Assembly (NCBI GenBank): GCA_963801355.1
Contig: CAWDEM010000004.1
Location: 864,001-928,000 of the forward strand
Direction of reading: 5' to 3'
DNA: 64,000 nt
From: Ignavibacteriota bacterium
GTDB taxonomy: Bacteria > Bacteroidota > Ignavibacteria > UBA10030 > UBA6906
Part shown: piece by piece, positions 1 through 64,000 of the stretch
How positions within the stretch are numbered: the first letter of the stretch is position 1
How the letters are laid out: each line of letters starts with the position of its first letter
The notes under the pieces: generated by a model
What the model was told of the DNA's origin: nothing
What the model saw: the letters and a program-made list of their open reading frames with translations, nothing else
Database searches by the model: none
Made by a program: the position numbers and the translations under genes

Positions 1-363
1 ACCACCATTGCTTTGAAAGGTGTCCAAGAGGAAATTGCACTGCCCATAGATGGCAGAAAGAGGAATCTGTCTCGGCCACTCCTTATTGACTATTTTGGCA
101 AGGAACGACTTGGCTTAGCGGACCGTGTTGTTGATGATGTGCTTGCCAGACTCGAGAACGCCGTTGGAGAATGGGAAAGAGTTATCAAGATGAGCTTTCT
201 TTCTGATACAGCACAGACAAACTACGTAACCCTTTTGTCAAAGCGTGCACGATACTGCTGTCCGGAGCCTGACTACTGGACAACATCGCTATCGGGATAT
301 TGTGGTTTATTGGTGTTGTTCTCTCGTCGAACGTTTATCTGGGTAGTTGACCTGGTTAGTTGA
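1..363 (+). CDS. hipA: HipA-family toxin/kinase, C-terminal part (5' end outside window; residues after about 255 may not be homologous)
   Basis: Frame open from position 1. EEIALPIDGRKRNL...MSFLS...YVTLLSKR resembles the C-terminus of Bacteroidota HipA-domain proteins. Confidence 0.65.
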   Translation, partial: TTIALKGVQEEIALPIDGRKRNLSRPLLIDYFGKERLGLADRVVDDVLARLENAVGEWERVIKMSFLSDTAQTNYVTLLSKRARYCCPEPDYWTTSLSGYCGLLVLFSRRTFIWVVDLVS

Positions 364-395
364 CCTTGGCGTCCTGTTTGACCTTGGCGTCCTGT
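360..395 (+). repeat. Perfect 18-bp tandem repeat x2 (TTGACCTTGGCGTCCTGT) abutting the IS left end
   Basis: 360-377 is identical to 378-395; a shorter TAGTTGACC duplication lies just upstream. Confidence 0.95.
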
Positions 396-491
396 TTGGT
401 AAAATAGAAAAGGCCTCACTTTCGTGGTGGTGTAGATATCCGTACGTTCCGGATAACCAAAGTGACATCTCACCGACGAAAGGAGGCCCGT

Positions 492-1514
492 ATGCGTGTC
501 CAGAAGGTAACACGAAGTTTTGACAGTGGCAAGTCCGCTATCCTGTACGATCAGTATGTCGGCCTTGAATGGTCTCTCAAGACGATGGCGATCGCGCATA
601 TGTCGCGTCATGATGATCATCCCCGGATCTTCGAACGTGAGCCCGACTTGAAAGAGCTGAAGCAATACCTCGGGTCGTTCAAGGGTCACACGATCATGAC
701 GCTGGAGGAATCCGGGACTGCGCACTGGTTGTATCTGGAATTATTGGATTGTGTAGCAAGGATTATCGTCTGTGATCCATTCCACAACAGATTGTTGTGG
801 CACGGCCCGAAGACGGATAAGATCGACGCGGGAAAGCTGTGCGAGCTGCTGCGGGCAGGACTTCTCAAGGAGGTCTACCACAGCGACAATGGAGTGTACG
901 AACTCAGAACACTGGTCAGCGCGTATCAGGATGTTGTCTGTGCCGGAGTTCGCGCCCTGAACCAGAAGAGGGCCCTCACACTGGGGCACCGCGACAAGGG
1001 GAAGAGCGCCTCCTTTATTGGGGAAATGCTCCAGGAGAACATCGACCTCTATCGGCGCAGCAAACAGCAGTATGAGCGACGTCTCGCCGATGTGGCCCGG
1101 CGTAACACGCTGGTCCGCTACCAGAGAGAGATCGATGGTATCGGTACGATCGGAGCAGTGAAGGTCGTAGCCACGGTGGTGGATGCGAGGCGATTCCCCT
1201 ATGCAGGAAAGTACCTCTGTTACTGCGGACTCGTCACACATGAAAAACTCAGCGGCGGGCGCAGCTACGGTCAGCGAAAGCCGCGGTACAACAGAGTCCT
1301 GAAGTCCGTCTACAAGACTGCTGCCCTGGCCTCTATCAGGGGGGCGAATCCGATCCGAGCATATTACGATCATCTCCTCGCTCGAGGTATCGCCGAGCAC
1401 AACGCACGTCACGCTGTTGCCCGTTACATCGCACGGATCAGTTACGGGATGCTGAAGAGTGGCACACGCTACGAACCGTATCGTTGGAAGGACGAGGTAC
1501 AGAAAGTCATATAA
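492..1514 (+). CDS. IS110-family DEDD recombinase/transposase
   Basis: AGGAGG RBS before ATG 492. Motifs YVGLEWS, LEESG, PKTDKIDA, IDGIGTIGA, YCGLV...SGG, AVAR.IARI.YGML. Confidence 0.95.
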   Translation: MRVQKVTRSFDSGKSAILYDQYVGLEWSLKTMAIAHMSRHDDHPRIFEREPDLKELKQYLGSFKGHTIMTLEESGTAHWLYLELLDCVARIIVCDPFHNRLLWHGPKTDKIDAGKLCELLRAGLLKEVYHSDNGVYELRTLVSAYQDVVCAGVRALNQKRALTLGHRDKGKSASFIGEMLQENIDLYRRSKQQYERRLADVARRNTLVRYQREIDGIGTIGAVKVVATVVDARRFPYAGKYLCYCGLVTHEKLSGGRSYGQRKPRYNRVLKSVYKTAALASIRGANPIRAYYDHLLARGIAEHNARHAVARYIARISYGMLKSGTRYEPYRWKDEVQKVI

Positions 1515-1599
1515 AAGAGTCTATCATATTGTCGCCGCACGGTGCACTGGTCTGAGAGCAGCCCAGCGTGGATCTGAGAGATCCCTGAACATCGATGGG

Positions 1600-1755
1600 T
1601 CTTCTCCAGTTGGAGGGAGAGTTCACGATAGTCAATGCGCGCCTTATCTGCTTTGCAGCAGAGGCAAACGCCAGTTGTTTGGTTAACCCCCTCCCGTGTA
1701 TACTCGAATTTGCCGTAGCCCATAGAGAGCTCAGATAATTGAATAGAACACGTAC
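1600..1755 (+). ncRNA. Putative bridge/seekRNA of the IS1111-type element (ends approximate)
   Basis: GATAGTCAA (1627-1635) is the reverse complement of target right half TTGACTATC. TGTTTG (1676-1681) matches the target left half. ATAATTG (1735-1741) matches the donor junction. These segments lie in loops closed by stems. Confidence 0.7.
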
Positions 1756-1896
1756 CCGCGCAAAGTAAAGACTCTTCAAGAACAGGGACACGAGTCCATA
1801 CATTGCGCTCAGCCCGAAAGTGTGGCGGAATGTCAGAAAACGAAGCCCGTTCTCCGTTCAGGGTGAATTATTTCTTCTTGACATTCTTTTCTATAA

Positions 1897-1925
1897 TTGA
1901 CTATCCTTCCACGCCGGCGTATATT
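1897..1925 (+). promoter_or_regulatory. Sigma70-type promoter TTGACT-17-TATATT
   Basis: Near-consensus boxes with 17-bp spacer; homologous to the promoter at 18074. Confidence 0.75.
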
Positions 1926-1984
1926 GCCACCGTACCGTTGATACCTCGTGCCGTCGGGATCACGCGCATACGTGCAGGTCTCCC

Positions 1985-2098
1985 ATGATCGGGCACACGA
2001 TCTCCCGCTACAAAATTCTCCAGCAGCTTGGTGCAGGTGGAATGGGCGTTGTCTATGAAGCCCTGGACCTGAAGCTCGACCGGACTGTTGCGCTCAAA
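1985..2098 (+). pseudogene. 5' fragment of a Ser/Thr protein kinase gene
   Basis: [38 protein letters not shown] is kinase subdomains I-II, paralogous to 18161; homology stops at VALK. Confidence 0.85.
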
Positions 2099-2114
2099 TC
2101 AAAGGAGGATAGCC

Positions 2115-2495
2115 ATGACACTCAAGACCCTCATGATCATCAAGGCGGTTGTTTGCGTGGTCTTCGGACCCATTCTGCTCTTTCTTCCTGACCCGTTGCT
2201 GACTATGTTGGGGAGCTCGTTCGGGCCCGGAGCCGCAATCACTGCCAGGGAATACGGAGCGGCTCTCGTGGGTAATTTCCTGCTTGTCTGGCTTGCCAGA
2301 AATGCCGAAGAATCGGTGGCGAGGCGGGCGATACTTTGGGATTTGTTCGTGTATGATGCCATTGCATTCATTGCCATGCTACTGATTCAACTCTCCGGCG
2401 GAATGAATCTGCTCGGGTGGAGTATTGTGGCCATCTACCTCTTCTTCGGGGTTGCCTTTGGGTATTTCTTACTGCCGCGACAGAGGGTTGCCTGA
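2115..2495 (+). CDS. Small membrane protein with about 4 TM segments (DUF4345-like)
   Basis: AAGGAGG RBS before ATG 2115; four hydrophobic stretches. Confidence 0.75.
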
Positions 2496-2549
2496 ATGTT
2501 TGATGCTTTTCCTTAACCCTACTTGCGTCGATTATCCAAAGGAAGCGCG

Positions 2550-3335
2550 ATGGATGAAAAGTTATATGCTGTTGGCGCAAAGTACTACGATGGCGCCTAC
2601 CAGAACAATCCGAACCTCGACGATGTACCCTTCTATCTGGACCTCGCCCGGCGCTATGGCGGGCCGGTCCTCGAAATCGCGTGCGGCACGGGACGTGTTC
2701 TCCTCGAGATCGCTCGAAATGGAATTGAGATCTGGGGAATCGATTTTTCAAAAGAACAACTGACAGTCCTTAACTCCAAGCTTCTGAAAGAACCGGAGCG
2801 AATAAGAAATCTTGTGAGGGTGTTCAACGGTGACATGCGTACATTTTCACTCGAAAGGAAGTTTCCCCTCGCCATCATTCCTTTCCGGCCGATGCAACAC
2901 ATGTATACAATCGAGGATCAAATCAGCGCGCTGAACGCGGCAAAGGCTCATCTTCTGCCCAAAGGTATTCTTGCATTCGATGTGTTCTATCCAAGCTACT
3001 CGGCTTTGCTGGAACCATTGGGTAGTGAAACGCCCGAACTCGAATGGCGCGCTCCGGAGGATGTCGGGCGTCGTGTGCGCAGGTACTTTAGGAGGACCGG
3101 GGTGAACTTTCTCCAGCAGTATTTTGAGGGGGAGTTCGTTTTCCGCACGTTCGATGGAGACCGGCTCATCAAGGAAGAGCGGTCACCATTCAAGTTGGGA
3201 TACTACACCTACCCTCAACTTCTTCTCCTCTTCCGGCATTGCGGGCTTGAGGTAGTTGAACAATACGGCAGCTTCAAACGAGAGCCCATCGACATCTGCA
3301 AGGAGATGATATTCCTCCTGAGGCCGGCAAGCTGA
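2550..3335 (+). CDS. Class I SAM-dependent methyltransferase
   Basis: GPVLEIACGTGR motif I, GIDFS, GDMRTF. Confidence 0.9.
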   Translation: MDEKLYAVGAKYYDGAYQNNPNLDDVPFYLDLARRYGGPVLEIACGTGRVLLEIARNGIEIWGIDFSKEQLTVLNSKLLKEPERIRNLVRVFNGDMRTFSLERKFPLAIIPFRPMQHMYTIEDQISALNAAKAHLLPKGILAFDVFYPSYSALLEPLGSETPELEWRAPEDVGRRVRRYFRRTGVNFLQQYFEGEFVFRTFDGDRLIKEERSPFKLGYYTYPQLLLLFRHCGLEVVEQYGSFKREPIDICKEMIFLLRPAS

Positions 3336-3371
3336 AGAGCCCACCCGGGCCGGGCTCCACATAGGTGATCC

Positions 3372-4787
3372 ATGATGAGAAATGTTCTATTGCTCCTCCT
3401 TGCTGCAACACTCCCGGGGATTTTATCGGGTTCGCGCGACACACGCCCGTACGATGTGAGGGTCAAAGAGATGCTCTTCGCCACCCCCAGCTCCACCATC
3501 GCATTTTCGGGACAAGATGCGCTGCTCGCAAGCACGCCACCAATGGGCTGGAATAGCTGGGATGCGTATGGAACCAACGTGCGCGAGGAACAGGTGAAAG
3601 CAAATGCAGACGCGATGGCTCGCGACCTTGCACCTTTTGGCTACCGCTATGTTGTGGTGGACATCCAGTGGTACCAGCCGACGGCGCATGGACACGAGTA
3701 CATCCCTGGAGCGTCCCTGGCAATGGATGAGTACGGGCGCCTGATACCTGCCGTGAACAGGTTTCCCTCTTCGGCGAATGGGGCAGGATTCAAGCCGCTT
3801 GCCGATTATGTTCATGCCCTTGGTCTCAAATTCGGCATCCATGTCATGCGGGGTATCCCGCGTCAGGCGGTTAAGAAAAACACACCTATTGTGGGGACCC
3901 CATACCGTGCCGCTGACGTCGCGGACACAACGAATGGATGCGCTTGGAACCCGGACATGTGGGGGATTGACGTACGGAAGCCGGGCGGGCAGGCGTACTA
4001 CGACGCGATCGCGCAACTCTACTCGTCGTGGGGAGTCGACTTCGTGAAAGCCGATGACATGGGAAGCCATCGCTTTCAGCCACTCGAGATTTCCGCCCTG
4101 CGTCGCGCGCTTGATCTCACCGGCCGGCCAATCGTACTCAGCATCTCACCGGGTCCCGCGCCCCTCGATTCCGCCTCCTTCCTCGCACAGCACGCTCAGA
4201 TGTGGCGCATCTCAGATGACTTCTGGGACGACTGGATACTCGTGCGCGGGCAGTTTGACTATGCGCGCGATTGGGCCCGTTTCGTCGGTGACCACAACAC
4301 TTGGCCTGACGCTGACATGCTGCCCTTCGGCCAACTTCGCCTCACCGACTCGGCTGGCCAAGGCACTCCCACCAGGCTTACACCGGATGAGCAGCGCACG
4401 GTGATGACCCTTTGGAGCATCTTTCGCTCACCACTCATCATTGGCGGCAGCCTACACACGCTCGACGGACCAACCCTCGCCTTGCTCACCAACACCGAAG
4501 TGCTCAGCGTCAATCAACACGGGCAGGCGCCCCGTCAGATGCTTGAACGACCCGGCGTGCGCGTCTGGCGCTCCACCGTCCCAGAGAGTGCTGATCAGTA
4601 CATCGCTGTGTTCAACATTGATTCCGTAGCTCGCCAATTCAACTTCACCTGGAAGGATGTTGGCCTCAGCACGGGCCGCCATGCCATCCGTGACCTGTGG
4701 AATCACCGCTCGCTGGGCAAGGCCGGGCGACTACACGTCGAGCTCTCCTCTCACGCAAGTGCGCTTTTCCGCATCGACGGTCAGTGA
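3372..4787 (+). CDS. GH27 glycoside hydrolase (alpha-galactosidase / beta-L-arabinopyranosidase-like)
   Basis: Signal peptide; TPPMGWNSW, VVVDIQW, WGVDFVKADD, MWRISDDFWD, WPDADML. Confidence 0.92.
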   Translation: MMRNVLLLLLAATLPGILSGSRDTRPYDVRVKEMLFATPSSTIAFSGQDALLASTPPMGWNSWDAYGTNVREEQVKANADAMARDLAPFGYRYVVVDIQWYQPTAHGHEYIPGASLAMDEYGRLIPAVNRFPSSANGAGFKPLADYVHALGLKFGIHVMRGIPRQAVKKNTPIVGTPYRAADVADTTNGCAWNPDMWGIDVRKPGGQAYYDAIAQLYSSWGVDFVKADDMGSHRFQPLEISALRRALDLTGRPIVLSISPGPAPLDSASFLAQHAQMWRISDDFWDDWILVRGQFDYARDWARFVGDHNTWPDADMLPFGQLRLTDSAGQGTPTRLTPDEQRTVMTLWSIFRSPLIIGGSLHTLDGPTLALLTNTEVLSVNQHGQAPRQMLERPGVRVWRSTVPESADQYIAVFNIDSVARQFNFTWKDVGLSTGRHAIRDLWNHRSLGKAGRLHVELSSHASALFRIDGQ

Positions 4788-4837
4788 TTGTGTTCTGCAC
4801 CCGGTCACGATATCGCCGATTCCGGGAGGTCCGGCAG

Positions 4838-6298
4838 CTATCTCAAAAGTAACATGCGTTTGGTGAGGAGGGAATTCTGCATTTCCAGAGAGCAAAAATA
4901 CACGCCGCTGCCATACTCCGATGCATTCCACACCACTGAATGTGTTCCTGCATCCAATTCCTTGTCCACCAACCTGATGATTTCGTTGCCAAGCACATCA
5001 TGAATTGTCAACGCAGCGTGCGTTCGTTTTGACAAGCCGAAGGTGATCGTGGTCGTTGGATTGAACGGGTTGGGATAGTTCTGTTTTAGGGAGGATTCTG
5101 CTGGTTGTGAACGCGCATTCAATATTCCCATGTCTGCGCCGGAGGGCGTGGCATCGACTGCTCGAATAATTGCCTGGATAATCTCCGGATATGCCTTCGC
5201 ACCGGTGGACCGATTGAAAAGTCCCATAGCATTGTCACCGGTATAGCCATTGTCCCAGTAGAACGGTACAAGCCCATGCTTGCAGAGGGATCCGGTGATA
5301 TACTGGATGTAGTATAGTCGGTATCCGGCGTGTTCGGCATTGAGCGCTGCACTCCCCAGATTCAAGCGGGCCTGGGCACCGTACTCGCCCAGCATCACCC
5401 CATACCCTTTGTCGATGAAATTGGTCTTCATCTTCTGGAATTGTCCATCGGCGTACGCTTCGTTTGCCCAGCTTTCGCTCTTTGGTGCGTTCTGCCCCCA
5501 CTGATAAACGGTGCTGCTGGAATTTATTGTGAAATTGTATGGATCGTAGTAGTGGACTTCGACAATCAGTCTATGTGGCACGACATCAGCGGGCACGGCA
5601 AAATAGTTCACAGTGTGATCGATGTTCGTATTGAATCCCTGTACCGCCAGGTGGCGATAGTAGTTCCGCCCGCCTGTTGATCGCACCGTGGCCACGAATG
5701 TCTGATTGTAACTATTCTGGACGGTATAGTATTCTTTCGTCGGTGTCCCGTAGTTGCCGGTCACCATGACTTCATTGGTCCCTGCAAAAATCAGATGGTC
5801 GTCATAGTCCCGAAAGTGGACTGCAATCTGGCGCCACATCGCCGCCAGCCTGTTGTTCACATACGACTGATAACCATACCTCGGTTGAATCCAGCCGTTG
5901 TCCCAATGTTCATTGATGATGGCATACATGCTGTCACTGAGAACGTAGTTGACCACCTGTTCCACGCGCGCCAGCCAGGCTGGGTCAATGGAGTATGTTG
6001 CTGTATCGGTGAAGCGGCTCCAGGCCACCGGTATACGCACGGCACGAAATCCCGCTGCCTTGATTGAATCGATGAGTCTCTGCGTGATGAGCGGATTCCC
6101 CCATGCTGTCTCACCGCCGATGGCCTCCAACGAGTTGCCGACGTTCCAGCCCGGAACCATCTCCGGGGCCAATTCGACGGATGTCAGGTTGCGCATTCCC
6201 GTGGGGTCAGGCGGAATGCTATCTTCAAGTACTCTTGAGTTCGTCTGGGCAATGCCCACAACTGGAACGAACAGCAGCACAATGAGAATGTTCTTCAT
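4838..6298 (-). CDS. GH5 endoglucanase-like enzyme with T9SS CTD
   Basis: GWNVGNSLEA, AGFRAVRIPVAW, FAGTNE, EVHYYDPY, LGEYGA; QNYPNPFNP CTD without the 45-bp insert. Start set at MKNIL. Confidence 0.92.
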   Translation of the reverse strand: MKNILIVLLFVPVVGIAQTNSRVLEDSIPPDPTGMRNLTSVELAPEMVPGWNVGNSLEAIGGETAWGNPLITQRLIDSIKAAGFRAVRIPVAWSRFTDTATYSIDPAWLARVEQVVNYVLSDSMYAIINEHWDNGWIQPRYGYQSYVNNRLAAMWRQIAVHFRDYDDHLIFAGTNEVMVTGNYGTPTKEYYTVQNSYNQTFVATVRSTGGRNYYRHLAVQGFNTNIDHTVNYFAVPADVVPHRLIVEVHYYDPYNFTINSSSTVYQWGQNAPKSESWANEAYADGQFQKMKTNFIDKGYGVMLGEYGAQARLNLGSAALNAEHAGYRLYYIQYITGSLCKHGLVPFYWDNGYTGDNAMGLFNRSTGAKAYPEIIQAIIRAVDATPSGADMGILNARSQPAESSLKQNYPNPFNPTTTITFGLSKRTHAALTIHDVLGNEIIRLVDKELDAGTHSVVWNASEYGSGVYFCSLEMQNSLLTKRMLLLR

Positions 6299-6850
6299 AC
6301 TTCTTCTTCCGGTGAGAAACAAAGAACGAACCGATGAAGCCGTGCCTCTCCAATGGGTCGATGTATGAAACATAGCGAATCGGCATCGCAATCGCCAGTT
6401 GGTGGAGCATATCGAGGCAGGAATGAAAGTGCATCGCGAGGGTCATGGTCTGGTTGCCGACGAAATCATCGAGGTCAAGGAAGGAATGTAACATAAAGTA
6501 GTATGCAGACGTGGGCTCAATGGCCTGAAGTAATTGCCTCCCACAAGTTCGTGTGTCTGCGTCTGGATCTCGATCGAGAGGAGACCCTGGTGGAAAACAG
6601 CGATTGACGCTGAACTGAAGTAGCGATTTGAGTTTGGATTCGCTATGTTGCACACGTGCGGAGTTATGAAGAGGCACAGCCAATTTGCCCTGCTTCTCTA
6701 TGGCCAATTCAACCCCCAAGAGCTATTGTGTCATTGTCTTCTTTTCTCTTCTCGTCCTGCCTTTCGCGACCCCGGTTGTGCAACACCAATCCTCCCGAAG
6801 TGAGCCCGAAGTTATAGAGGCAAACAATGCTGAGGACAACACGCTGGCCG

Positions 6851-6941
6851 ATCGGTCCCTGACGGCTTCCTCAGCCCAAGGGCCGCCGCTCTGGTCCCCA
6901 TTCTGGTCCCTCCGCTCAAGAACCCTCTCCGGCAACTTGCA
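6851..6941 (+). repeat. Conserved non-coding leader element, copy 1
   Basis: Homologous to 21957-22047 and 28844-28933; invariant core GGGCCGCCGCTCTGG at 6880-6894. Confidence 0.85.
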
Positions 6942-7128
6942 GAGCGGGGCCATTGAAGTCCGTCCGGACGACGTCGGTGGTTGCGTCCAGCGGCGTGACA
7001 CTGTGGCTATCATTACAACCGATCGTAGCTCCGCTTCTCAGCAATTGGAGGAGCCTCTGATGAAATCCCGAGGCATCCACCGGCTCTTTTGAGAAGTTCA
7101 AATTCAAAAGGAAGGCATCCCACAACCC

Positions 7129-9447
7129 ATGAACCGACGCGAATCGTTGAAAAATCTGGCGGCAACGTTTGCCACCGTACAGCTGGCTCATTTACCTCCG
7201 TTTGAAAGGTTCGAGCATATGACTGCCACGATCGATGAGAGCATTCTCACGCGTCTGGATCTGCTCCGGACGGAACCGCCGTGCCGATCGGAGATCCTGA
7301 TCGAGCGAGGGGGCGCGCGACTGTTTCTCAACGGCAAGGAGGAATTCCCGTTCTTTGCCGTCAGCTCCAGTTCACTCCGCACGGCGAAGAGTTATCGGGA
7401 AGCCGGAATACGCTTTCTGCATCCGTTGATCGGCCTTGAAGACGGCTGGATTGGTCCGGGGAAGTACGACTGGACACAATACGATAAGTATTTCGCGAAG
7501 CTCCTGGAGATCGTTCCCGATGCGTTTCTCTTTCCACGCATTCACCTTTATGCTCCGGTGTGGTGGAAAGAGGCACATCCTCAGGAACTCATCACGTGCG
7601 GACTCCCTGTACCGCCTGAGGAATACAATGTTCTCCCACAGTATGTCGACAGGGACTCGGGACTGAACTGGTCGCTGAACGATCCATATGGCGCATCGTT
7701 TGCCTCCGAGATCTGGAAGAAGGAGACTGCGGAGACACTCCGGCAATTCCTGAGGCATCTGGAATCGTCGCCCTTGAAGAGCAGAATGATGGGATACCAC
7801 GTGTCCGGTATGCACACCGGTGAGTGGCATTACCTCGGATGCCGTTGGTTTCCCGACTACAGTGCGCCGATGCAGAAGGTGGCTGGACCAGTGCCGTCGG
7901 TTGAGCGTCGAATCGACAAGGATGGACCGTTGTTGCGCGACCCCGAGACCGACGGGGATGTCATCGATTTTCTTAGAAAGTACCACGCAAACACGGCAGA
8001 GACGGTGGCAGTGTTTGCAAAGATTGTCAAGGAAGAGACCGGGAGGCGGGTCATTTGCGGTACGTTTTTCTGCTATGTTCTAGAAAATGTCATGATCCAG
8101 GAAGCTGGGCACCTCGTGCCGGACGCGGTGCTCCATTCTCCCGACATCGACTTCATCGCGACACCGTATACATATCAGCGGAGCAATGTCCCCGGCAATC
8201 AGCGATGGGATAGCGACGTGATCGATGACGCGGGCAACTGGCTTGGCCGTGCCCGTGGGGTTGGTGGCGACGGCGCATACCGTGTGCTGAGCGAGTCCAT
8301 ACGCCGAAACAAGAAAATGTTCATATCAGAAATTGATTGCAGTACCTACCTGGAGCCGTACCGGCGGAGCGAGGGCGGTTCCGGTTCGGATACAATCGAA
8401 GGAACACTCAAGATCCTCCAACGTGATATCGGTCAGGTTTTTGCCACAGGTCATGCCGGCTGGTTGTTCGACTTCGGACACCTCAGCCCACCATTCAAAG
8501 CCAACAAGAGCTGGTACGATGATCCTCCAATGATTCACGAAATCAGATCGCTTCTAAGTCTGGGAGAAAAAGAGCGCCCGATACTCGATATCAGTCCGAT
8601 CTCCGAGATCGCCGCGGTCTATGAACCGAAGTCATGGCTTGCGACGAAGAGTTGGAAGGCCGAAGAACCGTGGGAGCACCACGGTATTGTCATAAGCGAT
8701 TTTATCGGCCACTGGATGGTAAACTCACAGGCGCGCACAATCAACCGGATTGGTACGCCAGCGGATTTTCTGTACCGTTTTGATCTCACCCCCGATGACC
8801 GTTCTCGATTCAAGCTCTTTCTCATGGTCAATACATTCTTCCTGACAGGGGATGAAGTGCAACGGCTCCGGATGCTTTTCAAAGGATCAGGTGCAACGGT
8901 CCTCTGGTTCTACGCGCCGGGCTACATTGGTCAACATAAGTTCGAGCCGTCGCAGATGGAGGAGTTGACCGGTTTCACATTCAGGCGGATGGATGCACCT
9001 GGCCCGATGATGATCCGGTGCAAGATCGAAGAGAATGAACTGAAGTACTTCCGGGAGTTTGGTGTGCAGAAGCCGCATTACCCGCGTTTTACGGTCGTAC
9101 CGCGCGAGGGTGAAATGCTCCGCATCCATGGCACCTGGAGTGACAGTCAGGAAATTGCATTTGCGAGCAAGGAATACGATGGCTTCACGTCGATCTACGT
9201 GGGAACGGGACCGATGCCGGTAGAATTGCTCCGGTGGATTGCAGGGCGGGCGGGAGTGAAGCTCTGGAGTTCCAAACCCGACAATGTACGGGCCACCAAG
9301 GACGCAGCAATGCTCGTCGCGACCGATGAAGGTGAACGGGTCTTCAGGCTGCCGCACCCGATGGCTTCCGTGGAGGGAGGTGCTGCGGCAATCGAACACA
9401 GGCTCTCAATGCAGTTCGGGGAAGTGAGACTCTTTGTGAAGGCTTGA
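7129..9447 (+). CDS. Putative glycoside hydrolase (beta-galactosidase/GH42-like fold), Tat-like signal
   Basis: MNRRESLK Tat-like motif; WIGPGKYDW, SFASEIWK, GYHVSGMHTGEW, FISEID. Confidence 0.6.
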   Translation: MNRRESLKNLAATFATVQLAHLPPFERFEHMTATIDESILTRLDLLRTEPPCRSEILIERGGARLFLNGKEEFPFFAVSSSSLRTAKSYREAGIRFLHPLIGLEDGWIGPGKYDWTQYDKYFAKLLEIVPDAFLFPRIHLYAPVWWKEAHPQELITCGLPVPPEEYNVLPQYVDRDSGLNWSLNDPYGASFASEIWKKETAETLRQFLRHLESSPLKSRMMGYHVSGMHTGEWHYLGCRWFPDYSAPMQKVAGPVPSVERRIDKDGPLLRDPETDGDVIDFLRKYHANTAETVAVFAKIVKEETGRRVICGTFFCYVLENVMIQEAGHLVPDAVLHSPDIDFIATPYTYQRSNVPGNQRWDSDVIDDAGNWLGRARGVGGDGAYRVLSESIRRNKKMFISEIDCSTYLEPYRRSEGGSGSDTIEGTLKILQRDIGQVFATGHAGWLFDFGHLSPPFKANKSWYDDPPMIHEIRSLLSLGEKERPILDISPISEIAAVYEPKSWLATKSWKAEEPWEHHGIVISDFIGHWMVNSQARTINRIGTPADFLYRFDLTPDDRSRFKLFLMVNTFFLTGDEVQRLRMLFKGSGATVLWFYAPGYIGQHKFEPSQMEELTGFTFRRMDAPGPMMIRCKIEENELKYFREFGVQKPHYPRFTVVPREGEMLRIHGTWSDSQEIAFASKEYDGFTSIYVGTGPMPVELLRWIAGRAGVKLWSSKPDNVRATKDAAMLVATDEGERVFRLPHPMASVEGGAAAIEHRLSMQFGEVRLFVKA

Positions 9448-9635
9448 TTGTTTCCTTTTCCGATTGATCTGGTTTGCAATTGCCTTCCGCAGGCTGGCGC
9501 TGCTCCATATTCATTGAAAGCGTGCTGCCTCCGGAACTCGGCAAGTTTGTAGCGAGTTGACCACAAATTCACTATCTTTCGCCCCGACACCGAGACTTCG
9601 GTTCCACCGTATCCCAATGAATGACTGGAGGTCTT

Positions 9636-11846
9636 ATGCGGCGGACTCTCGCAGTTGTTGCCCTCCTTCTCCTCTTCGTCATCACTGGATCAGCACAGAT
9701 GGTATGGGACTGGGCGGCCTCTTTCGCTTATCCCGGGTATCTCGCAATCCCATCAAGCCCGACTCTCCAGTTCAGCGGGAGTATCTCTGTCGAATGTTGG
9801 GTCAATGCCCCTAATGTGTCCACGTCCGGGGATCAGGGCCTTCTGTGCAAATACAGCACACCAGGGACAGGCTTTGCGCTGGCCCTCCGCAGCGGACGAA
9901 TCCTGTTTGAAATCGGCGGATCTCCGGTGTTCCTTGGAAAAGCGGTGCTCCCCGATGGTCAGTGGGCCCACGTTGCGGTGGTGTACGATTCATCGGCGAA
10001 GACAGTCACAAGCTACATCAACGGCAATCTTGACACAGTGCGTACAAGTGTGAATTCCCCGATACGTTGGAACCAGGACTCACTCTTCGTCGGGTTTCAC
10101 ACGAACAATCCTCCTATGACCCAGTTCACCGGTCTCCTCGACGAAATCCGGATATGGAATAGGCCATTGAGTTTGACGGAAATCCAACGCAACAGGTTCA
10201 TGACCCTCGCCTACGTATCCGGCCCATACTCAGGAGTGGTGCTTTCCATCACGTTCCAATTCTTGGCACAAGCGCCTATACCATATGCGCCCCAGGACTT
10301 CTCCGGGAATGATTTAACCGTGAGAATCCGGGGGAATGTGTCTGGCGCAAGTGTGGGAACCGGGCCATCCAGGAAACTCATCCCCAACGAAGCTGTCCGT
10401 TTTGATGGGGGCGGGTATCTCTCGACACCGAGCTCGACCATCAACAACTTCAGCTCATCCCACACGCTGCAGTGCTGGGTATGGCCCGACACGATTCAGA
10501 CGGGGATCATCCTCCAGAAACGTGAAGGGGCTCACATAGTCGGGTACACACTCTATCTCGATGGAAATAGAGTCGCCTTCAGGATCAACAATCCCACCGT
10601 GTTGGAGTCTCGGCGGCCGATTCCCATTCGCGAATGGACTCACATAGCCGCGATATACAACGACACAACCAGGACTGCAACGCTGTATCTCAATGGATCG
10701 CTTGATACCAGCGCGGCCCCTGCGGTGGCATCTTCCCCCATCGCAAGCAGTGATTCTCTTTTCATCGGAACGGGTTACAACGGACCATTCCGTGGCTACA
10801 TAGATAACGTCGTGATATCACCTGGTATATGGACAGGAAAACAGATCGCCACATGGATGGCGGCCGGACTCGACGTTTGGCACAGGGGGCCGGACTTGCC
10901 GCCCTTGAGCATCTACAACTTTGACGGCTCCCTGGCATCAGGGATGTCTTCGGACCTCCGCATGAGATTTAATGGCACAGCCCGGTTCAGTCACCCGGCA
11001 TATTATGGCAGCGTCCCGACTTCTCCTATGTTGCGTGCAGACGATCTCGGCTATCCCTACGGCTTCATGTTGAAAGCCTCAGACCGGCGAATCCCGGCAG
11101 CAGAAACGCGAGGGAACATGATCGAAGACTCGCTCTCGGTAGTCGACGAACCGACGATTTCGAGTATGCGCCTCGCGCTCACAATCAATCACACGATGAC
11201 GACGGATCTCATCGTTTCCCTTGTCCATCCAGCCGGAGATTCCGTCATCGTGTTCAACAGGGGACAACTTCTCCACCCTCTGGAGAACATCAATGCAATT
11301 TACGATGACTGGGCTGACAGCGCGACTGCATATGATAAATCGGTTGGCTGGCTCCCACGTGTGAAGCCGTGGGCCTCGCTCAATGGGACATTTGGGGGGA
11401 GGAGCGCGAAAGGCATGTGGAGACTGCGCGTGAATGATGTCTCAGGTGGGGATGTTGGTCGCCTCTACATTTGGGGACTGCAGTTCAACAATCAGGCTGC
11501 GACCGGAGTAGCGCAGCATGGTACTTCTGATGTTCCCGAGAAAACGAAGCTCTTCCAGAATTACCCGAACCCATTCAATCCATCGACGGTGATTCGCTAT
11601 CAGGTGGGATCTGCCGGCATGGTACGGCTTGCCATCTATGATCTGCTCGGTCGTGAGGTGTCGGTGTTGGTAAACGAAAGGAGGGAAGCCGGAATCTACG
11701 AGGCGAACCTTGACGCGTCGAGGCTTTCCAGCGGAGTCTACCTCTATCGGCTGGAGGTCCGCCCTCTGGACTCCGCCATCGGGCGTGACTCCAAGAGCGG
11801 AGCGGGCGATTTCGTCCAGGCTTGCAAGCTGGTCGTCGTGCGGTGA
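9636..11846 (+). CDS. Secreted protein with two LamG/concanavalin-like domains, proprotein-convertase P domain and T9SS CTD
   Basis: GGAGG RBS; two WxHxAxxY...YxNG units; INHT..DL.VSLVHP...GMWRLRVND...G.L..WGL; NYPNPFNP. Confidence 0.85.
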   Translation: MRRTLAVVALLLLFVITGSAQMVWDWAASFAYPGYLAIPSSPTLQFSGSISVECWVNAPNVSTSGDQGLLCKYSTPGTGFALALRSGRILFEIGGSPVFLGKAVLPDGQWAHVAVVYDSSAKTVTSYINGNLDTVRTSVNSPIRWNQDSLFVGFHTNNPPMTQFTGLLDEIRIWNRPLSLTEIQRNRFMTLAYVSGPYSGVVLSITFQFLAQAPIPYAPQDFSGNDLTVRIRGNVSGASVGTGPSRKLIPNEAVRFDGGGYLSTPSSTINNFSSSHTLQCWVWPDTIQTGIILQKREGAHIVGYTLYLDGNRVAFRINNPTVLESRRPIPIREWTHIAAIYNDTTRTATLYLNGSLDTSAAPAVASSPIASSDSLFIGTGYNGPFRGYIDNVVISPGIWTGKQIATWMAAGLDVWHRGPDLPPLSIYNFDGSLASGMSSDLRMRFNGTARFSHPAYYGSVPTSPMLRADDLGYPYGFMLKASDRRIPAAETRGNMIEDSLSVVDEPTISSMRLALTINHTMTTDLIVSLVHPAGDSVIVFNRGQLLHPLENINAIYDDWADSATAYDKSVGWLPRVKPWASLNGTFGGRSAKGMWRLRVNDVSGGDVGRLYIWGLQFNNQAATGVAQHGTSDVPEKTKLFQNYPNPFNPSTVIRYQVGSAGMVRLAIYDLLGREVSVLVNERREAGIYEANLDASRLSSGVYLYRLEVRPLDSAIGRDSKSGAGDFVQACKLVVVR
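11757..11801 (+). repeat. 45-bp palindromic in-frame insert in T9SS CTD, copy 1 (VRPLDSAIGRDSKSG)
   Basis: 44/45 identical to the copies at 28342 and 31062. Confidence 0.95.
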
Positions 11847-11981
11847 TTTCACCCTCCATGTGAGATGGTAATATGAGTGATTTCACCTGGGAATCGGCCT
11901 CTTCTCCATTGTGGAGAATAATGATTTTTTACCGTAGCTTATATGCAATGGGAGTGGAAACGATTGAGAGGAAGGCTTGCG

Positions 11982-12209
11982 ATGGCAACAGCACATCAGT
12001 TTACGGCGATCATTGAGCGGGAAGACGATTCTTACGTTGCGCTTTGTCCCGAACTCGACATCGCGAGTCAGGGAGCAAGCGTTGAAAATGCGCGCCTGAA
12101 CCTCAAGGAAGCAATAGAGCTTTTTTTTGAATCCGCTTCTCCTGAGGAAATTCGTGAGCGGCTTCATGATGAAATCTTTATCACCCGCCTTGAGATAGCC
12201 GTTGCCTAG
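11982..12209 (+). CDS. hicB: HicB-family antitoxin (short form)
   Basis: FTAIIEREDDSYVALCPELDIASQG.SVE.A..NLKEAIELF. Confidence 0.9.
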   Translation: MATAHQFTAIIEREDDSYVALCPELDIASQGASVENARLNLKEAIELFFESASPEEIRERLHDEIFITRLEIAVA

Positions 12210-12422
12210 CTCCGCATACTCTGCGGCCGGGACGTCTGTCAGATTCTCTCCCATCACGGCTTCGTGGAGGTGCGACAACGAGGCATTCACATTGTCATGC
12301 AGAAGAGGATTCCCGGCTCGACCATTACTGTCCCCGTCCCCAACCACGCCGAGATCAAGCGTGGAACGCTCAAATCGATCATCCGCCAGTCGCAGTTGCC
12401 CATAAGCGAGTTCGAGGGGTAG
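12202..12422 (+). pseudogene. hicA: HicA-family toxin with a 1-nt frameshift at codon 3
   Basis: After TTG CCT AG the other frame reads LRILCGRDVCQILSHHGFVEVRQRGIHIVMQKR...VPVPNHAEIKRGTLKSIIRQSQL, stop at 12420-12422. Confidence 0.85.
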
Positions 12423-12516
12423 GCCAATAGCTGTCTCGCTCTCCTCACGAGAATGACTTGCGAAACCTCGCCCGCGGAAGGATCAATCATAACCGAGGAT
12501 GTTAGGAGTAATCCTC

Positions 12517-12530
12517 GTGCCCGGAACCGG
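12517..12530 (-). repeat. Degenerate displaced tRNA-Leu 3' end (att-like)
   Basis: GTGCCCGGAACCGG matches 31222-31235 at 13/14; adjacent GAGGAT...ATCCTC hairpin (12495-12516). Confidence 0.6.
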
Positions 12531-12771
12531 TGGACCCTGTGGCTGCAACAATAACCAGGCCTCGGATACTGGACGAAAATTGCTCATCGCCAGAAGAACA
12601 GAGGTTAATCCCATATTCATCCTATAGATCGATTGACCCGTCGCTTTCTTATAGGTAGGATGGATATAGTTGGCGGCCAGGCAAATAGCCTGACTCGAGA
12701 AAAGTGTACTTACGTGACTAATGGTTAATAACGGAGTGCCAAACCATCTACCATACGCCAATGGGGACCGC

Positions 12772-14397
12772 ATGCGCTTTCCCCGCAGCAGACTGCACGA
12801 GGCCGCTCTGGCATTGCTGACCTTCCTGCAGTTCTGCCCATCTACACTCTTCCCGGCTGACCCTCCGCTTTACATCGACAAGATCGAGATTGTGCGCAAA
12901 GATATCTTCGACACCACGAAAGTCGAAGACCGTCACTTCCTGGGTTCGGTTGTCAACGGTCTCCATGTCCTGACGCGCGAAGACGTCGTGCGAAGAGAAC
13001 TTCTTTTCAAAGAGGGGGACGCGCTTGATGAAACAGTCCTTCAGGAATCAGCGCGGAATCTTCGCGCACTCGGATACCTGGGCGACGTGACGATCTCCTC
13101 ATATGCAATATCAGAAACATCCGCCGTTGTTGCCGTGGTGACACAGGATCGCTGGAGCATCGATATGCTTCCCGCGTACAAACAGGAGGGTGGAGCCACA
13201 GCACAACGCTATACGCTGAAAGACGACAACTTCCTTGGTGGGGGGCATAGCCTGAGTCTGAGCTATTCTTACCGGACGGACCGTCCATCCCCCCACGGGA
13301 CGGAAGTGGTATTGCGGGAAAGGAACCTCTTCGGAACCAGACTGCAGGCACTCCTTCAGCAAAGAAACGGATGGGACCAGCAAAGAACTACCGTCGGTCT
13401 TGAGCAGGCGTACTATTCCGACAGGACACCCTGGGCTGGCGGGATCAGTGCGGAGTTCGGCCGCCAGAAACAGGTGTTCTATCGCGATGGCATGCTGGCC
13501 TATGATGAAGAGACGGAAAGACAAATGCAGTGCGGATGGCTCTCGATGTCCTTCGGATCCCGCGCTCTCGTGCGGCCGGCAATCAGCTACCTGCGCATCC
13601 GGACCAACTGCATCGAGCCGCGGATCTACGATAACCTTGATCTCGTCACCATCAGCACAAGCTACCTGGATCGGGCGTTTGTCGAGCGCTCCAATCTCAA
13701 CAGCTCCGGACGCACCGAAGATATGCCCGTGGGGTTCTGGGCAGGAGTGACGCTGGGAAGAAACTTCCTCGTACAGGGAGTATCTGCGCCTCTTTACGTG
13801 GGAGGCGTGACGCTGCAGCATGCTATGCTTCTCACGGATCGATTCTACATGGGATGGAATGCGTCTTTCCAGGGCTACTGGGGCGGCTCTCGGAAAGAAG
13901 AAGCGACGGTCTCTGTTCTACTCCTCCACCATCTGAAGATCTCAGCGTTTCAAACCCTCGTGGCGCAGGTGAATGCTGTTGCAGGTATTGGATGGTCAGG
14001 GCGGCGCCAGCTCCTCCTCGGCTCGTCAACGGGCCTTCGGGGGTATGGTGAAAGGAGCTTTGCGGGCGACAGGATGATTACCTACAGCCTGGAGCATCGG
14101 ATCTTCACCAACCTGAACCTGCTCTTCTTCCGGGTCGGGGGGGCTCTGTTTCTGGATGGCGGGACGGTCTGGTCAGGGGATGCTCACCCCGGAAGACAGC
14201 GATTCTCCAATGCCGCCGGTGTAGGGCTCCGCATTGAGAATACGAAAGTCCAGGGTGCGGGCCTGATCAGAATCGACTGGGCGATGAACCTCGATGAACA
14301 GAAACCCGGTCAGATCATTATCTCCAGCAAACTGCCATTCAATGCGTTTCTCAATCTCGACGGCGTCTCGGGGCTCGGGTCACCGGGGGTGGAGTAA
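12772..14397 (+). CDS. BamA/TamA (Omp85)-family outer membrane protein with POTRA domain
   Basis: TREDVVRRELLFKEGD..D...LQESARNLR POTRA motif; GLRGY motif; C-terminal beta-strands. Confidence 0.85.
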   Translation: MRFPRSRLHEAALALLTFLQFCPSTLFPADPPLYIDKIEIVRKDIFDTTKVEDRHFLGSVVNGLHVLTREDVVRRELLFKEGDALDETVLQESARNLRALGYLGDVTISSYAISETSAVVAVVTQDRWSIDMLPAYKQEGGATAQRYTLKDDNFLGGGHSLSLSYSYRTDRPSPHGTEVVLRERNLFGTRLQALLQQRNGWDQQRTTVGLEQAYYSDRTPWAGGISAEFGRQKQVFYRDGMLAYDEETERQMQCGWLSMSFGSRALVRPAISYLRIRTNCIEPRIYDNLDLVTISTSYLDRAFVERSNLNSSGRTEDMPVGFWAGVTLGRNFLVQGVSAPLYVGGVTLQHAMLLTDRFYMGWNASFQGYWGGSRKEEATVSVLLLHHLKISAFQTLVAQVNAVAGIGWSGRRQLLLGSSTGLRGYGERSFAGDRMITYSLEHRIFTNLNLLFFRVGGALFLDGGTVWSGDAHPGRQRFSNAAGVGLRIENTKVQGAGLIRIDWAMNLDEQKPGQIIISSKLPFNAFLNLDGVSGLGSPGVE

Positions 14398-14576
14398 ATC
14401 CGCTTCACAAGTCCTCTAAGCATGAAAACTTCCTAGATTCCTACAAGTGAATCAGTGGAGGATCGTTATCTTGGCAGCTGCCGTCACCTCTGTCTGGCGT
14501 CCGTGACCCGGACGTAGTCCCACATCACACCGACCGTTCATGTTGATTTAGAACTTCGGGTTGCCTATGTTTTCGC

Positions 14577-16775
14577 ATGAGCTCCAGACCGCCTCATTTC
14601 CCCTGTGCCGTCCTTTTCCTGTTGATCGTCCCGTTGGGTTTTCCCTTTCGGGCCATAGCCCAGACGTCGTTTTCCGACAGCTCGTTGTTGCGCCACGCGT
14701 CCTACGTCCGAGAGGCCATACAGGAAATTGATAATGCTCGCCTGTGGAATTCGATTGACCTCGACCGCTCAGACATCCAGGACCTCCGCAAGTCTGTGAG
14801 TGCCGGAGATTTCGAGCGGGCGGCAATCGCGTGGGGTGCGTACTGGTCGGGGAAAAAACAGCCCGCGTACATAACCTCGATGGACCATCTTCTGCAGGAT
14901 ACTGACATGCTGGAATCCCCGATGGATTTCCGGGATGCGATGCTCCAGTCTGCGGACGAGCGGGACACGATCATTGCCCGCGCAGACCTGATACTGCAGA
15001 ACACGATCCCGACGTGGGGAGACAACGTTATCACGTTTGGAGAGAAGTTGGATTTCAACAGAGATATGGGGCAGTCGGGGAAATACGGTTTTCACTATTG
15101 GACTTGGTCCCGTCCGCTTCTCATGGCCTCGGTACTCACAGGTGATGAGAAATACCTGGAGAAGTTTGATAAACTGTTCAACGCGTGGTACGAGCAGCGC
15201 AACTCGATCACCCGGGGGTTTCCTTCCCTGGATGTTGTTTACTATGAGCTCGGGCTGGGGATGCGGAACCGGATGTTCATCGAGTACTACCTTCTCCCTC
15301 GCCGGCAGCGAAGCCCCGAGTCCCAAGTGCGGCTGCTCAAGACATTCCTTGCCGCAGGGCGCTGGCTCTATCAACTGGAGAAATGGGAAGGGTACAGGCC
15401 GGGCAACTGGCAAGTCCACGGCTCATACATGCTTGTCCAGCTCGCGCTTGTGTTCCCCGAGTTTCGCGAATCGGCACAATGGCGGCAGACAGGTCTGCAG
15501 CGGATGATGGAACACCTGGAGCAGGACTTTTTCCCCGATGGCGGACATTCCGAGCGCTCCCCCCGAAACTACACGATGGCGACATACCTGAACTACCGCA
15601 ACCTGGCATACCTCCTTGCAGCGTACGAGACCGAGCAGGGAGCCGCGAGGCGCATCCATGCATCCATGGGCCGCACGTTCGAATGGTGGAGAAACATGCT
15701 TACTCCGACGGGCGAGGTTCCGGCCATCAATGACAGCCATCGAGGGCTCTTTCCGGAGAGAATCACGCGCGACCGAAAACGGCTTTCCGCAGGCGACAGC
15801 GGTGCCCGTCCGCGATACACCTCCCGCCATTTGCCCGCGTCAGGATTCACCGTCATGCGAAGCGACTGGTCGCGGGATGCATTGTACATGACGGTCAATT
15901 ACGGCCCGTCCGCAGGATTTCATACTCACCTGGACCTCCTCGATTTCGAGCTCTATGCTTACGGAACACCGCTCGCCGTGGACGCAGGCATCGGCCTGAC
16001 CTACGACGACTCCCTCTATCTCACCTGGTACAGATCGTCGCCGGCACACAACATGGTTGTCGTCAACGACAGCAACGTTGAACGGGAAGGGTTGCGGGGA
16101 GAGAACATTCAGTGGGCTTCCACCGCCACCGTGGACTATTTCGCCGGAGAAGAAAACGGATACCGGCGATTCCTTGTCCGCCATCGCAGGCAGATTGCGT
16201 TCGTAAAGCCTTCCTACTGGCTTGTCGTGGATGACCTTCACTGCAGCCGCAGCAATGACACTCTCTCCTGGTACTTTCATTCTCCCACTGTTCTTCTTCC
16301 CGCTGGTACGGGATTCGAAAGCGAATCTGCTCCCGGGATCCGGATTATTCCAGTTGGTGTGAACTGTACCAGCCGGGTCGGGAAAGGAATGGCGGCAAGT
16401 ACAAGTGACCGGGTGCCGGGTAGAACAGAGGAGATCAATTGGGTGAGGTTCGACCAGCTCAGCCTGGCAGACTCTGCCAACCAGTTTCCCATCCTCCTCT
16501 TTCCATTCCGTGCTGCCAGCGACATCCCCCGGGTGGCCAGGCTTTCTGCGCAACACTTCGTCGTTCAACATGCTGGATCAGTCGACAATCTGCATTTTAC
16601 ATCCGGGGCGTATGCGGACGACACGATGCAAACGGACGCCTCGTTTGTTCTCATCAGGAAAAGAAACGACGGCCGGCTATCGTATGTTGTGGTAAACGGC
16701 ACGTTTCTGAGGTATCGCACAAAGATTCTCTGGAGCTCTTTTTCTGCAGGCTCCGGCGAGGGGGAAGTGCCGTAG
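14577..16775 (+). CDS. Heparinase II/III-like polysaccharide lyase
   Basis: Signal peptide; GNWQ, DGGHSERSPRNY, SGFTVMRSDW, HTHLDLLDFEL, AHNMVVVN. Confidence 0.85.
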   Translation: MSSRPPHFPCAVLFLLIVPLGFPFRAIAQTSFSDSSLLRHASYVREAIQEIDNARLWNSIDLDRSDIQDLRKSVSAGDFERAAIAWGAYWSGKKQPAYITSMDHLLQDTDMLESPMDFRDAMLQSADERDTIIARADLILQNTIPTWGDNVITFGEKLDFNRDMGQSGKYGFHYWTWSRPLLMASVLTGDEKYLEKFDKLFNAWYEQRNSITRGFPSLDVVYYELGLGMRNRMFIEYYLLPRRQRSPESQVRLLKTFLAAGRWLYQLEKWEGYRPGNWQVHGSYMLVQLALVFPEFRESAQWRQTGLQRMMEHLEQDFFPDGGHSERSPRNYTMATYLNYRNLAYLLAAYETEQGAARRIHASMGRTFEWWRNMLTPTGEVPAINDSHRGLFPERITRDRKRLSAGDSGARPRYTSRHLPASGFTVMRSDWSRDALYMTVNYGPSAGFHTHLDLLDFELYAYGTPLAVDAGIGLTYDDSLYLTWYRSSPAHNMVVVNDSNVEREGLRGENIQWASTATVDYFAGEENGYRRFLVRHRRQIAFVKPSYWLVVDDLHCSRSNDTLSWYFHSPTVLLPAGTGFESESAPGIRIIPVGVNCTSRVGKGMAASTSDRVPGRTEEINWVRFDQLSLADSANQFPILLFPFRAASDIPRVARLSAQHFVVQHAGSVDNLHFTSGAYADDTMQTDASFVLIRKRNDGRLSYVVVNGTFLRYRTKILWSSFSAGSGEGEVP

Positions 16776-16822
16776 ACCCCGGTTCTGTATCATTCAATAA
16801 ACCTTGACGAAAGTGCCTCTCC

Positions 16823-18049
16823 ATGTATCGACGTGAATTTCTGAAGACGAATGCATCCGCACTCTGCTTGGGGCTTGGCTCAGTAGTGCCAGGATCAATG
16901 TTCCAGGAATTGTTCTATTACGCATGGAGCTGGGACAAATGGCGGGCCCTGACCGGAACAAAACCACAGCGGTACCTGTCCGATCAGATTGGGCAGCATG
17001 AGCTTGTTGACCTGCTAACGGTGGGAGGCCGCAGGATTGTGAGCCCCGAAGAATGGCTCACGAAGCGGGAAGAAATCAAGCACATCCTGTTGCAGGTCCT
17101 GGGAGATCTTCCTCGTGCCACACCCCCGCTCAATCCGAGAATCGTGGAAGAGAAGGACTTTGACAAGTATGTGCGCCGGAAAGTCGTCTATACGGTGGAA
17201 TCAGGCGACGACGTTTCTGCCTATGTCTTTCTCCCGAAAGATGGCGTCAGGAGGCATCCCGCAGCGTTGTGCGCACACCAGACGAATCCGTACGGCAAAC
17301 GCGAAGCTGCCGGCATCGATGGAAATCCCGCGATGGCATTTGCGCCCGAGCTGGCAGAGCGGGGCTACGTTACCATTGCGCCGGATGAAATCTGCTTCGG
17401 CGAGAGACATAATCCGTTGCTTGGCCATTACGGCGATGCCATTGCGTTCTATGAAAAGCATAAGGAGTGGTCCATTGCGGGAAAAATGATCTGGGATAAA
17501 TCACGGGCGATTGACTACCTCCAGACGCTGGACGAAGTCGATCCGGAGCGGATTGGCGCGATCGGGCATTCGCATGGAGCGTACGGATCGCTGCTTGCTG
17601 CCGCGTTTGACAGCCGCATCAAAGTCGTGATCTCAAGCTGCGGTTTCGTCCCATTCCGCACCGACGGCAACACGTTTCGCTGGTCGCATGCCACAGCATT
17701 AATACCGAAGCTCGGGTTCTTTCTCGGCGGAAGAGAAATGACTCTGCAAACCTTCCAGAATATCAGACTCAAAGAAGTGGATCAGACTCCCTTCGATTGG
17801 CATCATATTCTCTCTCTCATCGCTCCGCGGGCGCTCTTCCTCTCCGTTTCGCTGGATGATGAGGTTTTTCCCGGCGGCGAAAGTATCAGGAGCCAGGTGG
17901 TACCTCGCATCGAGCCAATCTACGAACTGTACAAGCATCGCGAGAACTTTGCAGCGCATTTCTTCCACGGAGGACACACCATCCCTCAGGAAGCCCGGGC
18001 AAAAGCGTTTGCGATGCTGGACCGTTGTCTGATGGATAACACGAAGTGA
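16823..18049 (+). CDS. Alpha/beta-hydrolase (dienelactone hydrolase / carbohydrate esterase-like), Tat signal
   Basis: MYRREFLK; RAIDYLQTLDEVDPERIGAIGHSHG; LIAPRA; GGHT. Confidence 0.85.
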   Translation: MYRREFLKTNASALCLGLGSVVPGSMFQELFYYAWSWDKWRALTGTKPQRYLSDQIGQHELVDLLTVGGRRIVSPEEWLTKREEIKHILLQVLGDLPRATPPLNPRIVEEKDFDKYVRRKVVYTVESGDDVSAYVFLPKDGVRRHPAALCAHQTNPYGKREAAGIDGNPAMAFAPELAERGYVTIAPDEICFGERHNPLLGHYGDAIAFYEKHKEWSIAGKMIWDKSRAIDYLQTLDEVDPERIGAIGHSHGAYGSLLAAAFDSRIKVVISSCGFVPFRTDGNTFRWSHATALIPKLGFFLGGREMTLQTFQNIRLKEVDQTPFDWHHILSLIAPRALFLSVSLDDEVFPGGESIRSQVVPRIEPIYELYKHRENFAAHFFHGGHTIPQEARAKAFAMLDRCLMDNTK

Positions 18050-18073
18050 CGGCACCGAAGAATTCGCGCGCAA

Positions 18074-18102
18074 TTGACTCTGCCCCCAACCCGTTGTATA
18101 TT
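18074..18102 (+). promoter_or_regulatory. Sigma70-type promoter TTGACT-17-TATATT
   Basis: Near-consensus boxes; same module as 1897 and 21339. Confidence 0.75.
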
Positions 18103-18160
18103 GCCGCCGTATTGTTGGTACCTCGTGCCGTAGGAATCATACATGCGCGGGGGAGATTCC

Positions 18161-20509
18161 ATGATCGGTCAGACGGTTTCCCACTACAAGATTCTTGAGA
18201 ATCTGGGAGAAGGCGGGATGGGCGTCGTCTACAGAGCCCAGGACACTCGCCTCAAGCGCACCGTAGCCCTCAAGTTCCTTCCTCCGAATCTTACCCGCGA
18301 CGATGAAGCCAAAACCCGCTTCATGCACGAAGCCCAGGCCGCGTCAGCCCTCCAACATCCTAACATCTGCACAATCCACGATTTTGATGAGACCGCAGAT
18401 CACCAGCTGTTCATAGTGATGGATTGCTACGACGGAGAGACGCTGAGATCGCGAATCGCGAAGGGGGATTCACGAATTGGAGATGCGATTGACATCGCCA
18501 TTCAGGTGGCGCAAGGGTTGGAGAAAGCTCACGAAAGCGGGATTGTACACCGCGACATCAAGCCGGCCAATATCTTCGTCGACAGGGATGGTATCGTGAG
18601 GATTCTGGATTTTGGAGTGGCGAAGCTCTCGAGCCAGACGGTGCTGACCAGGAGCGGCGGTACCGTCGGTACGGCAGCATACATGTCGCCGGAGCAGGCG
18701 CGGGGAGAACAGGTCGATCAACGGACGGACATCTGGTCATTGGGCGTCACACTATATGAGATGATCTGCGGCAAGCCTCCGTTTGCCGCGGACTACGAGC
18801 AAGCCCTCATCTACCTGATCCTCGGTGAGGAACCCCAGCCGATGCGGAACGCGCAGGAACATCTTCCCGTCGAGCTGGAACGCATCGTGGAGAAGGCCCT
18901 GGCCAAGAATGTCGCTAAACGCTACCAGCACGTCGGCGACATGAAGGCAGACCTGCAGGCACTCAAACGACAAGTCGAGGCAGGCACAGCAACGTCGCGA
19001 ACGTTTACCCTGAGAATCCCGCGGAAGAAACGGCCTTACGTATATGGTGCCTTGGTTCTCATGGTAATAACGATCGTGGTTGCGGTGCTCGTTTCCTTGG
19101 GAGGTGGGAAGGAGGCGATAGATTCCCTGGCCGTCCTTCCGTTCGAGAACCTCTCGGGCAATCCCGATCAAGCCTATCTGGCGGACGGAATCCATGAGAC
19201 ACTGATTACTGACCTGGCCAAGCTCAGTGGGTTCCGGCGTGTCATTGCAAGATCATCCGTCAAGCGGTTTGCCAATACTTCGTTGTCGCCGCGGGAAATC
19301 GCAGAGCAACTTGGCGTGAGGGCATTGCTGACCGGATCGGTTTCGAGATTCGGGGACGAGATTCAGGTGACGGCTCACCTGATCAATGCGCCAACGGAGA
19401 ATACCGTCTGGTCCGAACGCTACATTCGAAAAGCCGGAGATGTGCTTCCCCTGGTGAACGAGATCGTCACTACGCTGGCTCGACAGATCGAACTCCGTCT
19501 GACGTCTGCCGAGCAGGCACGGCTTCAGGTCCCTCGAAATGTGAAGTCTGACGCGTTCGAGGCGTACCTGCAGGGAACGTTTCACTATACCAAGCAGACG
19601 AAGGAAGATCTCGACAAGGCGGAACGATATTTCAATCTGGCTCTGGAAAAAGATTCCACCTTTGCCCTTGCATACGGCGGACTCGCGAGGGTCTGGGCGA
19701 TACGGGCGGACGCCGGTTTCCAGCCCCCCCGTGAGACGTTTCCTAAGGCAGAAGCATTTGTTGCCAGGGCACTTGCGATGGATTCTACGATGGCGGAACT
19801 TCACGTTGATCTCGCCAATATCAAGAATGCGACGGACTGGGACTGGGGAGGTGCAGAGCTGGAATTCAAACGGGCGCTCGCCATCAATCCAAACCTGGCC
19901 GATGGGCATTTCTTCTATGCTGACTTTCTTCATTACCTCGGTCGGTCGAAAGAGTGGGAGATTGAGATGGAGCGCGCCCTCGAGCTGGATCCTTTGAATG
20001 ATTTCAAGCGTACCTACTACGGGTGGAACCTCAATTACGCGGGGCGCTACGACGAGGCCATCCCCATTTTTCTCAAACTCCTCGAAACGGGTCCGAATAA
20101 GTCGGCAAATTATCTAGGCCTCTGGGGAGCTTATTATAAGAAGGGTAGGTACGGGCAAGCGCTGTCAGAAGCAAAGAACTACTTCCTGACGAGCGGTGGC
20201 GGCGAATTTGGCGAGTCTTTGAGCGCAGACAGCGTGGTCAGCGAGGCCGCGTACCGCGCTGCAATGCGGCGTACCGGGCAAATCATGGCACAACGTTCGG
20301 CCCAAAGACACGTTCCAGCTATCCGGATCGCGCGCATGTTCGCTCATGGGGGGGACAACGACAAAGCCATGTTTTGGCTGGAACGGGCATATGAGGCGCG
20401 CGAGTCTCCCCTGATGCGGCTTGCCGTGTTCTGGGACTGGGACAATTTGCGTTCCGACGCACGCTTCCAGGACCTGCTGCGACGGATGAATCTACCGGTT
20501 GGAAACTGA
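18161..20509 (+). CDS. Ser/Thr protein kinase with TM segment, TolB-N-like domain and TPRs
   Basis: GEGGMGVVY, VALK, HRDIKPAN, DFG, YMSPEQ; SLAVLPFENLS; TPR region ending DNLRSDARFQDLLRRM. Confidence 0.95.
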   Translation: MIGQTVSHYKILENLGEGGMGVVYRAQDTRLKRTVALKFLPPNLTRDDEAKTRFMHEAQAASALQHPNICTIHDFDETADHQLFIVMDCYDGETLRSRIAKGDSRIGDAIDIAIQVAQGLEKAHESGIVHRDIKPANIFVDRDGIVRILDFGVAKLSSQTVLTRSGGTVGTAAYMSPEQARGEQVDQRTDIWSLGVTLYEMICGKPPFAADYEQALIYLILGEEPQPMRNAQEHLPVELERIVEKALAKNVAKRYQHVGDMKADLQALKRQVEAGTATSRTFTLRIPRKKRPYVYGALVLMVITIVVAVLVSLGGGKEAIDSLAVLPFENLSGNPDQAYLADGIHETLITDLAKLSGFRRVIARSSVKRFANTSLSPREIAEQLGVRALLTGSVSRFGDEIQVTAHLINAPTENTVWSERYIRKAGDVLPLVNEIVTTLARQIELRLTSAEQARLQVPRNVKSDAFEAYLQGTFHYTKQTKEDLDKAERYFNLALEKDSTFALAYGGLARVWAIRADAGFQPPRETFPKAEAFVARALAMDSTMAELHVDLANIKNATDWDWGGAELEFKRALAINPNLADGHFFYADFLHYLGRSKEWEIEMERALELDPLNDFKRTYYGWNLNYAGRYDEAIPIFLKLLETGPNKSANYLGLWGAYYKKGRYGQALSEAKNYFLTSGGGEFGESLSADSVVSEAAYRAAMRRTGQIMAQRSAQRHVPAIRIARMFAHGGDNDKAMFWLERAYEARESPLMRLAVFWDWDNLRSDARFQDLLRRMNLPVGN

Positions 20510-20590
20510 TCGACAAAGCGAATCTCAAGCGTCAATCGCGATGCACCATGATTCAAACAAGACTCTCCACCACAACACAGGGAGGTAATC

Positions 20591-21169
20591 ATGATACGCG
20601 CGGGCCTAATAGGCTTGTCCGTGATCGCGTTTCTGCTCTTGACTCAGCCATCAACCACATGCGCCCAGGGTAACGAGGTGCGTCCCAGCCTCCAGGCCGG
20701 CGTCATGCAGAGACTCGGGACGAATACCGATATCACCATTCAATACGGCAGACCGGGAGTCAAAGGAAGAAAGATCTGGGGCGGCCTCGTGCCGTATGGC
20801 ATGGCTCCGGGAAACGAATACTCCGGGGGAAAGCCATATCCGTGGCGGGCCGGCGCCGATGAGAATACGACCATTGAACTGAGCAAGGATGTTCTCATCG
20901 AAGGAAAGAAACTGGCGGCGGGCAAATACGGCATCCACATGATCCCTTCGGAAAAAGAATGGATCGTTGTTTTCAGCAAGAACAACTCCAGCTGGGGAAG
21001 TTATTCCTACGACCCCAAAGACGATGCGCTGCGGGTCAGTGTGACTCCCGTTGAAACCCCGCACATGGAGTGGCTCACATACGGCTTTGATGACCTTAAA
21101 GGAACCTCGGCAACCGCTTTCCTCCACTGGGAAGGTCTGAAAGTGCCGTTTAAGATTGAGCTGCCGTAG
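20591..21169 (+). CDS. DUF2911 domain protein
   Basis: GGAGG RBS; ITIQYGRPGVKGRKIWGGLVPYG, WRAGADENT, YDPKDDALRV. Confidence 0.9.
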   Translation: MIRAGLIGLSVIAFLLLTQPSTTCAQGNEVRPSLQAGVMQRLGTNTDITIQYGRPGVKGRKIWGGLVPYGMAPGNEYSGGKPYPWRAGADENTTIELSKDVLIEGKKLAAGKYGIHMIPSEKEWIVVFSKNNSSWGSYSYDPKDDALRVSVTPVETPHMEWLTYGFDDLKGTSATAFLHWEGLKVPFKIELP

Positions 21170-21234
21170 GGATAGAGGCAATCTCAAGAACAAAGGAACA
21201 GCGAAGCAGAATGGAGTGAAATGAACGAAACACT

Positions 21235-21272
21235 CGCCCCGCCACTCTTCGATGTGGTGGGGCGCCTTTTTT
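21235..21272 (+). terminator. Rho-independent terminator
   Basis: CGCCCCGCCAC-loop-GTGGTGGGGCG stem followed by a T run. Confidence 0.85.
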
Positions 21273-21295
21273 GTTGAGGTGGGCTGAGTCGAAGG

Positions 21296-21328
21296 GTCGA
21301 GGGCCCTAGTATGTCGAGGGCCCTAGTA
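21296..21328. repeat. 16-bp direct repeat GTCGAGGGCCCTAGTA x2 (REP-like debris)
   Basis: 21296-21311 is identical to 21313-21328. Confidence 0.8.
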
Positions 21329-21338
21329 CCCTCAGAAG

Positions 21339-21367
21339 TTGACTATCAGCCTTCCCTGCAATATCTT
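21339..21367 (+). promoter_or_regulatory. Sigma70-type promoter TTGACT-17-TATCTT
   Basis: Followed by GCCGCCGT, as at 18074 (GCCACCGT at 1897). Confidence 0.6.
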
Positions 21368-21425
21368 GCCGCCGTGCCGCTAGATTTTCTTGCTGTCACT
21401 ATCGCACACTCTCGCGCTAAACCCC

Positions 21426-21567
21426 ATGCTTGACAAGGTCGTCTCCCACAATCACGCGCAGACGCCCGCGGATCTCTCGACATTCGAACGCACGACCTAC
21501 CGCAAGGTGACCTGGCGGCTGATTCCCTTTCTCTTCTTCCATATCCTGTCATACGTCGACCGCGTCG
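21426..21567 (+). pseudogene. 5' fragment of an ACS-type MFS transporter
   Basis: FERTTYRKVTWRLIPFLFFHILSYVDRV is a typical ACS-MFS N-terminus; homology is lost afterwards. Confidence 0.75.
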
Positions 21568-21676
21568 TACTTCTTGGTAGTACAAGTGGATTTGGAGTGC
21601 CAGCCGCCGACTGTATCCTGGTAGCGAATGAAGTAGTTGTCGGTGCGCGGTTCTTTGAGAGAAAGGGGTGGTGGAT

Positions 21677-21733
21677 AAAAAAGCCTCCGAATTTCACGTA
21701 TACCGTTACGTATACGGCATACATTCGGAGGCT
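21677..21733 (-). terminator. Hairpin/terminator downstream of the displaced tRNA end
   Basis: AGCCTCCGAAT...ATTCGGAGGCT inverted repeat with an A6 run (U-tract on the minus strand). Confidence 0.6.
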
Positions 21734-21772
21734 AAGGCCGCTAACCTCACTGCTCTAAGTCATTGTCTTCTA

Positions 21773-21855
21773 TGGTGCTCGGAACAGGACATGTCAACTG
21801 TGCGAAGTCAATCGACGATCAGCTCGGCTCCTGGTGGATTCTGAAGGAAATGCCC
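21773..21855 (-). repeat. Displaced tRNA-Leu 3' end (ending CCA) plus conserved att arm
   Basis: GTGCTCGGAACAGGAC matches 31222-31237 at 15/16. 21775-21855 aligns without gaps to 28504-28584, including identical GGCTCCTGGTGGATT. Confidence 0.85.
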
Positions 21856-21915
21856 CTTCGGTAGTGGCGTCCTTGGCACGGTCTAGAGTGACCCCGTTGC
21901 GCCCTTCGATACCCC

Positions 21916-21944
21916 TTGCGCGTTCTCCTACGCTGGTGTATATT
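21916..21944 (+). promoter_or_regulatory. Promoter TTGCGC-17-TATATT of cassette B
   Basis: Homologous to 28801-28829; both are followed by GGCACAGAC. Confidence 0.65.
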
Positions 21945-21956
21945 TCTGGCACAGAC

Positions 21957-22047
21957 ATCGGTGCCTGATGGCTTCCTCAGCCTGAGGGCCGCCGCTCTGG
22001 ACCCCGTACCAGTTGCCCCGTTGTAGAGTCCTCCTCGACGACCCCGG
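21957..22047 (+). repeat. Conserved non-coding leader element, copy 2
   Basis: Core GGGCCGCCGCTCTGG at 21986-22000. Confidence 0.85.
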
Positions 22048-22151
22048 GCTGACATTCCGATAATAAGGCAGGGAAGGTCACATCTCAGTGCCTCGGATGT
22101 TACCGGAGCCCTGATGCAATCCCCATGCCTCGCACGTAGGAGCCACCTGCA

Positions 22152-25100
22152 ATGGAGAAGCATCCGCCCCTCGTTTCGGATCTCTCGTGGATCCTTGGAG
22201 TCCTACTCTTCCCCTGCGTGCTCCAGGCCCAGGAGGTTCATCCGCGGTTTGAGGATTACAAGAACATCTTTCCCACCTGCGTCTACCAGGACTCGTTCGG
22301 ATTTCTCTGGATTGGCACTCAGGTCGGCCTGACTCGCTACGATGGGTACAGCTTCAAGCGTTACACGGTTGCTCTCAATGATTCCAATGCGATCTCGAAT
22401 CTCTGGGTGACGGATATCGACGAAGATCACCGTGGGAATCTTTGGATCGGGACCTATGGAGGCGGCCTCAACTACTACGATCAGAAAACCGGCCGCTTCG
22501 TCCACCATGCACTCACCAACGCGGCTTCGGGAGGAGTGGCGAGCGACTTCATCAACGCGTTGACTGCAGACGACGACGGCTCAGTCTGGCTGGGCACCGG
22601 AGATCGAGGTGTTATTCACCTGACCGTGGATTCCGGGGGGACCCCGCGCTGGAAAAGATACGACCTCACCGACCCCGCGTCGTCCACCCCACCCAAGGGG
22701 CAGAACTTCATCCTTGCCCTCCACAAGGACCGTGAGGGATATGTCTGGGCAGGTACAATCCGGGGTGGTTTGACCAGGATTTACCCCAGGACGGGCGATG
22801 TTCGCCACTATCGCAATGAACCCGGTAATCCACTTAGCCTCAGTCATAACACCGTGGGTTCCATCTGCGAGGATGAAGCGGGAAATCTCTGGATCGGCAC
22901 GGGCTTCGAGGCGATTCCGGACGGCGGGGGGATCAACATGTTTGACCGCAACACTGAGCAATTCCGCCGCTTCAAGCACGATGCTTTGGATCCGACTTCG
23001 CTCCCCTCCGACAGGATCGGTTCCCTCCTGATAGACCGCGGGGGGACTCTATGGATCGGTACACTGGATGAGGGACTGGCGTCGATCCCCTTGCATGGAC
23101 TGGCGGTCGGGAAGAAGACCTCATTCACAAGCTACCCGGATCTGCGGAAGGAGATCATCGTGTCGCTGTATGAGGACCGGTGGGGGAACGTGTGGGCTTC
23201 CACGTTCGGGTCATTGCTGTACAAGCATGACTCCCTTCAGAACCCCTTCATCCACTACCGGAGGTATGCGGGGAAAGCGAACAGCATGAGCAGCACGGGC
23301 GTGCAGAGCGTGTTCTTTGACCGATCGGGAAATCTCTGGTTCGGGTTCTACTCTACCGGCCTCGACAGATACGACCCCCGCCCTGGTCGCTTCACACACT
23401 ACCGGCATCGTCCGGATGACCCCCGCAGTATCGGTGCAGACCGTATCAATGGAATCTGCGAAGATGACAGTGGCTACGTCTGGCTCGCGACGAACGGTGG
23501 GGGGCTGAACCGGCTCGACCCCCGTGACGGAGCCGTGCTGCAGCTGAAAGGAATCAGGAAATACCCCGGTGAGGTCGCCTCGAATTTCCTCAGGGCCATT
23601 CTTGCGCGACGCGGCGGCGGTTTCTGGGTGGCGCTGCAGAATTCCACCCTCCGGCTCTACGATAGAGTGGTGGACCGTTTCATCACGGTCGATCTCCCCA
23701 CCAGAAGTGGGCCGGTCGCAGAAATTGCCTCACTCTGCGAGGATCAATCCGGAGCACTCTGGGTGGGAACCATGGGTGAAGGGATTCTCCGTGTCCGGAT
23801 GGAGAAAGATCGGCCCCTGGATGTGAAACGGTTCGTGCGCATTCCCGGCGAACGAAATTCTCTGAGCTATAACGGTGTAAACGACATCATCAGAGCGGGG
23901 ATCCTGGACACCAATGCGCTGTGGATCGCCACGGATTTTGGGCTGAATCGACTGGACCTGGAGACATCTACGTTCACACACTTCTTTGAGCGCGACGGGA
24001 TGGCAAGCGATGTTGTGCTCAAGGTGCTGGAGGACGCCCGGGGGAATATCTGGTGCTCCACGATAGAAGACATTTGCATGTATGATGTCCGTCGCAAACA
24101 CATCACCAGCTACGGCCTGAGCGACGGCCTGCCGTTCATCGACTTCGGCGGTGCCCGCCAGAACGCCGCTCGAGCACCCGACGGGCAAATGGTGTTTTCC
24201 GGCGCATCGGGATCTCTGGGGTTCTATCCCGAGCGGCTCCGCCGCAACACGCGTGTCCCACCCGTGTACCTGACAGACATCCGGGTCTTTCACGAAAGTC
24301 TTGATCTCGACACCGCCGTTCAGTTCACTCATCGGGTGACTCTCTCGCACTCTCAGAATACCCTCTCCATTGAGTTCATAGCATTGAGTTTCACACACTG
24401 CGAAAGGAACCAGTACGCGTACAAGCTGGAGGGTTTTCAGGACGAGTGGACCTACTGCAGGACAGAGCGGACCGCGAGCTTCAGCAATCTCGATCCTGGC
24501 AGGTATGTGTTTCGGGTCAAAGGATCGAACAATCACGGTGTATGGAACGAAGAAGGAACATCGCTTCTTATTACCATCACGCCCCCCTGGTGGAGGTCAC
24601 GCTGGGCGTACGCTGGATATGTTCTCTTGGCCGTTGGGACCATCGTGGGGGCCTGGCGGCTGCAAACACGCCGGCTCCGAACGAGGCACGAACTTGAACT
24701 GAGGCGGGTGGAGGCGGAGAAGATGAGGGAACTGGATTCGCAGAAGTCGAACTTCTTTGCGAACATCTCGCATGAGTTCCGAACCCCCCTGACATTGATC
24801 CTTGGACCCGTTTCGCGGTTGCTTTCCCGGCCGCGGAACGAGCTGGATCGCCAAGATCTCGGGATCATGGAGCGGAACGCACGACGCCTTCAGCGGCTCA
24901 TCAACCAGCTTCTGGACCTCGCGCGCATCGAAGCCGGAAGGCTGAAGCTTCACGCCCACCCGGTTGATCTGGTGCGTTATTTGAACAGAGTCGTCGCCAC
25001 GTTTGAGTCTCATGCGCGATTGCGGGACATTGATCTCTCGTTCACCGCGATCCCTGACCGCATCGAGGTCTTTCTGGACCCGGAGAAGTTTGAGGATGTG

Positions 25101-26345
25101 ATCTACAACCTTCTCGCCAACGCATTCAAATACACGCCGGATGGTGGGAAGGTAGAGGTGAGAGCTGCGCTTGGGGCGCATGATGGTCGACACGACGGCG
25201 GTTCCAAAGGGCCCTCCTGCGTGGAAATCACGGTGTCGGACACCGGCATCGGGATCCCGCCCGAAAGCCTGGACAAAGTGTTCGAGCGGTTCTACCAGGT
25301 TCAGGAACCGAAGGCGCGTGAGCTAGGGGGAACCGGTATCGGGCTGGCCTTGGTGAAGGAACTCGTCGATCTGCATCACGGAAGCATTTCTGTGGAAAGC
25401 CATGTGGGAGGGGGGACGACATTCAGAATCCAACTGCCCATAGGGAAGGGCCAATTCGGTTCAGACGAGGTTGCGGAAGACGAACTTGATCAGGACGAAG
25501 TCCAGGGGCCTTCTGTGGAGGTTTCTGAGGTCCCTCGAGCCGAGGCGGAGTCGACACGGAGTGCCCGGGAGGCTAGAGATCGGCAAAGGGCGCTCGTGCT
25601 CGTGGTGGAGGATAACCCGGATATGCGCACATACCTTACCGGGTCCCTGAAGGCTGACTATCGCGTCGTCGAAGCAACCGACGGGGAGGCAGGTCTTCAG
25701 GTGGCGATAGATGGGATCCCCGACCTCGTGATCAGCGACGTAATGATGCCGAGAATGGACGGGTTCGAGCTCTGCAGGCGACTGAAAGACGACGACCGGA
25801 CCAGCCATATTCCGGTCATTCTCCTGACAGCCCGCGCGACCTCGAGGGATAGGCTGGAAGGACTGGAACGGGGAGCCGATGATTACATCATCAAGCCGTT
25901 CGATGTTGGGGAACTCAAGGCTCGTGTGGGGAATCTCATCGCCCTCCGACGGAAACTGAGGGAACGCTTTGTCCGTGAGGGGCGATTTCTCCTGGAGAAT
26001 GCTCCTGTCACGTCTCTGGATAAGGTTTTTCTGCGAAAGGTAATTGAGGCTGTGCAGCAGCACCTTCGAGACGACCAGTTTGGCGTTGAATCCCTCGCCC
26101 GGATTGTTGGATTCAGTGTTTCGCAGCTTGAGCGAAAGCTCGAGGGCATCGCAAGCCAGCGTCCCAATGAGTTCATTCGTGCGATCCGGCTCGAGCAGGC
26201 GCGGCACATGCTCGAGGCACGAGCGGGAACAGTCTCTGAAATCGCCTTTGACGTCGGTTTCAACAACCTGTCGTATTTTGCACGATCCTACAAGAAGAAG
26301 TTCGGTTTTTCCCCCTCCAGAACCCCTGAGGCAACCCGCAAGTAG
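22152..26345 (+). CDS. Hybrid two-component sensor/regulator (beta-propeller, Y_Y_Y, HisKA, HATPase, REC, AraC HTH)
   Basis: Repeated LWIGT..GL units; YAYKLEGF; FANISHEFRTPLT; DTGIGI, GTGIGL; ISDVMMP; GFNNLSYFARSYKKKFG. Confidence 0.97.
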   Translation: MEKHPPLVSDLSWILGVLLFPCVLQAQEVHPRFEDYKNIFPTCVYQDSFGFLWIGTQVGLTRYDGYSFKRYTVALNDSNAISNLWVTDIDEDHRGNLWIGTYGGGLNYYDQKTGRFVHHALTNAASGGVASDFINALTADDDGSVWLGTGDRGVIHLTVDSGGTPRWKRYDLTDPASSTPPKGQNFILALHKDREGYVWAGTIRGGLTRIYPRTGDVRHYRNEPGNPLSLSHNTVGSICEDEAGNLWIGTGFEAIPDGGGINMFDRNTEQFRRFKHDALDPTSLPSDRIGSLLIDRGGTLWIGTLDEGLASIPLHGLAVGKKTSFTSYPDLRKEIIVSLYEDRWGNVWASTFGSLLYKHDSLQNPFIHYRRYAGKANSMSSTGVQSVFFDRSGNLWFGFYSTGLDRYDPRPGRFTHYRHRPDDPRSIGADRINGICEDDSGYVWLATNGGGLNRLDPRDGAVLQLKGIRKYPGEVASNFLRAILARRGGGFWVALQNSTLRLYDRVVDRFITVDLPTRSGPVAEIASLCEDQSGALWVGTMGEGILRVRMEKDRPLDVKRFVRIPGERNSLSYNGVNDIIRAGILDTNALWIATDFGLNRLDLETSTFTHFFERDGMASDVVLKVLEDARGNIWCSTIEDICMYDVRRKHITSYGLSDGLPFIDFGGARQNAARAPDGQMVFSGASGSLGFYPERLRRNTRVPPVYLTDIRVFHESLDLDTAVQFTHRVTLSHSQNTLSIEFIALSFTHCERNQYAYKLEGFQDEWTYCRTERTASFSNLDPGRYVFRVKGSNNHGVWNEEGTSLLITITPPWWRSRWAYAGYVLLAVGTIVGAWRLQTRRLRTRHELELRRVEAEKMRELDSQKSNFFANISHEFRTPLTLILGPVSRLLSRPRNELDRQDLGIMERNARRLQRLINQLLDLARIEAGRLKLHAHPVDLVRYLNRVVATFESHARLRDIDLSFTAIPDRIEVFLDPEKFEDVIYNLLANAFKYTPDGGKVEVRAALGAHDGRHDGGSKGPSCVEITVSDTGIGIPPESLDKVFERFYQVQEPKARELGGTGIGLALVKELVDLHHGSISVESHVGGGTTFRIQLPIGKGQFGSDEVAEDELDQDEVQGPSVEVSEVPRAEAESTRSAREARDRQRALVLVVEDNPDMRTYLTGSLKADYRVVEATDGEAGLQVAIDGIPDLVISDVMMPRMDGFELCRRLKDDDRTSHIPVILLTARATSRDRLEGLERGADDYIIKPFDVGELKARVGNLIALRRKLRERFVREGRFLLENAPVTSLDKVFLRKVIEAVQQHLRDDQFGVESLARIVGFSVSQLERKLEGIASQRPNEFIRAIRLEQARHMLEARAGTVSEIAFDVGFNNLSYFARSYKKKFGFSPSRTPEATRK

Positions 26346-26418
26346 CACCCGAGCAGGCTGACCCGTCTCCTCAGAGGTAAGATCCACCGGGGCGTGTAGG
26401 CTCCGGATCCAGCCGCTG

Positions 26419-26447
26419 TGCCGAATAATTGCAGGTAGATGCTGAAT
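26419..26447 (+). promoter_or_regulatory. Putative AraC/HTCS operator: TGCYGAAT direct repeat, 21-bp period
   Basis: TGCCGAAT (26419) and TGCTGAAT (26440) lie between the HTCS gene and the next gene. Confidence 0.5.
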
Positions 26448-26580
26448 CCGTGTTAGCTTTCCGGAGCCGCATGAGCGTACCTTCCGAACACAGGTCGACG
26501 GTTGTTGTGTGCGCAAGCCGCCCTGCACAAACCACAACGAGAAGTCCTTGCCGGGATTACACCACGTGCGGAGGTATCAT

Positions 26581-28431
26581 ATGAAACCTTATCATTTCCT
26601 TCTGGTGTCCGTCGGGGCCGTGGCGTTCTTCGCTGCATTCAACGATTCATCGGCGGCCATTCGGCGCGTACCATCACAGTACGGCTCCATACAGCGTGCT
26701 ATCGAAGCGGCCCTCGACGGAGATACTGTTCTCGTGGCAGACGGCACCTACTATGAGAACATCAGATTCATGGGGAAAGCCATCACGGTAGCCAGCCACT
26801 ATCTCATCGACATGGACGCGAGGCACATCGACAGTACTGTCATCAATGGGAGTCGGCCGGCCAGTCCCGACTGGGGTTCCACCGTACTCTTCATCAATGG
26901 CGAGGACACGAGTTCTGTACTCTGGGGGCTGACCATCACGGGCGGAACAGGCTCTGTGAACCCCTCCGGCTACCGCGTGGGTGGTGGTATCTGGATAAAG
27001 GCGGGCTCCGGCGCTAGAATCTGCCACAATAGGATCATTTCCAACAACGTGTCTCAGCTCACGTTTGCGCTTGGAGGGGGTGTTTCCGCCGGATCCCCAT
27101 ATCAGCCCGGGGGCTGGCTTATTCTTGAAGACAACGAAATCTCCCGGAACACCGTCACAGGATCAGAAGGCGTTGGAGGGGCCGGTGTGCTCTGCTCGCT
27201 ACCTGCGAGGATCCAGCGGAATCGCATTGAAGGCAATGAAGGTTTCACAGGGGGAAGCGCTGACGACGGCGCCGGGATAAGCTGCTGGACAGATGTTCAA
27301 CGAGGGAAGAAGGAACTGCTCCTGTGCGGGAATATCATTACCAGAAACAAGTTCACTTCAACGGGTGTAGATCAGTACGGTCAAAGCGGTCTCGCCGGGG
27401 GAATGTCCGTTGTTGGATACCGGGGGATTGTCGAGCACAATGTCATCACTGAGAACGAACTCGAGGGACCTGCGGCGTTGTACGGCGGGGGTGTCTTGAT
27501 AAGCGACTGTAATGACTCTACGGAATTCCGCAACAACAGAATCAGCGGAAACAAGTTGATCGGGAACGGGGAGCAACGGGGTGGGGGAGTGTGCGTCTGG
27601 GAGTGCAGCCCGAAAATCTACAACAACATCATTACGGGCAATGAGGGGAGGATGGGGGGAGGGGTCTATGTGGGTGGGACCGCGTCTACGGGTCGGCCGC
27701 AGATGATCAACAACACCATATGCGAGAATCAAGCGTCGTCTGGATGTGGCCTTTACGCAGATTCTTCATATCCGGTTGTCATCAATTCGATCCTGTGGGA
27801 TCAGAATCAGGACACGGAGGTCTGGCAGGTGGGAGGACAGGTCACGATCGCGTATTCGGATGTCAGGGGTGGCTGGCTAGACACGGGGAATATAAACGCC
27901 GATCCGCTTCTTTTGCCAGGGGATTCAATGTGTAACCTGATGTCAAGTAGTCCTTGCATCGGACGCGGCATTGACTCCATTCAGATTGGTGGAGTCTGGT
28001 ACCATGCGCCAACAAGCGACTACGACAGGACGGCACGCCCAATGCCGACGGAAACTCATCCTGACATGGGTGCGCAGGAGGAGCAGATCACTGTGGATGT
28101 TGAGACCCAGGAGCTTGTGCCCTTGACATATCAGCTGTATCAGAACTACCCCAACCCCTTCAACCCCTCAACCACTATCCGCTACGATCTCCCGAGCCGC
28201 TCCCATGTGATCCTGACCGTCTTCAACACACTCGGGCAGCAGGTAGCCACGCTCGTCCAGGGGGAACGGGAGGCTGGGTATCACGAGGTCAAGTTTGATG
28301 CTTCAGAACTTGCGAGCGGAGTGTATCTGTACAGGATGCAGGTCCGCCCTCTGGACTCCGCCATCGGGCGGGACTCCAAGAGCGGAGCGGGAGAATTCGT
28401 CCAGACGCGAAAGTTTGTCCTTCTGCAGTAA
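26581..28431 (+). CDS. Right-handed beta-helix protein with T9SS CTD
   Basis: GGAGG RBS; VPSQYGSIQRAI...GDTVLVADGTYYENI; GGG/N-ladder repeats; GNINADP; QNYPNPFNP. Confidence 0.9.
   Translation: MKPYHFLLVSVGAVAFFAAFNDSSAAIRRVPSQYGSIQRAIEAALDGDTVLVADGTYYENIRFMGKAITVASHYLIDMDARHIDSTVINGSRPASPDWGSTVLFINGEDTSSVLWGLTITGGTGSVNPSGYRVGGGIWIKAGSGARICHNRIISNNVSQLTFALGGGVSAGSPYQPGGWLILEDNEISRNTVTGSEGVGGAGVLCSLPARIQRNRIEGNEGFTGGSADDGAGISCWTDVQRGKKELLLCGNIITRNKFTSTGVDQYGQSGLAGGMSVVGYRGIVEHNVITENELEGPAALYGGGVLISDCNDSTEFRNNRISGNKLIGNGEQRGGGVCVWECSPKIYNNIITGNEGRMGGGVYVGGTASTGRPQMINNTICENQASSGCGLYADSSYPVVINSILWDQNQDTEVWQVGGQVTIAYSDVRGGWLDTGNINADPLLLPGDSMCNLMSSSPCIGRGIDSIQIGGVWYHAPTSDYDRTARPMPTETHPDMGAQEEQITVDVETQELVPLTYQLYQNYPNPFNPSTTIRYDLPSRSHVILTVFNTLGQQVATLVQGEREAGYHEVKFDASELASGVYLYRMQVRPLDSAIGRDSKSGAGEFVQTRKFVLLQ
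28342..28386 (+). repeat. 45-bp palindromic in-frame CTD insert, copy 2
   Basis: Identical to 31062-31106. Confidence 0.95.
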
Positions 28432-28453
28432 TGACCGTCAAGCCGAAAATTGA

Positions 28454-28488
28454 AAGAGCCCTCATCTCTAACGAGATGGAGGGCTCTT
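28454..28488. terminator. Terminator hairpin, paralog of the tRNA-Leu terminator
   Basis: AAGAGCCCTC-ATCTC...GAGAT-GGAGGGCTCTT; homologous to 31171-31206. Confidence 0.8.
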
Positions 28489-28502
28489 CTGTAAGTTGAC
28501 CC

Positions 28503-28584
28503 AGTGCCCGGAACAGGAAATGTCGACTCTGCGAAGCCAATTGGGGATACGGAGGGCTCCTGGTGGATTATCAGGGAGATGCCC
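28503..28584 (-). repeat. Displaced tRNA-Leu 3' end plus conserved att arm
   Basis: AGTGCCCGGAACAGGA is 16/16 identical to 31221-31236; the arm is shared with 21775-21855. Confidence 0.9.
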
Positions 28585-28800
28585 TTGGACCCCCCGAAGC
28601 CACGGCGGAAAAGTAACGAAAAAGGTAACGTTACTTTGAGGTGACGTTACTGATATCCTCGCCATCGTTTAGTACCGTTCAGTTTTCGGATTCCCTCCCA
28701 GTCGTAAGGACAAGCGTCCGTCCGACGCATGAACTGAACCAGCAACAGAGGGCTTCGCCGCCCCGGGATGGGTGACGCGGTTCCTCCTTCCTGAAAGACC

Positions 28801-28829
28801 TTGCGTGTACACCTTTGTCGGCGTATATT
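28801..28829 (+). promoter_or_regulatory. Promoter TTGCGT-17-TATATT of cassette A
   Basis: 17-bp spacing; homologous to 21916. Confidence 0.65.
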
Positions 28830-28843
28830 GCCGGCACAGACTG

Positions 28844-28933
28844 TTTGGCGCCCAATGGTCCCTTAGCCTCTGGGCCGCCGCTCTGGACCCTGTATCAGTT
28901 CCTCCGCCTTAGAGCCCACCCCGACGACTCGCA
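28844..28933 (+). repeat. Conserved non-coding leader element, copy 3
   Basis: Core GGGCCGCCGCTCTGG at 28872-28886. Confidence 0.85.
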
Positions 28934-29039
28934 TGAGGATTCCATGTGCAGCGGTGCCGCCTGGGGGGCTGACGCCTCGTCGCATGCCTAGATCCCCGAA
29001 GAGCCCCACGGTGCATATCCCTTTTTGGAGGAGGACAGG

Positions 29040-31151
29040 ATGACAAGATCTCTCGTTCACCTCGCGCTCGCTACTCTGCTAGCGTGCTCTTCTGCATCCA
29101 CGCAATGGCTTCAGACGAGCGGCCCTGAGGGCGGAGAGGTAAATTGTTTTGCCGCCAGCGGCGAGTATCTGTTTGCCGGAACCGAGGTCGGTATACTTCT
29201 CTCAACCGACAACGGCACGAGCTGGGTGTACACTGCACTGAGGGGGACGGTTCTGTGCCTTGCCGTCAAACCCAACAGTGCATCGGCAACTTCTCTCTTT
29301 GCCGGGGGTCCTTTTGGAGTGGGTCGCTCCACGGACAACTGGAATAGCTGGGCTCATGCGGATGCCGGTCTGGGAGACAACGGCGTGAGGAGTCTCGCTG
29401 TGAAAGACACCAATATTTTTGCGGGGACGGACAGCGGTGGCGTTTTTCGTTCGAGGGATGAGGGTGCAAGCTGGTTTCCCGTCAATGAAGGCTTGACCAA
29501 TATCTTCGTCAACTCTCTTGCCGTGATCGACAGAGATCTTTATGCTGCAACCGATAGTGGACTATTCCGTTTTTCAGATGACGGCACCAGTTGGGCGTTT
29601 ATTGGACTTGCCGGGAAGATCGTCAATACTGTTGCCGCCATCGACACGAGTCTCTTTGCGGGAACCGAACGTGACGGTCTTTTCCGCTCGACTGATGTTG
29701 GGAGGAACTGGAAGGCGGACACCATTGCCGGCATGGATCCGTCTGTCAGAGCGTTTGCCGTGACCCCTCCGTATCTCTTTGCAGGCACGCCGGGCGGGCT
29801 CTATCGCACACCTGACGGCGGACGATCCTGGTCCCGCTTCGATGCGGGTCTGAGCAATCCAAACGTGAAGGCGTTGTGTATCAAAGGTGTGGTTCTCTTT
29901 GCCGGGACCTATGGTGGAGTCTTTCGTTCAACGGACGGCGGAGAGCACTGGAGCAAAACCAGCGCCGATATGAAGATCGTGTTTGTGGAAGCCCTTGCGA
30001 GCAGGGGTGAAACTCTCTATGCAGGGGGTATTAACGGAGTGTTTCGTTCGACTGACCGCGGTGATAGCTGGTCCGACGTTGTGAGTTGCTGGGCTCGTTC
30101 GCTTGCCATCGAAGGGATGAAGCTCTACTTGGGGACCACGGAACATGTGTTCTACTCATTCGACGACGGTGCCACATGGAACTTTCTCTGGTTGGGCGTG
30201 GCCGAAGGGCTGGTGTATGCCCTTGCCGTCAACGGTACGGAGCTTCTTGCAGGGATGGCGAGGGACGGGGTGCTGCGCATTGGGATTCCCACTCCGGGTG
30301 CCGGGATTGTTACCACGACGGACCTGAAAGATACTGCTGTCTATGCCCTCGCTGTCAGTGGAACGAATCTCTTTGCCGGGACTGAGAGGGGCGTGTTTCG
30401 CTCAACGAATGGCGGAATCAACTGGACTGCCGTCAATAACGGGCTGACGAAATTCGAAGTCCTGGCCCTCGCCGTTCAGGGGTCGCACCTCTTTGCGGGT
30501 ACGAAAGAGGGAGGCATGTTCCTTTCGACAGACGACGGCGGCACTTGGACTCCTGCGGATAGCGGACTCACTGACGCGGATATACTGTCTTTCGCAATCA
30601 GTGGCAACAATCTCTTCGCGGGGACCTGGCAGGGCGGCGTCTTCCTTTCATCGGACAACGGCACGAGCTGGAATGCCGTCAATGACGGTTTAACGAATTC
30701 ATCTGACCAGGTTTCTTCCGTCGTTCATGCCCTGGCAATTGTGGGTACAGATCTGTACGCTGGGACCCGGGGGGCCGGCGTATGGCGACGTCCACTCTCT
30801 GAGATGGTAGTGTCGGTGGAGAATACGCCAACCGAATTGCCCTCATCGTATTCTCTGCACCAGAACTACCCCAACCCCTTCAACCCGAGCACGTCCATCA
30901 CGTACGAGTTGCCTATCAGCGCGGACGTGAGGTTGGCCGTATACGACGTGCTTGGCCGCGAAGTATCAGTTCTTGTGCAGGAAAGGAAGACGGCCGGAAT
31001 ACATAAACTCATGTTTGAAGGAGGAGGCCTCTCCAGCGGAGTTTATCTCTACAGGCTGCAGGTCCGCCCTCTGGACTCCGCCATCGGGCGGGACTCCAAG
31101 AGCGGAGCGGGCGATTTCGTCCAGACGCGAAAGCTTCTCCTTCTGCAATGA
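29040..31151 (+). CDS. BNR/Asp-box beta-propeller protein with T9SS CTD
   Basis: Many LFAGT..GVF.STD.G..W repeats; signal peptide; QNYPNPFNP. Confidence 0.9.
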   Translation: MTRSLVHLALATLLACSSASTQWLQTSGPEGGEVNCFAASGEYLFAGTEVGILLSTDNGTSWVYTALRGTVLCLAVKPNSASATSLFAGGPFGVGRSTDNWNSWAHADAGLGDNGVRSLAVKDTNIFAGTDSGGVFRSRDEGASWFPVNEGLTNIFVNSLAVIDRDLYAATDSGLFRFSDDGTSWAFIGLAGKIVNTVAAIDTSLFAGTERDGLFRSTDVGRNWKADTIAGMDPSVRAFAVTPPYLFAGTPGGLYRTPDGGRSWSRFDAGLSNPNVKALCIKGVVLFAGTYGGVFRSTDGGEHWSKTSADMKIVFVEALASRGETLYAGGINGVFRSTDRGDSWSDVVSCWARSLAIEGMKLYLGTTEHVFYSFDDGATWNFLWLGVAEGLVYALAVNGTELLAGMARDGVLRIGIPTPGAGIVTTTDLKDTAVYALAVSGTNLFAGTERGVFRSTNGGINWTAVNNGLTKFEVLALAVQGSHLFAGTKEGGMFLSTDDGGTWTPADSGLTDADILSFAISGNNLFAGTWQGGVFLSSDNGTSWNAVNDGLTNSSDQVSSVVHALAIVGTDLYAGTRGAGVWRRPLSEMVVSVENTPTELPSSYSLHQNYPNPFNPSTSITYELPISADVRLAVYDVLGREVSVLVQERKTAGIHKLMFEGGGLSSGVYLYRLQVRPLDSAIGRDSKSGAGDFVQTRKLLLLQ
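31062..31106 (+). repeat. 45-bp palindromic in-frame CTD insert, copy 3
   Basis: Identical to 28342-28386. Confidence 0.95.
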
Positions 31152-31170
31152 ATGTTACACTGGAAAATGA

Positions 31171-31206
31171 AAGAGCCCCCAATCTCGCTACGAGATGGGG
31201 GCTCTT
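31171..31206. terminator. Bidirectional terminator between the T9SS gene and tRNA-Leu
   Basis: AAGAGCCCCCAATCTCG-CTA-CGAGATGGGGGCTCTT stem. Confidence 0.85.
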
Positions 31207-31222
31207 CTGTATGGTGATCTAG

Positions 31223-31306
31223 TGCCCGGAACAGGACTTGAACCTGCACGACCTCGCGGCCACTAGCTCCTGAAGCTAGCGCGTCTGCCAATTTCGCCAT
31301 CCGGGC
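31223..31306 (-). tRNA. tRNA-Leu(CAG), CCA not encoded
   Basis: GCCCGGA/TCCGGGC acceptor stem, D-loop with TGG, CTAGC-TTCAGGA-GCTAG anticodon arm, long variable arm, GTTCAAGTC T-arm. Confidence 0.97.
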
Positions 31307-31578
31307 GTCAAAAATGCATTCTTTTCAGTACCTCGGCTAACCCAAAACCCAAACCGTGACGAACGAATGTGAGGATTTGCAACCGGGGTCAAATACGCTA
31401 ATCGGCTTATGTAGAAATAATGTAAGGAAAAGTCCGGAGAATGCCAAGAGGCAAAAAAACCATCGGGACGGCGTTGTCGCCCGGTCCGCGGTCCTCTATA
31501 ATTGTTTTACAAATTGGTGACAGGAAATTCTTCACATGTGAGTATCTTTCCCACACGGAAACGGGAAAGGGATTAGGA

Positions 31579-32262
31579 ATGAAAACGCACATTCTTGGTT
31601 GTTTGGTTGGTGCGGCCATGTTTTCCGGCTGCTTCTGGGGCCACATTGAGAGATCTCAGACTCTGACCAAAGAAAATGCCACATCTCTTGTGGGGAAAGA
31701 AGCAACGGTCATGCTGACAGACTCCGTCGAGCACGAGGCCAGCATTCTTGAGATCACTGCTGATTCCGTTGTGCTTAGTGTCGCCGACTCTAACTTGCAC
31801 ATTCCCCTGACGAACGTCGAATCCATTCTCATTCAAGGTTCAGATTTAGGCCGTCCCATCGGAGCCTCCGTCGGTACTGTGGCAGTAATGGCCGTGGGCA
31901 TGGCGAACATGAGTTCATCAAACGTGCTTTCGACCCGTACGCATAGGACCGAGGATTGGGTGTGGATTGCCGCTGCACTCCTCGCCACGAACGGCGGCGC
32001 CCTCATTGGTGAATACGTCTTTACCCCTAACTGGAGATACATCGTTTCTCCAATGAAATCGGGAGGGCTCCCTGAAACCCCAGAGTGGGGCGGTACAAAC
32101 TCCCGATACGTGTTGGAGATAGAGAACTTCCTGGAGGAAACAGACTCCACCGTGACCATCTTGTGGCGGGGGAAATCAGTAACACTCCCAAAATCTGAGA
32201 TCACCATCGAGAAGCGTGAAGGGGGATGCCGGGTTACAGTGCCGGTGCGACTGCTGCAGTAG
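31579..32262 (+). CDS. Hypothetical lipoprotein/membrane protein
   Basis: MKTHILGCLVGAAMFSGC lipobox-like N-terminus; internal hydrophobic segments. Confidence 0.6.
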   Translation: MKTHILGCLVGAAMFSGCFWGHIERSQTLTKENATSLVGKEATVMLTDSVEHEASILEITADSVVLSVADSNLHIPLTNVESILIQGSDLGRPIGASVGTVAVMAVGMANMSSSNVLSTRTHRTEDWVWIAAALLATNGGALIGEYVFTPNWRYIVSPMKSGGLPETPEWGGTNSRYVLEIENFLEETDSTVTILWRGKSVTLPKSEITIEKREGGCRVTVPVRLLQ

Positions 32263-32868
32263 GACGGCCGGCTATGTCATGAACTACCGAACAATTGCTG
32301 ACTTCACCGAAGGCGGGAAGAGAGTACTTTTTGGGGAGGGGAGGAGGCGACATATGATGAGATGAAGACGGGGCTCGGGATTGCTTCCGGGGGGGTGTTC
32401 TTTGGAGCAAGGGGAACGGTGTAGTGTTGCGGTCATAGAGGGAGTGGAAAAGGCTTTTGAACCACGCAGAAAAGGGGTGAAAACGCCTCCTAGAGCTTCG
32501 CACCATGTAAGAAAATTCCTACACAAAAATTGCCGAAATTCCTACAAGAGAATCAGACTTTCAGGAATTGACAATTCTTCTGGGGGGTGGTAAATTTGGA
32601 CCACATAGGTCTCCATGCGGTGGACGGGGCGGTTCCCATATGAGACCTGAGAGCGCAAGTCCGATCCTTGCTTCTGCTCTTACACTCCCATCTCTCTTAC
32701 GCGGTTACCAACCGGCTCATCCAACCGCCCAATCCATCGTACTGAATGCTGTTCGGATCTCGAGGGAAACGTCAATGCGTCGTCGAGCGTTCCTCCTTTC
32801 CGACGACTCACCGACACGAGCCCAAGGCAGGCTCTAATACTCTACTGTCTAGTGAACGGAGGTGCGCA

Positions 32869-35457
32869 ATGAAACAAATACGGGCAACATTTCTGCTCAT
32901 CGTTGTTTCGGTACTCTCCCCGGTGGTCGTGAATGCGCAATCCGTTCCCGACTTCGACATGACCGCATACAAGGCCTTCCTTGCAGCACACCTGGACATG
33001 AGTTCGGATCAGCTCCTCGCACTTCATCCGGCGAGTTACTTCCAGAAGGACGCGCCGACGACCTTCTCGACAGCACTTCATTTCCCGGCGATTGACGCGA
33101 TCTACAAGCTGACACCAGACGAAAGAGCCTTGCTCGGCCAGCACGGATTTGTTGTCACAGAACGAATAAGACCAAAAACATTCGCATCCGCGTTCCTGGA
33201 AATATACAAAGCCGACCTGCCCGTCTTCATTTCGACCGACGCGATTCTCCATGCGCTGCATCTATCATACGACCTGATCCTCGAACGGATTGAATATGCG
33301 GCAATGATTCCCAAGCTTAGGAGTGCGCTGACGACAATTCATGCACAGATCCCCGTACTTGCGATGCGGTATGCCCAGAGGCAGGAGATGGAACCAAGCC
33401 TGTCCGACGTCGATCTGTATCTTACGGTAGCGCGCAGGCTATTGGGTCAAACGGTTGTTCCCTTCTATATATCGACGTTACCTGCGTCGAACGACCTCCT
33501 CCAGAAGATTGCCGAAGCCCAGTGGGAGCAAGGCGCGAAACCGCTTTTCGCTGACTCGCTTCGCCTCGTGGATTACAGTCAATTCACGGTCCGTGGGCAC
33601 TACACACACAGCGAGGAGCTGTCGAGATACTTCCAATCGTTGATGTGGCTCGGGAGAACGGAGTTCTATCTTTCGCCGCCAACGGGAACAGAGGAACAAT
33701 ACACCGAGGCGCAAATCCAGCGCCAGGCGATTGCCGCTCTCCTCCTGAGGGAGGCTGTCATGCTGTCCGAGGCGGAAACATCCCTAAGTGAGATCGATGG
33801 TATCCTTCGGTTCTTCGTCGGCGATCCGGATAATGTAACCCTGAACCACTTGACGGGGCTGGTTGCTGATGTCGGAATGGCTGGTGCAGACGAGATGCTC
33901 GATACCTTGAAGTTCAGGGGCTTTCAGTCGGCCTTGCTCGAACATGCATGGGCATACCAGAGGATACTTTCGCAGATGCTCTGTTCGCGGAGTCCTCTCG
34001 CGACAGAACAGATACAGCCCGCTTCTTCATTTCTGCTCCTTGGTCAACGGTTTATTATTGACTCGTACGTGACCGGCAGCGTAGTGTACGACAAGATCGT
34101 ATACCAGAACACCAAGATAAAGCGGATGCTTCCCTCGACGCAGGATGTCCTCTTTGCGCTCGGCAACGATGCTTCAGGACAGCTCCTCGTTCCTGAACTT
34201 GATCAATATCATTATGCAACCAACCTTGCTGCGCTGCGGTACCTCATTGATGCGTACGAGCCTCAATTCTGGCGAACGACAATCTACAATGGCTGGCTGA
34301 ACGCGATTCGGGCCTTGAATCCTCCACGGGAGAGAGCCGGGCTTCCGCCTTTCATGCAGACCGCCGCCTGGTGGCAGGAGAAAATGAACACCCAGATGGC
34401 TTCCTGGGCAGAGCTGAGGCATGATAATCTCCTCTATGCAAAACAATCCTATACCGGCATCCCGGCTTGTATGTTTCCCTACGGGTACGTCGAGCCGATT
34501 CCGGAATTCTACCGGCGGCTTTCAGGGCTTGCTGACACCGCAGCGGCCTATTTCCGTCATCTTACGATCCCTGAGGTAGGAGATGTTGCCGCGTATTTCG
34601 TGAACATGAAGAAGACTGCGGACACACTAGCCGCGATTGCAGAAAAGGAACTGTCCAAGATTGAACTCGACGAATCCGAGAAAGGATTCCTGAGCCGGAC
34701 AATCTACCTGGGACCGTGTGGATCCGGCCGGGATGGATTTCCCAACGGGTGGTATGCTGATCTGTCTTTCGGGGCACCGCCGTCGACTACGGAGGACGAC
34801 ATTGTTGTGGCCGACGTTCATACGAGCCCCGCCAACGCGTCGGGAGCGATTGTGGGATGGGTCCTTCATGCAGGAACGGGTCCTCTCAATATGGCATTTG
34901 TGGTCACGGAATTACCACAGATCGGGAATGTCGCGTTTGTTGGGCCGGTGTTGAGCTATTACGAGTACGTCTCTTCAGACTTCAAACGCCTCACGGATGA
35001 AGAGTGGAAGGCGCAGTATGCAGGACTGCAAGTCTCACGTCCGTCCTGGGCAAACCTCTATCTGGCAAACCAATCCGGCACTACGCTTGGAACGGGTCCG
35101 ACACTGATTACCGGGATCCCGATTGATCCAGTTGAGTCCCGTATCCCCCAGAGCATAACGCTTGCGCAAAACTACCCCAATCCATTTAACCCGAGTACGA
35201 CTATTCGGTTTGAACTTCCCGGGGCTTCCTCCGTGCGATTGAAGTTGTACAATGTAATGGGTCAAGAGGTCCTGACACTTGTTGACGAGGAGATGCCTGC
35301 GGGTGTCTATGATGTTCGCTTTAACGGCTCGGGACTATCGAGCGGCGTGTACTTCTACAGAATGCAGGTCCGCCCTCCGGCCTCCGCTGTCGGGCGTGAC
35401 TTCAAGAGCGGAGCGGGAGACTTCGTGCAGACCAAGCGATTGATGCTTCTGAAGTAA
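32869..35457 (+). CDS. DUF3160 domain protein with T9SS CTD
   Basis: GGAGG RBS; PVFISTDAILH, DYSQFTVRGHYT, YFQSLMWLGR, SWAELRHDNLLYAKQSY, GYVEP, RLTDEEW; QNYPNPFNP. Confidence 0.92.
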   Translation: MKQIRATFLLIVVSVLSPVVVNAQSVPDFDMTAYKAFLAAHLDMSSDQLLALHPASYFQKDAPTTFSTALHFPAIDAIYKLTPDERALLGQHGFVVTERIRPKTFASAFLEIYKADLPVFISTDAILHALHLSYDLILERIEYAAMIPKLRSALTTIHAQIPVLAMRYAQRQEMEPSLSDVDLYLTVARRLLGQTVVPFYISTLPASNDLLQKIAEAQWEQGAKPLFADSLRLVDYSQFTVRGHYTHSEELSRYFQSLMWLGRTEFYLSPPTGTEEQYTEAQIQRQAIAALLLREAVMLSEAETSLSEIDGILRFFVGDPDNVTLNHLTGLVADVGMAGADEMLDTLKFRGFQSALLEHAWAYQRILSQMLCSRSPLATEQIQPASSFLLLGQRFIIDSYVTGSVVYDKIVYQNTKIKRMLPSTQDVLFALGNDASGQLLVPELDQYHYATNLAALRYLIDAYEPQFWRTTIYNGWLNAIRALNPPRERAGLPPFMQTAAWWQEKMNTQMASWAELRHDNLLYAKQSYTGIPACMFPYGYVEPIPEFYRRLSGLADTAAAYFRHLTIPEVGDVAAYFVNMKKTADTLAAIAEKELSKIELDESEKGFLSRTIYLGPCGSGRDGFPNGWYADLSFGAPPSTTEDDIVVADVHTSPANASGAIVGWVLHAGTGPLNMAFVVTELPQIGNVAFVGPVLSYYEYVSSDFKRLTDEEWKAQYAGLQVSRPSWANLYLANQSGTTLGTGPTLITGIPIDPVESRIPQSITLAQNYPNPFNPSTTIRFELPGASSVRLKLYNVMGQEVLTLVDEEMPAGVYDVRFNGSGLSSGVYFYRMQVRPPASAVGRDFKSGAGDFVQTKRLMLLK
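35368..35412 (+). repeat. 45-bp palindromic in-frame CTD insert, diverged copy 4 (VRPPASAVGRDFKSG)
   Basis: 39/45 identical to copies 2 and 3; same insertion codon. Confidence 0.9.
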
Positions 35458-35773
35458 CGTTTATCAGGTGGGCAAACGAAAAGGTGGGTACAATGAATTA
35501 CAGCCACGCAATCAATCGGGTATCCTCCGTCTAACACGGATTCACGTTGTGCAAGGAACGAAAGGAACACCCTTTGCGTTAGCATATATGACCGTCATGG
35601 GAGCAGAGGGATCTTCTTGCACATACTCGCGGCTTCTCAGCAACCTCTCCTACAGTCTCCCTCACCTCAGGCCACGCTTCGCACGCGTCTGAGGAAGGTG
35701 TCCCAATTGAGACGTGGATTCCGTGAACGAAAGAATCTACTCAATCCATTACATTCTAAAGGAAGGATTTGTT

Positions 35774-36223
35774 ATGAAGACAGTCACATCGTACATCGTA
35801 CTGCTCCTTGTAGGACTGATTTCCTTGGGGGCAACGGTAGCTTCGGCTCAAGGGAAGACGAATAAACAGGCGGTCCTGTGGGCTGCGGAAGACCTTAAAT
35901 GGGTACCGCTGGGTGCTGGAGCCCCGGGTGTCATGAGCGTAATGCTTTGGGGTGACAACACCAAGGGCGCATATGGTGGATTGACGAAGTTCCCTGCAGG
36001 CTTCAAGGCCCCGCTCCATTCCCATACCTACGCGACGAAGATCGTAGTTATCAAAGGAGCATATACGTACAACGGCAAGAAGTATGGACCGGGTTCTTAC
36101 GTCTTTGTTCCTGGTGGACTCAAGCATGAAAGCGGTGGGGTCGCGGATTCGGAGTCCATTTTCTTCATAGAACAGGACGGCTCATTTGATATGAAGCCGG
36201 TAGACGTGTCAAAAGAGAAGTAG
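35774..36223 (+). CDS. Exported cupin (DUF4437/ChrR-like)
   Basis: Signal peptide; LWGD, KFPAGF.APLHSH, GPGSYVFVPGG.KH. Confidence 0.85.
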   Translation: MKTVTSYIVLLLVGLISLGATVASAQGKTNKQAVLWAAEDLKWVPLGAGAPGVMSVMLWGDNTKGAYGGLTKFPAGFKAPLHSHTYATKIVVIKGAYTYNGKKYGPGSYVFVPGGLKHESGGVADSESIFFIEQDGSFDMKPVDVSKEK

Positions 36224-36261
36224 TAGTTGGGAGCGCCGCCCTTCGGGGCGGGCAAAGTCAG

Positions 36262-36293
36262 AAAAAGCCCGGCCGTCGAGCGCCGGCCGGGCT
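36262..36293 (-). terminator. Rho-independent terminator of the pilin-like gene
   Basis: AGCCCGGCCG...CGGCCGGGCT stem with an A5 run. Confidence 0.75.
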
Positions 36294-36322
36294 AGCTGAA
36301 AGGCGACGCTGTCACAGAGTCC

Positions 36323-36733
36323 TCAGTGAATCACCACAACGCTGTCAGCCCTGTTGTTGTAGACGTGTATTTGCATCGTCACAAAGTTTGACGCATCAGC
36401 ATGCTCGGTCCCGATACCCTGGATCACAACTCCGCTCGCCGTGCCACCCGACACAATCGAGTACTCGCCGTTACCGTTGATGGGGCGGTCCGTTAATTTC
36501 GTGAGGCCAGCAGCATCAGCGGTCAAGCCGACAAAGGAGCTGCCTCCACCGTCGAGAGTCGTCGGACGTATATAATACTGATGCGCGCGCGCAGCCAGGT
36601 TGACAAGGTCACCGCTGACGGCGTCACGGTTGCTGTCAGATGCGTTATCTGTGAACATTGTGATGCCGATTGCGATCGCGAGTCCAACGACGATTACGCC
36701 GAGAACTATGATTAGAAGCTGTTGCTGTCCCAT
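36323..36733 (-). CDS. Pilin-like hypothetical protein (MGQQQLL N-terminus)
   Basis: MG-QQQLLIIVLGVIVVGLAIAIGI hydrophobic N-terminal helix, then an amphipathic helix and a small beta region. Confidence 0.75.
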   Translation of the reverse strand: MGQQQLLIIVLGVIVVGLAIAIGITMFTDNASDSNRDAVSGDLVNLAARAHQYYIRPTTLDGGGSSFVGLTADAAGLTKLTDRPINGNGEYSIVSGGTASGVVIQGIGTEHADASNFVTMQIHVYNNRADSVVVIH

Positions 36734-36909
36734 GGTATCGTTTCCCTACATAAGTGATGCTCTATGTCCGGTGATTGGCTCCATCAATATTGCGATTCGT
36801 CAACGGAAAAAGGGCAAATGCCGTGCCACCCAATCACCCCACAAGTAGGGCCTTTTTCTGGCCTAAGTGGGCACTTTGCTCCATGGGAATGGTAGAAACT
36901 ACCGATGAT

Positions 36910-36947
36910 AAAAAAAAATCCCCCGGCCGGGAACATCCGGCCGGGGG
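36910..36947 (-). terminator. Rho-independent terminator of the csp gene
   Basis: CCCCCGGCCGG-loop-CCGGCCGGGGG stem with an A9 run. Confidence 0.9.
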
Positions 36948-36974
36948 TGATGCATTGAGCCTGGTCAGAAAAAA

Positions 36975-37175
36975 TTATGCTTTTGTGACGTTTGTGGCCT
37001 GAAGACCCTTCGGTCCCCGGGTAACCTCAAATGACACTTTGTCGCCTTCGTTCAGGGTCTTGTACCCTTCGCCGACGATTTCCTTGAAATGGACGAATAC
37101 ATCTTCGCCAGTTTCACGTTGAATAAAACCGAAGCCCTTGGCTCCGTTGAACCATTTCACAGATCCTGTTTCCAT
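36975..37175 (-). CDS. cspA: Cold-shock protein
   Basis: [18 protein letters not shown]...DVFVHF...GPKGLQA; GAGG RBS. Confidence 0.95.
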
Positions 37176-37408
37176 GGAACACACCTCTTTGTATATGAAA
37201 GTCCGCAACCGGCGAACGCGGTCATGTACATCCGAAAGTGTGCTTTGGAAACGCAAAATCGCAACCCGGTCAACGATGCGCCATGGTTGCGATTTCAACA
37301 ACAGCTTGACAAGGCCCAATACGGTGTACGATGATATATAGTATGACTTATTCTGCTCAATAGCAAGCCCAAACGCCGAAAGTGGATATGCAGCATTTCG
37401 TCATTCTC

Positions 37409-38980
37409 TCAGCCGGTCGACTCCAGGGCAACGGGAACCTCGCGCTCCTTCGTCTCCTGGGACTTCAGGAATGCGTAGGGGTCATGGTAGATCGCACCCG
37501 GGGGCAGTGAGTGCCAGAGGGGACCCAGATCTTTCTTGATTTGCATTTCATAGTAAGCCGGCAGGATATCCGTTTCCTGTTCGAAGTAGTCACGGAACGC
37601 ACGATCGGAGATGAGCTGCCGGTGCACTTCCGCATAATAGCGAAGCCGTCCATATCCCTCGGAAGAAATCGCGCGGATCACGTTCAGCCATCGCGGGACA
37701 ACACCACTGGTTGCAGCCATACGGCGAAAGATCGCCCTTCGGGAGAATGAATGTCGCGTTAGATCGATGACATGCTCGTAAAACGCAGGCCATGCATAGT
37801 TCTTTGGCCGCATGTTCATAGCGCAGTTGTTGTTCAGGAAATGAAATGGAAATCCGATGAGCCGGCCTTGCTGTTGGTACTGGTAGTTGATCGGTGCAGC
37901 CTCGCCAAAGGAGGTGAGGAGCGAGTAACCGGGAAACGCCCCCGGTGAAAGATCAATGAAGTGTTTCGTCAGTGCGAAGGGTTCCGCCCCTGCGTCGGAA
38001 TCCAGGCCCAGAACAAAGTTGGTTTGAATATACGGTATGTAGCGGAGCACAAGATTGATGTGGTCCGCCACACGTTGTACTTTAGCTTCACCCTGGACCG
38101 ATCCGGTGCGCGACTTCTCTCCAAGGTCGAACCAGGATTCCACACCCGGCAGCAATGCCTTGAACCCGTTACGGTTCAGACGCTGGAGATGCGGCTCAGA
38201 GAGCAAGGACAGGCTGCTTTCGGCGATGAAGTCGATGCTGTCGGGGGGAACGGCCTCTTCAATTGCACCCATGATATCGTCAAAGCGGATGCCAAAATTC
38301 GGATCGTGCCAGCCGACGAGCGGCCGCTTGAAACGTGTGAGAAGGAACCGGAGATCCTCCTGAATGACGTCTGTATTCAGAAGCCGGTAGGGAACCGACG
38401 AATCAATGCAGAAACTGCATGTGTACGGGCATCCGGTGCTGGCGAGCATCGGTACAAGCTTTATCAGGGGAGCTTTACGGAGAGTGGCTTCAATGAACCC
38501 CCAGCGCTCCCGGACTCCTGGTATTTCCGCGGGCTGCCGCGGAGCCGAAAGCCGCACACCAAGCGGCACGTGCCGCGAACAATCGTGCAGGACGTCGTTG
38601 ATCACCGCCTCATCGGTGAAGCCAAGGACATAGTCGAAGTATTTTCTGGCATCCTCTGGATAACACCGTGCATGGGGTCCTCCCAAAACAGTAACCACGC
38701 CCTGAGCACGGAGACGGCTGCTGAGTGCGTAGGCGAGGAGGGCAGCCTCTGTGAAGGCACCGATAAACATGATATCAAGATCACGGGGAAGTTCTTTTTC
38801 GAGATCCTCAAAACCGGTATAACACATCAACGACACATCATGTCCCGCCCTCTGACACCAGACACCAACAACCTGCGGCATGATGCTCGACAGGTTTGCG
38901 TTCATCACTCTTGCCCAGAGCGCACGTGTGGAACTCTTGCTGGCAAGGTCAATGATGCCGATCCGCAATTTACGCGCCAA
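37409..38980 (-). CDS. B12-binding-domain radical SAM protein
   Basis: VLGGPHA; GCPYTCSFC (CxxxCxxC); NFVLGLD. Start set at TTG 38980 with GGAG upstream (ORF track begins at 39046). Confidence 0.88.
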   Translation of the reverse strand: MARKLRIGIIDLASKSSTRALWARVMNANLSSIMPQVVGVWCQRAGHDVSLMCYTGFEDLEKELPRDLDIMFIGAFTEAALLAYALSSRLRAQGVVTVLGGPHARCYPEDARKYFDYVLGFTDEAVINDVLHDCSRHVPLGVRLSAPRQPAEIPGVRERWGFIEATLRKAPLIKLVPMLASTGCPYTCSFCIDSSVPYRLLNTDVIQEDLRFLLTRFKRPLVGWHDPNFGIRFDDIMGAIEEAVPPDSIDFIAESSLSLLSEPHLQRLNRNGFKALLPGVESWFDLGEKSRTGSVQGEAKVQRVADHINLVLRYIPYIQTNFVLGLDSDAGAEPFALTKHFIDLSPGAFPGYSLLTSFGEAAPINYQYQQQGRLIGFPFHFLNNNCAMNMRPKNYAWPAFYEHVIDLTRHSFSRRAIFRRMAATSGVVPRWLNVIRAISSEGYGRLRYYAEVHRQLISDRAFRDYFEQETDILPAYYEMQIKKDLGPLWHSLPPGAIYHDPYAFLKSQETKEREVPVALESTG

Positions 38981-39278
38981 GTACTTTTCTCCTGATTGTT
39001 CTTTTCCTGCCAGATGATTTGTTCTCTTGCTGCTGCTTCTCGACAATGGCCTGCTTGATGATTTTCCTTAGCACTGCACGCGTCAGGGGATGGGGCGACA
39101 TTTCACCGTTCTTCAGGGCAGTATGGATCGCTGTGTGGAAGTCACCGATCGATGCATCGCTCAAGATGAAACGGCGCACACCTTCCCTTACGAGTTCGAA
39201 CGTGGCATCGAACTCCTTCGAGGCCCTCCCGCGACGTTTTGAAGGGCGAGTACTGGATGACAACCTTTTGCCGGGCAA
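38970..39278 (-). CDS. Small protein resembling the C-terminal half of the neighbouring REC domain
   Basis: LVREGVRRFILSDASIGDFHTAIHTA...SPHPLTRAVLRKIIKQA aligns with YVQAGVAGFVLKDATFADFVRTIREVA...LPPLLTSSLFSQIADHA. Confidence 0.6.
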   Translation of the reverse strand: MPGKRLSSSTRPSKRRGRASKEFDATFELVREGVRRFILSDASIGDFHTAIHTALKNGEMSPHPLTRAVLRKIIKQAIVEKQQQENKSSGRKRTIRRKVLGA

Positions 39279-39461
39279 GACGGGGCCCTACTCTCTGTTG
39301 TGGGTCATCGTGCAGTATGCACGGCACCGAACTACACCGGGTCTCACGGGATGCTCCCGATGTGGACCTGCGTACAGAAGGATGCTCAGAATTCTGTTAA
39401 GTGGGTATCGCTCGGAGGGATGGAAAGAGGACTGGTCCCTTTGGGGGAGGGAACACGAAGG

Positions 39462-40145
39462 TCATTCGATTGCAGAAGCACTGTGCCGGTAACTGGCGAT
39501 TTCGAGGCGGGTGTGCAACTGGAGTTTTTCCAGAATATTGTGGACGTGGCTCTTAACGGTGTCGACTGCAAGATCAAGCCGGTGGGCGATCTGCTTGTTG
39601 CTGAGCCCTTCGGCAATCAACTCAACAACCTCGCGCTCCCGCTGCGTCATGCGGACCGATTTGAAAGGGTTACGCCTGCTGTCGCTGGCGGCATGATCGG
39701 CGATCTGGGAGAAGAGTGAAGAGGTCAGCAGAGGGGGGAGCACCTTCTTTCCTTGCGCAACTTCACGGATGGTTCGCACAAAATCGGCGAACGTTGCATC
39801 CTTCAGCACAAATCCAGCCACGCCCGCCTGAACGTATTGAACAAGGGAAGGTTGGATCGGCGCGAGATCCATTACGATGATCTTCGTGCTGGTGTGTGTT
39901 TCTCTGATCGAATGCACAAGGCGCAAACTCGTCTTGCTCCGCAGGACGAAATCCAGGAGAATCACATCGGTCTTGAGCTTTTTCCCCCGTATCAGCGCGT
40001 CACCGTTGCTCAGCGATGCGACGACGGTGAAGTCCGGTTGCTCTTTGAGCATCACGGTCAGACCCTCGCGGAGAAGACGGTTGTCTTCGACCAGGACTAT
40101 CCTGACCCGTTTTTTATCTGGGATTCGGGGCCGGGGCAAGGGCAT
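39462..40145 (-). CDS. NarL/LuxR-family response regulator
   Basis: IVLVEDN.LLREGL, VILLD; MTQREREVVELIAEGLSNKQIA...TVKSHVHNILEKL. Confidence 0.95.
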   Translation of the reverse strand: MPLPRPRIPDKKRVRIVLVEDNRLLREGLTVMLKEQPDFTVVASLSNGDALIRGKKLKTDVILLDFVLRSKTSLRLVHSIRETHTSTKIIVMDLAPIQPSLVQYVQAGVAGFVLKDATFADFVRTIREVAQGKKVLPPLLTSSLFSQIADHAASDSRRNPFKSVRMTQREREVVELIAEGLSNKQIAHRLDLAVDTVKSHVHNILEKLQLHTRLEIASYRHSASAIE

Positions 40146-40198
40146 GTGTAGGTGTGTGGTTGCGCATCATTCTAAGTTATGGAAATCAGATGTTGATT

Positions 40199-41251
40199 TC
40201 AATAAGCCCGTTTACGGGCCTTCTCCCTGCTCTTCGTCACTTCATCCAGCATTGCGATATAGTTCTCGTACTTCACGTACTCGGGTATGCTGTTTCCTGA
40301 TCCGGCGCAGTAACCGGTGCCATTCCATGCGGCCGCGATGTTCTTGCGCACCTGCGCACGGACCTGCTCCTCTGTGCCCCGCGCGAGCATATCCACGTCC
40401 ACGTGACCTATCAGGCAGAGCCGGTCACCATACCGCCTCTTGACCTCGGCCAATTCCATCGCTTTCGGCTCGATCGGGTGGAGGGCGTCCACACCACAAC
40501 CGATAATCTCTTCCATGACATCATACAGCACGCCGTCGGTATGGAAGATGAGCGGTTTGCCGGCAGCCCGGGACATATCGCCAATCTTTTTGAGCCAGGG
40601 GAAGAAATACCGTCGCAGAATGGCAGGGGAGACCATGAGTCCAGTCGCGTATGCAATGTCATCGCTGTACCACAGCGCATCGATTGCCGGATTAGCAGCC
40701 ATTTTTTCAAACATTGACAGGACGATTTCCCCCAGTCTCTGGTTCAGGTCGTAGACGAGGTCGGGCTCCTCATATACCGCCATCGAAAAGCCCTCAAATC
40801 CCATCATTTCCCATGTCATGGTGAAGATGTCACCGTACTGCCCGACAATCCCCATACCCGGAGGAAGGTTTTTCTTGCCCTCCCTTATTCGTTCATACCC
40901 GATCTCATCGATGCCGGGGAACTGATATTTGTCCAGGTCCGTTCTGCTGACGATGATCCCATTCTGCTCGGATGCCCACTTGCGAACAACGGTCCCATCT
41001 TCGTTTGCCATCAGGTTACGTGTGGCTGCTATACCGGCCGGATCAAAGTTCACCTCGGGCTGCAATTTTACATAATCATATCCGGCCTTCCACCAGAATT
41101 CGATCTCGTCTGCGACCGAAGTTATTGAATGACCCAGAAACCTCTCCTTGACGACAGGGTGAACACCAAGTTCAGCGTTGGGTACGTACCCCGCCGGCTC
41201 GAGACGGAGAGTCTTGAGGAACTCGTGAATGTTGGGAGGCCGGGAGGTCAT
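40199..41251 (-). CDS. Uroporphyrinogen decarboxylase-family (MtaA/CmuA-like) protein
   Basis: MMGFEGF, YSDDIA, IFHTDG, GVDALHPIE, CLIGHVD, GYCAGSGNSI. Confidence 0.85.
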   Translation of the reverse strand: MTSRPPNIHEFLKTLRLEPAGYVPNAELGVHPVVKERFLGHSITSVADEIEFWWKAGYDYVKLQPEVNFDPAGIAATRNLMANEDGTVVRKWASEQNGIIVSRTDLDKYQFPGIDEIGYERIREGKKNLPPGMGIVGQYGDIFTMTWEMMGFEGFSMAVYEEPDLVYDLNQRLGEIVLSMFEKMAANPAIDALWYSDDIAYATGLMVSPAILRRYFFPWLKKIGDMSRAAGKPLIFHTDGVLYDVMEEIIGCGVDALHPIEPKAMELAEVKRRYGDRLCLIGHVDVDMLARGTEEQVRAQVRKNIAAAWNGTGYCAGSGNSIPEYVKYENYIAMLDEVTKSREKARKRAY

Positions 41252-41398
41252 AGAACCTAATCTCTGATAACATGAATAGTTTTTAATGCCACTTTAAGCG
41301 AATCTTTAACCATTCGTTCGTATATTATTGTGACTCCGATCACAGTAACCAGCTTCGCGTTGTCGTATACTGAGCCAAAGACCCAACTGGGGGAAGAA

Positions 41399-41542
41399 AT
41401 GCATAAGACAGTGTTGGCAGTTGCAGCCTTACTCGCCGTGGCAGCAATCCCTTTCTACCTGGCCAGCCGGAAAAGAGCAGTGGTCCCCGTCGACAATGAT
41501 GGGAACGAACTCCTCGAATGGGATACGCAACCCTGGGAATGA
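41399..41542 (+). CDS. Small single-TM protein (47 aa)
   Basis: Purine-rich RBS; MHKTVLAVAALLAVAAIPFYL; TATATT upstream. Confidence 0.5.
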   Translation: MHKTVLAVAALLAVAAIPFYLASRKRAVVPVDNDGNELLEWDTQPWE

Positions 41543-41551
41543 CGGGCATTC

Positions 41552-43864
41552 TCAGAAACTGATCGTACCAAGTCCTTCCTCACCTTCCTGCCATTTGGAA
41601 CTCGTGTGTTTGTTGCAGCGTCCCGGAAGAGTCTTTGGAGTGAAATACTCCGTCATGGTTTTCGGGCAGTATTCAGTGGCGAGTTGTTTTGTCTCGGTAC
41701 AGATGGTTTCCTCTAACACGCTGTTGGGTCTCACAAAATACTCCAGAGGCATGCCGATATTGGGGTCTTCGTAGACGTACTTCATGAAGCGGCCCCAGAG
41801 AGGGGCGGCAGCGCGGCCTCCCTGACCATCCCAATTCTTGAATCGGACGATCTTGTTATCGAAGCCGACCCACACTGCTGCCGAAAGCTGAGGTGTGAAG
41901 CCCACGAACCAGGCATCCGCAAATTCCTGGGTGGTGCCGGTTTTCCCTGCGGCGGGCAGTTGAAAGAAATCGCGTACATGGGATCCGGTGCCGCCGTTCA
42001 CGACGCCTTCGAGCATCGATGTCATGAGAAAGGCCGTTGCTTCGCTTAGCACCTCGCGCTGCGTGGGCATGTTCTCTTCGATGATGTTGCCGTCCTTGTC
42101 CTCAATCCGCACGATCGCGTTTGGTTCGACATAGACTCCATGGTTCGGGAACACTCCGAATGCCGCCGCCATGTCCAGCGGTTTGACATCTCCCACGCCA
42201 AGTGCGAGTGACACGTAGGGGGGGAGCGGCGTGGTGATCCCCATGCGCTTCGCATAGTCGATCACCTGGTTGACCGGCGCGATGGTTTGAATTGCGCGGA
42301 TGGCAACAAGGTTGATAGACATCTTGATTGCTTCGCGGATCGTGCTTTTCCCGCCAAAGCTGTTATCAGAGTTGGAGGGCCGCCAGCTCTTCCCGTCCGG
42401 CATCATAATGGTAACCGGTTGGTTCATCAGCTCGAATGTCGGAGCATACCCATTGTCGATAGCGACCGTATACACGAACGGTTTGAATGCAGATCCGACC
42501 TGGCGCTGGATCTGGGTGATATGATTGATGCCGTACTTGAAGTTCTTGAAGTTCGAACCGCCCACCATCGCGAGAATGCCGCCGGTGGTCGGCTCCAGCA
42601 CTACAAATCCGACCTCGACCTGTTTGGCCACCTGCAGCATTGAGTCGACCCAGGCCTGGTTGTTTCGCAGCGCGGCAGAAACGCTGTCGCGCTCCGCTTG
42701 TGACTCGGTTTTGCGGTACTCCGGCGATGTCCGGACTGCCTGATCCAGCGCGAAACCCAGTGCTTCACGCTCCTTCCCCCACTGCCATTGCTTGTCGAAG
42801 AGCCGCTGGTAAATGGTGAGGTGCTCTTCCACTGCGCGGTTGGCGTGCCGCTGCATCCGGCTGTCCAATGTCGTGTAGACCGTAATGCCGTCACGATAGA
42901 TATCGAATCCGTATTTCTCAGCCTTCTCCGAGAGTGTCTGGCGGATGTATTCAACAAAATGGGAAGCGATGCCGCTTCGGGTGAACTCATCGGAGGGACG
43001 CAGCTGTATCGGTTCCCGGCGAGCGGCGCCCGCGGCCTCCCGCGTCAGATAGCCGTACTTCTGCATCTGACCGAGCACGATGTTGCGACGTGAGAGTGCA
43101 CGCTCGGGGTGATTTATGGGGTCGTAGTAGGCCGGACCCTTGACGAGGGCGATAAGCAATGCGGATTCCGTGAGTGTCAGCTCGTTGACCGGCTTCCCGA
43201 AAAATTGCTGGGCGGCCGACGCGATGCCGTACGTTCCCCGGCCGAAATAGACGACGTTGAGGTAGGCCTCGAGAATTTCGTCTTTGGTGAAGGTCCGTTC
43301 AATCTGGATGGCGGTGATGAACTCGCGGAGTTTGCGAGTGATGGTGTCGAAGATATTGGCATCTTCATGCCCCAGGTACAGACTGCGCGAGAGTTGCTGC
43401 GTAATGGTGCTGGCCCCTTCACGACGCTGGAACAGCGACAGCACGTTTTTCACCATCGCTTTCACGAAACGGATCGCGTCGACCCCCCAGTGACTGTAGA
43501 AATCCTTGTCTTCGGTGGCCAGAAGTGCTTCGACGGCGCTCCGCGATATTTCTTTCAGTGTAACCTGGGAACGGTTTTTGATGAAAAACTGATCAAGGAT
43601 TTCACCGTCGGAGGAGAACACCCGCGTGGCCAGCTCGGGTTTCGGGTTTTCAATCTTCTCGAGAGTCGGGAGACCGCTGAACAGGTAGACGACAAAGGCG
43701 GTGAAGAGAAGCAGCAACGGAATGCCGATCATGAGCGCCACCCGCAGCCGACGGCGGGCCACCGGCGCAGCGGCAGAACGTATGCGCTGCTGACGGAACT
43801 CCGGGTCCTTGAAGTACCGATCCAGTTCTTCGGCTGAGTACTGTCCGTTCGGTTTTGTTGTCAT
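41552..43864 (-). CDS. mrcA: Class A penicillin-binding protein (PBP1A)
   Basis: ATEDKDFYSHWG, GASTITQQL, RKLRE; GSAFKP (SxxK), SIN, KTGTT. Confidence 0.95.
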   Translation of the reverse strand: MTTKPNGQYSAEELDRYFKDPEFRQQRIRSAAAPVARRRLRVALMIGIPLLLLFTAFVVYLFSGLPTLEKIENPKPELATRVFSSDGEILDQFFIKNRSQVTLKEISRSAVEALLATEDKDFYSHWGVDAIRFVKAMVKNVLSLFQRREGASTITQQLSRSLYLGHEDANIFDTITRKLREFITAIQIERTFTKDEILEAYLNVVYFGRGTYGIASAAQQFFGKPVNELTLTESALLIALVKGPAYYDPINHPERALSRRNIVLGQMQKYGYLTREAAGAARREPIQLRPSDEFTRSGIASHFVEYIRQTLSEKAEKYGFDIYRDGITVYTTLDSRMQRHANRAVEEHLTIYQRLFDKQWQWGKEREALGFALDQAVRTSPEYRKTESQAERDSVSAALRNNQAWVDSMLQVAKQVEVGFVVLEPTTGGILAMVGGSNFKNFKYGINHITQIQRQVGSAFKPFVYTVAIDNGYAPTFELMNQPVTIMMPDGKSWRPSNSDNSFGGKSTIREAIKMSINLVAIRAIQTIAPVNQVIDYAKRMGITTPLPPYVSLALGVGDVKPLDMAAAFGVFPNHGVYVEPNAIVRIEDKDGNIIEENMPTQREVLSEATAFLMTSMLEGVVNGGTGSHVRDFFQLPAAGKTGTTQEFADAWFVGFTPQLSAAVWVGFDNKIVRFKNWDGQGGRAAAPLWGRFMKYVYEDPNIGMPLEYFVRPNSVLEETICTETKQLATEYCPKTMTEYFTPKTLPGRCNKHTSSKWQEGEEGLGTISF

Positions 43865-43868
43865 GCTC

Positions 43869-44600
43869 TCAATCCCGCGTGGCGTCCCATGATGCAAGGC
43901 GAATGATGCCGGCCTCCATTATAGCATAGCTGTTGAAAGTGACCCAGTCACCCAGATTGACATAGACGCCGCCGTTAATTCTCAGAATTGACGGTCGGTG
44001 ACTGTGTCCCATCACCACAATGTGCATACCCTCGCGAATCCGTGCCTGTGCGAATCTCAGGAGGCCTTCCTCTTCACCGAAATCCTTCTGTGATGTGTAC
44101 GACCGGCTTGTCCGGGAGGAGCCACGCGCCAACGGGACTCCGAGATCGGGGTGCAGCCAGCGGTAGAGCCATACGGCGACGCGGTTGCGCAGAACCGGTT
44201 TGATGAGCCGGTAGCCGAGGTCGTGTGTCGCGAGTCCGTCACCATGGTGCAGGTACACACGGCGTCCCTGGATGTGCGCTTCGAACGGCGTCATGTGGGT
44301 TTCGATTCCGAGTTCTTCCGAGAAGAAATCCAATATCCAGCAGTCGTGGTTTCCAGTAAGAAATTTCACGGGAATTCCAGCGTCGGTGAAAGCTTGCAGC
44401 GCTGCGAGCGTGCGGTGGAATCCCTTCGGTATGACCGTGCGGTATTCAAACCAGAAATCGAACAGGTCCCCCACAATGTACAGCTCTTCGGTGTTCGGGA
44501 GGATGTCCTGCAACAGGGCAAGTAGCCGGTCTTCCTTTTTGCGTTCCTCGGCACGCGTTCCGAGGCCGAGGTGAACATCGGAGATGAAATAGACAGCCAT
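43869..44600 (-). CDS. lpxH: UDP-2,3-diacylglucosamine diphosphatase
   Basis: ISDVHLG, GDLFDFWFEY, GNHD, HGDG, GHSH, NLGDW. Confidence 0.9.
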   Translation of the reverse strand: MAVYFISDVHLGLGTRAEERKKEDRLLALLQDILPNTEELYIVGDLFDFWFEYRTVIPKGFHRTLAALQAFTDAGIPVKFLTGNHDCWILDFFSEELGIETHMTPFEAHIQGRRVYLHHGDGLATHDLGYRLIKPVLRNRVAVWLYRWLHPDLGVPLARGSSRTSRSYTSQKDFGEEEGLLRFAQARIREGMHIVVMGHSHRPSILRINGGVYVNLGDWVTFNSYAIMEAGIIRLASWDATRD

Positions 44601-44678
44601 CGTTTAATTTATGAAAAGAGGGGCGCAAAGTAAACAGTTGAAGCGCCGGATGCCCTGCTCAGCCGGAGGCCCTGCTCA

Positions 44679-45956
44679 TCAGACTGCCTGCTTTTCGGGA
44701 TAGGAGGGAGGTTCTGTGACTCCCTGCAGAAGCGCCAATCCGGCAACAAAAAAAACGCCGATTGCCAGCGCGGCATTCCGTTCACCGGTGAGGTCCGACA
44801 GTATTCCGAACAGCAGTGGTCCGACGACGGCGGAAGCCTTTCCGCACAAGCCGTCATAAAAGCCGAAGAATTCAGCTTCGCGGTTGCGCGGAGTCAGGAG
44901 TGCCATGAGACTCCGGCTGGCCGATTGAGAGGAACCCATGGCGACGCCGGCAGCCAGAGCGACACCGTAGAATTGTCCGGTTGTGGTGATGAAATAGGCT
45001 GCGATGACGATGCCGATCCAGAGGATCAGAGTGATGCTGATGGTCTTCTTCGGACCGATCTTGTCGGTGATGACCCCGAATACGGCGGAGCCGGCAATGG
45101 CACTCGTTTGTACGACCGCAAAAAAGGTGATGATCTCGGTATCGCTCATTTGCAGCACCTGTGCCGCGAAGATCGCAGCAAATGCAATGATCGTCAGGAT
45201 GCCGTCATTGTAGATGAAGAACGCGATCAGAAATCTGGCGAGCGACGGGTGTTGACGCTCCACGAAGAGCAGGCGGAGTGTGCCGAGCGCGCGCTGCATC
45301 CCTGCCCGCATCAATGACGGGGGGGGGGGGGCCGCAACAGGCGGTTCGGAGACGAAGAGGAACAGCGGCAGAGAGAACGTCAGAAAAAAAGCTGCGGCGA
45401 CGATGAACGAAAGGCGCACGACACCGAGGTACCCCGGATCCGATGATGGTGGCAGCATCGCGCTCACAATGAGCAGAATCGTCAGAGAGCCCACGTAGCC
45501 CATTGCGAAGCCGTAGCCTGAGACGCGTCCGTAGTTCTTGCGCGTGGTCAGGCCGGGAAGGAATGCGTCATAAAAAACGATTCCCCCTTCGAACCCGATG
45601 TTGGCAATGATGAAAAACAGCATGCCCGCAACGATCATCCCCTCGTGGATGGTGTACAACAGGGCGGTGCAGGCGACGGATGCAAGGGTGAAGATGAGCA
45701 GGTACCGTTTGCGGTTTCTGGAGAAATCGGCGGCGGCGCCGAGCGGCGGGGCGAGTATGGCGGCACTGAGCATGGAGAGACTGACCGCGAGTCCCCAGAG
45801 CCAGCGCTGGCCGCCGGCCACATGACCGATAAAGTACCGGGGGAAGATGACGGTGACGACGATGACCGAGAACGCCGTATTGGCAAAATCAAACAGGGTC
45901 CAGCTGAAGATCTGTCCTCGTGTTGCGGCGTCCCGGTGGGGAGGCTGGGGGATCAC
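44679..45956 (-). CDS. MFS transporter (UMF1/ATG22-like)
   Basis: SWTLFDFANTAF, FYDAFLP, GRVSGYGFAMGY, QSASRS, EFFGFY; many TM segments. Confidence 0.92.
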   Translation of the reverse strand: MIPQPPHRDAATRGQIFSWTLFDFANTAFSVIVVTVIFPRYFIGHVAGGQRWLWGLAVSLSMLSAAILAPPLGAAADFSRNRKRYLLIFTLASVACTALLYTIHEGMIVAGMLFFIIANIGFEGGIVFYDAFLPGLTTRKNYGRVSGYGFAMGYVGSLTILLIVSAMLPPSSDPGYLGVVRLSFIVAAAFFLTFSLPLFLFVSEPPVAAPPPPSLMRAGMQRALGTLRLLFVERQHPSLARFLIAFFIYNDGILTIIAFAAIFAAQVLQMSDTEIITFFAVVQTSAIAGSAVFGVITDKIGPKKTISITLILWIGIVIAAYFITTTGQFYGVALAAGVAMGSSQSASRSLMALLTPRNREAEFFGFYDGLCGKASAVVGPLLFGILSDLTGERNAALAIGVFFVAGLALLQGVTEPPSYPEKQAV

Positions 45957-46462
45957 TGCTGTCTGGTCCGTGGTTTGGGTACCCGCGTATCCGGATCACC
46001 GTCGTAGAGGCCCCTCCCTGCTTTCGTGACGGCGCCCTCAACGAGCGCTTCGGGTCCGCCTTTCTTGATTTCGGCGAGCACCGCGTCCAGCACGCCATTG
46101 ACGAACTGACCGCTCTTCTCTGTACTGAACAGCTTCGCCAGTTCGATGGCTTCATTCATGGTGACCTTTGGCGGGATTTCGCGGAAATAAAGAAGTTCGC
46201 AAATTCCCATGCGCAGAATCAGTCGGTCGAGAATCGCGATGCGCTTGAAATCCCAGTTGGCCACGCGCGTACGGATGATCTTGTCGATATCCGCGCTGTG
46301 GGCGACGGTGGCCTCGACGAGGTTCTTGGCGAATTCATGTGCGGGCTTGTTGCCTGCGAGTCCGATCAACACGCAGGCATTCACGTGCTCCAGCGGGTCT
46401 CCCGACATCTCGTGCGCGTAGAGCGCCTGAACAACCTTTTCGCGGATAATACGTCGTCTCAC
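45953..46462 (-). CDS. nusB: Transcription antitermination factor NusB
   Basis: RRRIIREKVVQALY, NWDFKRIAILDRLILR, IPPKVTMNEAIELAK, FVNGVLD. Confidence 0.97.
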   Translation of the reverse strand: MRRRIIREKVVQALYAHEMSGDPLEHVNACVLIGLAGNKPAHEFAKNLVEATVAHSADIDKIIRTRVANWDFKRIAILDRLILRMGICELLYFREIPPKVTMNEAIELAKLFSTEKSGQFVNGVLDAVLAEIKKGGPEALVEGAVTKAGRGLYDGDPDTRVPKPRTRQQ

Positions 46463-46483
46463 CAGGGCAATCCTTTCTTCCGC

Positions 46484-47263
46484 TCACCGGAGCACGGTTA
46501 CGCGCGGGGAGTCGAGCTTCGGGTGTCGGTCAACCAGGACGTCGGCCTTGAAGACCGTCCGGATACGGTCGGCGGTCAGGACGTCATCGGGCGCACCGAG
46601 CGCGGCGAGTGTCCCGGCCTGCAACATCGCAATGCGATCACTATTCATCGCCGCAAGATTCAAATCGTGAGACACCGAGATTACCGTTAGTCCCGAATCG
46701 GTGCTCAGCGAGCGCAGCAACCGGAAGATTTCCACCTGGTGCGCGATGTCGAGGTAGGCGGTCGGTTCATCCAGCAGAATGACCGGGGCCTGCTGCGCGA
46801 GGGCGCGGGCGATGAATGCGCGCTGGCGTTCGCCTCCGGAAAGATTCGTGATGGTATGATCCGCAAGGTGGCGAATATCCGTCAGGTCCATCATGCGCCG
46901 GGCGATTTCCCTGTCACGGGAGCTCTCGAACAGGCGTCCGTCCGCATGCGGTGCGCGGCCCATGAGCACGATTTCCTCGACAGTGAACGGGAATTGCGTT
47001 TCCCGTTCCTGGGGCACGAAGGCAATCGTGCGGGCGAGATCGGTGCGTGTGTAGGAGGGGAGCGGTTTTCCTTCCAGGTGAATCGTGCCTTCGAGCGGGA
47101 GGTAAATGCGGTCCAGGAGCTTGAGAAGTGTGGATTTGCCCGAGCCATTCGGTCCGACGAGCGTCAGGAACTCGCCGCGCTGAACAGAGAATGATACATT
47201 GCGCAGCGTTGGAACATCTGCGAGATAACTGAACGAAACGTTGTCGATGGTGAGAACGGACAT
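46484..47263 (-). CDS. Iron-chelate/cobalamin ABC transporter ATPase
   Basis: GPNGSGKST, LSGGERQR, LLDEPTAYLDIAHQ, SHDLNLA. Confidence 0.93.
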   Translation of the reverse strand: MSVLTIDNVSFSYLADVPTLRNVSFSVQRGEFLTLVGPNGSGKSTLLKLLDRIYLPLEGTIHLEGKPLPSYTRTDLARTIAFVPQERETQFPFTVEEIVLMGRAPHADGRLFESSRDREIARRMMDLTDIRHLADHTITNLSGGERQRAFIARALAQQAPVILLDEPTAYLDIAHQVEIFRLLRSLSTDSGLTVISVSHDLNLAAMNSDRIAMLQAGTLAALGAPDDVLTADRIRTVFKADVLVDRHPKLDSPRVTVLR

Positions 47264-47334
47264 ACCTCTGGTACAGTCAGTTGGGTTACAATACTCTTAA
47301 TCTACGGAAAAGGAGAGAAGAACACAACGCCTTC

Positions 47335-48354
47335 TCACCGTCGTCTCAGAAGGTACACGAACACGGGAGCACCAAGGGCGGCCGTCACCGCACCGACGGG
47401 GATTTCGGCGGGTGCAATAATTGTCCGCGCGAGCGTATCCGCGAGCACCAGAAAGGCACCGCCGAGCAGGAATGAGGAGGGAAGAAGAATTCTGTGATCC
47501 GGACCGAACAAAATCCTGCAGACATGAGGAACGATCAATCCCACGAACCCGATCACTCCGCTCACCGATACCACGGCGCCGGTGATCAGTGACGCCACAA
47601 TATACGTGCGTTTGCGCAACGCGCGCACATTCACGCCCAGCTGCGACGCCGTTTCCTCCCCCGTGGCAATCAGGTTGAACCGCCGTGCATCGAGTCCACC
47701 CAGCGTGACACCGAGGAGTGTCAACGGTCCGGCGATCCAGAGCGATTCCATTTGTGCGCTGCTCAGGTTCCCCATGAGCCAGAGGAACGCATTGCGCAGC
47801 TCCTGGTTGAACAGCGCGAACGTGAGAAGGACGGCTGCGTTGAAGAAGGCGCCGACCATCACTCCGGCAAGCAGGAGCGTATAGGGATCCAGGCGGCCCC
47901 GCCTGTGTGCGAGCATATAGACAAGGAACATGACGAGCGCGGAGCCGGCGAATGATGCGACCGGACCGAACACCATTCCCGCACTCCCGGCGATCGCTGC
48001 CACTAGAATTGTACCCATGGTTCCGCCGCTGGAAATTCCCAGAATATACGGCTCGGCGAGGGGATTGCGGAGCATTGCCTGCAGCATCGCGCCGGCCACG
48101 GAGAGTCCCGCCCCGACAATGATGGCGAGTAATACCCTGGGAAGGCGAATGGCGAGAACGATGGTCCGTTCCGGACCGGTTGCATCACCGATGCCCGTGA
48201 AGGCGGAGATGACATGGGAGAGGGGCACGTTCACGCTGCCGACTGCGAGCGCAAACAGTGAGGTCGCGATGAGAGCGCAGGCAAGAAGGCCCACCATGAA
48301 CCCCAGCCTGGAAGCCGTCAGCGGGCCGCGGTGCCTGAACAGGGCGGGAATCAC
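47335..48354 (-). CDS. FecCD/BtuC-family ABC permease
   Basis: [48 protein letters not shown]. Confidence 0.95.
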
Positions 48355-49382
48355 ACGAGCTCCGGTGCTGTTGCGCGGGAGGGGCGCGTGGGGCGCCGGG
48401 GCTTCCTGAGTGCAAGGTCAATGGCCTGTATCAGTTCGCGCACTCCGGTACCGCTTACGGCGGAAATGAAATGCATTTCTTTCCGCCCGAGTTTTATGGA
48501 GCGTAATTTCTTGAGCGCGGGACCATCAAGGGTGTCAATTTTCGTTACCGCGACGATCGAACGTTTTCGCGCAAGCTCCGCGTCGAAGCTCTGCAGTTCG
48601 TTGGTCAGCACGGCATAGTCCTCTTTGAGCTTGCCGCGTGGGGCTTCCACCAGAAGGACGAGCACCTTGGTGCGCTGGATGTGACGCAGGAATTGGATGC
48701 CAAGCCCCTTTCCCAGATGTGCGCCCTCTATCAATCCCGGGATATCTGCCACGACAAAACTTCTGCCCTCGGCGACACGCACAATACCGAGGTTCGGAAT
48801 GAGCGTTGTAAAAGGATAGTCGGCGATCTTCGGGCGTGCCGCGGAGATGACCGAGATGAGAGTGGATTTCCCGGCATTCGGTAACCCCACAAGTCCGACA
48901 TCCGCCAACAACTTGAGCTCGAGTTCGATCTCCTTTTCTTCGCCGGGTTCTCCCTTCTCCGCCCGTCGCGGTGCCTGATCCGTGGATGTGGCGAACGTCG
49001 CGTTACCCCGTCCCCCCTTGCCACCCCTGGCGATCACGCATTCTTCTTCATGTTTCGTCAGGTCTGCAAGTATTGTACCCGAAGACACCTCCCGCACCAG
49101 GGTGCCTTCCGGAACCTTGATCACAAGGTCGCTGCCGCTCCTCCCGGTCTTCGTCGAACCGGCGCCGTTTTCGCCCCGGGGGGCGTGATAGACGGTACGG
49201 TATTGAAAATCCAGAAGGGTCGTCAGATGGCGGTTCGCGCGCACGATGATGTCACCCCCTCTTCCGCCGTTACCACCGTCCGGCCCTCCTTTGGGTACAT
49301 ATTTCTCACGGCGGAATCTGACCACACCGTCACCACCGTCGCCGGCTTTGAGAGAGATCTGCACGAGATCGACGAATTTCAT
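48351..49382 (-). CDS. obgE: GTPase ObgE
   Basis: MKFVD...[18 protein letters not shown]; GLPNAGKST; IADYPFTT; DIPG. Confidence 0.98.
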
Positions 49383-50719
49383 TGTTGTGCCGTCCGGAAC
49401 AGGTTGCATCTCTTTTGGAGCACATCGGTGAAGGCAATCGCGGTCTTTTCAAATGGATCAATGTCATTGATATCGAAAAGTTCCCGGAGATACGCGGAAG
49501 TTTCGGCCCACGAATGCATTTCATCGAGTCGCGCAATGACCAGTTCGTAGAACTCCGCGTCCCTGCCGCAAATCACATGGACGAAACGGCGGCGGAGAGG
49601 ATCCGGAATCATCTCCGCCAGACGGGGAGGTGGTCCGGTCCCGGGAAGTTCAGCTTCGGGGGGCTTCAGGAGCTCCTCCCGGAGTGAAGGTATCGTGGGT
49701 GGCGTGAGGTCTTCTTCGAAAGATCCGAACTCCTTGATCGGCGCTTCCTGTGCCGCCGCATCACGCGGTGGAGGTTCCCACGGAGGAATCTCCGGAGGAG
49801 GGGACACATCAATAACGGCTATGTCCGGTAGAGCGTTTTCCGGAACTGCGATTGCCGGTACAGCCATTTCCGGAACCGCCGTTGCCGGCTCAGCACTTTC
49901 GCCCGGCAGCTGCTTTGGAGGCTCCTCCATCGCGGGGGTCAAAGTGGGAGAAGATTGTCCGGCTGCAAAATCCTCGTTCAGCTCGATGAACTCTTCTATG
50001 GTGATATCCGATTTACCCCGCATATGCCAGACGCCCTCGACATATTCGCAGAGCGGGCCGAGTCGCTTGTCTTCGAGGAAGAGAAGCAGTGCGCGGAGAG
50101 CAATCGGCTTGTTCTCGATGTCGGAGGTGAGGAGAAAGAACCGGAATATCGGCCTTGCGAGGAGGCCCCGTTCACGGGGCGTATGTTCGCGGATCACTGC
50201 ATCGTCAATCCGGGCGATGGCGGCGCTGCATTCAGCAGGCGTGACCACTTGTCTGCCGCTGCTGGTCACCATCCGGCGCAGGAGCTGCGGCAGATATGCG
50301 TAGTCGGCAATAAAGTCAAGCTTGTGGAGGAGCATCTCCGTGGTGATTGCCGGCTGATCAAGGAAGAGGAAGCTGGAGAGCGTCCATCGTGGCCGGCAGA
50401 GATAGTTCTCGGTAAAACGTGTGGCATTCTCGAGCAACTCGAGAAATTCGTCCCGGGGAAATACATATTGTCCGGCAGCGTGGGTGAGGAGTGCATCCCG
50501 AACGGCATCCGGGCCTGCGGCCGGAGATGCCAGGCGCGCGAAATGGGGTGCAAGGGTGAGATCTTCTGCCAGCCGGTTGACGATTCCGGTGTGCATATAG
50601 CGGGCCACGCCTGGTGGAATCGGGGCTGCAAGCAACGCGCCCATGGAAAGGAACGATTCTTTGCCGATGGTGCGTGCAATCAGTGTGTCGAGCAGTATGT
50701 CACTGGTGGGAGCGTTCAT
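49379..50719 (-). CDS. Hypothetical protein with Pro/Glu-rich linker
   Basis: Long ORF overlapping its neighbours by 4 nt on both sides (TPR gene and obgE). Confidence 0.8.
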
Positions 50720-53700
50720 GGTTTTTGAGGATTCTTCTTCATAATGGCGGAGACGCGGTTGATCTCTTTGCGGGCTGCCGCCTTAAACGTTTCGTCGATG
50801 CCCGGGCGATCGATGATCTGTTTGTACATGGTCAGCGCCTGGTCGGAACGTCCCATTTTTTCGTATGATTGCCCGCACATGTACAAAGAATTCGCGGTCC
50901 AGTCAATCTTTCCCTTTTTGGTTACCAGATAGGGCACCTTCAGGAAATCAAGAATTGCCTGCTGGTAGTCGCCCTTATAGTAGTATGATTCACCGATGTA
51001 GTAGCGGATCTCTCCCTCAAGATCGCTTCCGGCCTCGTCGAGGAGCGACTGGAGGTGCAGCACGGCCTGATCGTGATACCCGAGTCGCTGGTAGAGAATC
51101 CCGATCTTGATTCTCTTGTCAAACGCATCTTCGGCGTTCGGATACAGGTCAAGATACTTGCGCGTGAGCGTGAGCGCACCATCGAACACGCCGGCAGTTT
51201 CGTACGTCTCGATCAGATTGCTCATCGCATACGGGAGCAATGCCGGATCGGGCTGCGGAGAATCGGTGACCACGCGATAGTTCTTGATGGACTCGTCCCA
51301 TTTTTCCGCGCGGTAGTAGATGTTGCCGAGGGCGAAGTGCACTCTCTGAAGAATGCCGGAGTCAAGATGCTCCTTCGTCAGGGTCTCTAACTGTGCGATC
51401 GCTTCCTGAAGACGGTTGGTGGCTTCGTACACCTTGCCGATCCAGAACCGGGCGCCCGGAGCGGAAGGGGTGTCGTCGAATTTGGATGCCACCAGCTGGA
51501 ATGATTTCAGCGCCCCGGCGTATTCCTCTTTGCGGAAGAGCGCGTTGCCCCGTTCCAGCTCGAACTGTGCTGCTTCGTTGTCCGTCTCTTTGTACGTCTT
51601 GAGGAATCCGGAGATTTCTTTGTCGGCCCGGGCGATGTCATCGGTGCGAAGGGTTGCCACAATCGCACGCGCACGGAAATTCCGGCGCTCATTGTCGTCT
51701 TTGGAAAGCTGCGCGAGCAGGGTGTATTGCCTGAGCGCGTCGGAGTACTCGCCGCTTTCGAACAGGATGTCAGCGATTTCCCGGCTTGTTGCTGTTGCCG
51801 GCGCAGCAGCGGCTGCTTGCCTGAAGTAGGAAGTGGCAAGGTCAGCCGATCCCTCATTCTTGTAGATCATGCCGAGTGCCGAATACGCTTCCGCCGCACG
51901 GTCGCCTGTTCCCTCGCCGGCAACGAGGGCGAATAACATCGACTTGGCCTGTTGCGAAGCGCCCGCCAACGCATAGGCTTTGCCAAGGGCGAGGAGGAGC
52001 GAAGGGTCACGATGCCCGGTGGTAGGTGGGAGGGCGGAGACGGGATCGAGCAGTTCCTGGTACTGCTCAATTGCGCTCTGCGGGTCGCCGCTGGCAAGGA
52101 GTGCATCGGCCAGCGCTCGTTGACTCTTGTGATGTGCATCGGTGTAAGGAAAACGGGTGGTGATCTGCTGCAAGAGCTCGACCGCCCGGTCCGCCTGTCC
52201 GCGCTTCAGTGCAAGGTCTCCCAGCGTGCCGAGCACTTCCGGCGTGTGTCTGCCGTCGGGAAATCCCGCACAATACCTGTTCCCCACGGCGACGGCTGAG
52301 TCGGTGAGCCCGGCTGCGAGGAGCATCCGGAATCTGTGATACCCCGCCTGTTCGGCCACGGGTGATGCAGGGGAGATCTGCGCGGCTTCAGTAAACGCGG
52401 CAAGGGCGGCTGCAGTGCTGTCGGCCTTCTCCAGCAGCCTCCCCAACTGCAACACCATCGCATCCCGGTACGGGTAAGCGGGGTTGGCCGTCGTGATGGC
52501 GATATACGCCGCGCGGGCCTCGCCCAGTGAACCTGTGCTGAGCATGAAGATCGCGAGCCGGGCTTCGGCTGCGCGCGGGTCGGTGGGAGTCCGGGTAATG
52601 AATGCCCGGTAGGCTTCGATGGCGGATGGTACGCGTGAGGCGTCCCGGCGCGACAGGAACTCGAGCGACCGCGCCCGCAGATAGAGTGCATCCGGGAGGT
52701 AGGGTGCGCCAGGGTTTCCCGCAATGGCATTGGCGAATTGCGTCGCCGCAGCATCATAGTTCTTGAGGTCTTTGAAGGAGATCTCGCCGAGCCGGTATGC
52801 CATGCTGCTCCGGTCCTTTTCCGACACGACGTCACCTACGAGCAATGCAAGTTTCTCCAGGCCGGCGTCTTTGTTTTTGGCCTCGAACGTCTCAACCGAT
52901 GCGATGTGCTCTTCAGCCTGCTCACGCAAGTCCGAAGAGGGGAAGAGCCTGAGGAACTCGCTGTACAGCTGCAACGCCCTGTCGAATTCGCGCAACTGCT
53001 CCTGGCAGCGGGCGGCGCCGATCAACGCATCATCGGCGAACGCGGATCGCGGATGCCGGTCGGCCAGCATGTCGTAGATCGCCGATGCCTTGCGCGTGTC
53101 ATGAAGGTCGTTCTCCGTAATGACTGCGGATTCGTACAGCACGGCGGGTGTTGCGCGGTGCTCGGGGAATGATTCCGCAAACCTGCCGTAGTATTGTATG
53201 GCGAGATTCGGCGTTCCCTGTTTTCGTGCGTTGTGTGCGAGCTGCAGCAGCGCGTGCTGCGTGTATTCGTCCGACCCCGCGGATTTGAGTAAACGGTTGC
53301 AGGCATCATTCGATTTCCGGAAATCCTGCGCCCGGGCGGCAGTAGAGGCGAGTTTCCATAGCACCTCCGGCACCTGTGCGCCGGCCGGGCTCAATTCAAG
53401 GAAACGACCATATTGTGCGACAGCGTTCTGCATTTCGCCCTGAGCAGCATAGGCGTCGCCGAGCGCTATGACCGCCTCGCGCGCAAGTACGGTGTCGACG
53501 TTTTTTGTCAGGGCCAGAGCTTTCCGGAGATAGTCGATGGCTTCGGAGGTCTTTCCCGCGGCTGCTTCGAGTCTGGCGAGGCTGACAAGGGCACCCTGCA
53601 ACGCCGCGGAGGACTTGTATTGCGTGATGATTTCCTGGTAGTGTGTCCGCGCCTGATCGGGCCGTCCCATGTTCTGCCGGATGTTCCCCAGGATCAGCAA

Positions 53701-54351
53701 TGCCTGCGCGCGGGCATCAGGGGAAGGGTCGCCATCGACGACGCGCTTGAGCTCGTTCTGTGCGAGTGCGAGGTTGCCTTCTTCGAAGTATATCTGGCCG
53801 AGCTGGGTCCGGGCGCCGACGACGGCGGTGCTGGCGGGATACTCCTGCAGGATCCCGCGCAACAACCTGCGGGCATTGTCCCTCTCACCGGCAAGGGCGA
53901 AGTACCGCGCGGCACGCAGCAATGCATCGGGTGCCCACTTGCTCTTCGGGTGGAATACCTTTACGCGTTCATACGCCAGAGCCGCCTCCTTCATGTTACC
54001 GAGCGCGGCATACGCCTCGCCGACATTCCACCATGCCTCGGGCGCGCGGGGATTGTCCTGATACGTCAACGCAAAGGTCTGGAAGGTGATCCGGGCTTCG
54101 TCGTACTGCTTGAGTTGTGATTGCACCAGCCCCAAATAGAACCGCGCTTCGATTCCTTCGGAAGTGGCCGGGTACGCAGCAATGAACTGTTTCAGTTGCT
54201 CGAGGGCGAGATCATACAGCCGGTCGTTGTACAGATTGATCGCGAGCTTGAAGTCGGCGTTTTCTTTGGTGTTCTGGGAGAGTGCAATGGGAGCAGAGGC
54301 AAGCAGCGCTGCAAGAAGGATGGCAAGCGGTACCGTGAACGTGCGTTTCAT
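50716..54351 (-). CDS. Large exported TPR protein (BamD/YbgF-like repeats)
   Basis: Signal peptide MKRTFTVPLAILLAALLA; many A...Y....YP.S..A TPR units. Confidence 0.92.
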   Translation of the reverse strand: MKRTFTVPLAILLAALLASAPIALSQNTKENADFKLAINLYNDRLYDLALEQLKQFIAAYPATSEGIEARFYLGLVQSQLKQYDEARITFQTFALTYQDNPRAPEAWWNVGEAYAALGNMKEAALAYERVKVFHPKSKWAPDALLRAARYFALAGERDNARRLLRGILQEYPASTAVVGARTQLGQIYFEEGNLALAQNELKRVVDGDPSPDARAQALLILGNIRQNMGRPDQARTHYQEIITQYKSSAALQGALVSLARLEAAAGKTSEAIDYLRKALALTKNVDTVLAREAVIALGDAYAAQGEMQNAVAQYGRFLELSPAGAQVPEVLWKLASTAARAQDFRKSNDACNRLLKSAGSDEYTQHALLQLAHNARKQGTPNLAIQYYGRFAESFPEHRATPAVLYESAVITENDLHDTRKASAIYDMLADRHPRSAFADDALIGAARCQEQLREFDRALQLYSEFLRLFPSSDLREQAEEHIASVETFEAKNKDAGLEKLALLVGDVVSEKDRSSMAYRLGEISFKDLKNYDAAATQFANAIAGNPGAPYLPDALYLRARSLEFLSRRDASRVPSAIEAYRAFITRTPTDPRAAEARLAIFMLSTGSLGEARAAYIAITTANPAYPYRDAMVLQLGRLLEKADSTAAALAAFTEAAQISPASPVAEQAGYHRFRMLLAAGLTDSAVAVGNRYCAGFPDGRHTPEVLGTLGDLALKRGQADRAVELLQQITTRFPYTDAHHKSQRALADALLASGDPQSAIEQYQELLDPVSALPPTTGHRDPSLLLALGKAYALAGASQQAKSMLFALVAGEGTGDRAAEAYSALGMIYKNEGSADLATSYFRQAAAAAPATATSREIADILFESGEYSDALRQYTLLAQLSKDDNERRNFRARAIVATLRTDDIARADKEISGFLKTYKETDNEAAQFELERGNALFRKEEYAGALKSFQLVASKFDDTPSAPGARFWIGKVYEATNRLQEAIAQLETLTKEHLDSGILQRVHFALGNIYYRAEKWDESIKNYRVVTDSPQPDPALLPYAMSNLIETYETAGVFDGALTLTRKYLDLYPNAEDAFDKRIKIGILYQRLGYHDQAVLHLQSLLDEAGSDLEGEIRYYIGESYYYKGDYQQAILDFLKVPYLVTKKGKIDWTANSLYMCGQSYEKMGRSDQALTMYKQIIDRPGIDETFKAAARKEINRVSAIMKKNPQKP

Positions 54352-54537
54352 GAGCATACGTCTGATGCGATAGTGACGTGTCATTCTCCCCCTGTGCGTT
54401 TCTCTGCCGTTAAACTACGAGTAATTTGGATGGCTTGCAAGGAAACCGCCGGACAGTTGCCTTTCTTCCCCCTTCTTTGCACCTTGTTCTTCACTAAACC
54501 GTTCCTGCCACCAGTTGTGAACTCCGGCACCACATCC

Positions 54538-55764
54538 ATGAGATTTCCCAGGCTTTCTCTGACACAGTGGATTTTTGTCGGCATGGGCATCGGACTCGTC
54601 CTGGGGTGGTTTGCCCCGGATCTCGCCGTGTCCCTCCGGCCGCTCAGCACAATCTTCCTCCGCCTGATCAGGTCAATCATCGCCCCCCTCATTTTCGCGA
54701 CTCTCGTGGTCGGCATCGCAGGCCATGGCAACATGAAGCAGGTCGGGAGAATGGGCGTGAAAGCGCTGATCTACTTTGAAGTGATCACCACGCTGGCATT
54801 GATCGTCGGCCTGGTCGCCGTCAACCTTACGCGACCGGGCGTGGGAGTCAATATCCATGCGGGGACGCAGACCGGAGAGATTGCCGGGAAACAGCAGTCC
54901 ATCTCCGAAGTGATCACGCACATTTTTCCGCAGAGCATCGTTCAGGCGGCGGCAGAAGGAGAAGTGCTGCAGATTGTCGTCTTTGCTGTCATCTTCAGCT
55001 TTGCACTCGCGTTGATACCGGTGGAGAAACGCAAGGTGATTCTCTCGTTTTGCGACAGTCTCGCAGAAACGATGTTCAAGTTCACCGGCATCGTGATGCG
55101 CTATGCCCCCGTCGGCGTCGGAGCGGCGATTGCGTTCGCCGTCGGCCACCGCGGACTCTCCGTGCTGATCAACCTCGGGCTTCTCATTCTCACTATGTAC
55201 GGGGCACTTCTGGTCTTCTCGGTGGTTGTGCTCGGGGGAGTCGCGCTCATTGCCCGGGTGCCGATTCGCGAGTTCCTCGGTGCAGTGAAAGAACCGGCAC
55301 TGATTGCATTTTCCACCACGAGCTCCGAAGCGGCCCTGCCGAAGGCCATGGAAGGGATGGAAAGGATCGGGGTTCCCAGGCGCATTGTGTCGTTCATCAT
55401 CCCGACGGGCTACAGTTTCAATCTGGATGGCAGCACGCTCTACCTCGCTCTTGCCTCAGTGTTCGTCGCCCAGGCAGCCGGAGTAGAAATGAGCGTCGGC
55501 CAGCAATTGCTGATGATGCTGACGCTGATTTTGACGAGCAAAGGTGTTGCTGGCGTTCCCCGGGCAGCGCTTGTCATCCTCGCGGGCACCGTCGCTTCAT
55601 TCGGGCTGCCGCTCGAGGGGGTCGCCATTATCCTGGGCATCGACGAGATCATGGATATGGGCCGCACCACGGTGAATGTGGTGGGGAACTGCCTCGCGAG
55701 TGTGGTGATCGCCCGGTGGGAAGGGGAATTCCGTCAGGAAGGCGGCGCGGCCACGCCCGTGTGA
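54538..55764 (+). CDS. gltP: Dicarboxylate/amino acid:cation (DAACS) symporter
   Basis: FLRLIRSIIAPLIF, AFSTTSSEAALP, PTGYSFNLDGS, TSKGVAGVP, DMGRTTVNVVGN. Confidence 0.93.
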   Translation: MRFPRLSLTQWIFVGMGIGLVLGWFAPDLAVSLRPLSTIFLRLIRSIIAPLIFATLVVGIAGHGNMKQVGRMGVKALIYFEVITTLALIVGLVAVNLTRPGVGVNIHAGTQTGEIAGKQQSISEVITHIFPQSIVQAAAEGEVLQIVVFAVIFSFALALIPVEKRKVILSFCDSLAETMFKFTGIVMRYAPVGVGAAIAFAVGHRGLSVLINLGLLILTMYGALLVFSVVVLGGVALIARVPIREFLGAVKEPALIAFSTTSSEAALPKAMEGMERIGVPRRIVSFIIPTGYSFNLDGSTLYLALASVFVAQAAGVEMSVGQQLLMMLTLILTSKGVAGVPRAALVILAGTVASFGLPLEGVAIILGIDEIMDMGRTTVNVVGNCLASVVIARWEGEFRQEGGAATPV

Positions 55765-57167
55765 TGCCCCGTAGCGCGTTCGATGTATTCCCGGTTCTTC
55801 TCGTCGCATAACACCCTCCAACCCAGCCGCTCCAGGCGTTCTGCCTCTCCGCGCGGAATCATCGGTACAAACAGAACGGACGTGTTTCCCTTTCGCTGGA
55901 CAACGACGTCATGGACGTCTCTGACAAAGGGACTCCGCACAGGCTCCACGGCATCGTTCTCAAACCAGAAGATCGGTCCCACACCGGTCATAATCACCGT
56001 CCTGTCCGGAACCGTGATGGACGCAAGACTGCTTCGCCATGCATGCAACTCCTGCCGTGTCTGGAATTCCTCAAGCACGAATCCTGTGTGGACGTTGAAT
56101 CCGGGAGTTCCTTTTGCACCCCAGTGCGTGATGACATCCGGGTTGATGAAGGCGAACGATATGAGGCAAAGCGTGAAGAGCGCAATCGCGCGGGGAGTGG
56201 CCAGACGGTCCAGGAGCAGCAGGAGAAAGGGAAGAGCGGAGAGAAGATAAGATTTTTCGAACGGAAAGAGTACAAAGGGAACAATAAGGACACTCACGGC
56301 GATCAACGACGGGCGGAAGAGGGAATCACGGGTCGCCCATGCAGATCTCCATGCAGCGGGCCTCGCGAGGATCCATGCCGCGCCGATGACGGCCAGAGGC
56401 CCGATGGCATAGACGGCACGATACGCGCACGTGAGCAGTCTCTCCGTCAGACTCATTCTGTCCGCATCGAATTGTCTGGAGAGCTGGGAGAGCCAGCCGG
56501 ACATTCCGTAGGTATGGAAAACCGGAAGAAAAACGATCAGGGCCGTGACACAGGAGGCAGCAAGAAACTTCATCACCACGATCCACATGGTATTCCGGGA
56601 GGAAAGTGCAGAGGGGGACAGCGTTTTGTGCATGGAGATTTCCGCAAGCAGCAGTGAGACCAGCGGGATCAGGAGCACGCCATTTGCCGGTCGAAATCCA
56701 ATGGCGAGGCCGGCCCAGATTCCCGCGCTAAGGGGTTTCATCTTCAAGCCGGCGTGCATCGCCAGAAGAATCATGAGTATCGACCAGACGTAGTCCATCG
56801 TCGTGGCGGAGTTCACCCAGAACAACGGAGCGAACGCGAAGGCGAAAGTGAGCGGGGCCGGTCGTTTGGTGCGGCCCTGCACGAGCCTATGCCACACCAT
56901 GACCGTCATGAGGGACACGGCAAGCGTCGCAGCGTTTGAGAGCATTGATCCGCCGAGACCGACGAGGGGAGCGGAAACGATCTCATGCGCGGGATAGCCC
57001 GGAGGTCTGGACATTTCATAGACTCCCGAGGTCCAGAGTGTGTAGCTGACCTGTGCCACTCTCCAGGCATCCCCGTCGGATCCGTAGCCCGTGTACAGGA
57101 ACGGGAGCCGCGTAACGACAATTGCCAGAACGAAGAGGGCGGGAAGGAATTTCGGGGTACCGGTCAT
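55734..57167 (-). CDS. Multi-TM membrane protein, possibly a GT-C-type glycosyltransferase
   Basis: DGDAW and SRPPGYP in the first loop; many TM segments. Confidence 0.6.
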   Translation of the reverse strand: MTGTPKFLPALFVLAIVVTRLPFLYTGYGSDGDAWRVAQVSYTLWTSGVYEMSRPPGYPAHEIVSAPLVGLGGSMLSNAATLAVSLMTVMVWHRLVQGRTKRPAPLTFAFAFAPLFWVNSATTMDYVWSILMILLAMHAGLKMKPLSAGIWAGLAIGFRPANGVLLIPLVSLLLAEISMHKTLSPSALSSRNTMWIVVMKFLAASCVTALIVFLPVFHTYGMSGWLSQLSRQFDADRMSLTERLLTCAYRAVYAIGPLAVIGAAWILARPAAWRSAWATRDSLFRPSLIAVSVLIVPFVLFPFEKSYLLSALPFLLLLLDRLATPRAIALFTLCLISFAFINPDVITHWGAKGTPGFNVHTGFVLEEFQTRQELHAWRSSLASITVPDRTVIMTGVGPIFWFENDAVEPVRSPFVRDVHDVVVQRKGNTSVLFVPMIPRGEAERLERLGWRVLCDEKNREYIERATGHHTGVAAPPS

Positions 57168-57228
57168 CCTGTAATACTAAGCGTATTTTCCGCGTCCCGC
57201 AAGACGGCAGGCCCCTGATCCCGGTTGG

Positions 57229-57296
57229 ATTCTCGGAGTTGGCAAGTTGTCGGAGCTGATGAGTTCTCGGAGCTGGTGAATTCCAGGAGTTGGGAA
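57229..57296. repeat. Degenerate 17-bp tandem repeat x4
   Basis: ATTCTCGGAGTTGGCAA / GTTGTCGGAGCTGATGA / GTTCTCGGAGCTGGTGA / ATTCCAGGAGTTGGGAA. Confidence 0.8.
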
Positions 57297-57430
57297 TTCC
57301 CTCCCCGCCATTCTCATTAGTTGGAAGCCGGCGCCGGAAAACGCTTGAATTGTGGACGATTTCGGGGCATGAATATTGCTTAGCTAATTAATGGGTTAAC
57401 CCGATAACCCTCTAACCGGAGGAACCCGCT

Positions 57431-58192
57431 TTGAAAAAACAGATCCCCGATCCCACCCTCCAACGGGAAAGCATCATCCCTCTCTACTACCAGCTCATGG
57501 AGATCCTGATTGATCAGATTGAAACAGGCCTCCTGAACCCCGGTGATCCCGTTCCCTCGGAAAATCAGCTGTGCAGGAAGTACGGTGTGAGCAAGAATAC
57601 CGTCCTTCAGGCAATCCAGGCTCTCGTGAACAAGAGGCTGATCTATCGCACACGGGGGAAAGGCACTTTTGTAGCGAACCCGAAGATCACGCAAAGCATC
57701 ACCTCGATGCTGAGCTTTTCATCGGAAATGGTGGGGCTCAACGGTTCATTGAAGAACAGATCGATCGAGTCCAAGGAAGTTCCCGCACTTCCCGCCATCG
57801 CCCGTCACCTCGGGATTCCCGAGAACATGCCCGTCTTTCACATTCAGATACTCCGGGAAGCGCAGGGGAAGCCGATCGCGCTTCAAACATCGTTTCTCCC
57901 GTCCGATCTCTGTCCGGGATTGATCCATACCCCTTTCGAAGGAGGGTCGCTGCTCAAGACGCTTCAGGACCGGTACGGGCTTCGGATCGACTCGGTCAGG
58001 GAGACATTTCAGGCCGTCAAATCGGATGCGTATGAAGCCAGGCTTCTTGAAATCAGGATCGGCGATCCGCTGGTGCTCCTCGAACGACTGTCCACCGAAA
58101 AAGGAGGACGGATCATCGAGCTGGTCAGGACGCTGCTGCGGGGAGATCGATGCAAGTTTGATATCGAACTGAAGAGAGGGACGACTTCATGA
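57431..58192 (+). CDS. GntR-family regulator (HutC/UTRA subfamily)
   Basis: GGAGG RBS; PLYYQL, PSENQLCRKYGVS, RGKGTFV; UTRA-like C-domain. Confidence 0.95.
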   Translation: MKKQIPDPTLQRESIIPLYYQLMEILIDQIETGLLNPGDPVPSENQLCRKYGVSKNTVLQAIQALVNKRLIYRTRGKGTFVANPKITQSITSMLSFSSEMVGLNGSLKNRSIESKEVPALPAIARHLGIPENMPVFHIQILREAQGKPIALQTSFLPSDLCPGLIHTPFEGGSLLKTLQDRYGLRIDSVRETFQAVKSDAYEARLLEIRIGDPLVLLERLSTEKGGRIIELVRTLLRGDRCKFDIELKRGTTS

Positions 58193-58740
58193 ATCAATGG
58201 GAGTCCTGGATTGATCCATTCGTCCCCCCTCCGCCGGAGATCGAACTGGCCGGTGTGCGGCGGCCGTTCCTGACCCCGAAGCGGATTGCACGCATCTCCA
58301 TCTTCATCGCCCTGAGCGCCGTGGGCGCGATGACGAAGATTCCGAGTCCGACAGGAACGGTCGCGTTGGATTCGTGCATGGGGTATTTCTCTGCGGTTGC
58401 ATTCGGCTATGGCGAGGGCGCCATGGTTGCAGCGATGGGTCATCTGCTCACAGCTCTGACAACCGGGTTTCCCCTCGGCCTCCCCATACATCTCTACATT
58501 GCGTTGCAGATGGCTTGCTGGGTGATGGCGTACAGGTTCTTTGCGACCCGGATTCACCCGACTGTCGGGATCATTGTTGCGACGGCGCTCAACGGCATTG
58601 CCTCCGCCTATCTCATCGTCCCGTTTGGAGGAATCGGACTTGCCGCCGCACTCGTGGTCCCTCTGACCATCGGGTCATTTGCCAATGTGGCGATAGCCGC
58701 CGCTGCTTATGCGGTCGTCAAGAAGAGTAATCTCATCTGA
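58189..58740 (+). CDS. cblT: ECF S-component, CblT (alpha-ribazole transporter)-like
   Basis: IALSAVGA..KIPSPTGTVALDS, GHLLTALTTGFPLG, ALNG; adjacent to a CblS-like gene. Confidence 0.75.
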   Translation: MNQWESWIDPFVPPPPEIELAGVRRPFLTPKRIARISIFIALSAVGAMTKIPSPTGTVALDSCMGYFSAVAFGYGEGAMVAAMGHLLTALTTGFPLGLPIHLYIALQMACWVMAYRFFATRIHPTVGIIVATALNGIASAYLIVPFGGIGLAAALVVPLTIGSFANVAIAAAAYAVVKKSNLI

Positions 58741-58748
58741 GTGATTCT

Positions 58749-59573
58749 TTGGACATGGAACTACCATATCGTGACCTCCTGGCCAGGTACCGGAGCGCGG
58801 CAGCCGCACAGGGCGGCGGGATTTTCCGGACACGGCAAGTCCGCGATCTAACCGTGATCGACCTGCTCGGGGACCTCTCGTTTGTCGTTGCGGTCGACTC
58901 CGACGGAGGAATTGGACCCAAGCCTCACGACACCGTACAGACCACGGGGTACGTCTGCGGACGTTTCGCGACCAGGGTTCCGCTCATGGAGATCGTTGCC
59001 TGTGGTGCTCTGGCGGTTGCCGCTTTCGATGTGCTTGCGGTCGAGATGGAGCCGCTGGGAAAAGAAATCATCCGCGGTGTGAGAGACGAGCTTGCCGGCA
59101 TCGGCCTTGGTCCGGATTTCCCTCTTTCCGGCAGCACGGAAGATAATGTGCCGACGACGCAGACCGGCATGGGGGTCATGGTGATCGGTATCGTCGAACA
59201 GGCCCGCTTCCGGCCGGGAACCGCGCGCACACGTGATGCCGTGTACTGTGTGGGCATTCCGAAGTCCGGTCCACGTCATACGGTTATTCTGGGAGACCCG
59301 GAAATCGCCGACGCAGTCGCCGTGCTCGGCGCTGCCGCAGTAGAGGGCGTCCACGACATTCTTCCGGTGGGCTCCCGCGGTATCAGGTACGAAGCACATC
59401 AACTGGCCGTCTCGGCGCAGAGGGGCTTCACTCCGGCCACAGAGTGCGCCATCGATGTCGGGATCTCGGCGGGCCCATCTACCTGTTTTCTGGTCTCCGG
59501 GGCGGAGGGGCTTACAGAGTCTCTGCGGGACCGCACGCACAAGCCGGTGTCCATTGTCGGCAGGATTTCATGA
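58749..59573 (+). CDS. cblS: Alpha-ribazole kinase CblS-like (PurM/AIR-synthase-like fold)
   Basis: RDLTVI, AVDSDGGIGPK..D, GRFATRVPLME, GSTEDNVPTTQTGMGV.VIG, ILPVGSRGI.YE, SAGPSTC. Confidence 0.78.
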   Translation: MDMELPYRDLLARYRSAAAAQGGGIFRTRQVRDLTVIDLLGDLSFVVAVDSDGGIGPKPHDTVQTTGYVCGRFATRVPLMEIVACGALAVAAFDVLAVEMEPLGKEIIRGVRDELAGIGLGPDFPLSGSTEDNVPTTQTGMGVMVIGIVEQARFRPGTARTRDAVYCVGIPKSGPRHTVILGDPEIADAVAVLGAAAVEGVHDILPVGSRGIRYEAHQLAVSAQRGFTPATECAIDVGISAGPSTCFLVSGAEGLTESLRDRTHKPVSIVGRIS

Positions 59574-61327
59574 ACGAACAACCAGCCATTGCGGAAGCAC
59601 GCGCAGTAGGCTATGCATACCCCCGGATGAACGTGCCGGCGCTGCAGGGCGTGTCACTCAGGATACGCGCCGGCGAGTTCGTTGCGCTCATGGGGCGGAC
59701 GGGAGCCGGGAAGACCACACTGCTCTCCTTGCTGAACGGCCTCATCCCGCAATTCCATGAGGGGGAGTTCTCGGGTGACGTCGTCGTCAGCCACATGAAC
59801 ACCCGCCGGTACCGCGTCCAGACACTTGCCCGGCGGGTGGGAATGGTGTTGCAGGATACGGAAGCGCAGATTATCGGCTCCACGGTCTTTAACGATGTCG
59901 TCTTTGGTCCGTGCAACCTCGGGCTTCCGCGTGCTCAGGTGATCGACAACGCACGGAACGCACTTGAGGCGGTCGCCCTGACGGGGTTTGAGGATCGTCT
60001 GCCCACAACCCTCTCGGGCGGAGAAATGCAGCGGCTCGCCGTTGCAGGCGTACTCGCCATGGAACCGGTGCTCCTCGCGCTGGACGAACCCACTTCGGAG
60101 CTCGATCCCCTCACGGCGGTCACCCTGTTCGAGTTGCTGGACCGTCTACGCCGTGCCCGCCCCATGGCCATTGTGCTCTCTTCCCATGACACGGAATTGG
60201 TTGCACGATACGCTGATCGACTCCTGGTCGTTGACAGCGGAAGCGTGGTGTGGGATGGTCCTCCCCTGGAGCTCTTCTCCGATGTGTCGCGCTGCCGTGA
60301 GTACGGAATCAGACCACCACAACTCATGGAGCTTCTCACCCGTGTACAGGCGATGGCAATGCTCCCGCCCGGGTCTGCTGGTCTTACCGTGGATGAAGTT
60401 GCCGGTCTCCTCCGTCCCCTCATTGCGCGGGGTGTCGCAAGCAGCCCGGCTGCCGACCCTGCACCTCATGCGACCACGAGCGTCCCGGCAGCGATCGTCA
60501 TTGACGGACTGCATCATGCGTACGGCAATTCGGTCGAGGCCCTGCAGGGTGTCTCCTTGATGATCCAGCAGGGCGAGTTTGTTGCGATTGTGGGGAGAAA
60601 CGGTGCCGGCAAAAGCACACTGGCGAAGCATCTGAACGGACTGTTGCGGCCCGATGCGGGCCATGTGCTTGTCAACGGCAAGGACACGCGCTCCTGCCCG
60701 GTTGCACGCCTCAGCCATGAAGTCGGTTTTGTCTTTCAGAATCCGGATCATCAGATCTTCTGTTCATCCGTCACTGAGGAGCTGGCATTCGGCCTGCGGC
60801 ATGCCGGAGACATTTCTCCGGCCGAAGCCCGCCTGCGGATTCAATCGGCACTCGAATTTGTCGGCCTCCAGGAAATGGGTGATCGTCATCCCTGTACTCT
60901 CGGGAAAGGCGAAAGGCAACTTCTGGCTGTCGCGACCGTGCTGGCCGTTGCCCCGCCAATCATCGTCATTGATGAGCCGACGACCGGTCTTGACTGGCAA
61001 GGAACACAACGCATGATGACCCTCATCCATGCGCTGCACGAGCGACAGCATACGATTATCATCATCACACACGACATGCAGCTGGCCGCGGAACATGCCG
61101 GGCGCATCGTGGTGATGAAGGCGGGCCGTGTCGTTGCCGACGGCTCACCGGCAGCGGTTTTCAAGGAGACAGCAACCATCAAGGATGCATCGCTTGCCCT
61201 TCCTCCGATGGCGGAGCTGGCGCATGCGGTTGTTGATGGGCGGGAGCCGTTGCCGGCGGTCACGCTGGAGCAAATGATATCTCTGCTGCCCCACCCGGCT
61301 CAGGAAGGACACAGGTATGCTCACTGA
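59570..61327 (+). CDS. ecfA: ECF transporter fused tandem ATPase
   Basis: Two Walker A motifs (GRTGAGKTT, GRNGAGKST); LSGGE; VFQNPDHQ; two DEPT motifs. Confidence 0.93.
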   Translation: MNEQPAIAEARAVGYAYPRMNVPALQGVSLRIRAGEFVALMGRTGAGKTTLLSLLNGLIPQFHEGEFSGDVVVSHMNTRRYRVQTLARRVGMVLQDTEAQIIGSTVFNDVVFGPCNLGLPRAQVIDNARNALEAVALTGFEDRLPTTLSGGEMQRLAVAGVLAMEPVLLALDEPTSELDPLTAVTLFELLDRLRRARPMAIVLSSHDTELVARYADRLLVVDSGSVVWDGPPLELFSDVSRCREYGIRPPQLMELLTRVQAMAMLPPGSAGLTVDEVAGLLRPLIARGVASSPAADPAPHATTSVPAAIVIDGLHHAYGNSVEALQGVSLMIQQGEFVAIVGRNGAGKSTLAKHLNGLLRPDAGHVLVNGKDTRSCPVARLSHEVGFVFQNPDHQIFCSSVTEELAFGLRHAGDISPAEARLRIQSALEFVGLQEMGDRHPCTLGKGERQLLAVATVLAVAPPIIVIDEPTTGLDWQGTQRMMTLIHALHERQHTIIIITHDMQLAAEHAGRIVVMKAGRVVADGSPAAVFKETATIKDASLALPPMAELAHAVVDGREPLPAVTLEQMISLLPHPAQEGHRYAH

Positions 61328-62126
61328 GTACCGGCCGGGGAACTCTCTTCTGCACCAGCTGGATGTCCGGACAAAGCTGTTCTGTTTTGTGGTGGCAATC
61401 GTCCTGGCATTCGGTTTTCAGCATCCCCTCATCAACGGAGCTATCCTGCTCGGTCTGTTTATTCTGGCGTGGTCCATGCGGCTGCCCCTGCAGGGAATCG
61501 GCCGCATGCTGGGTCTGCTGGCGCCCGTTTTCGCCGTCATGTTTGCTGTGACGGCTTTCACCTTCACCCCTGAGCGGTTCACTACCGCCGCCGCACAGCG
61601 GGTGCTCTTTTTCCTCTTTCCGGGAGACGCAGCGCCGCTGACGGTGGGAGGGATTCTTGTGGGTCTGACCCTTGTGTGCCGTATGGGTATTTTTGTCCTT
61701 GCGTCATCGCTGTTTGCACAGACAACGCCGGTTGATGATTTCCTGCGGTTGGGCCGCCGCCTGAAGATCTCACAGAAATTTGCATTCATCATCACGATGG
61801 CTGTCCGGTTTGTTCCCACTATGGAAGGAAAAGCTGCGCAAGTACTCGACGCGCAGCGGGCCCGGGGCCTGGATATTTCAGAAGGGGGTTTCTTCGGACG
61901 CATGCGTGCGTACCTGACACTGATGATTCCCATGGTGGTGGACAGCATCCGGATGTCGGAGACGCTGGCTATCTCCATGGTCAACCGGGGCTTCGGTGCC
62001 ACAAAACAATCGACGCAGCTTGAGGATTTGAAGATGCGGCGAGCAGACTATGTCACCATCGTGATCACCTGCGCAGTGCTGTTAACAGGCCTTCTGATGA
62101 TGCGCGGCGGCATAGGTGTCCTCTAA
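61317..62126 (+). CDS. ecfT: ECF transporter T component
   Basis: SLLHQLDVRTKL, MAVRFVP, AQRARG, SMVNRGF. Confidence 0.93.
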   Translation: MLTEYRPGNSLLHQLDVRTKLFCFVVAIVLAFGFQHPLINGAILLGLFILAWSMRLPLQGIGRMLGLLAPVFAVMFAVTAFTFTPERFTTAAAQRVLFFLFPGDAAPLTVGGILVGLTLVCRMGIFVLASSLFAQTTPVDDFLRLGRRLKISQKFAFIITMAVRFVPTMEGKAAQVLDAQRARGLDISEGGFFGRMRAYLTLMIPMVVDSIRMSETLAISMVNRGFGATKQSTQLEDLKMRRADYVTIVITCAVLLTGLLMMRGGIGVL

Positions 62127-62139
62127 AGGACGGTCAACA

Positions 62140-63156
62140 ATGATCAGTGAACAAGCCTTCTTTAGAAAAGCCTTCGGGTGTCTTGCCGGTGTAGCATGCG
62201 GTGATGCGATGGGGATGCCGACATCCATGATGTCTCCCGACGCCGTCCGCAAGGCATTTCCACAGGGAATCGACGCCTTCAGGCCGCCACCGCCGGGGCA
62301 CCCGATTCACGGAGGGTTGCTTGCCGGACAGGTGACTGATGATACCATGCAGACACTTGTTGTGGCCGACGCCATCCTTGACGACAGGGGGGTCATCCCG
62401 CGCAACCTGGCGCTGGGTCTTCTCCGCTGGGCCGAAAGTCTGAATGGCTTTCAGTCCTCGTTGCTCGGGCCGAGTTCCCTCCGCGCGCTGCGCGCCATCA
62501 AGGAAGGGAAGGATATCAATGAAACCGGCGCATTCGGAGATACGAATGGTGCATGCATGAGGATTGCCCCTGTCGGGATCATCCACGCAGGAGAAATTCT
62601 CGAAACTGTTGACGACGTCGCCCTTGCCTGCCTTCCAACACACAACACCAACATTGCGATCGCGGGTGCTTCGGCGGTGGCATGTGCGATTGCGGCCGGC
62701 ATCACCGGCGTTGACGGCATCAACGGTGTCTTGCAGGCGGCACGTGTCGGGGCTGAGCTTGGCATGCAGAGAGGGCGTCCCTGGTATGGGGCATCCATCA
62801 CCGCGCGTCTGGACCTCGCACGGCACTATGGCGCCCTGCACCCGACGGACGAGAAGTTCCTCGGCTATCTCTATGACATCATCGGTGCGGGTGTGGCAGT
62901 GACAGAGACCGTTCCCGCGTGTCTCGCTCTCGTGGAGTTCGCAGGCGGTGATCCGGTGCGGACCATCACCCTTGCCGCGAATCTGGGCGGGGACGCCGAC
63001 ACCATTGCCTCCATCGCCGGAGGAATCGCGGGAGCCTATGCCGGCATCGACGCATTTCCGGCGGCGTTACTGCAGACCATCGAGACGGTCAATCATCTTG
63101 ATCTGGAGACGTACGCGTACAGGCTGACCCAGTTCGCTCTGTACCGAAGAAAATGA
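62140..63156 (+). CDS. ADP-ribosylglycohydrolase (DraG/YegU family)
   Basis: GDAMGMP, GQVTDDT, GPSS, TNGACMRIAP, PTH, GGDADTIASIAG. Confidence 0.93.
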   Translation: MISEQAFFRKAFGCLAGVACGDAMGMPTSMMSPDAVRKAFPQGIDAFRPPPPGHPIHGGLLAGQVTDDTMQTLVVADAILDDRGVIPRNLALGLLRWAESLNGFQSSLLGPSSLRALRAIKEGKDINETGAFGDTNGACMRIAPVGIIHAGEILETVDDVALACLPTHNTNIAIAGASAVACAIAAGITGVDGINGVLQAARVGAELGMQRGRPWYGASITARLDLARHYGALHPTDEKFLGYLYDIIGAGVAVTETVPACLALVEFAGGDPVRTITLAANLGGDADTIASIAGGIAGAYAGIDAFPAALLQTIETVNHLDLETYAYRLTQFALYRRK

Positions 63157-63190
63157 CAGTGTCAATCCATCGCTCTGCGGGAGAGTTCGT

Positions 63191-64000
63191 GTGAACGCAT
63201 ACGGCCATCTCATCATTCTTGCACTCGCGACCACTGTGTCCGCCCTAACAGCGAACGCACAGCACGCAACGGTGGTTGTTCCGTCTTCCACGCGCCTGAC
63301 CTTTGCAGTCATGGGTGATCCGCAGCCCGAGGAACCTCCGACCGAGGAACCCCTTGCGTTCCGGGAAATCCTCCGCGACCTGCATGCGTTGAACCCTGAT
63401 GCGATCATGATCGTGGGAGACCTGATCAGAGGATTTACCGACGATTCTCTGATGCTCCGCCGGGAGTGGGAGGGCTTCTTTGCGGCGGTACGGGGATTCA
63501 CGATTCCCTTTATGTATGCTGTCGGGAATCATGATATCTGGGATGAGCGGAGCCAGAGGGAATACCTCAAGCACTTTGGCAGTCTGTACGGCTCCTGGGA
63601 CATCGGTGCAGTCCATTTTATCAGCCTGAACAGCTTCGACCTTGGTGGGCACAACACCATCCCCGCCGGGCAGCTGGAGTGGCTGCGAAACGACCTGGAA
63701 GCCCATCGATCGGCCCGTCACATTTTTGTGGGTGTGCACACCCCGCTCTGGGCGTTCGGGAACGCCAGCAACTGGCAGAGTGAAGTCCACCCACTGCTCA
63801 GGCGGTACAATGTCAGGGCTGTGTTTGCCGGACACTGGCATATCTATCAGCGCTCCGGGATACAGGACGGCATCCGCTACTACATCACCGGAGGGGCGGG
63901 CGGGATGATGCCGGAAACCTCCACCGGCACCGGCGATTTCCACCACTACATGCTGATCTCCGTCCGTGACGACAGCGTCTCCTATGCTGTCATGACACCC
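63191..64000 (+). CDS. Exported calcineurin-like metallophosphoesterase (runs off the window end)
   Basis: GTG 63191 gives MNAYGHLIILALATTVSA...FAVMGD...VGDL...GNHD...GVHTP...FAGHWH; absent from the ORF track because there is no stop codon in the window. Confidence 0.9.
   Translation, partial: MNAYGHLIILALATTVSALTANAQHATVVVPSSTRLTFAVMGDPQPEEPPTEEPLAFREILRDLHALNPDAIMIVGDLIRGFTDDSLMLRREWEGFFAAVRGFTIPFMYAVGNHDIWDERSQREYLKHFGSLYGSWDIGAVHFISLNSFDLGGHNTIPAGQLEWLRNDLEAHRSARHIFVGVHTPLWAFGNASNWQSEVHPLLRRYNVRAVFAGHWHIYQRSGIQDGIRYYITGGAGGMMPETSTGTGDFHHYMLISVRDDSVSYAVMTP

What the first reader, a model, noticed from the sequence alone, without database searches (positions are those of the whole stretch)
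12517..31306. Stack of integrase-free cassettes at tRNA-Leu(CAG) with constant ends and variable cargo (integron-like accretion)
SEEN: the tRNA 3' end recurs in the same orientation at 28503 (16/16), 21775 (15/16, ending CCA) and 12517 (13/14). Each copy has a hairpin on its downstream side. They divide the island into units of about 2.7 kb (A), 6.7 kb (B) and 9.2 kb (C). A and B share a left module: an ungapped ~81-bp arm (21775-21855 vs 28504-28584), a TTGCGY-17-TATATT promoter and a ~90-nt leader. They also share a ~200-bp right module: T9SS CTD tail, terminator and tRNA end. The cargo between is unrelated (beta-propeller vs HTCS + beta-helix protein). No integrase is visible in the window. 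KNOWN: site-specific integration at tRNA 3' ends restores the tRNA and displaces the old end. INFERENCE: a family of non-autonomous cassettes that bring their own promoter, terminator and secretion tag is added serially at one site by a recombinase acting in trans.
Basis: partly seen in the sequence, partly recalled or inferred. Interest (0 to 1): 0.9.

Follow-up and report, generated by a model that had tools for sequence, protein, structure and literature searches.

The report
Integrase-less gene islets stacked at tRNA-Leu
Downstream of one leucine tRNA gene this uncultured Ignavibacteriota-like bacterium carries a row of small gene islets, each bounded by a copy of the tRNA's end and none with its own integrase, which is a clear new example of a known way that genomes collect foreign genes.

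Summary
The 3' end of tRNA-Leu(CAG) (31222-31306, minus strand) recurs in the same orientation at 28504, 21775 and, weaker, 12517. This cuts the island into units of 2.7, 6.7 and 9.3 kb. Units A and B share an arm next to the displaced core and a terminator-plus-core module at the tRNA-side end. No recombinase gene lies in the window.

Comparison with 68 genomes of the family and 33 metagenome contigs shows a site-specific integration hotspot. The same arm sits beside tRNA-Leu end copies in 9 genomes of 7 genera, in front of 15 unrelated first genes. Unit order differs between genomes. The modules are 82-92% identical between genera whose core genes are 70-72% identical.

A candidate recombinase exists. 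A congener has an intact arm-binding tyrosine integrase that ends 1 nt from this tRNA, and stubs of it abut core-plus-arm junctions elsewhere. This genome has neither gene nor stub.

The promoter, leader and T9SS tail are genome-wide features, not cassette parts. There is no integron integrase.

Best reading: an accretion array of non-autonomous (CIME-like) islets. Mobilisation in trans is plausible but not shown. This is a new member of a known kind, of moderate interest.

The parts
31222..31306 (-). tRNA-Leu(CAG). Its 3' 16 nt (31222-31237) are the recombination core (attB/attR).
   Evidence: ARAGORN; Rfam tRNA 54.4 bits
31152..31221 (.). tRNA-side (proximal) end of unit A: a two-way terminator hairpin plus spacer. 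It is homologous to 28432-28503.
   Evidence: Fold z = -5.85. 85-89% identical to the B copy (family D13). The same module is found in G053, G020 and several metagenome contigs.
29025..31151 (+). Cargo of unit A: a BNR/Sortilin-type beta-propeller protein with a T9SS C-terminal sorting domain.
   Evidence: Pfam. Homologues in the A-like units of G053 and G052 are only 43% and 40% identical in protein.
28801..28928 (+). Promoter (TTGCGT-17-TATATT, 28801-28829) and conserved leader (28861-28928) of unit A. This is a genome-wide motif.
   Evidence: Sequence. 15 copies in the genome in front of varied genes. No covariation.
28520..28660 (.). Distal arm of unit A, about 105 nt and conserved across genera, followed by a stretch with four GTAAC/GTTAC words.
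   Evidence: No excess structure.
28504..28519 (-). Displaced tRNA-end core at the A|B junction.
28432..28503 (.). Proximal end of unit B: terminator hairpin plus spacer.
   Evidence: Fold z = -4.39
26509..28431 (+). Cargo of unit B: a right-handed beta-helix protein with a T9SS sorting domain.
   Evidence: Pfam
22152..26345 (+). Cargo of unit B: a hybrid two-component sensor/regulator (Reg_prop, Y_Y_Y, HisKA, HATPase, receiver, AraC HTH).
   Evidence: Pfam. 37% identical to a gene that follows a core copy in G020.
21916..22042 (+). Promoter (TTGCGC-17-TATATT, 21916-21944) and leader (21975-22042) of unit B.
21775..21855 (.). Displaced core (21775-21790, 15/16) and distal arm of unit B.
21682..21733 (.). 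Hairpin at the proximal end of unit C. It is not homologous to the A and B terminators.
   Evidence: Fold z = -4.06
12531..21774 (+). Unit C. Genes: Omp85-like (12721-14397), heparinase II/III-like (14577-16775), esterase (16823-18049), Ser/Thr kinase with TPR (18143-20509), DUF2911 (20591-21169). It begins with a second type of arm (12531-12560).
   Evidence: Pfam. The arm type is shared with G004 and G052 contig C12.
12517..12530 (-). Decayed core copy (13/14).
11861..12478 (+). hicB-hicA module. It is itself an islet: 92% identical in DNA to copies that follow core copies in G053 and G004.
   Evidence: Pfam HicA 2.6e-18
6851..9447 (+). Leader copy (6851-6931) and a 772-aa gene with no Pfam family. 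This is probably an older islet. In G052 the gene (88.7% identical in protein) lies between two core copies, and in G005 it follows an arm.

Best explanation
The stretch downstream of tRNA-Leu(CAG) is an accretion array. Several islets were inserted one after another by site-specific recombination in the last 16 nt of the tRNA gene. Each insertion restored the tRNA and pushed the earlier end copy outward.

Units A and B belong to a family of small non-autonomous elements. Their attachment region consists of a terminator module, the core, and a conserved arm of about 105 nt. In one sub-family GTAAC repeats follow the arm. These elements carry ordinary, self-expressed genes, often T9SS cargo, but no recombinase.

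The likely recombinase is a lineage-specific tyrosine integrase with an arm-binding domain. It is specific for this tRNA end and is supplied by a co-resident island of the G001 type. That makes the units CIME-like 'hitchers'.

Shown: the att-bounded structure, the conserved ends, the variable cargo, the different order and horizontal spread between genera, and the existence and position of the integrase in relatives.

Inferred: that this integrase moved units A and B, and that it acted in trans. In this genome the array is probably immobile now, because the integrase is absent.
For: Cores, arms and sizes.

Spread of the arm:
- Arm matches of at least 80 nt in 9 of 68 family genomes (7 of 29 genera), counting G000; none in the 4 other genomes of the same genus.
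- 9 loci in 7 MAGs among 185,579 species genomes.
- 33 metagenome contigs.

Different order of units:
- An A-like unit lies next to the tRNA in G052.
- In G053 it is further out, with hicBA and other DNA (including a 50-nt piece of the tRNA) between it and the tRNA.
- In G000 hicBA lies outside units A, B and C.

DNA identity of G000 to G052/G053/G073: core genes 70-72%, arm-mid-leader 82%, the 772-aa gene 86%, hicBA 92%. Part of unit A (promoter, leader and gene start) is 89% identical over 694 nt to a contig of another genus, G068.

Cargo and integrase content:
- The first ORF after the arm falls in 15 unrelated clusters at 25 junctions; these are 25 of 46 junctions, and the other 21 have no ORF of at least 150 aa on the piece held.
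- Of 33 non-redundant core-to-core units, 0 hold a full integrase and 4 hold fragments of 41-79 aa. A fifth, shorter stub, in a unit on L108, was seen only in the flank listing. Eight units are only 104-143 nt long.

The integrase:
- In G001 it is 376 aa with Arm-DNA-bind_2, Int_N and Phage_integrase domains, and it stops 1 nt before the tRNA end.
- Its C-terminal stubs abut cores in G004, G013 and G073.
- Its stubs abut core-plus-arm in L101/L103/L120, L107, L108 and G053.
- GTAAC/GTTAC words are 15-fold enriched at fixed places in 14 of 29 arms. Two GGTTAC repeats lie in the integrase 3' end.
Against: - No excision product, circle or empty site was seen. No public run holds this strain (best share 0.20), and only contigs could be laid.
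- G000 has no homologue of the G001 integrase above 35% identity and no stub.
- None of the arm-bearing species genomes searched shows an intact close homologue. The helper is therefore rare or has been lost.
- In G001 the far end of the integrase island is not assembled, and no arm was found in that genome. The integrase and the arm are linked only through junctions in tandem arrays, where they belong to neighbouring units.
- The integrase-less tRNA-side end (terminator) does not resemble the integrase-bearing one, so it may lack arm-type sites.
- The contigs were found with the arm as bait, and short contigs favour small units.
- The sequences are related, so the counts are not independent.
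- Homologous recombination of incoming DNA through the conserved ends could also shuffle units.
Confidence: 0.6

Rival explanations
1. Fossil array. Each unit arrived as an ordinary island with its own integrase, the integrase genes were later deleted, and the units were never moved in trans.
For: - Integrase stubs next to cores in G004, G013, G073, G053 and metagenome contigs.
- Broken integrase genes in the G052 island.
- An integrase-bearing island at tRNA-Asp in the same genome carries the same kind of cargo: leader plus T9SS gene.
- There is no cognate integrase in G000.
Against: - Units A, B and the A-like unit of G053, together with roughly a dozen further junctions (three in G020, one each in G004 and G013, and about nine on metagenome contigs), share the same integrase-less tRNA-side end: terminator plus spacer plus core. 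In A, B, G053, G020 and L124 this end directly follows a T9SS tail. Independent clean deletions would not give this.
- 0 of 33 bounded units keep a whole integrase.
- Eight gene-less units of 104-143 nt keep both cores.
- G000 gained arm units that its 4 congeners lack.
Confidence: 0.3
2. Local tandem duplication of one unit, followed by replacement of the cargo through homologous recombination between the genome-wide leader and CTD-tail repeats.
For: The leader (15 copies) and the CTD tail (33 or more copies, 75-98% identical) offer homology on both sides of a gene. A and B share both ends.
Against: - The arm and mid of A are closer to those of G052 (87% and 90%), and the arm of A to that of G068 (85%), than the arm of A is to that of B (79%).
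- The same arm bounds units at this tRNA in 7 genera with unrelated cargo.
- The boundaries fall exactly at the tRNA core.
Confidence: 0.05
3. An integron or an integrase-less cassette array (CALIN) in the strict sense.
For: A row of short units, each followed by a hairpin. Integron-integrase-like pseudogenes lie in the island of G052; this is my reading of the translation, and the family was not scored.
Against: - No integron integrase in G000: best TIGR02249 score 88 bits against a cut-off of 265.
- The joints are copies of a tRNA end.
- The hairpins are near-perfect terminator-type stems.
- The units have their own promoters.
Confidence: 0.02

Closest known systems
CIMEs (cis-mobilizable elements) and tandem accretion at tRNA genes, as described for ICESt1/ICESt3-related elements of Streptococcus thermophilus. 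Passages read in the review PMC5704250; the primary papers were not read.
   Same: Elements without integration or transfer genes that keep attL and attR. They stand in tandem at the 3' end of a target gene and are thought to depend on the integrase of a related element.
   Different: - Here most units are very small (0.1-3 kb, often one gene).
- They share conserved integrase-less ends across genera.
- They lie in uncultured Ignavibacteriota-like MAGs.
- No conjugative partner is known.
- No movement has been shown.
ssrA genomic islands of Dehalococcoides. Passages read in PMC3146451.
   Same: Many tandem islands downstream of one small RNA gene. Each is bounded by a direct repeat of about 20 nt of its 3' end. 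There is extra conserved sequence next to the repeat. 15 islands have no integration module, and the authors suggest they are cis-mobilizable.
   Different: In Dehalococcoides the recombinase is a serine recombinase inside a six-gene module, and the target is tmRNA. Here the candidate is a tyrosine integrase with an arm-binding domain, the target is tRNA-Leu(CAG), and none of the 33 bounded units holds it.
Integron cassette arrays without integrase (CALIN). Passage read in PMC11389934.
   Same: Rows of short gene units without a recombinase of their own, thought to be moved in trans by a complete system elsewhere.
   Different: There is no attC, no integron integrase and no common promoter. 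The joints are tRNA-end copies, and the units are self-expressed.

Membership tests
tRNA-targeted genomic islands in tandem (accretion array) | Units bounded by direct repeats of the 3' end of an intact tRNA gene, all in one orientation and downstream of the tRNA | tested here: met
tRNA-targeted genomic islands in tandem (accretion array) | Variable content at the same site in related genomes | tested here: met
   G018 has no core copy within 15 kb.
tRNA-targeted genomic islands in tandem (accretion array) | A site-specific integrase for this att site exists | tested here: met
   In G001 an intact integrase stops 1 nt from the tRNA end. It is absent from G000.
CIME (cis-mobilizable element) | No integration or transfer genes inside the unit | tested here: met
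   Transfer genes were not searched with dedicated models; none of the 10 Pfam-scanned ORFs in or beside the array matched a recombinase or transfer family.
CIME (cis-mobilizable element) | attL and attR are retained and usable by a related element's integrase | tested here: inconclusive
   Cores and conserved arms are present. Their function was not tested.
CIME (cis-mobilizable element) | Excision or transfer together with, or by means of, a helper | not testable with these tools
   No run of the same strain is available and only contigs could be laid.
Integron / CALIN | Integron integrase (IntI) in the genome or next to the array | tested here: not met
   TIGR02249 best score 88 bits, cut-off 265
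Integron / CALIN | attC recombination sites between cassettes | not tested
   No attC model was run. The joints are tRNA-end copies beside terminator-type hairpins. Rfam gave nothing else in the region.
T9SS cargo proteins | C-terminal Por_Secre_tail sorting domain | tested here: met
   29025-31151, 26509-28431 and 9621-11846 carry the domain; 32746-35457 also does.

The most novel reading that the evidence does not exclude
A family of miniature, integrase-less gene cassettes exists in this bacterial family. They range from single self-expressed genes, often T9SS cargo, down to gene-less units of about 140 nt. They are inserted, shuffled and exchanged between genera at tRNA-Leu(CAG) by a rare arm-binding tyrosine integrase acting in trans. 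This would be a tRNA-based working counterpart of an integron, in a phylum where mobile elements are hardly studied.
Probability: 0.3. Interest if true: 0.7.

Novelty: new member of a known kind. Interest (0 to 1): 0.5.

Why it matters
The locus shows how secreted-protein genes, regulators and a toxin-antitoxin pair are traded between genera of uncultured soil and wetland Ignavibacteriota-like bacteria at a single tRNA site. The traded units have kept only their attachment ends.

If the small units are moved in trans, they would be a clean natural case of 'hitcher' elements that depend on a helper's integrase. Their att ends and the candidate integrase could be tested directly at the bench.

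If the units are fossils, the locus is an ordinary, though unusually tidy, island graveyard.

Tried and rejected
- Circles, empty sites and excision. One search for runs found no run with half of the words or more; the best share was 0.20. Contigs of 4 runs laid on 11800-31700 gave only short pieces of relatives. The joints listed (for example 28342 to 31110, and 31156 to 28451) lie in the repeated CTD tail and terminator and have short sides. They are not taken as excision or circles. Nothing can be said about absence.
- Viral contigs. The arm pattern gave 0 matches.
- Rfam. The region 9000-35000 at E up to 1 gave only the tRNA and one weak chance match.
- Arm as RNA or hairpin. No excess folding (z = -0.18 and +1.11).
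- Arm as a coding remnant. The frames are not kept between copies when the alignments are read by eye. A short variable stretch looks like a hairpin with matching changes, but this was not tested.
- Leader as a structured RNA. RNAalifold on 18 copies gave -4.7 kcal/mol and 0 pairs with changes on both sides.
- The simple terminator scan did not list the hairpins beside the cores, and its totals were no higher than in shuffles.
- Remnants of the 5' part of the tRNA to the right of the tRNA in the window. None with up to 4 mismatches in 22 nt.
- Integrase remnants in the window. None, even at E up to 10 for protein and up to 1 for DNA.
- The CTD insert as a free mobile element. Rejected: all 33 copies lie in frame in CTDs.
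- Supplementary files of the papers were not opened.
- Not used: structure prediction, complex prediction, the search for homologous proteins, the search of protein representatives, the atlas, and the phage and plasmid collections.

Full report
WHAT IS THERE

The window holds one tRNA gene, tRNA-Leu(CAG), on the minus strand at 31222-31306. Its last 16 nt read GTGCCCGGAACAGGAC on the + strand. They recur in the same orientation at 28504 (15/16, or 16/16 if counted from 28503) and at 21775 (15/16). A 14-mer recurs at 12517 with 13/14.

In the whole 4.8-Mb assembly the 16-mer with at most one mismatch occurs four times: these three places and one solitary copy at C8:382797. The 14-mer with at most one mismatch occurs six times, four of them inside this 19-kb stretch. 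The copies are therefore not chance.

The units measure 2718 bp (A), 6729 bp (B) and 9258 bp (C). Strong hairpins lie just to the left of the cores at 31222, 28504 and 21775 (z = -5.9, -4.4 and -4.1). There is none to the left of 12517.

A and B share several stretches:
- an 81-nt arm directly right of the displaced core, 79% identical;
- a promoter, TTGCGY-17-TATATT;
- a 68-nt leader, 81% identical;
- at the other end, a CTD tail, terminator and core, 206 nt and 86% identical.

Unit A holds a BNR-type propeller with a T9SS sorting domain. Unit B holds a hybrid two-component regulator and a beta-helix protein with a sorting domain. Unit C holds an Omp85-like gene, a heparinase-like gene, an esterase, a Ser/Thr kinase and a DUF2911 gene.

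None of the eight Phage_integrase hits of the genome lies in the window. No serine recombinase was found in the genome.

WHAT IS NOT SPECIAL TO THE UNITS

A blastn search of the modules against the whole genome shows that the CTD tail is a multi-copy sequence. A 66-nt piece of it lies in frame in 33 T9SS tails.

The promoter-leader also recurs. There are 15 copies in front of varied genes: T9SS cargo, a kinase, the regulator, and small SnoaL-like proteins. One copy lies beside an integrase-bearing island at tRNA-Asp.

Only two parts are peculiar to A and B within this genome: the arm with the roughly 200 nt that follow it, and the terminator-spacer-core module.

The leader gave no covariation, and it is not in Rfam at E up to 1.

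COMPARISON WITH RELATIVES

The arm is found with matches of at least 80 nt in 9 of the 68 family genomes searched, G000 included. These belong to 7 of 29 genera. It was not found in the 4 other genomes of the same genus.

A pattern for core plus arm start gave 9 loci in 7 MAGs, whose record titles read Ignavibacteriota, Ignavibacteriae or Bacteroidetes. It gave 33 metagenome contigs and no viral contig.

Where the tRNA is on the same piece, the arm lies downstream of tRNA-Leu(CAG):
- 2.1 kb away in G007;
- 2.65 kb away in G052;
- 7.2 kb away in G073.

G052 has an A-like unit next to the tRNA. Its arm, mid and leader are 87%, 90% and 78% identical to those of A, but its cargo is only 40% identical in protein.

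G053 has an A-like unit further from the tRNA. Between it and the tRNA lie a hicBA module and further DNA that holds a 50-nt piece of the tRNA. In G000 the hicBA module (92% identical in DNA) lies outside units A, B and C.

The 772-aa gene at 7129-9447 is 88.7% identical in protein to a G052 gene that sits between two core copies. In G005 the gene follows an arm.

Core genes to the right of the tRNA are 70-72% identical in DNA between these genomes. The modules are 82-92% identical. Part of unit A is 89% identical over 694 nt to a contig of yet another genus, G068.

The first ORF after the arm falls into 15 unrelated clusters at 25 junctions. The other 21 of the 46 junctions have no ORF of at least 150 aa on the piece held, and some junctions are the same locus on overlapping contigs.

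Neither condition is met.

THE RECOMBINASE

In G001, a congener, an intact 376-aa tyrosine integrase stops 1 nt before the tRNA-Leu(CAG) end. It has an arm DNA-binding domain, a core-binding domain and a catalytic domain.

C-terminal stubs of this integrase abut displaced cores in G004, G013 and G073. Stubs also abut the core that is followed by the arm in contigs L101/L103/L120 (probably one locus), L107 and L108, and in G053.

In a tandem array such a junction joins the tRNA-side end of an older, integrase-bearing island to the far end of a younger arm unit. That is the footprint expected if an integrase-less unit entered a cell whose resident island supplied the enzyme.

Two GGTTAC repeats lie in the integrase 3' end. 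GTAAC/GTTAC words are 15-fold enriched at fixed places in 14 of 29 arms, unit A included. These sequences are related by descent, so this is only a hint of arm-type binding sites.

G000 has no homologue of this integrase above about 35% identity and no stub of it. It has no integron integrase either.

Among 33 non-redundant units bounded by two cores, in all loci held, none has a whole integrase and four have fragments of 41-79 aa. One further unit, on L108, ends in a shorter stub that is seen only in the flank listing. Eight units are only 104-143 nt long and hold no gene.

This count is biased. The contigs were found with the arm as bait, and short contigs favour small units.

READING

The structure is that of repeated site-specific integration into a tRNA 3' end. 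Three rival readings were weighed.

- A local tandem duplication is unlikely. The arm and mid of A are closer to those of other genera than the arm of A is to that of B, and the same ends bound unrelated cargo in seven genera.
- A strict integron is excluded by the missing integrase, the tRNA-derived joints and the units' own promoters. No attC model was run.
- The open choice is between non-autonomous units moved in trans by a G001-type integrase and fossils of islands that each lost their own integrase.

For the trans reading:
- the integrase-less tRNA-side end (terminator, spacer, core, directly after a T9SS tail where the tail is detectable) recurs at roughly fifteen junctions in all, with different cargo;
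- gene-less mini-units keep both cores;
- G000 gained arm units that its congeners lack.

For the fossil reading:
- integrase stubs are widespread;
- no helper is present in G000 or in the arm-bearing species genomes searched;
- no excision product was seen, although no suitable reads existed.

I put 0.6 on the non-autonomous, trans-dependent family and 0.3 on pure fossils.

KNOWN COUNTERPARTS

Integrase-less, att-bounded elements in tandem with related elements are known as CIMEs, and the process is called accretion (passages of PMC5704250).

The ssrA islands of Dehalococcoides form similar rows. Fifteen of those islands lack the integration module, and the authors suggest they are cis-mobilizable (passages of PMC3146451).

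Integrase-less integron arrays (CALIN) are the integron counterpart (passage of PMC11389934).

One search for Ignavibacteri*, 'genomic island', tRNA and integrase together found 2 papers, neither about such a locus to judge from title and abstract. I make no claim beyond that search.

VERDICT

This is a real and well-delimited feature and a new member of a known kind. It has a testable candidate integrase and an unusually small-unit, cassette-like make-up. Interest is moderate.

Noticed in passing
window 28861-28928, 21975-22042, 6851-6931; 12 more places in G000 (for example C8:24839, C8:1043980, C4:1593553): A conserved leader of about 85 nt lies some 40 nt after a TTGAC-17-TATATT-type promoter and 60-230 nt before varied genes. 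There are 15 copies in this genome, and it also occurs in relatives. It is not in Rfam at E up to 1, and 18 copies showed no covariation. Its function is unknown.
   Followed up: partly
window 31059-31124, 28339-28404, 11755-11820; 33 places genome-wide: T9SS sorting domains of this genome carry an in-frame insert (VRPLDSAIGRDSKSGAG) before the last strand. The DNA of the insert is 86-100% identical among the 33 copies found with a 66-nt probe, while the whole tail module of about 250 nt is mostly 72-90% identical among its genome-wide copies. All copies lie in CTDs, so it is not a free element; gene conversion is possible.
   Followed up: partly
G000 contig C8:382797-382839 (outside the window): A solitary exact copy of the tRNA-Leu core with 27 nt of the arm lies between two T9SS cargo genes, 4 kb from tRNA-Ser(GCT). 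No tRNA-Leu gene lies within 100 kb of it (nearest: tRNA-Leu(GAG), about 114 kb away). It may be a moved piece or a secondary site.
   Followed up: partly
window 31307-40198: About 8.9 kb lies between the 5' side of the tRNA and the gene 40199-41251. In G052 the orthologue of that gene lies about 0.45 kb from the tRNA, and it is also near the tRNA in G053, G073 and G004. The 5' side therefore varies as well. It holds a DUF3160 T9SS cargo gene. No 5' remnant of the tRNA was found. In metagenome contig L103 a second integrase type abuts a 5' half of this tRNA.
   Followed up: partly
relatives: G004:C6:229249-229389, L091, L098, L099, L102, L125, G013: Recurrent gene-less units of 104-143 nt are bounded by two cores. 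Each begins with a CCCGC...GCGGG hairpin and ends with a terminator. In L098 and G013 such a unit lies next to the intact tRNA.
   Followed up: partly
G052:C19:41000-42100 and G052:C12:3800-4820: Two broken tyrosine recombinase genes lie inside the tRNA-Leu islands of G052. Their C-terminal motifs look like those of integron integrases to my eye; the family was not scored.
   Followed up: no
window 14425-14455, 32526-32556; C8:382900-382960: Repeats of a TTCCTACA-type word lie upstream of promoters of cargo genes. They may be a regulator's binding site.
   Followed up: no
G000 C4:1578560-1595018 (outside the window): An ordinary island lies at tRNA-Asp. Its integrase is 70 nt from the tRNA, followed by a leader copy and a T9SS cargo gene. 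A possible 14-nt end copy lies 16 kb away.
   Followed up: partly
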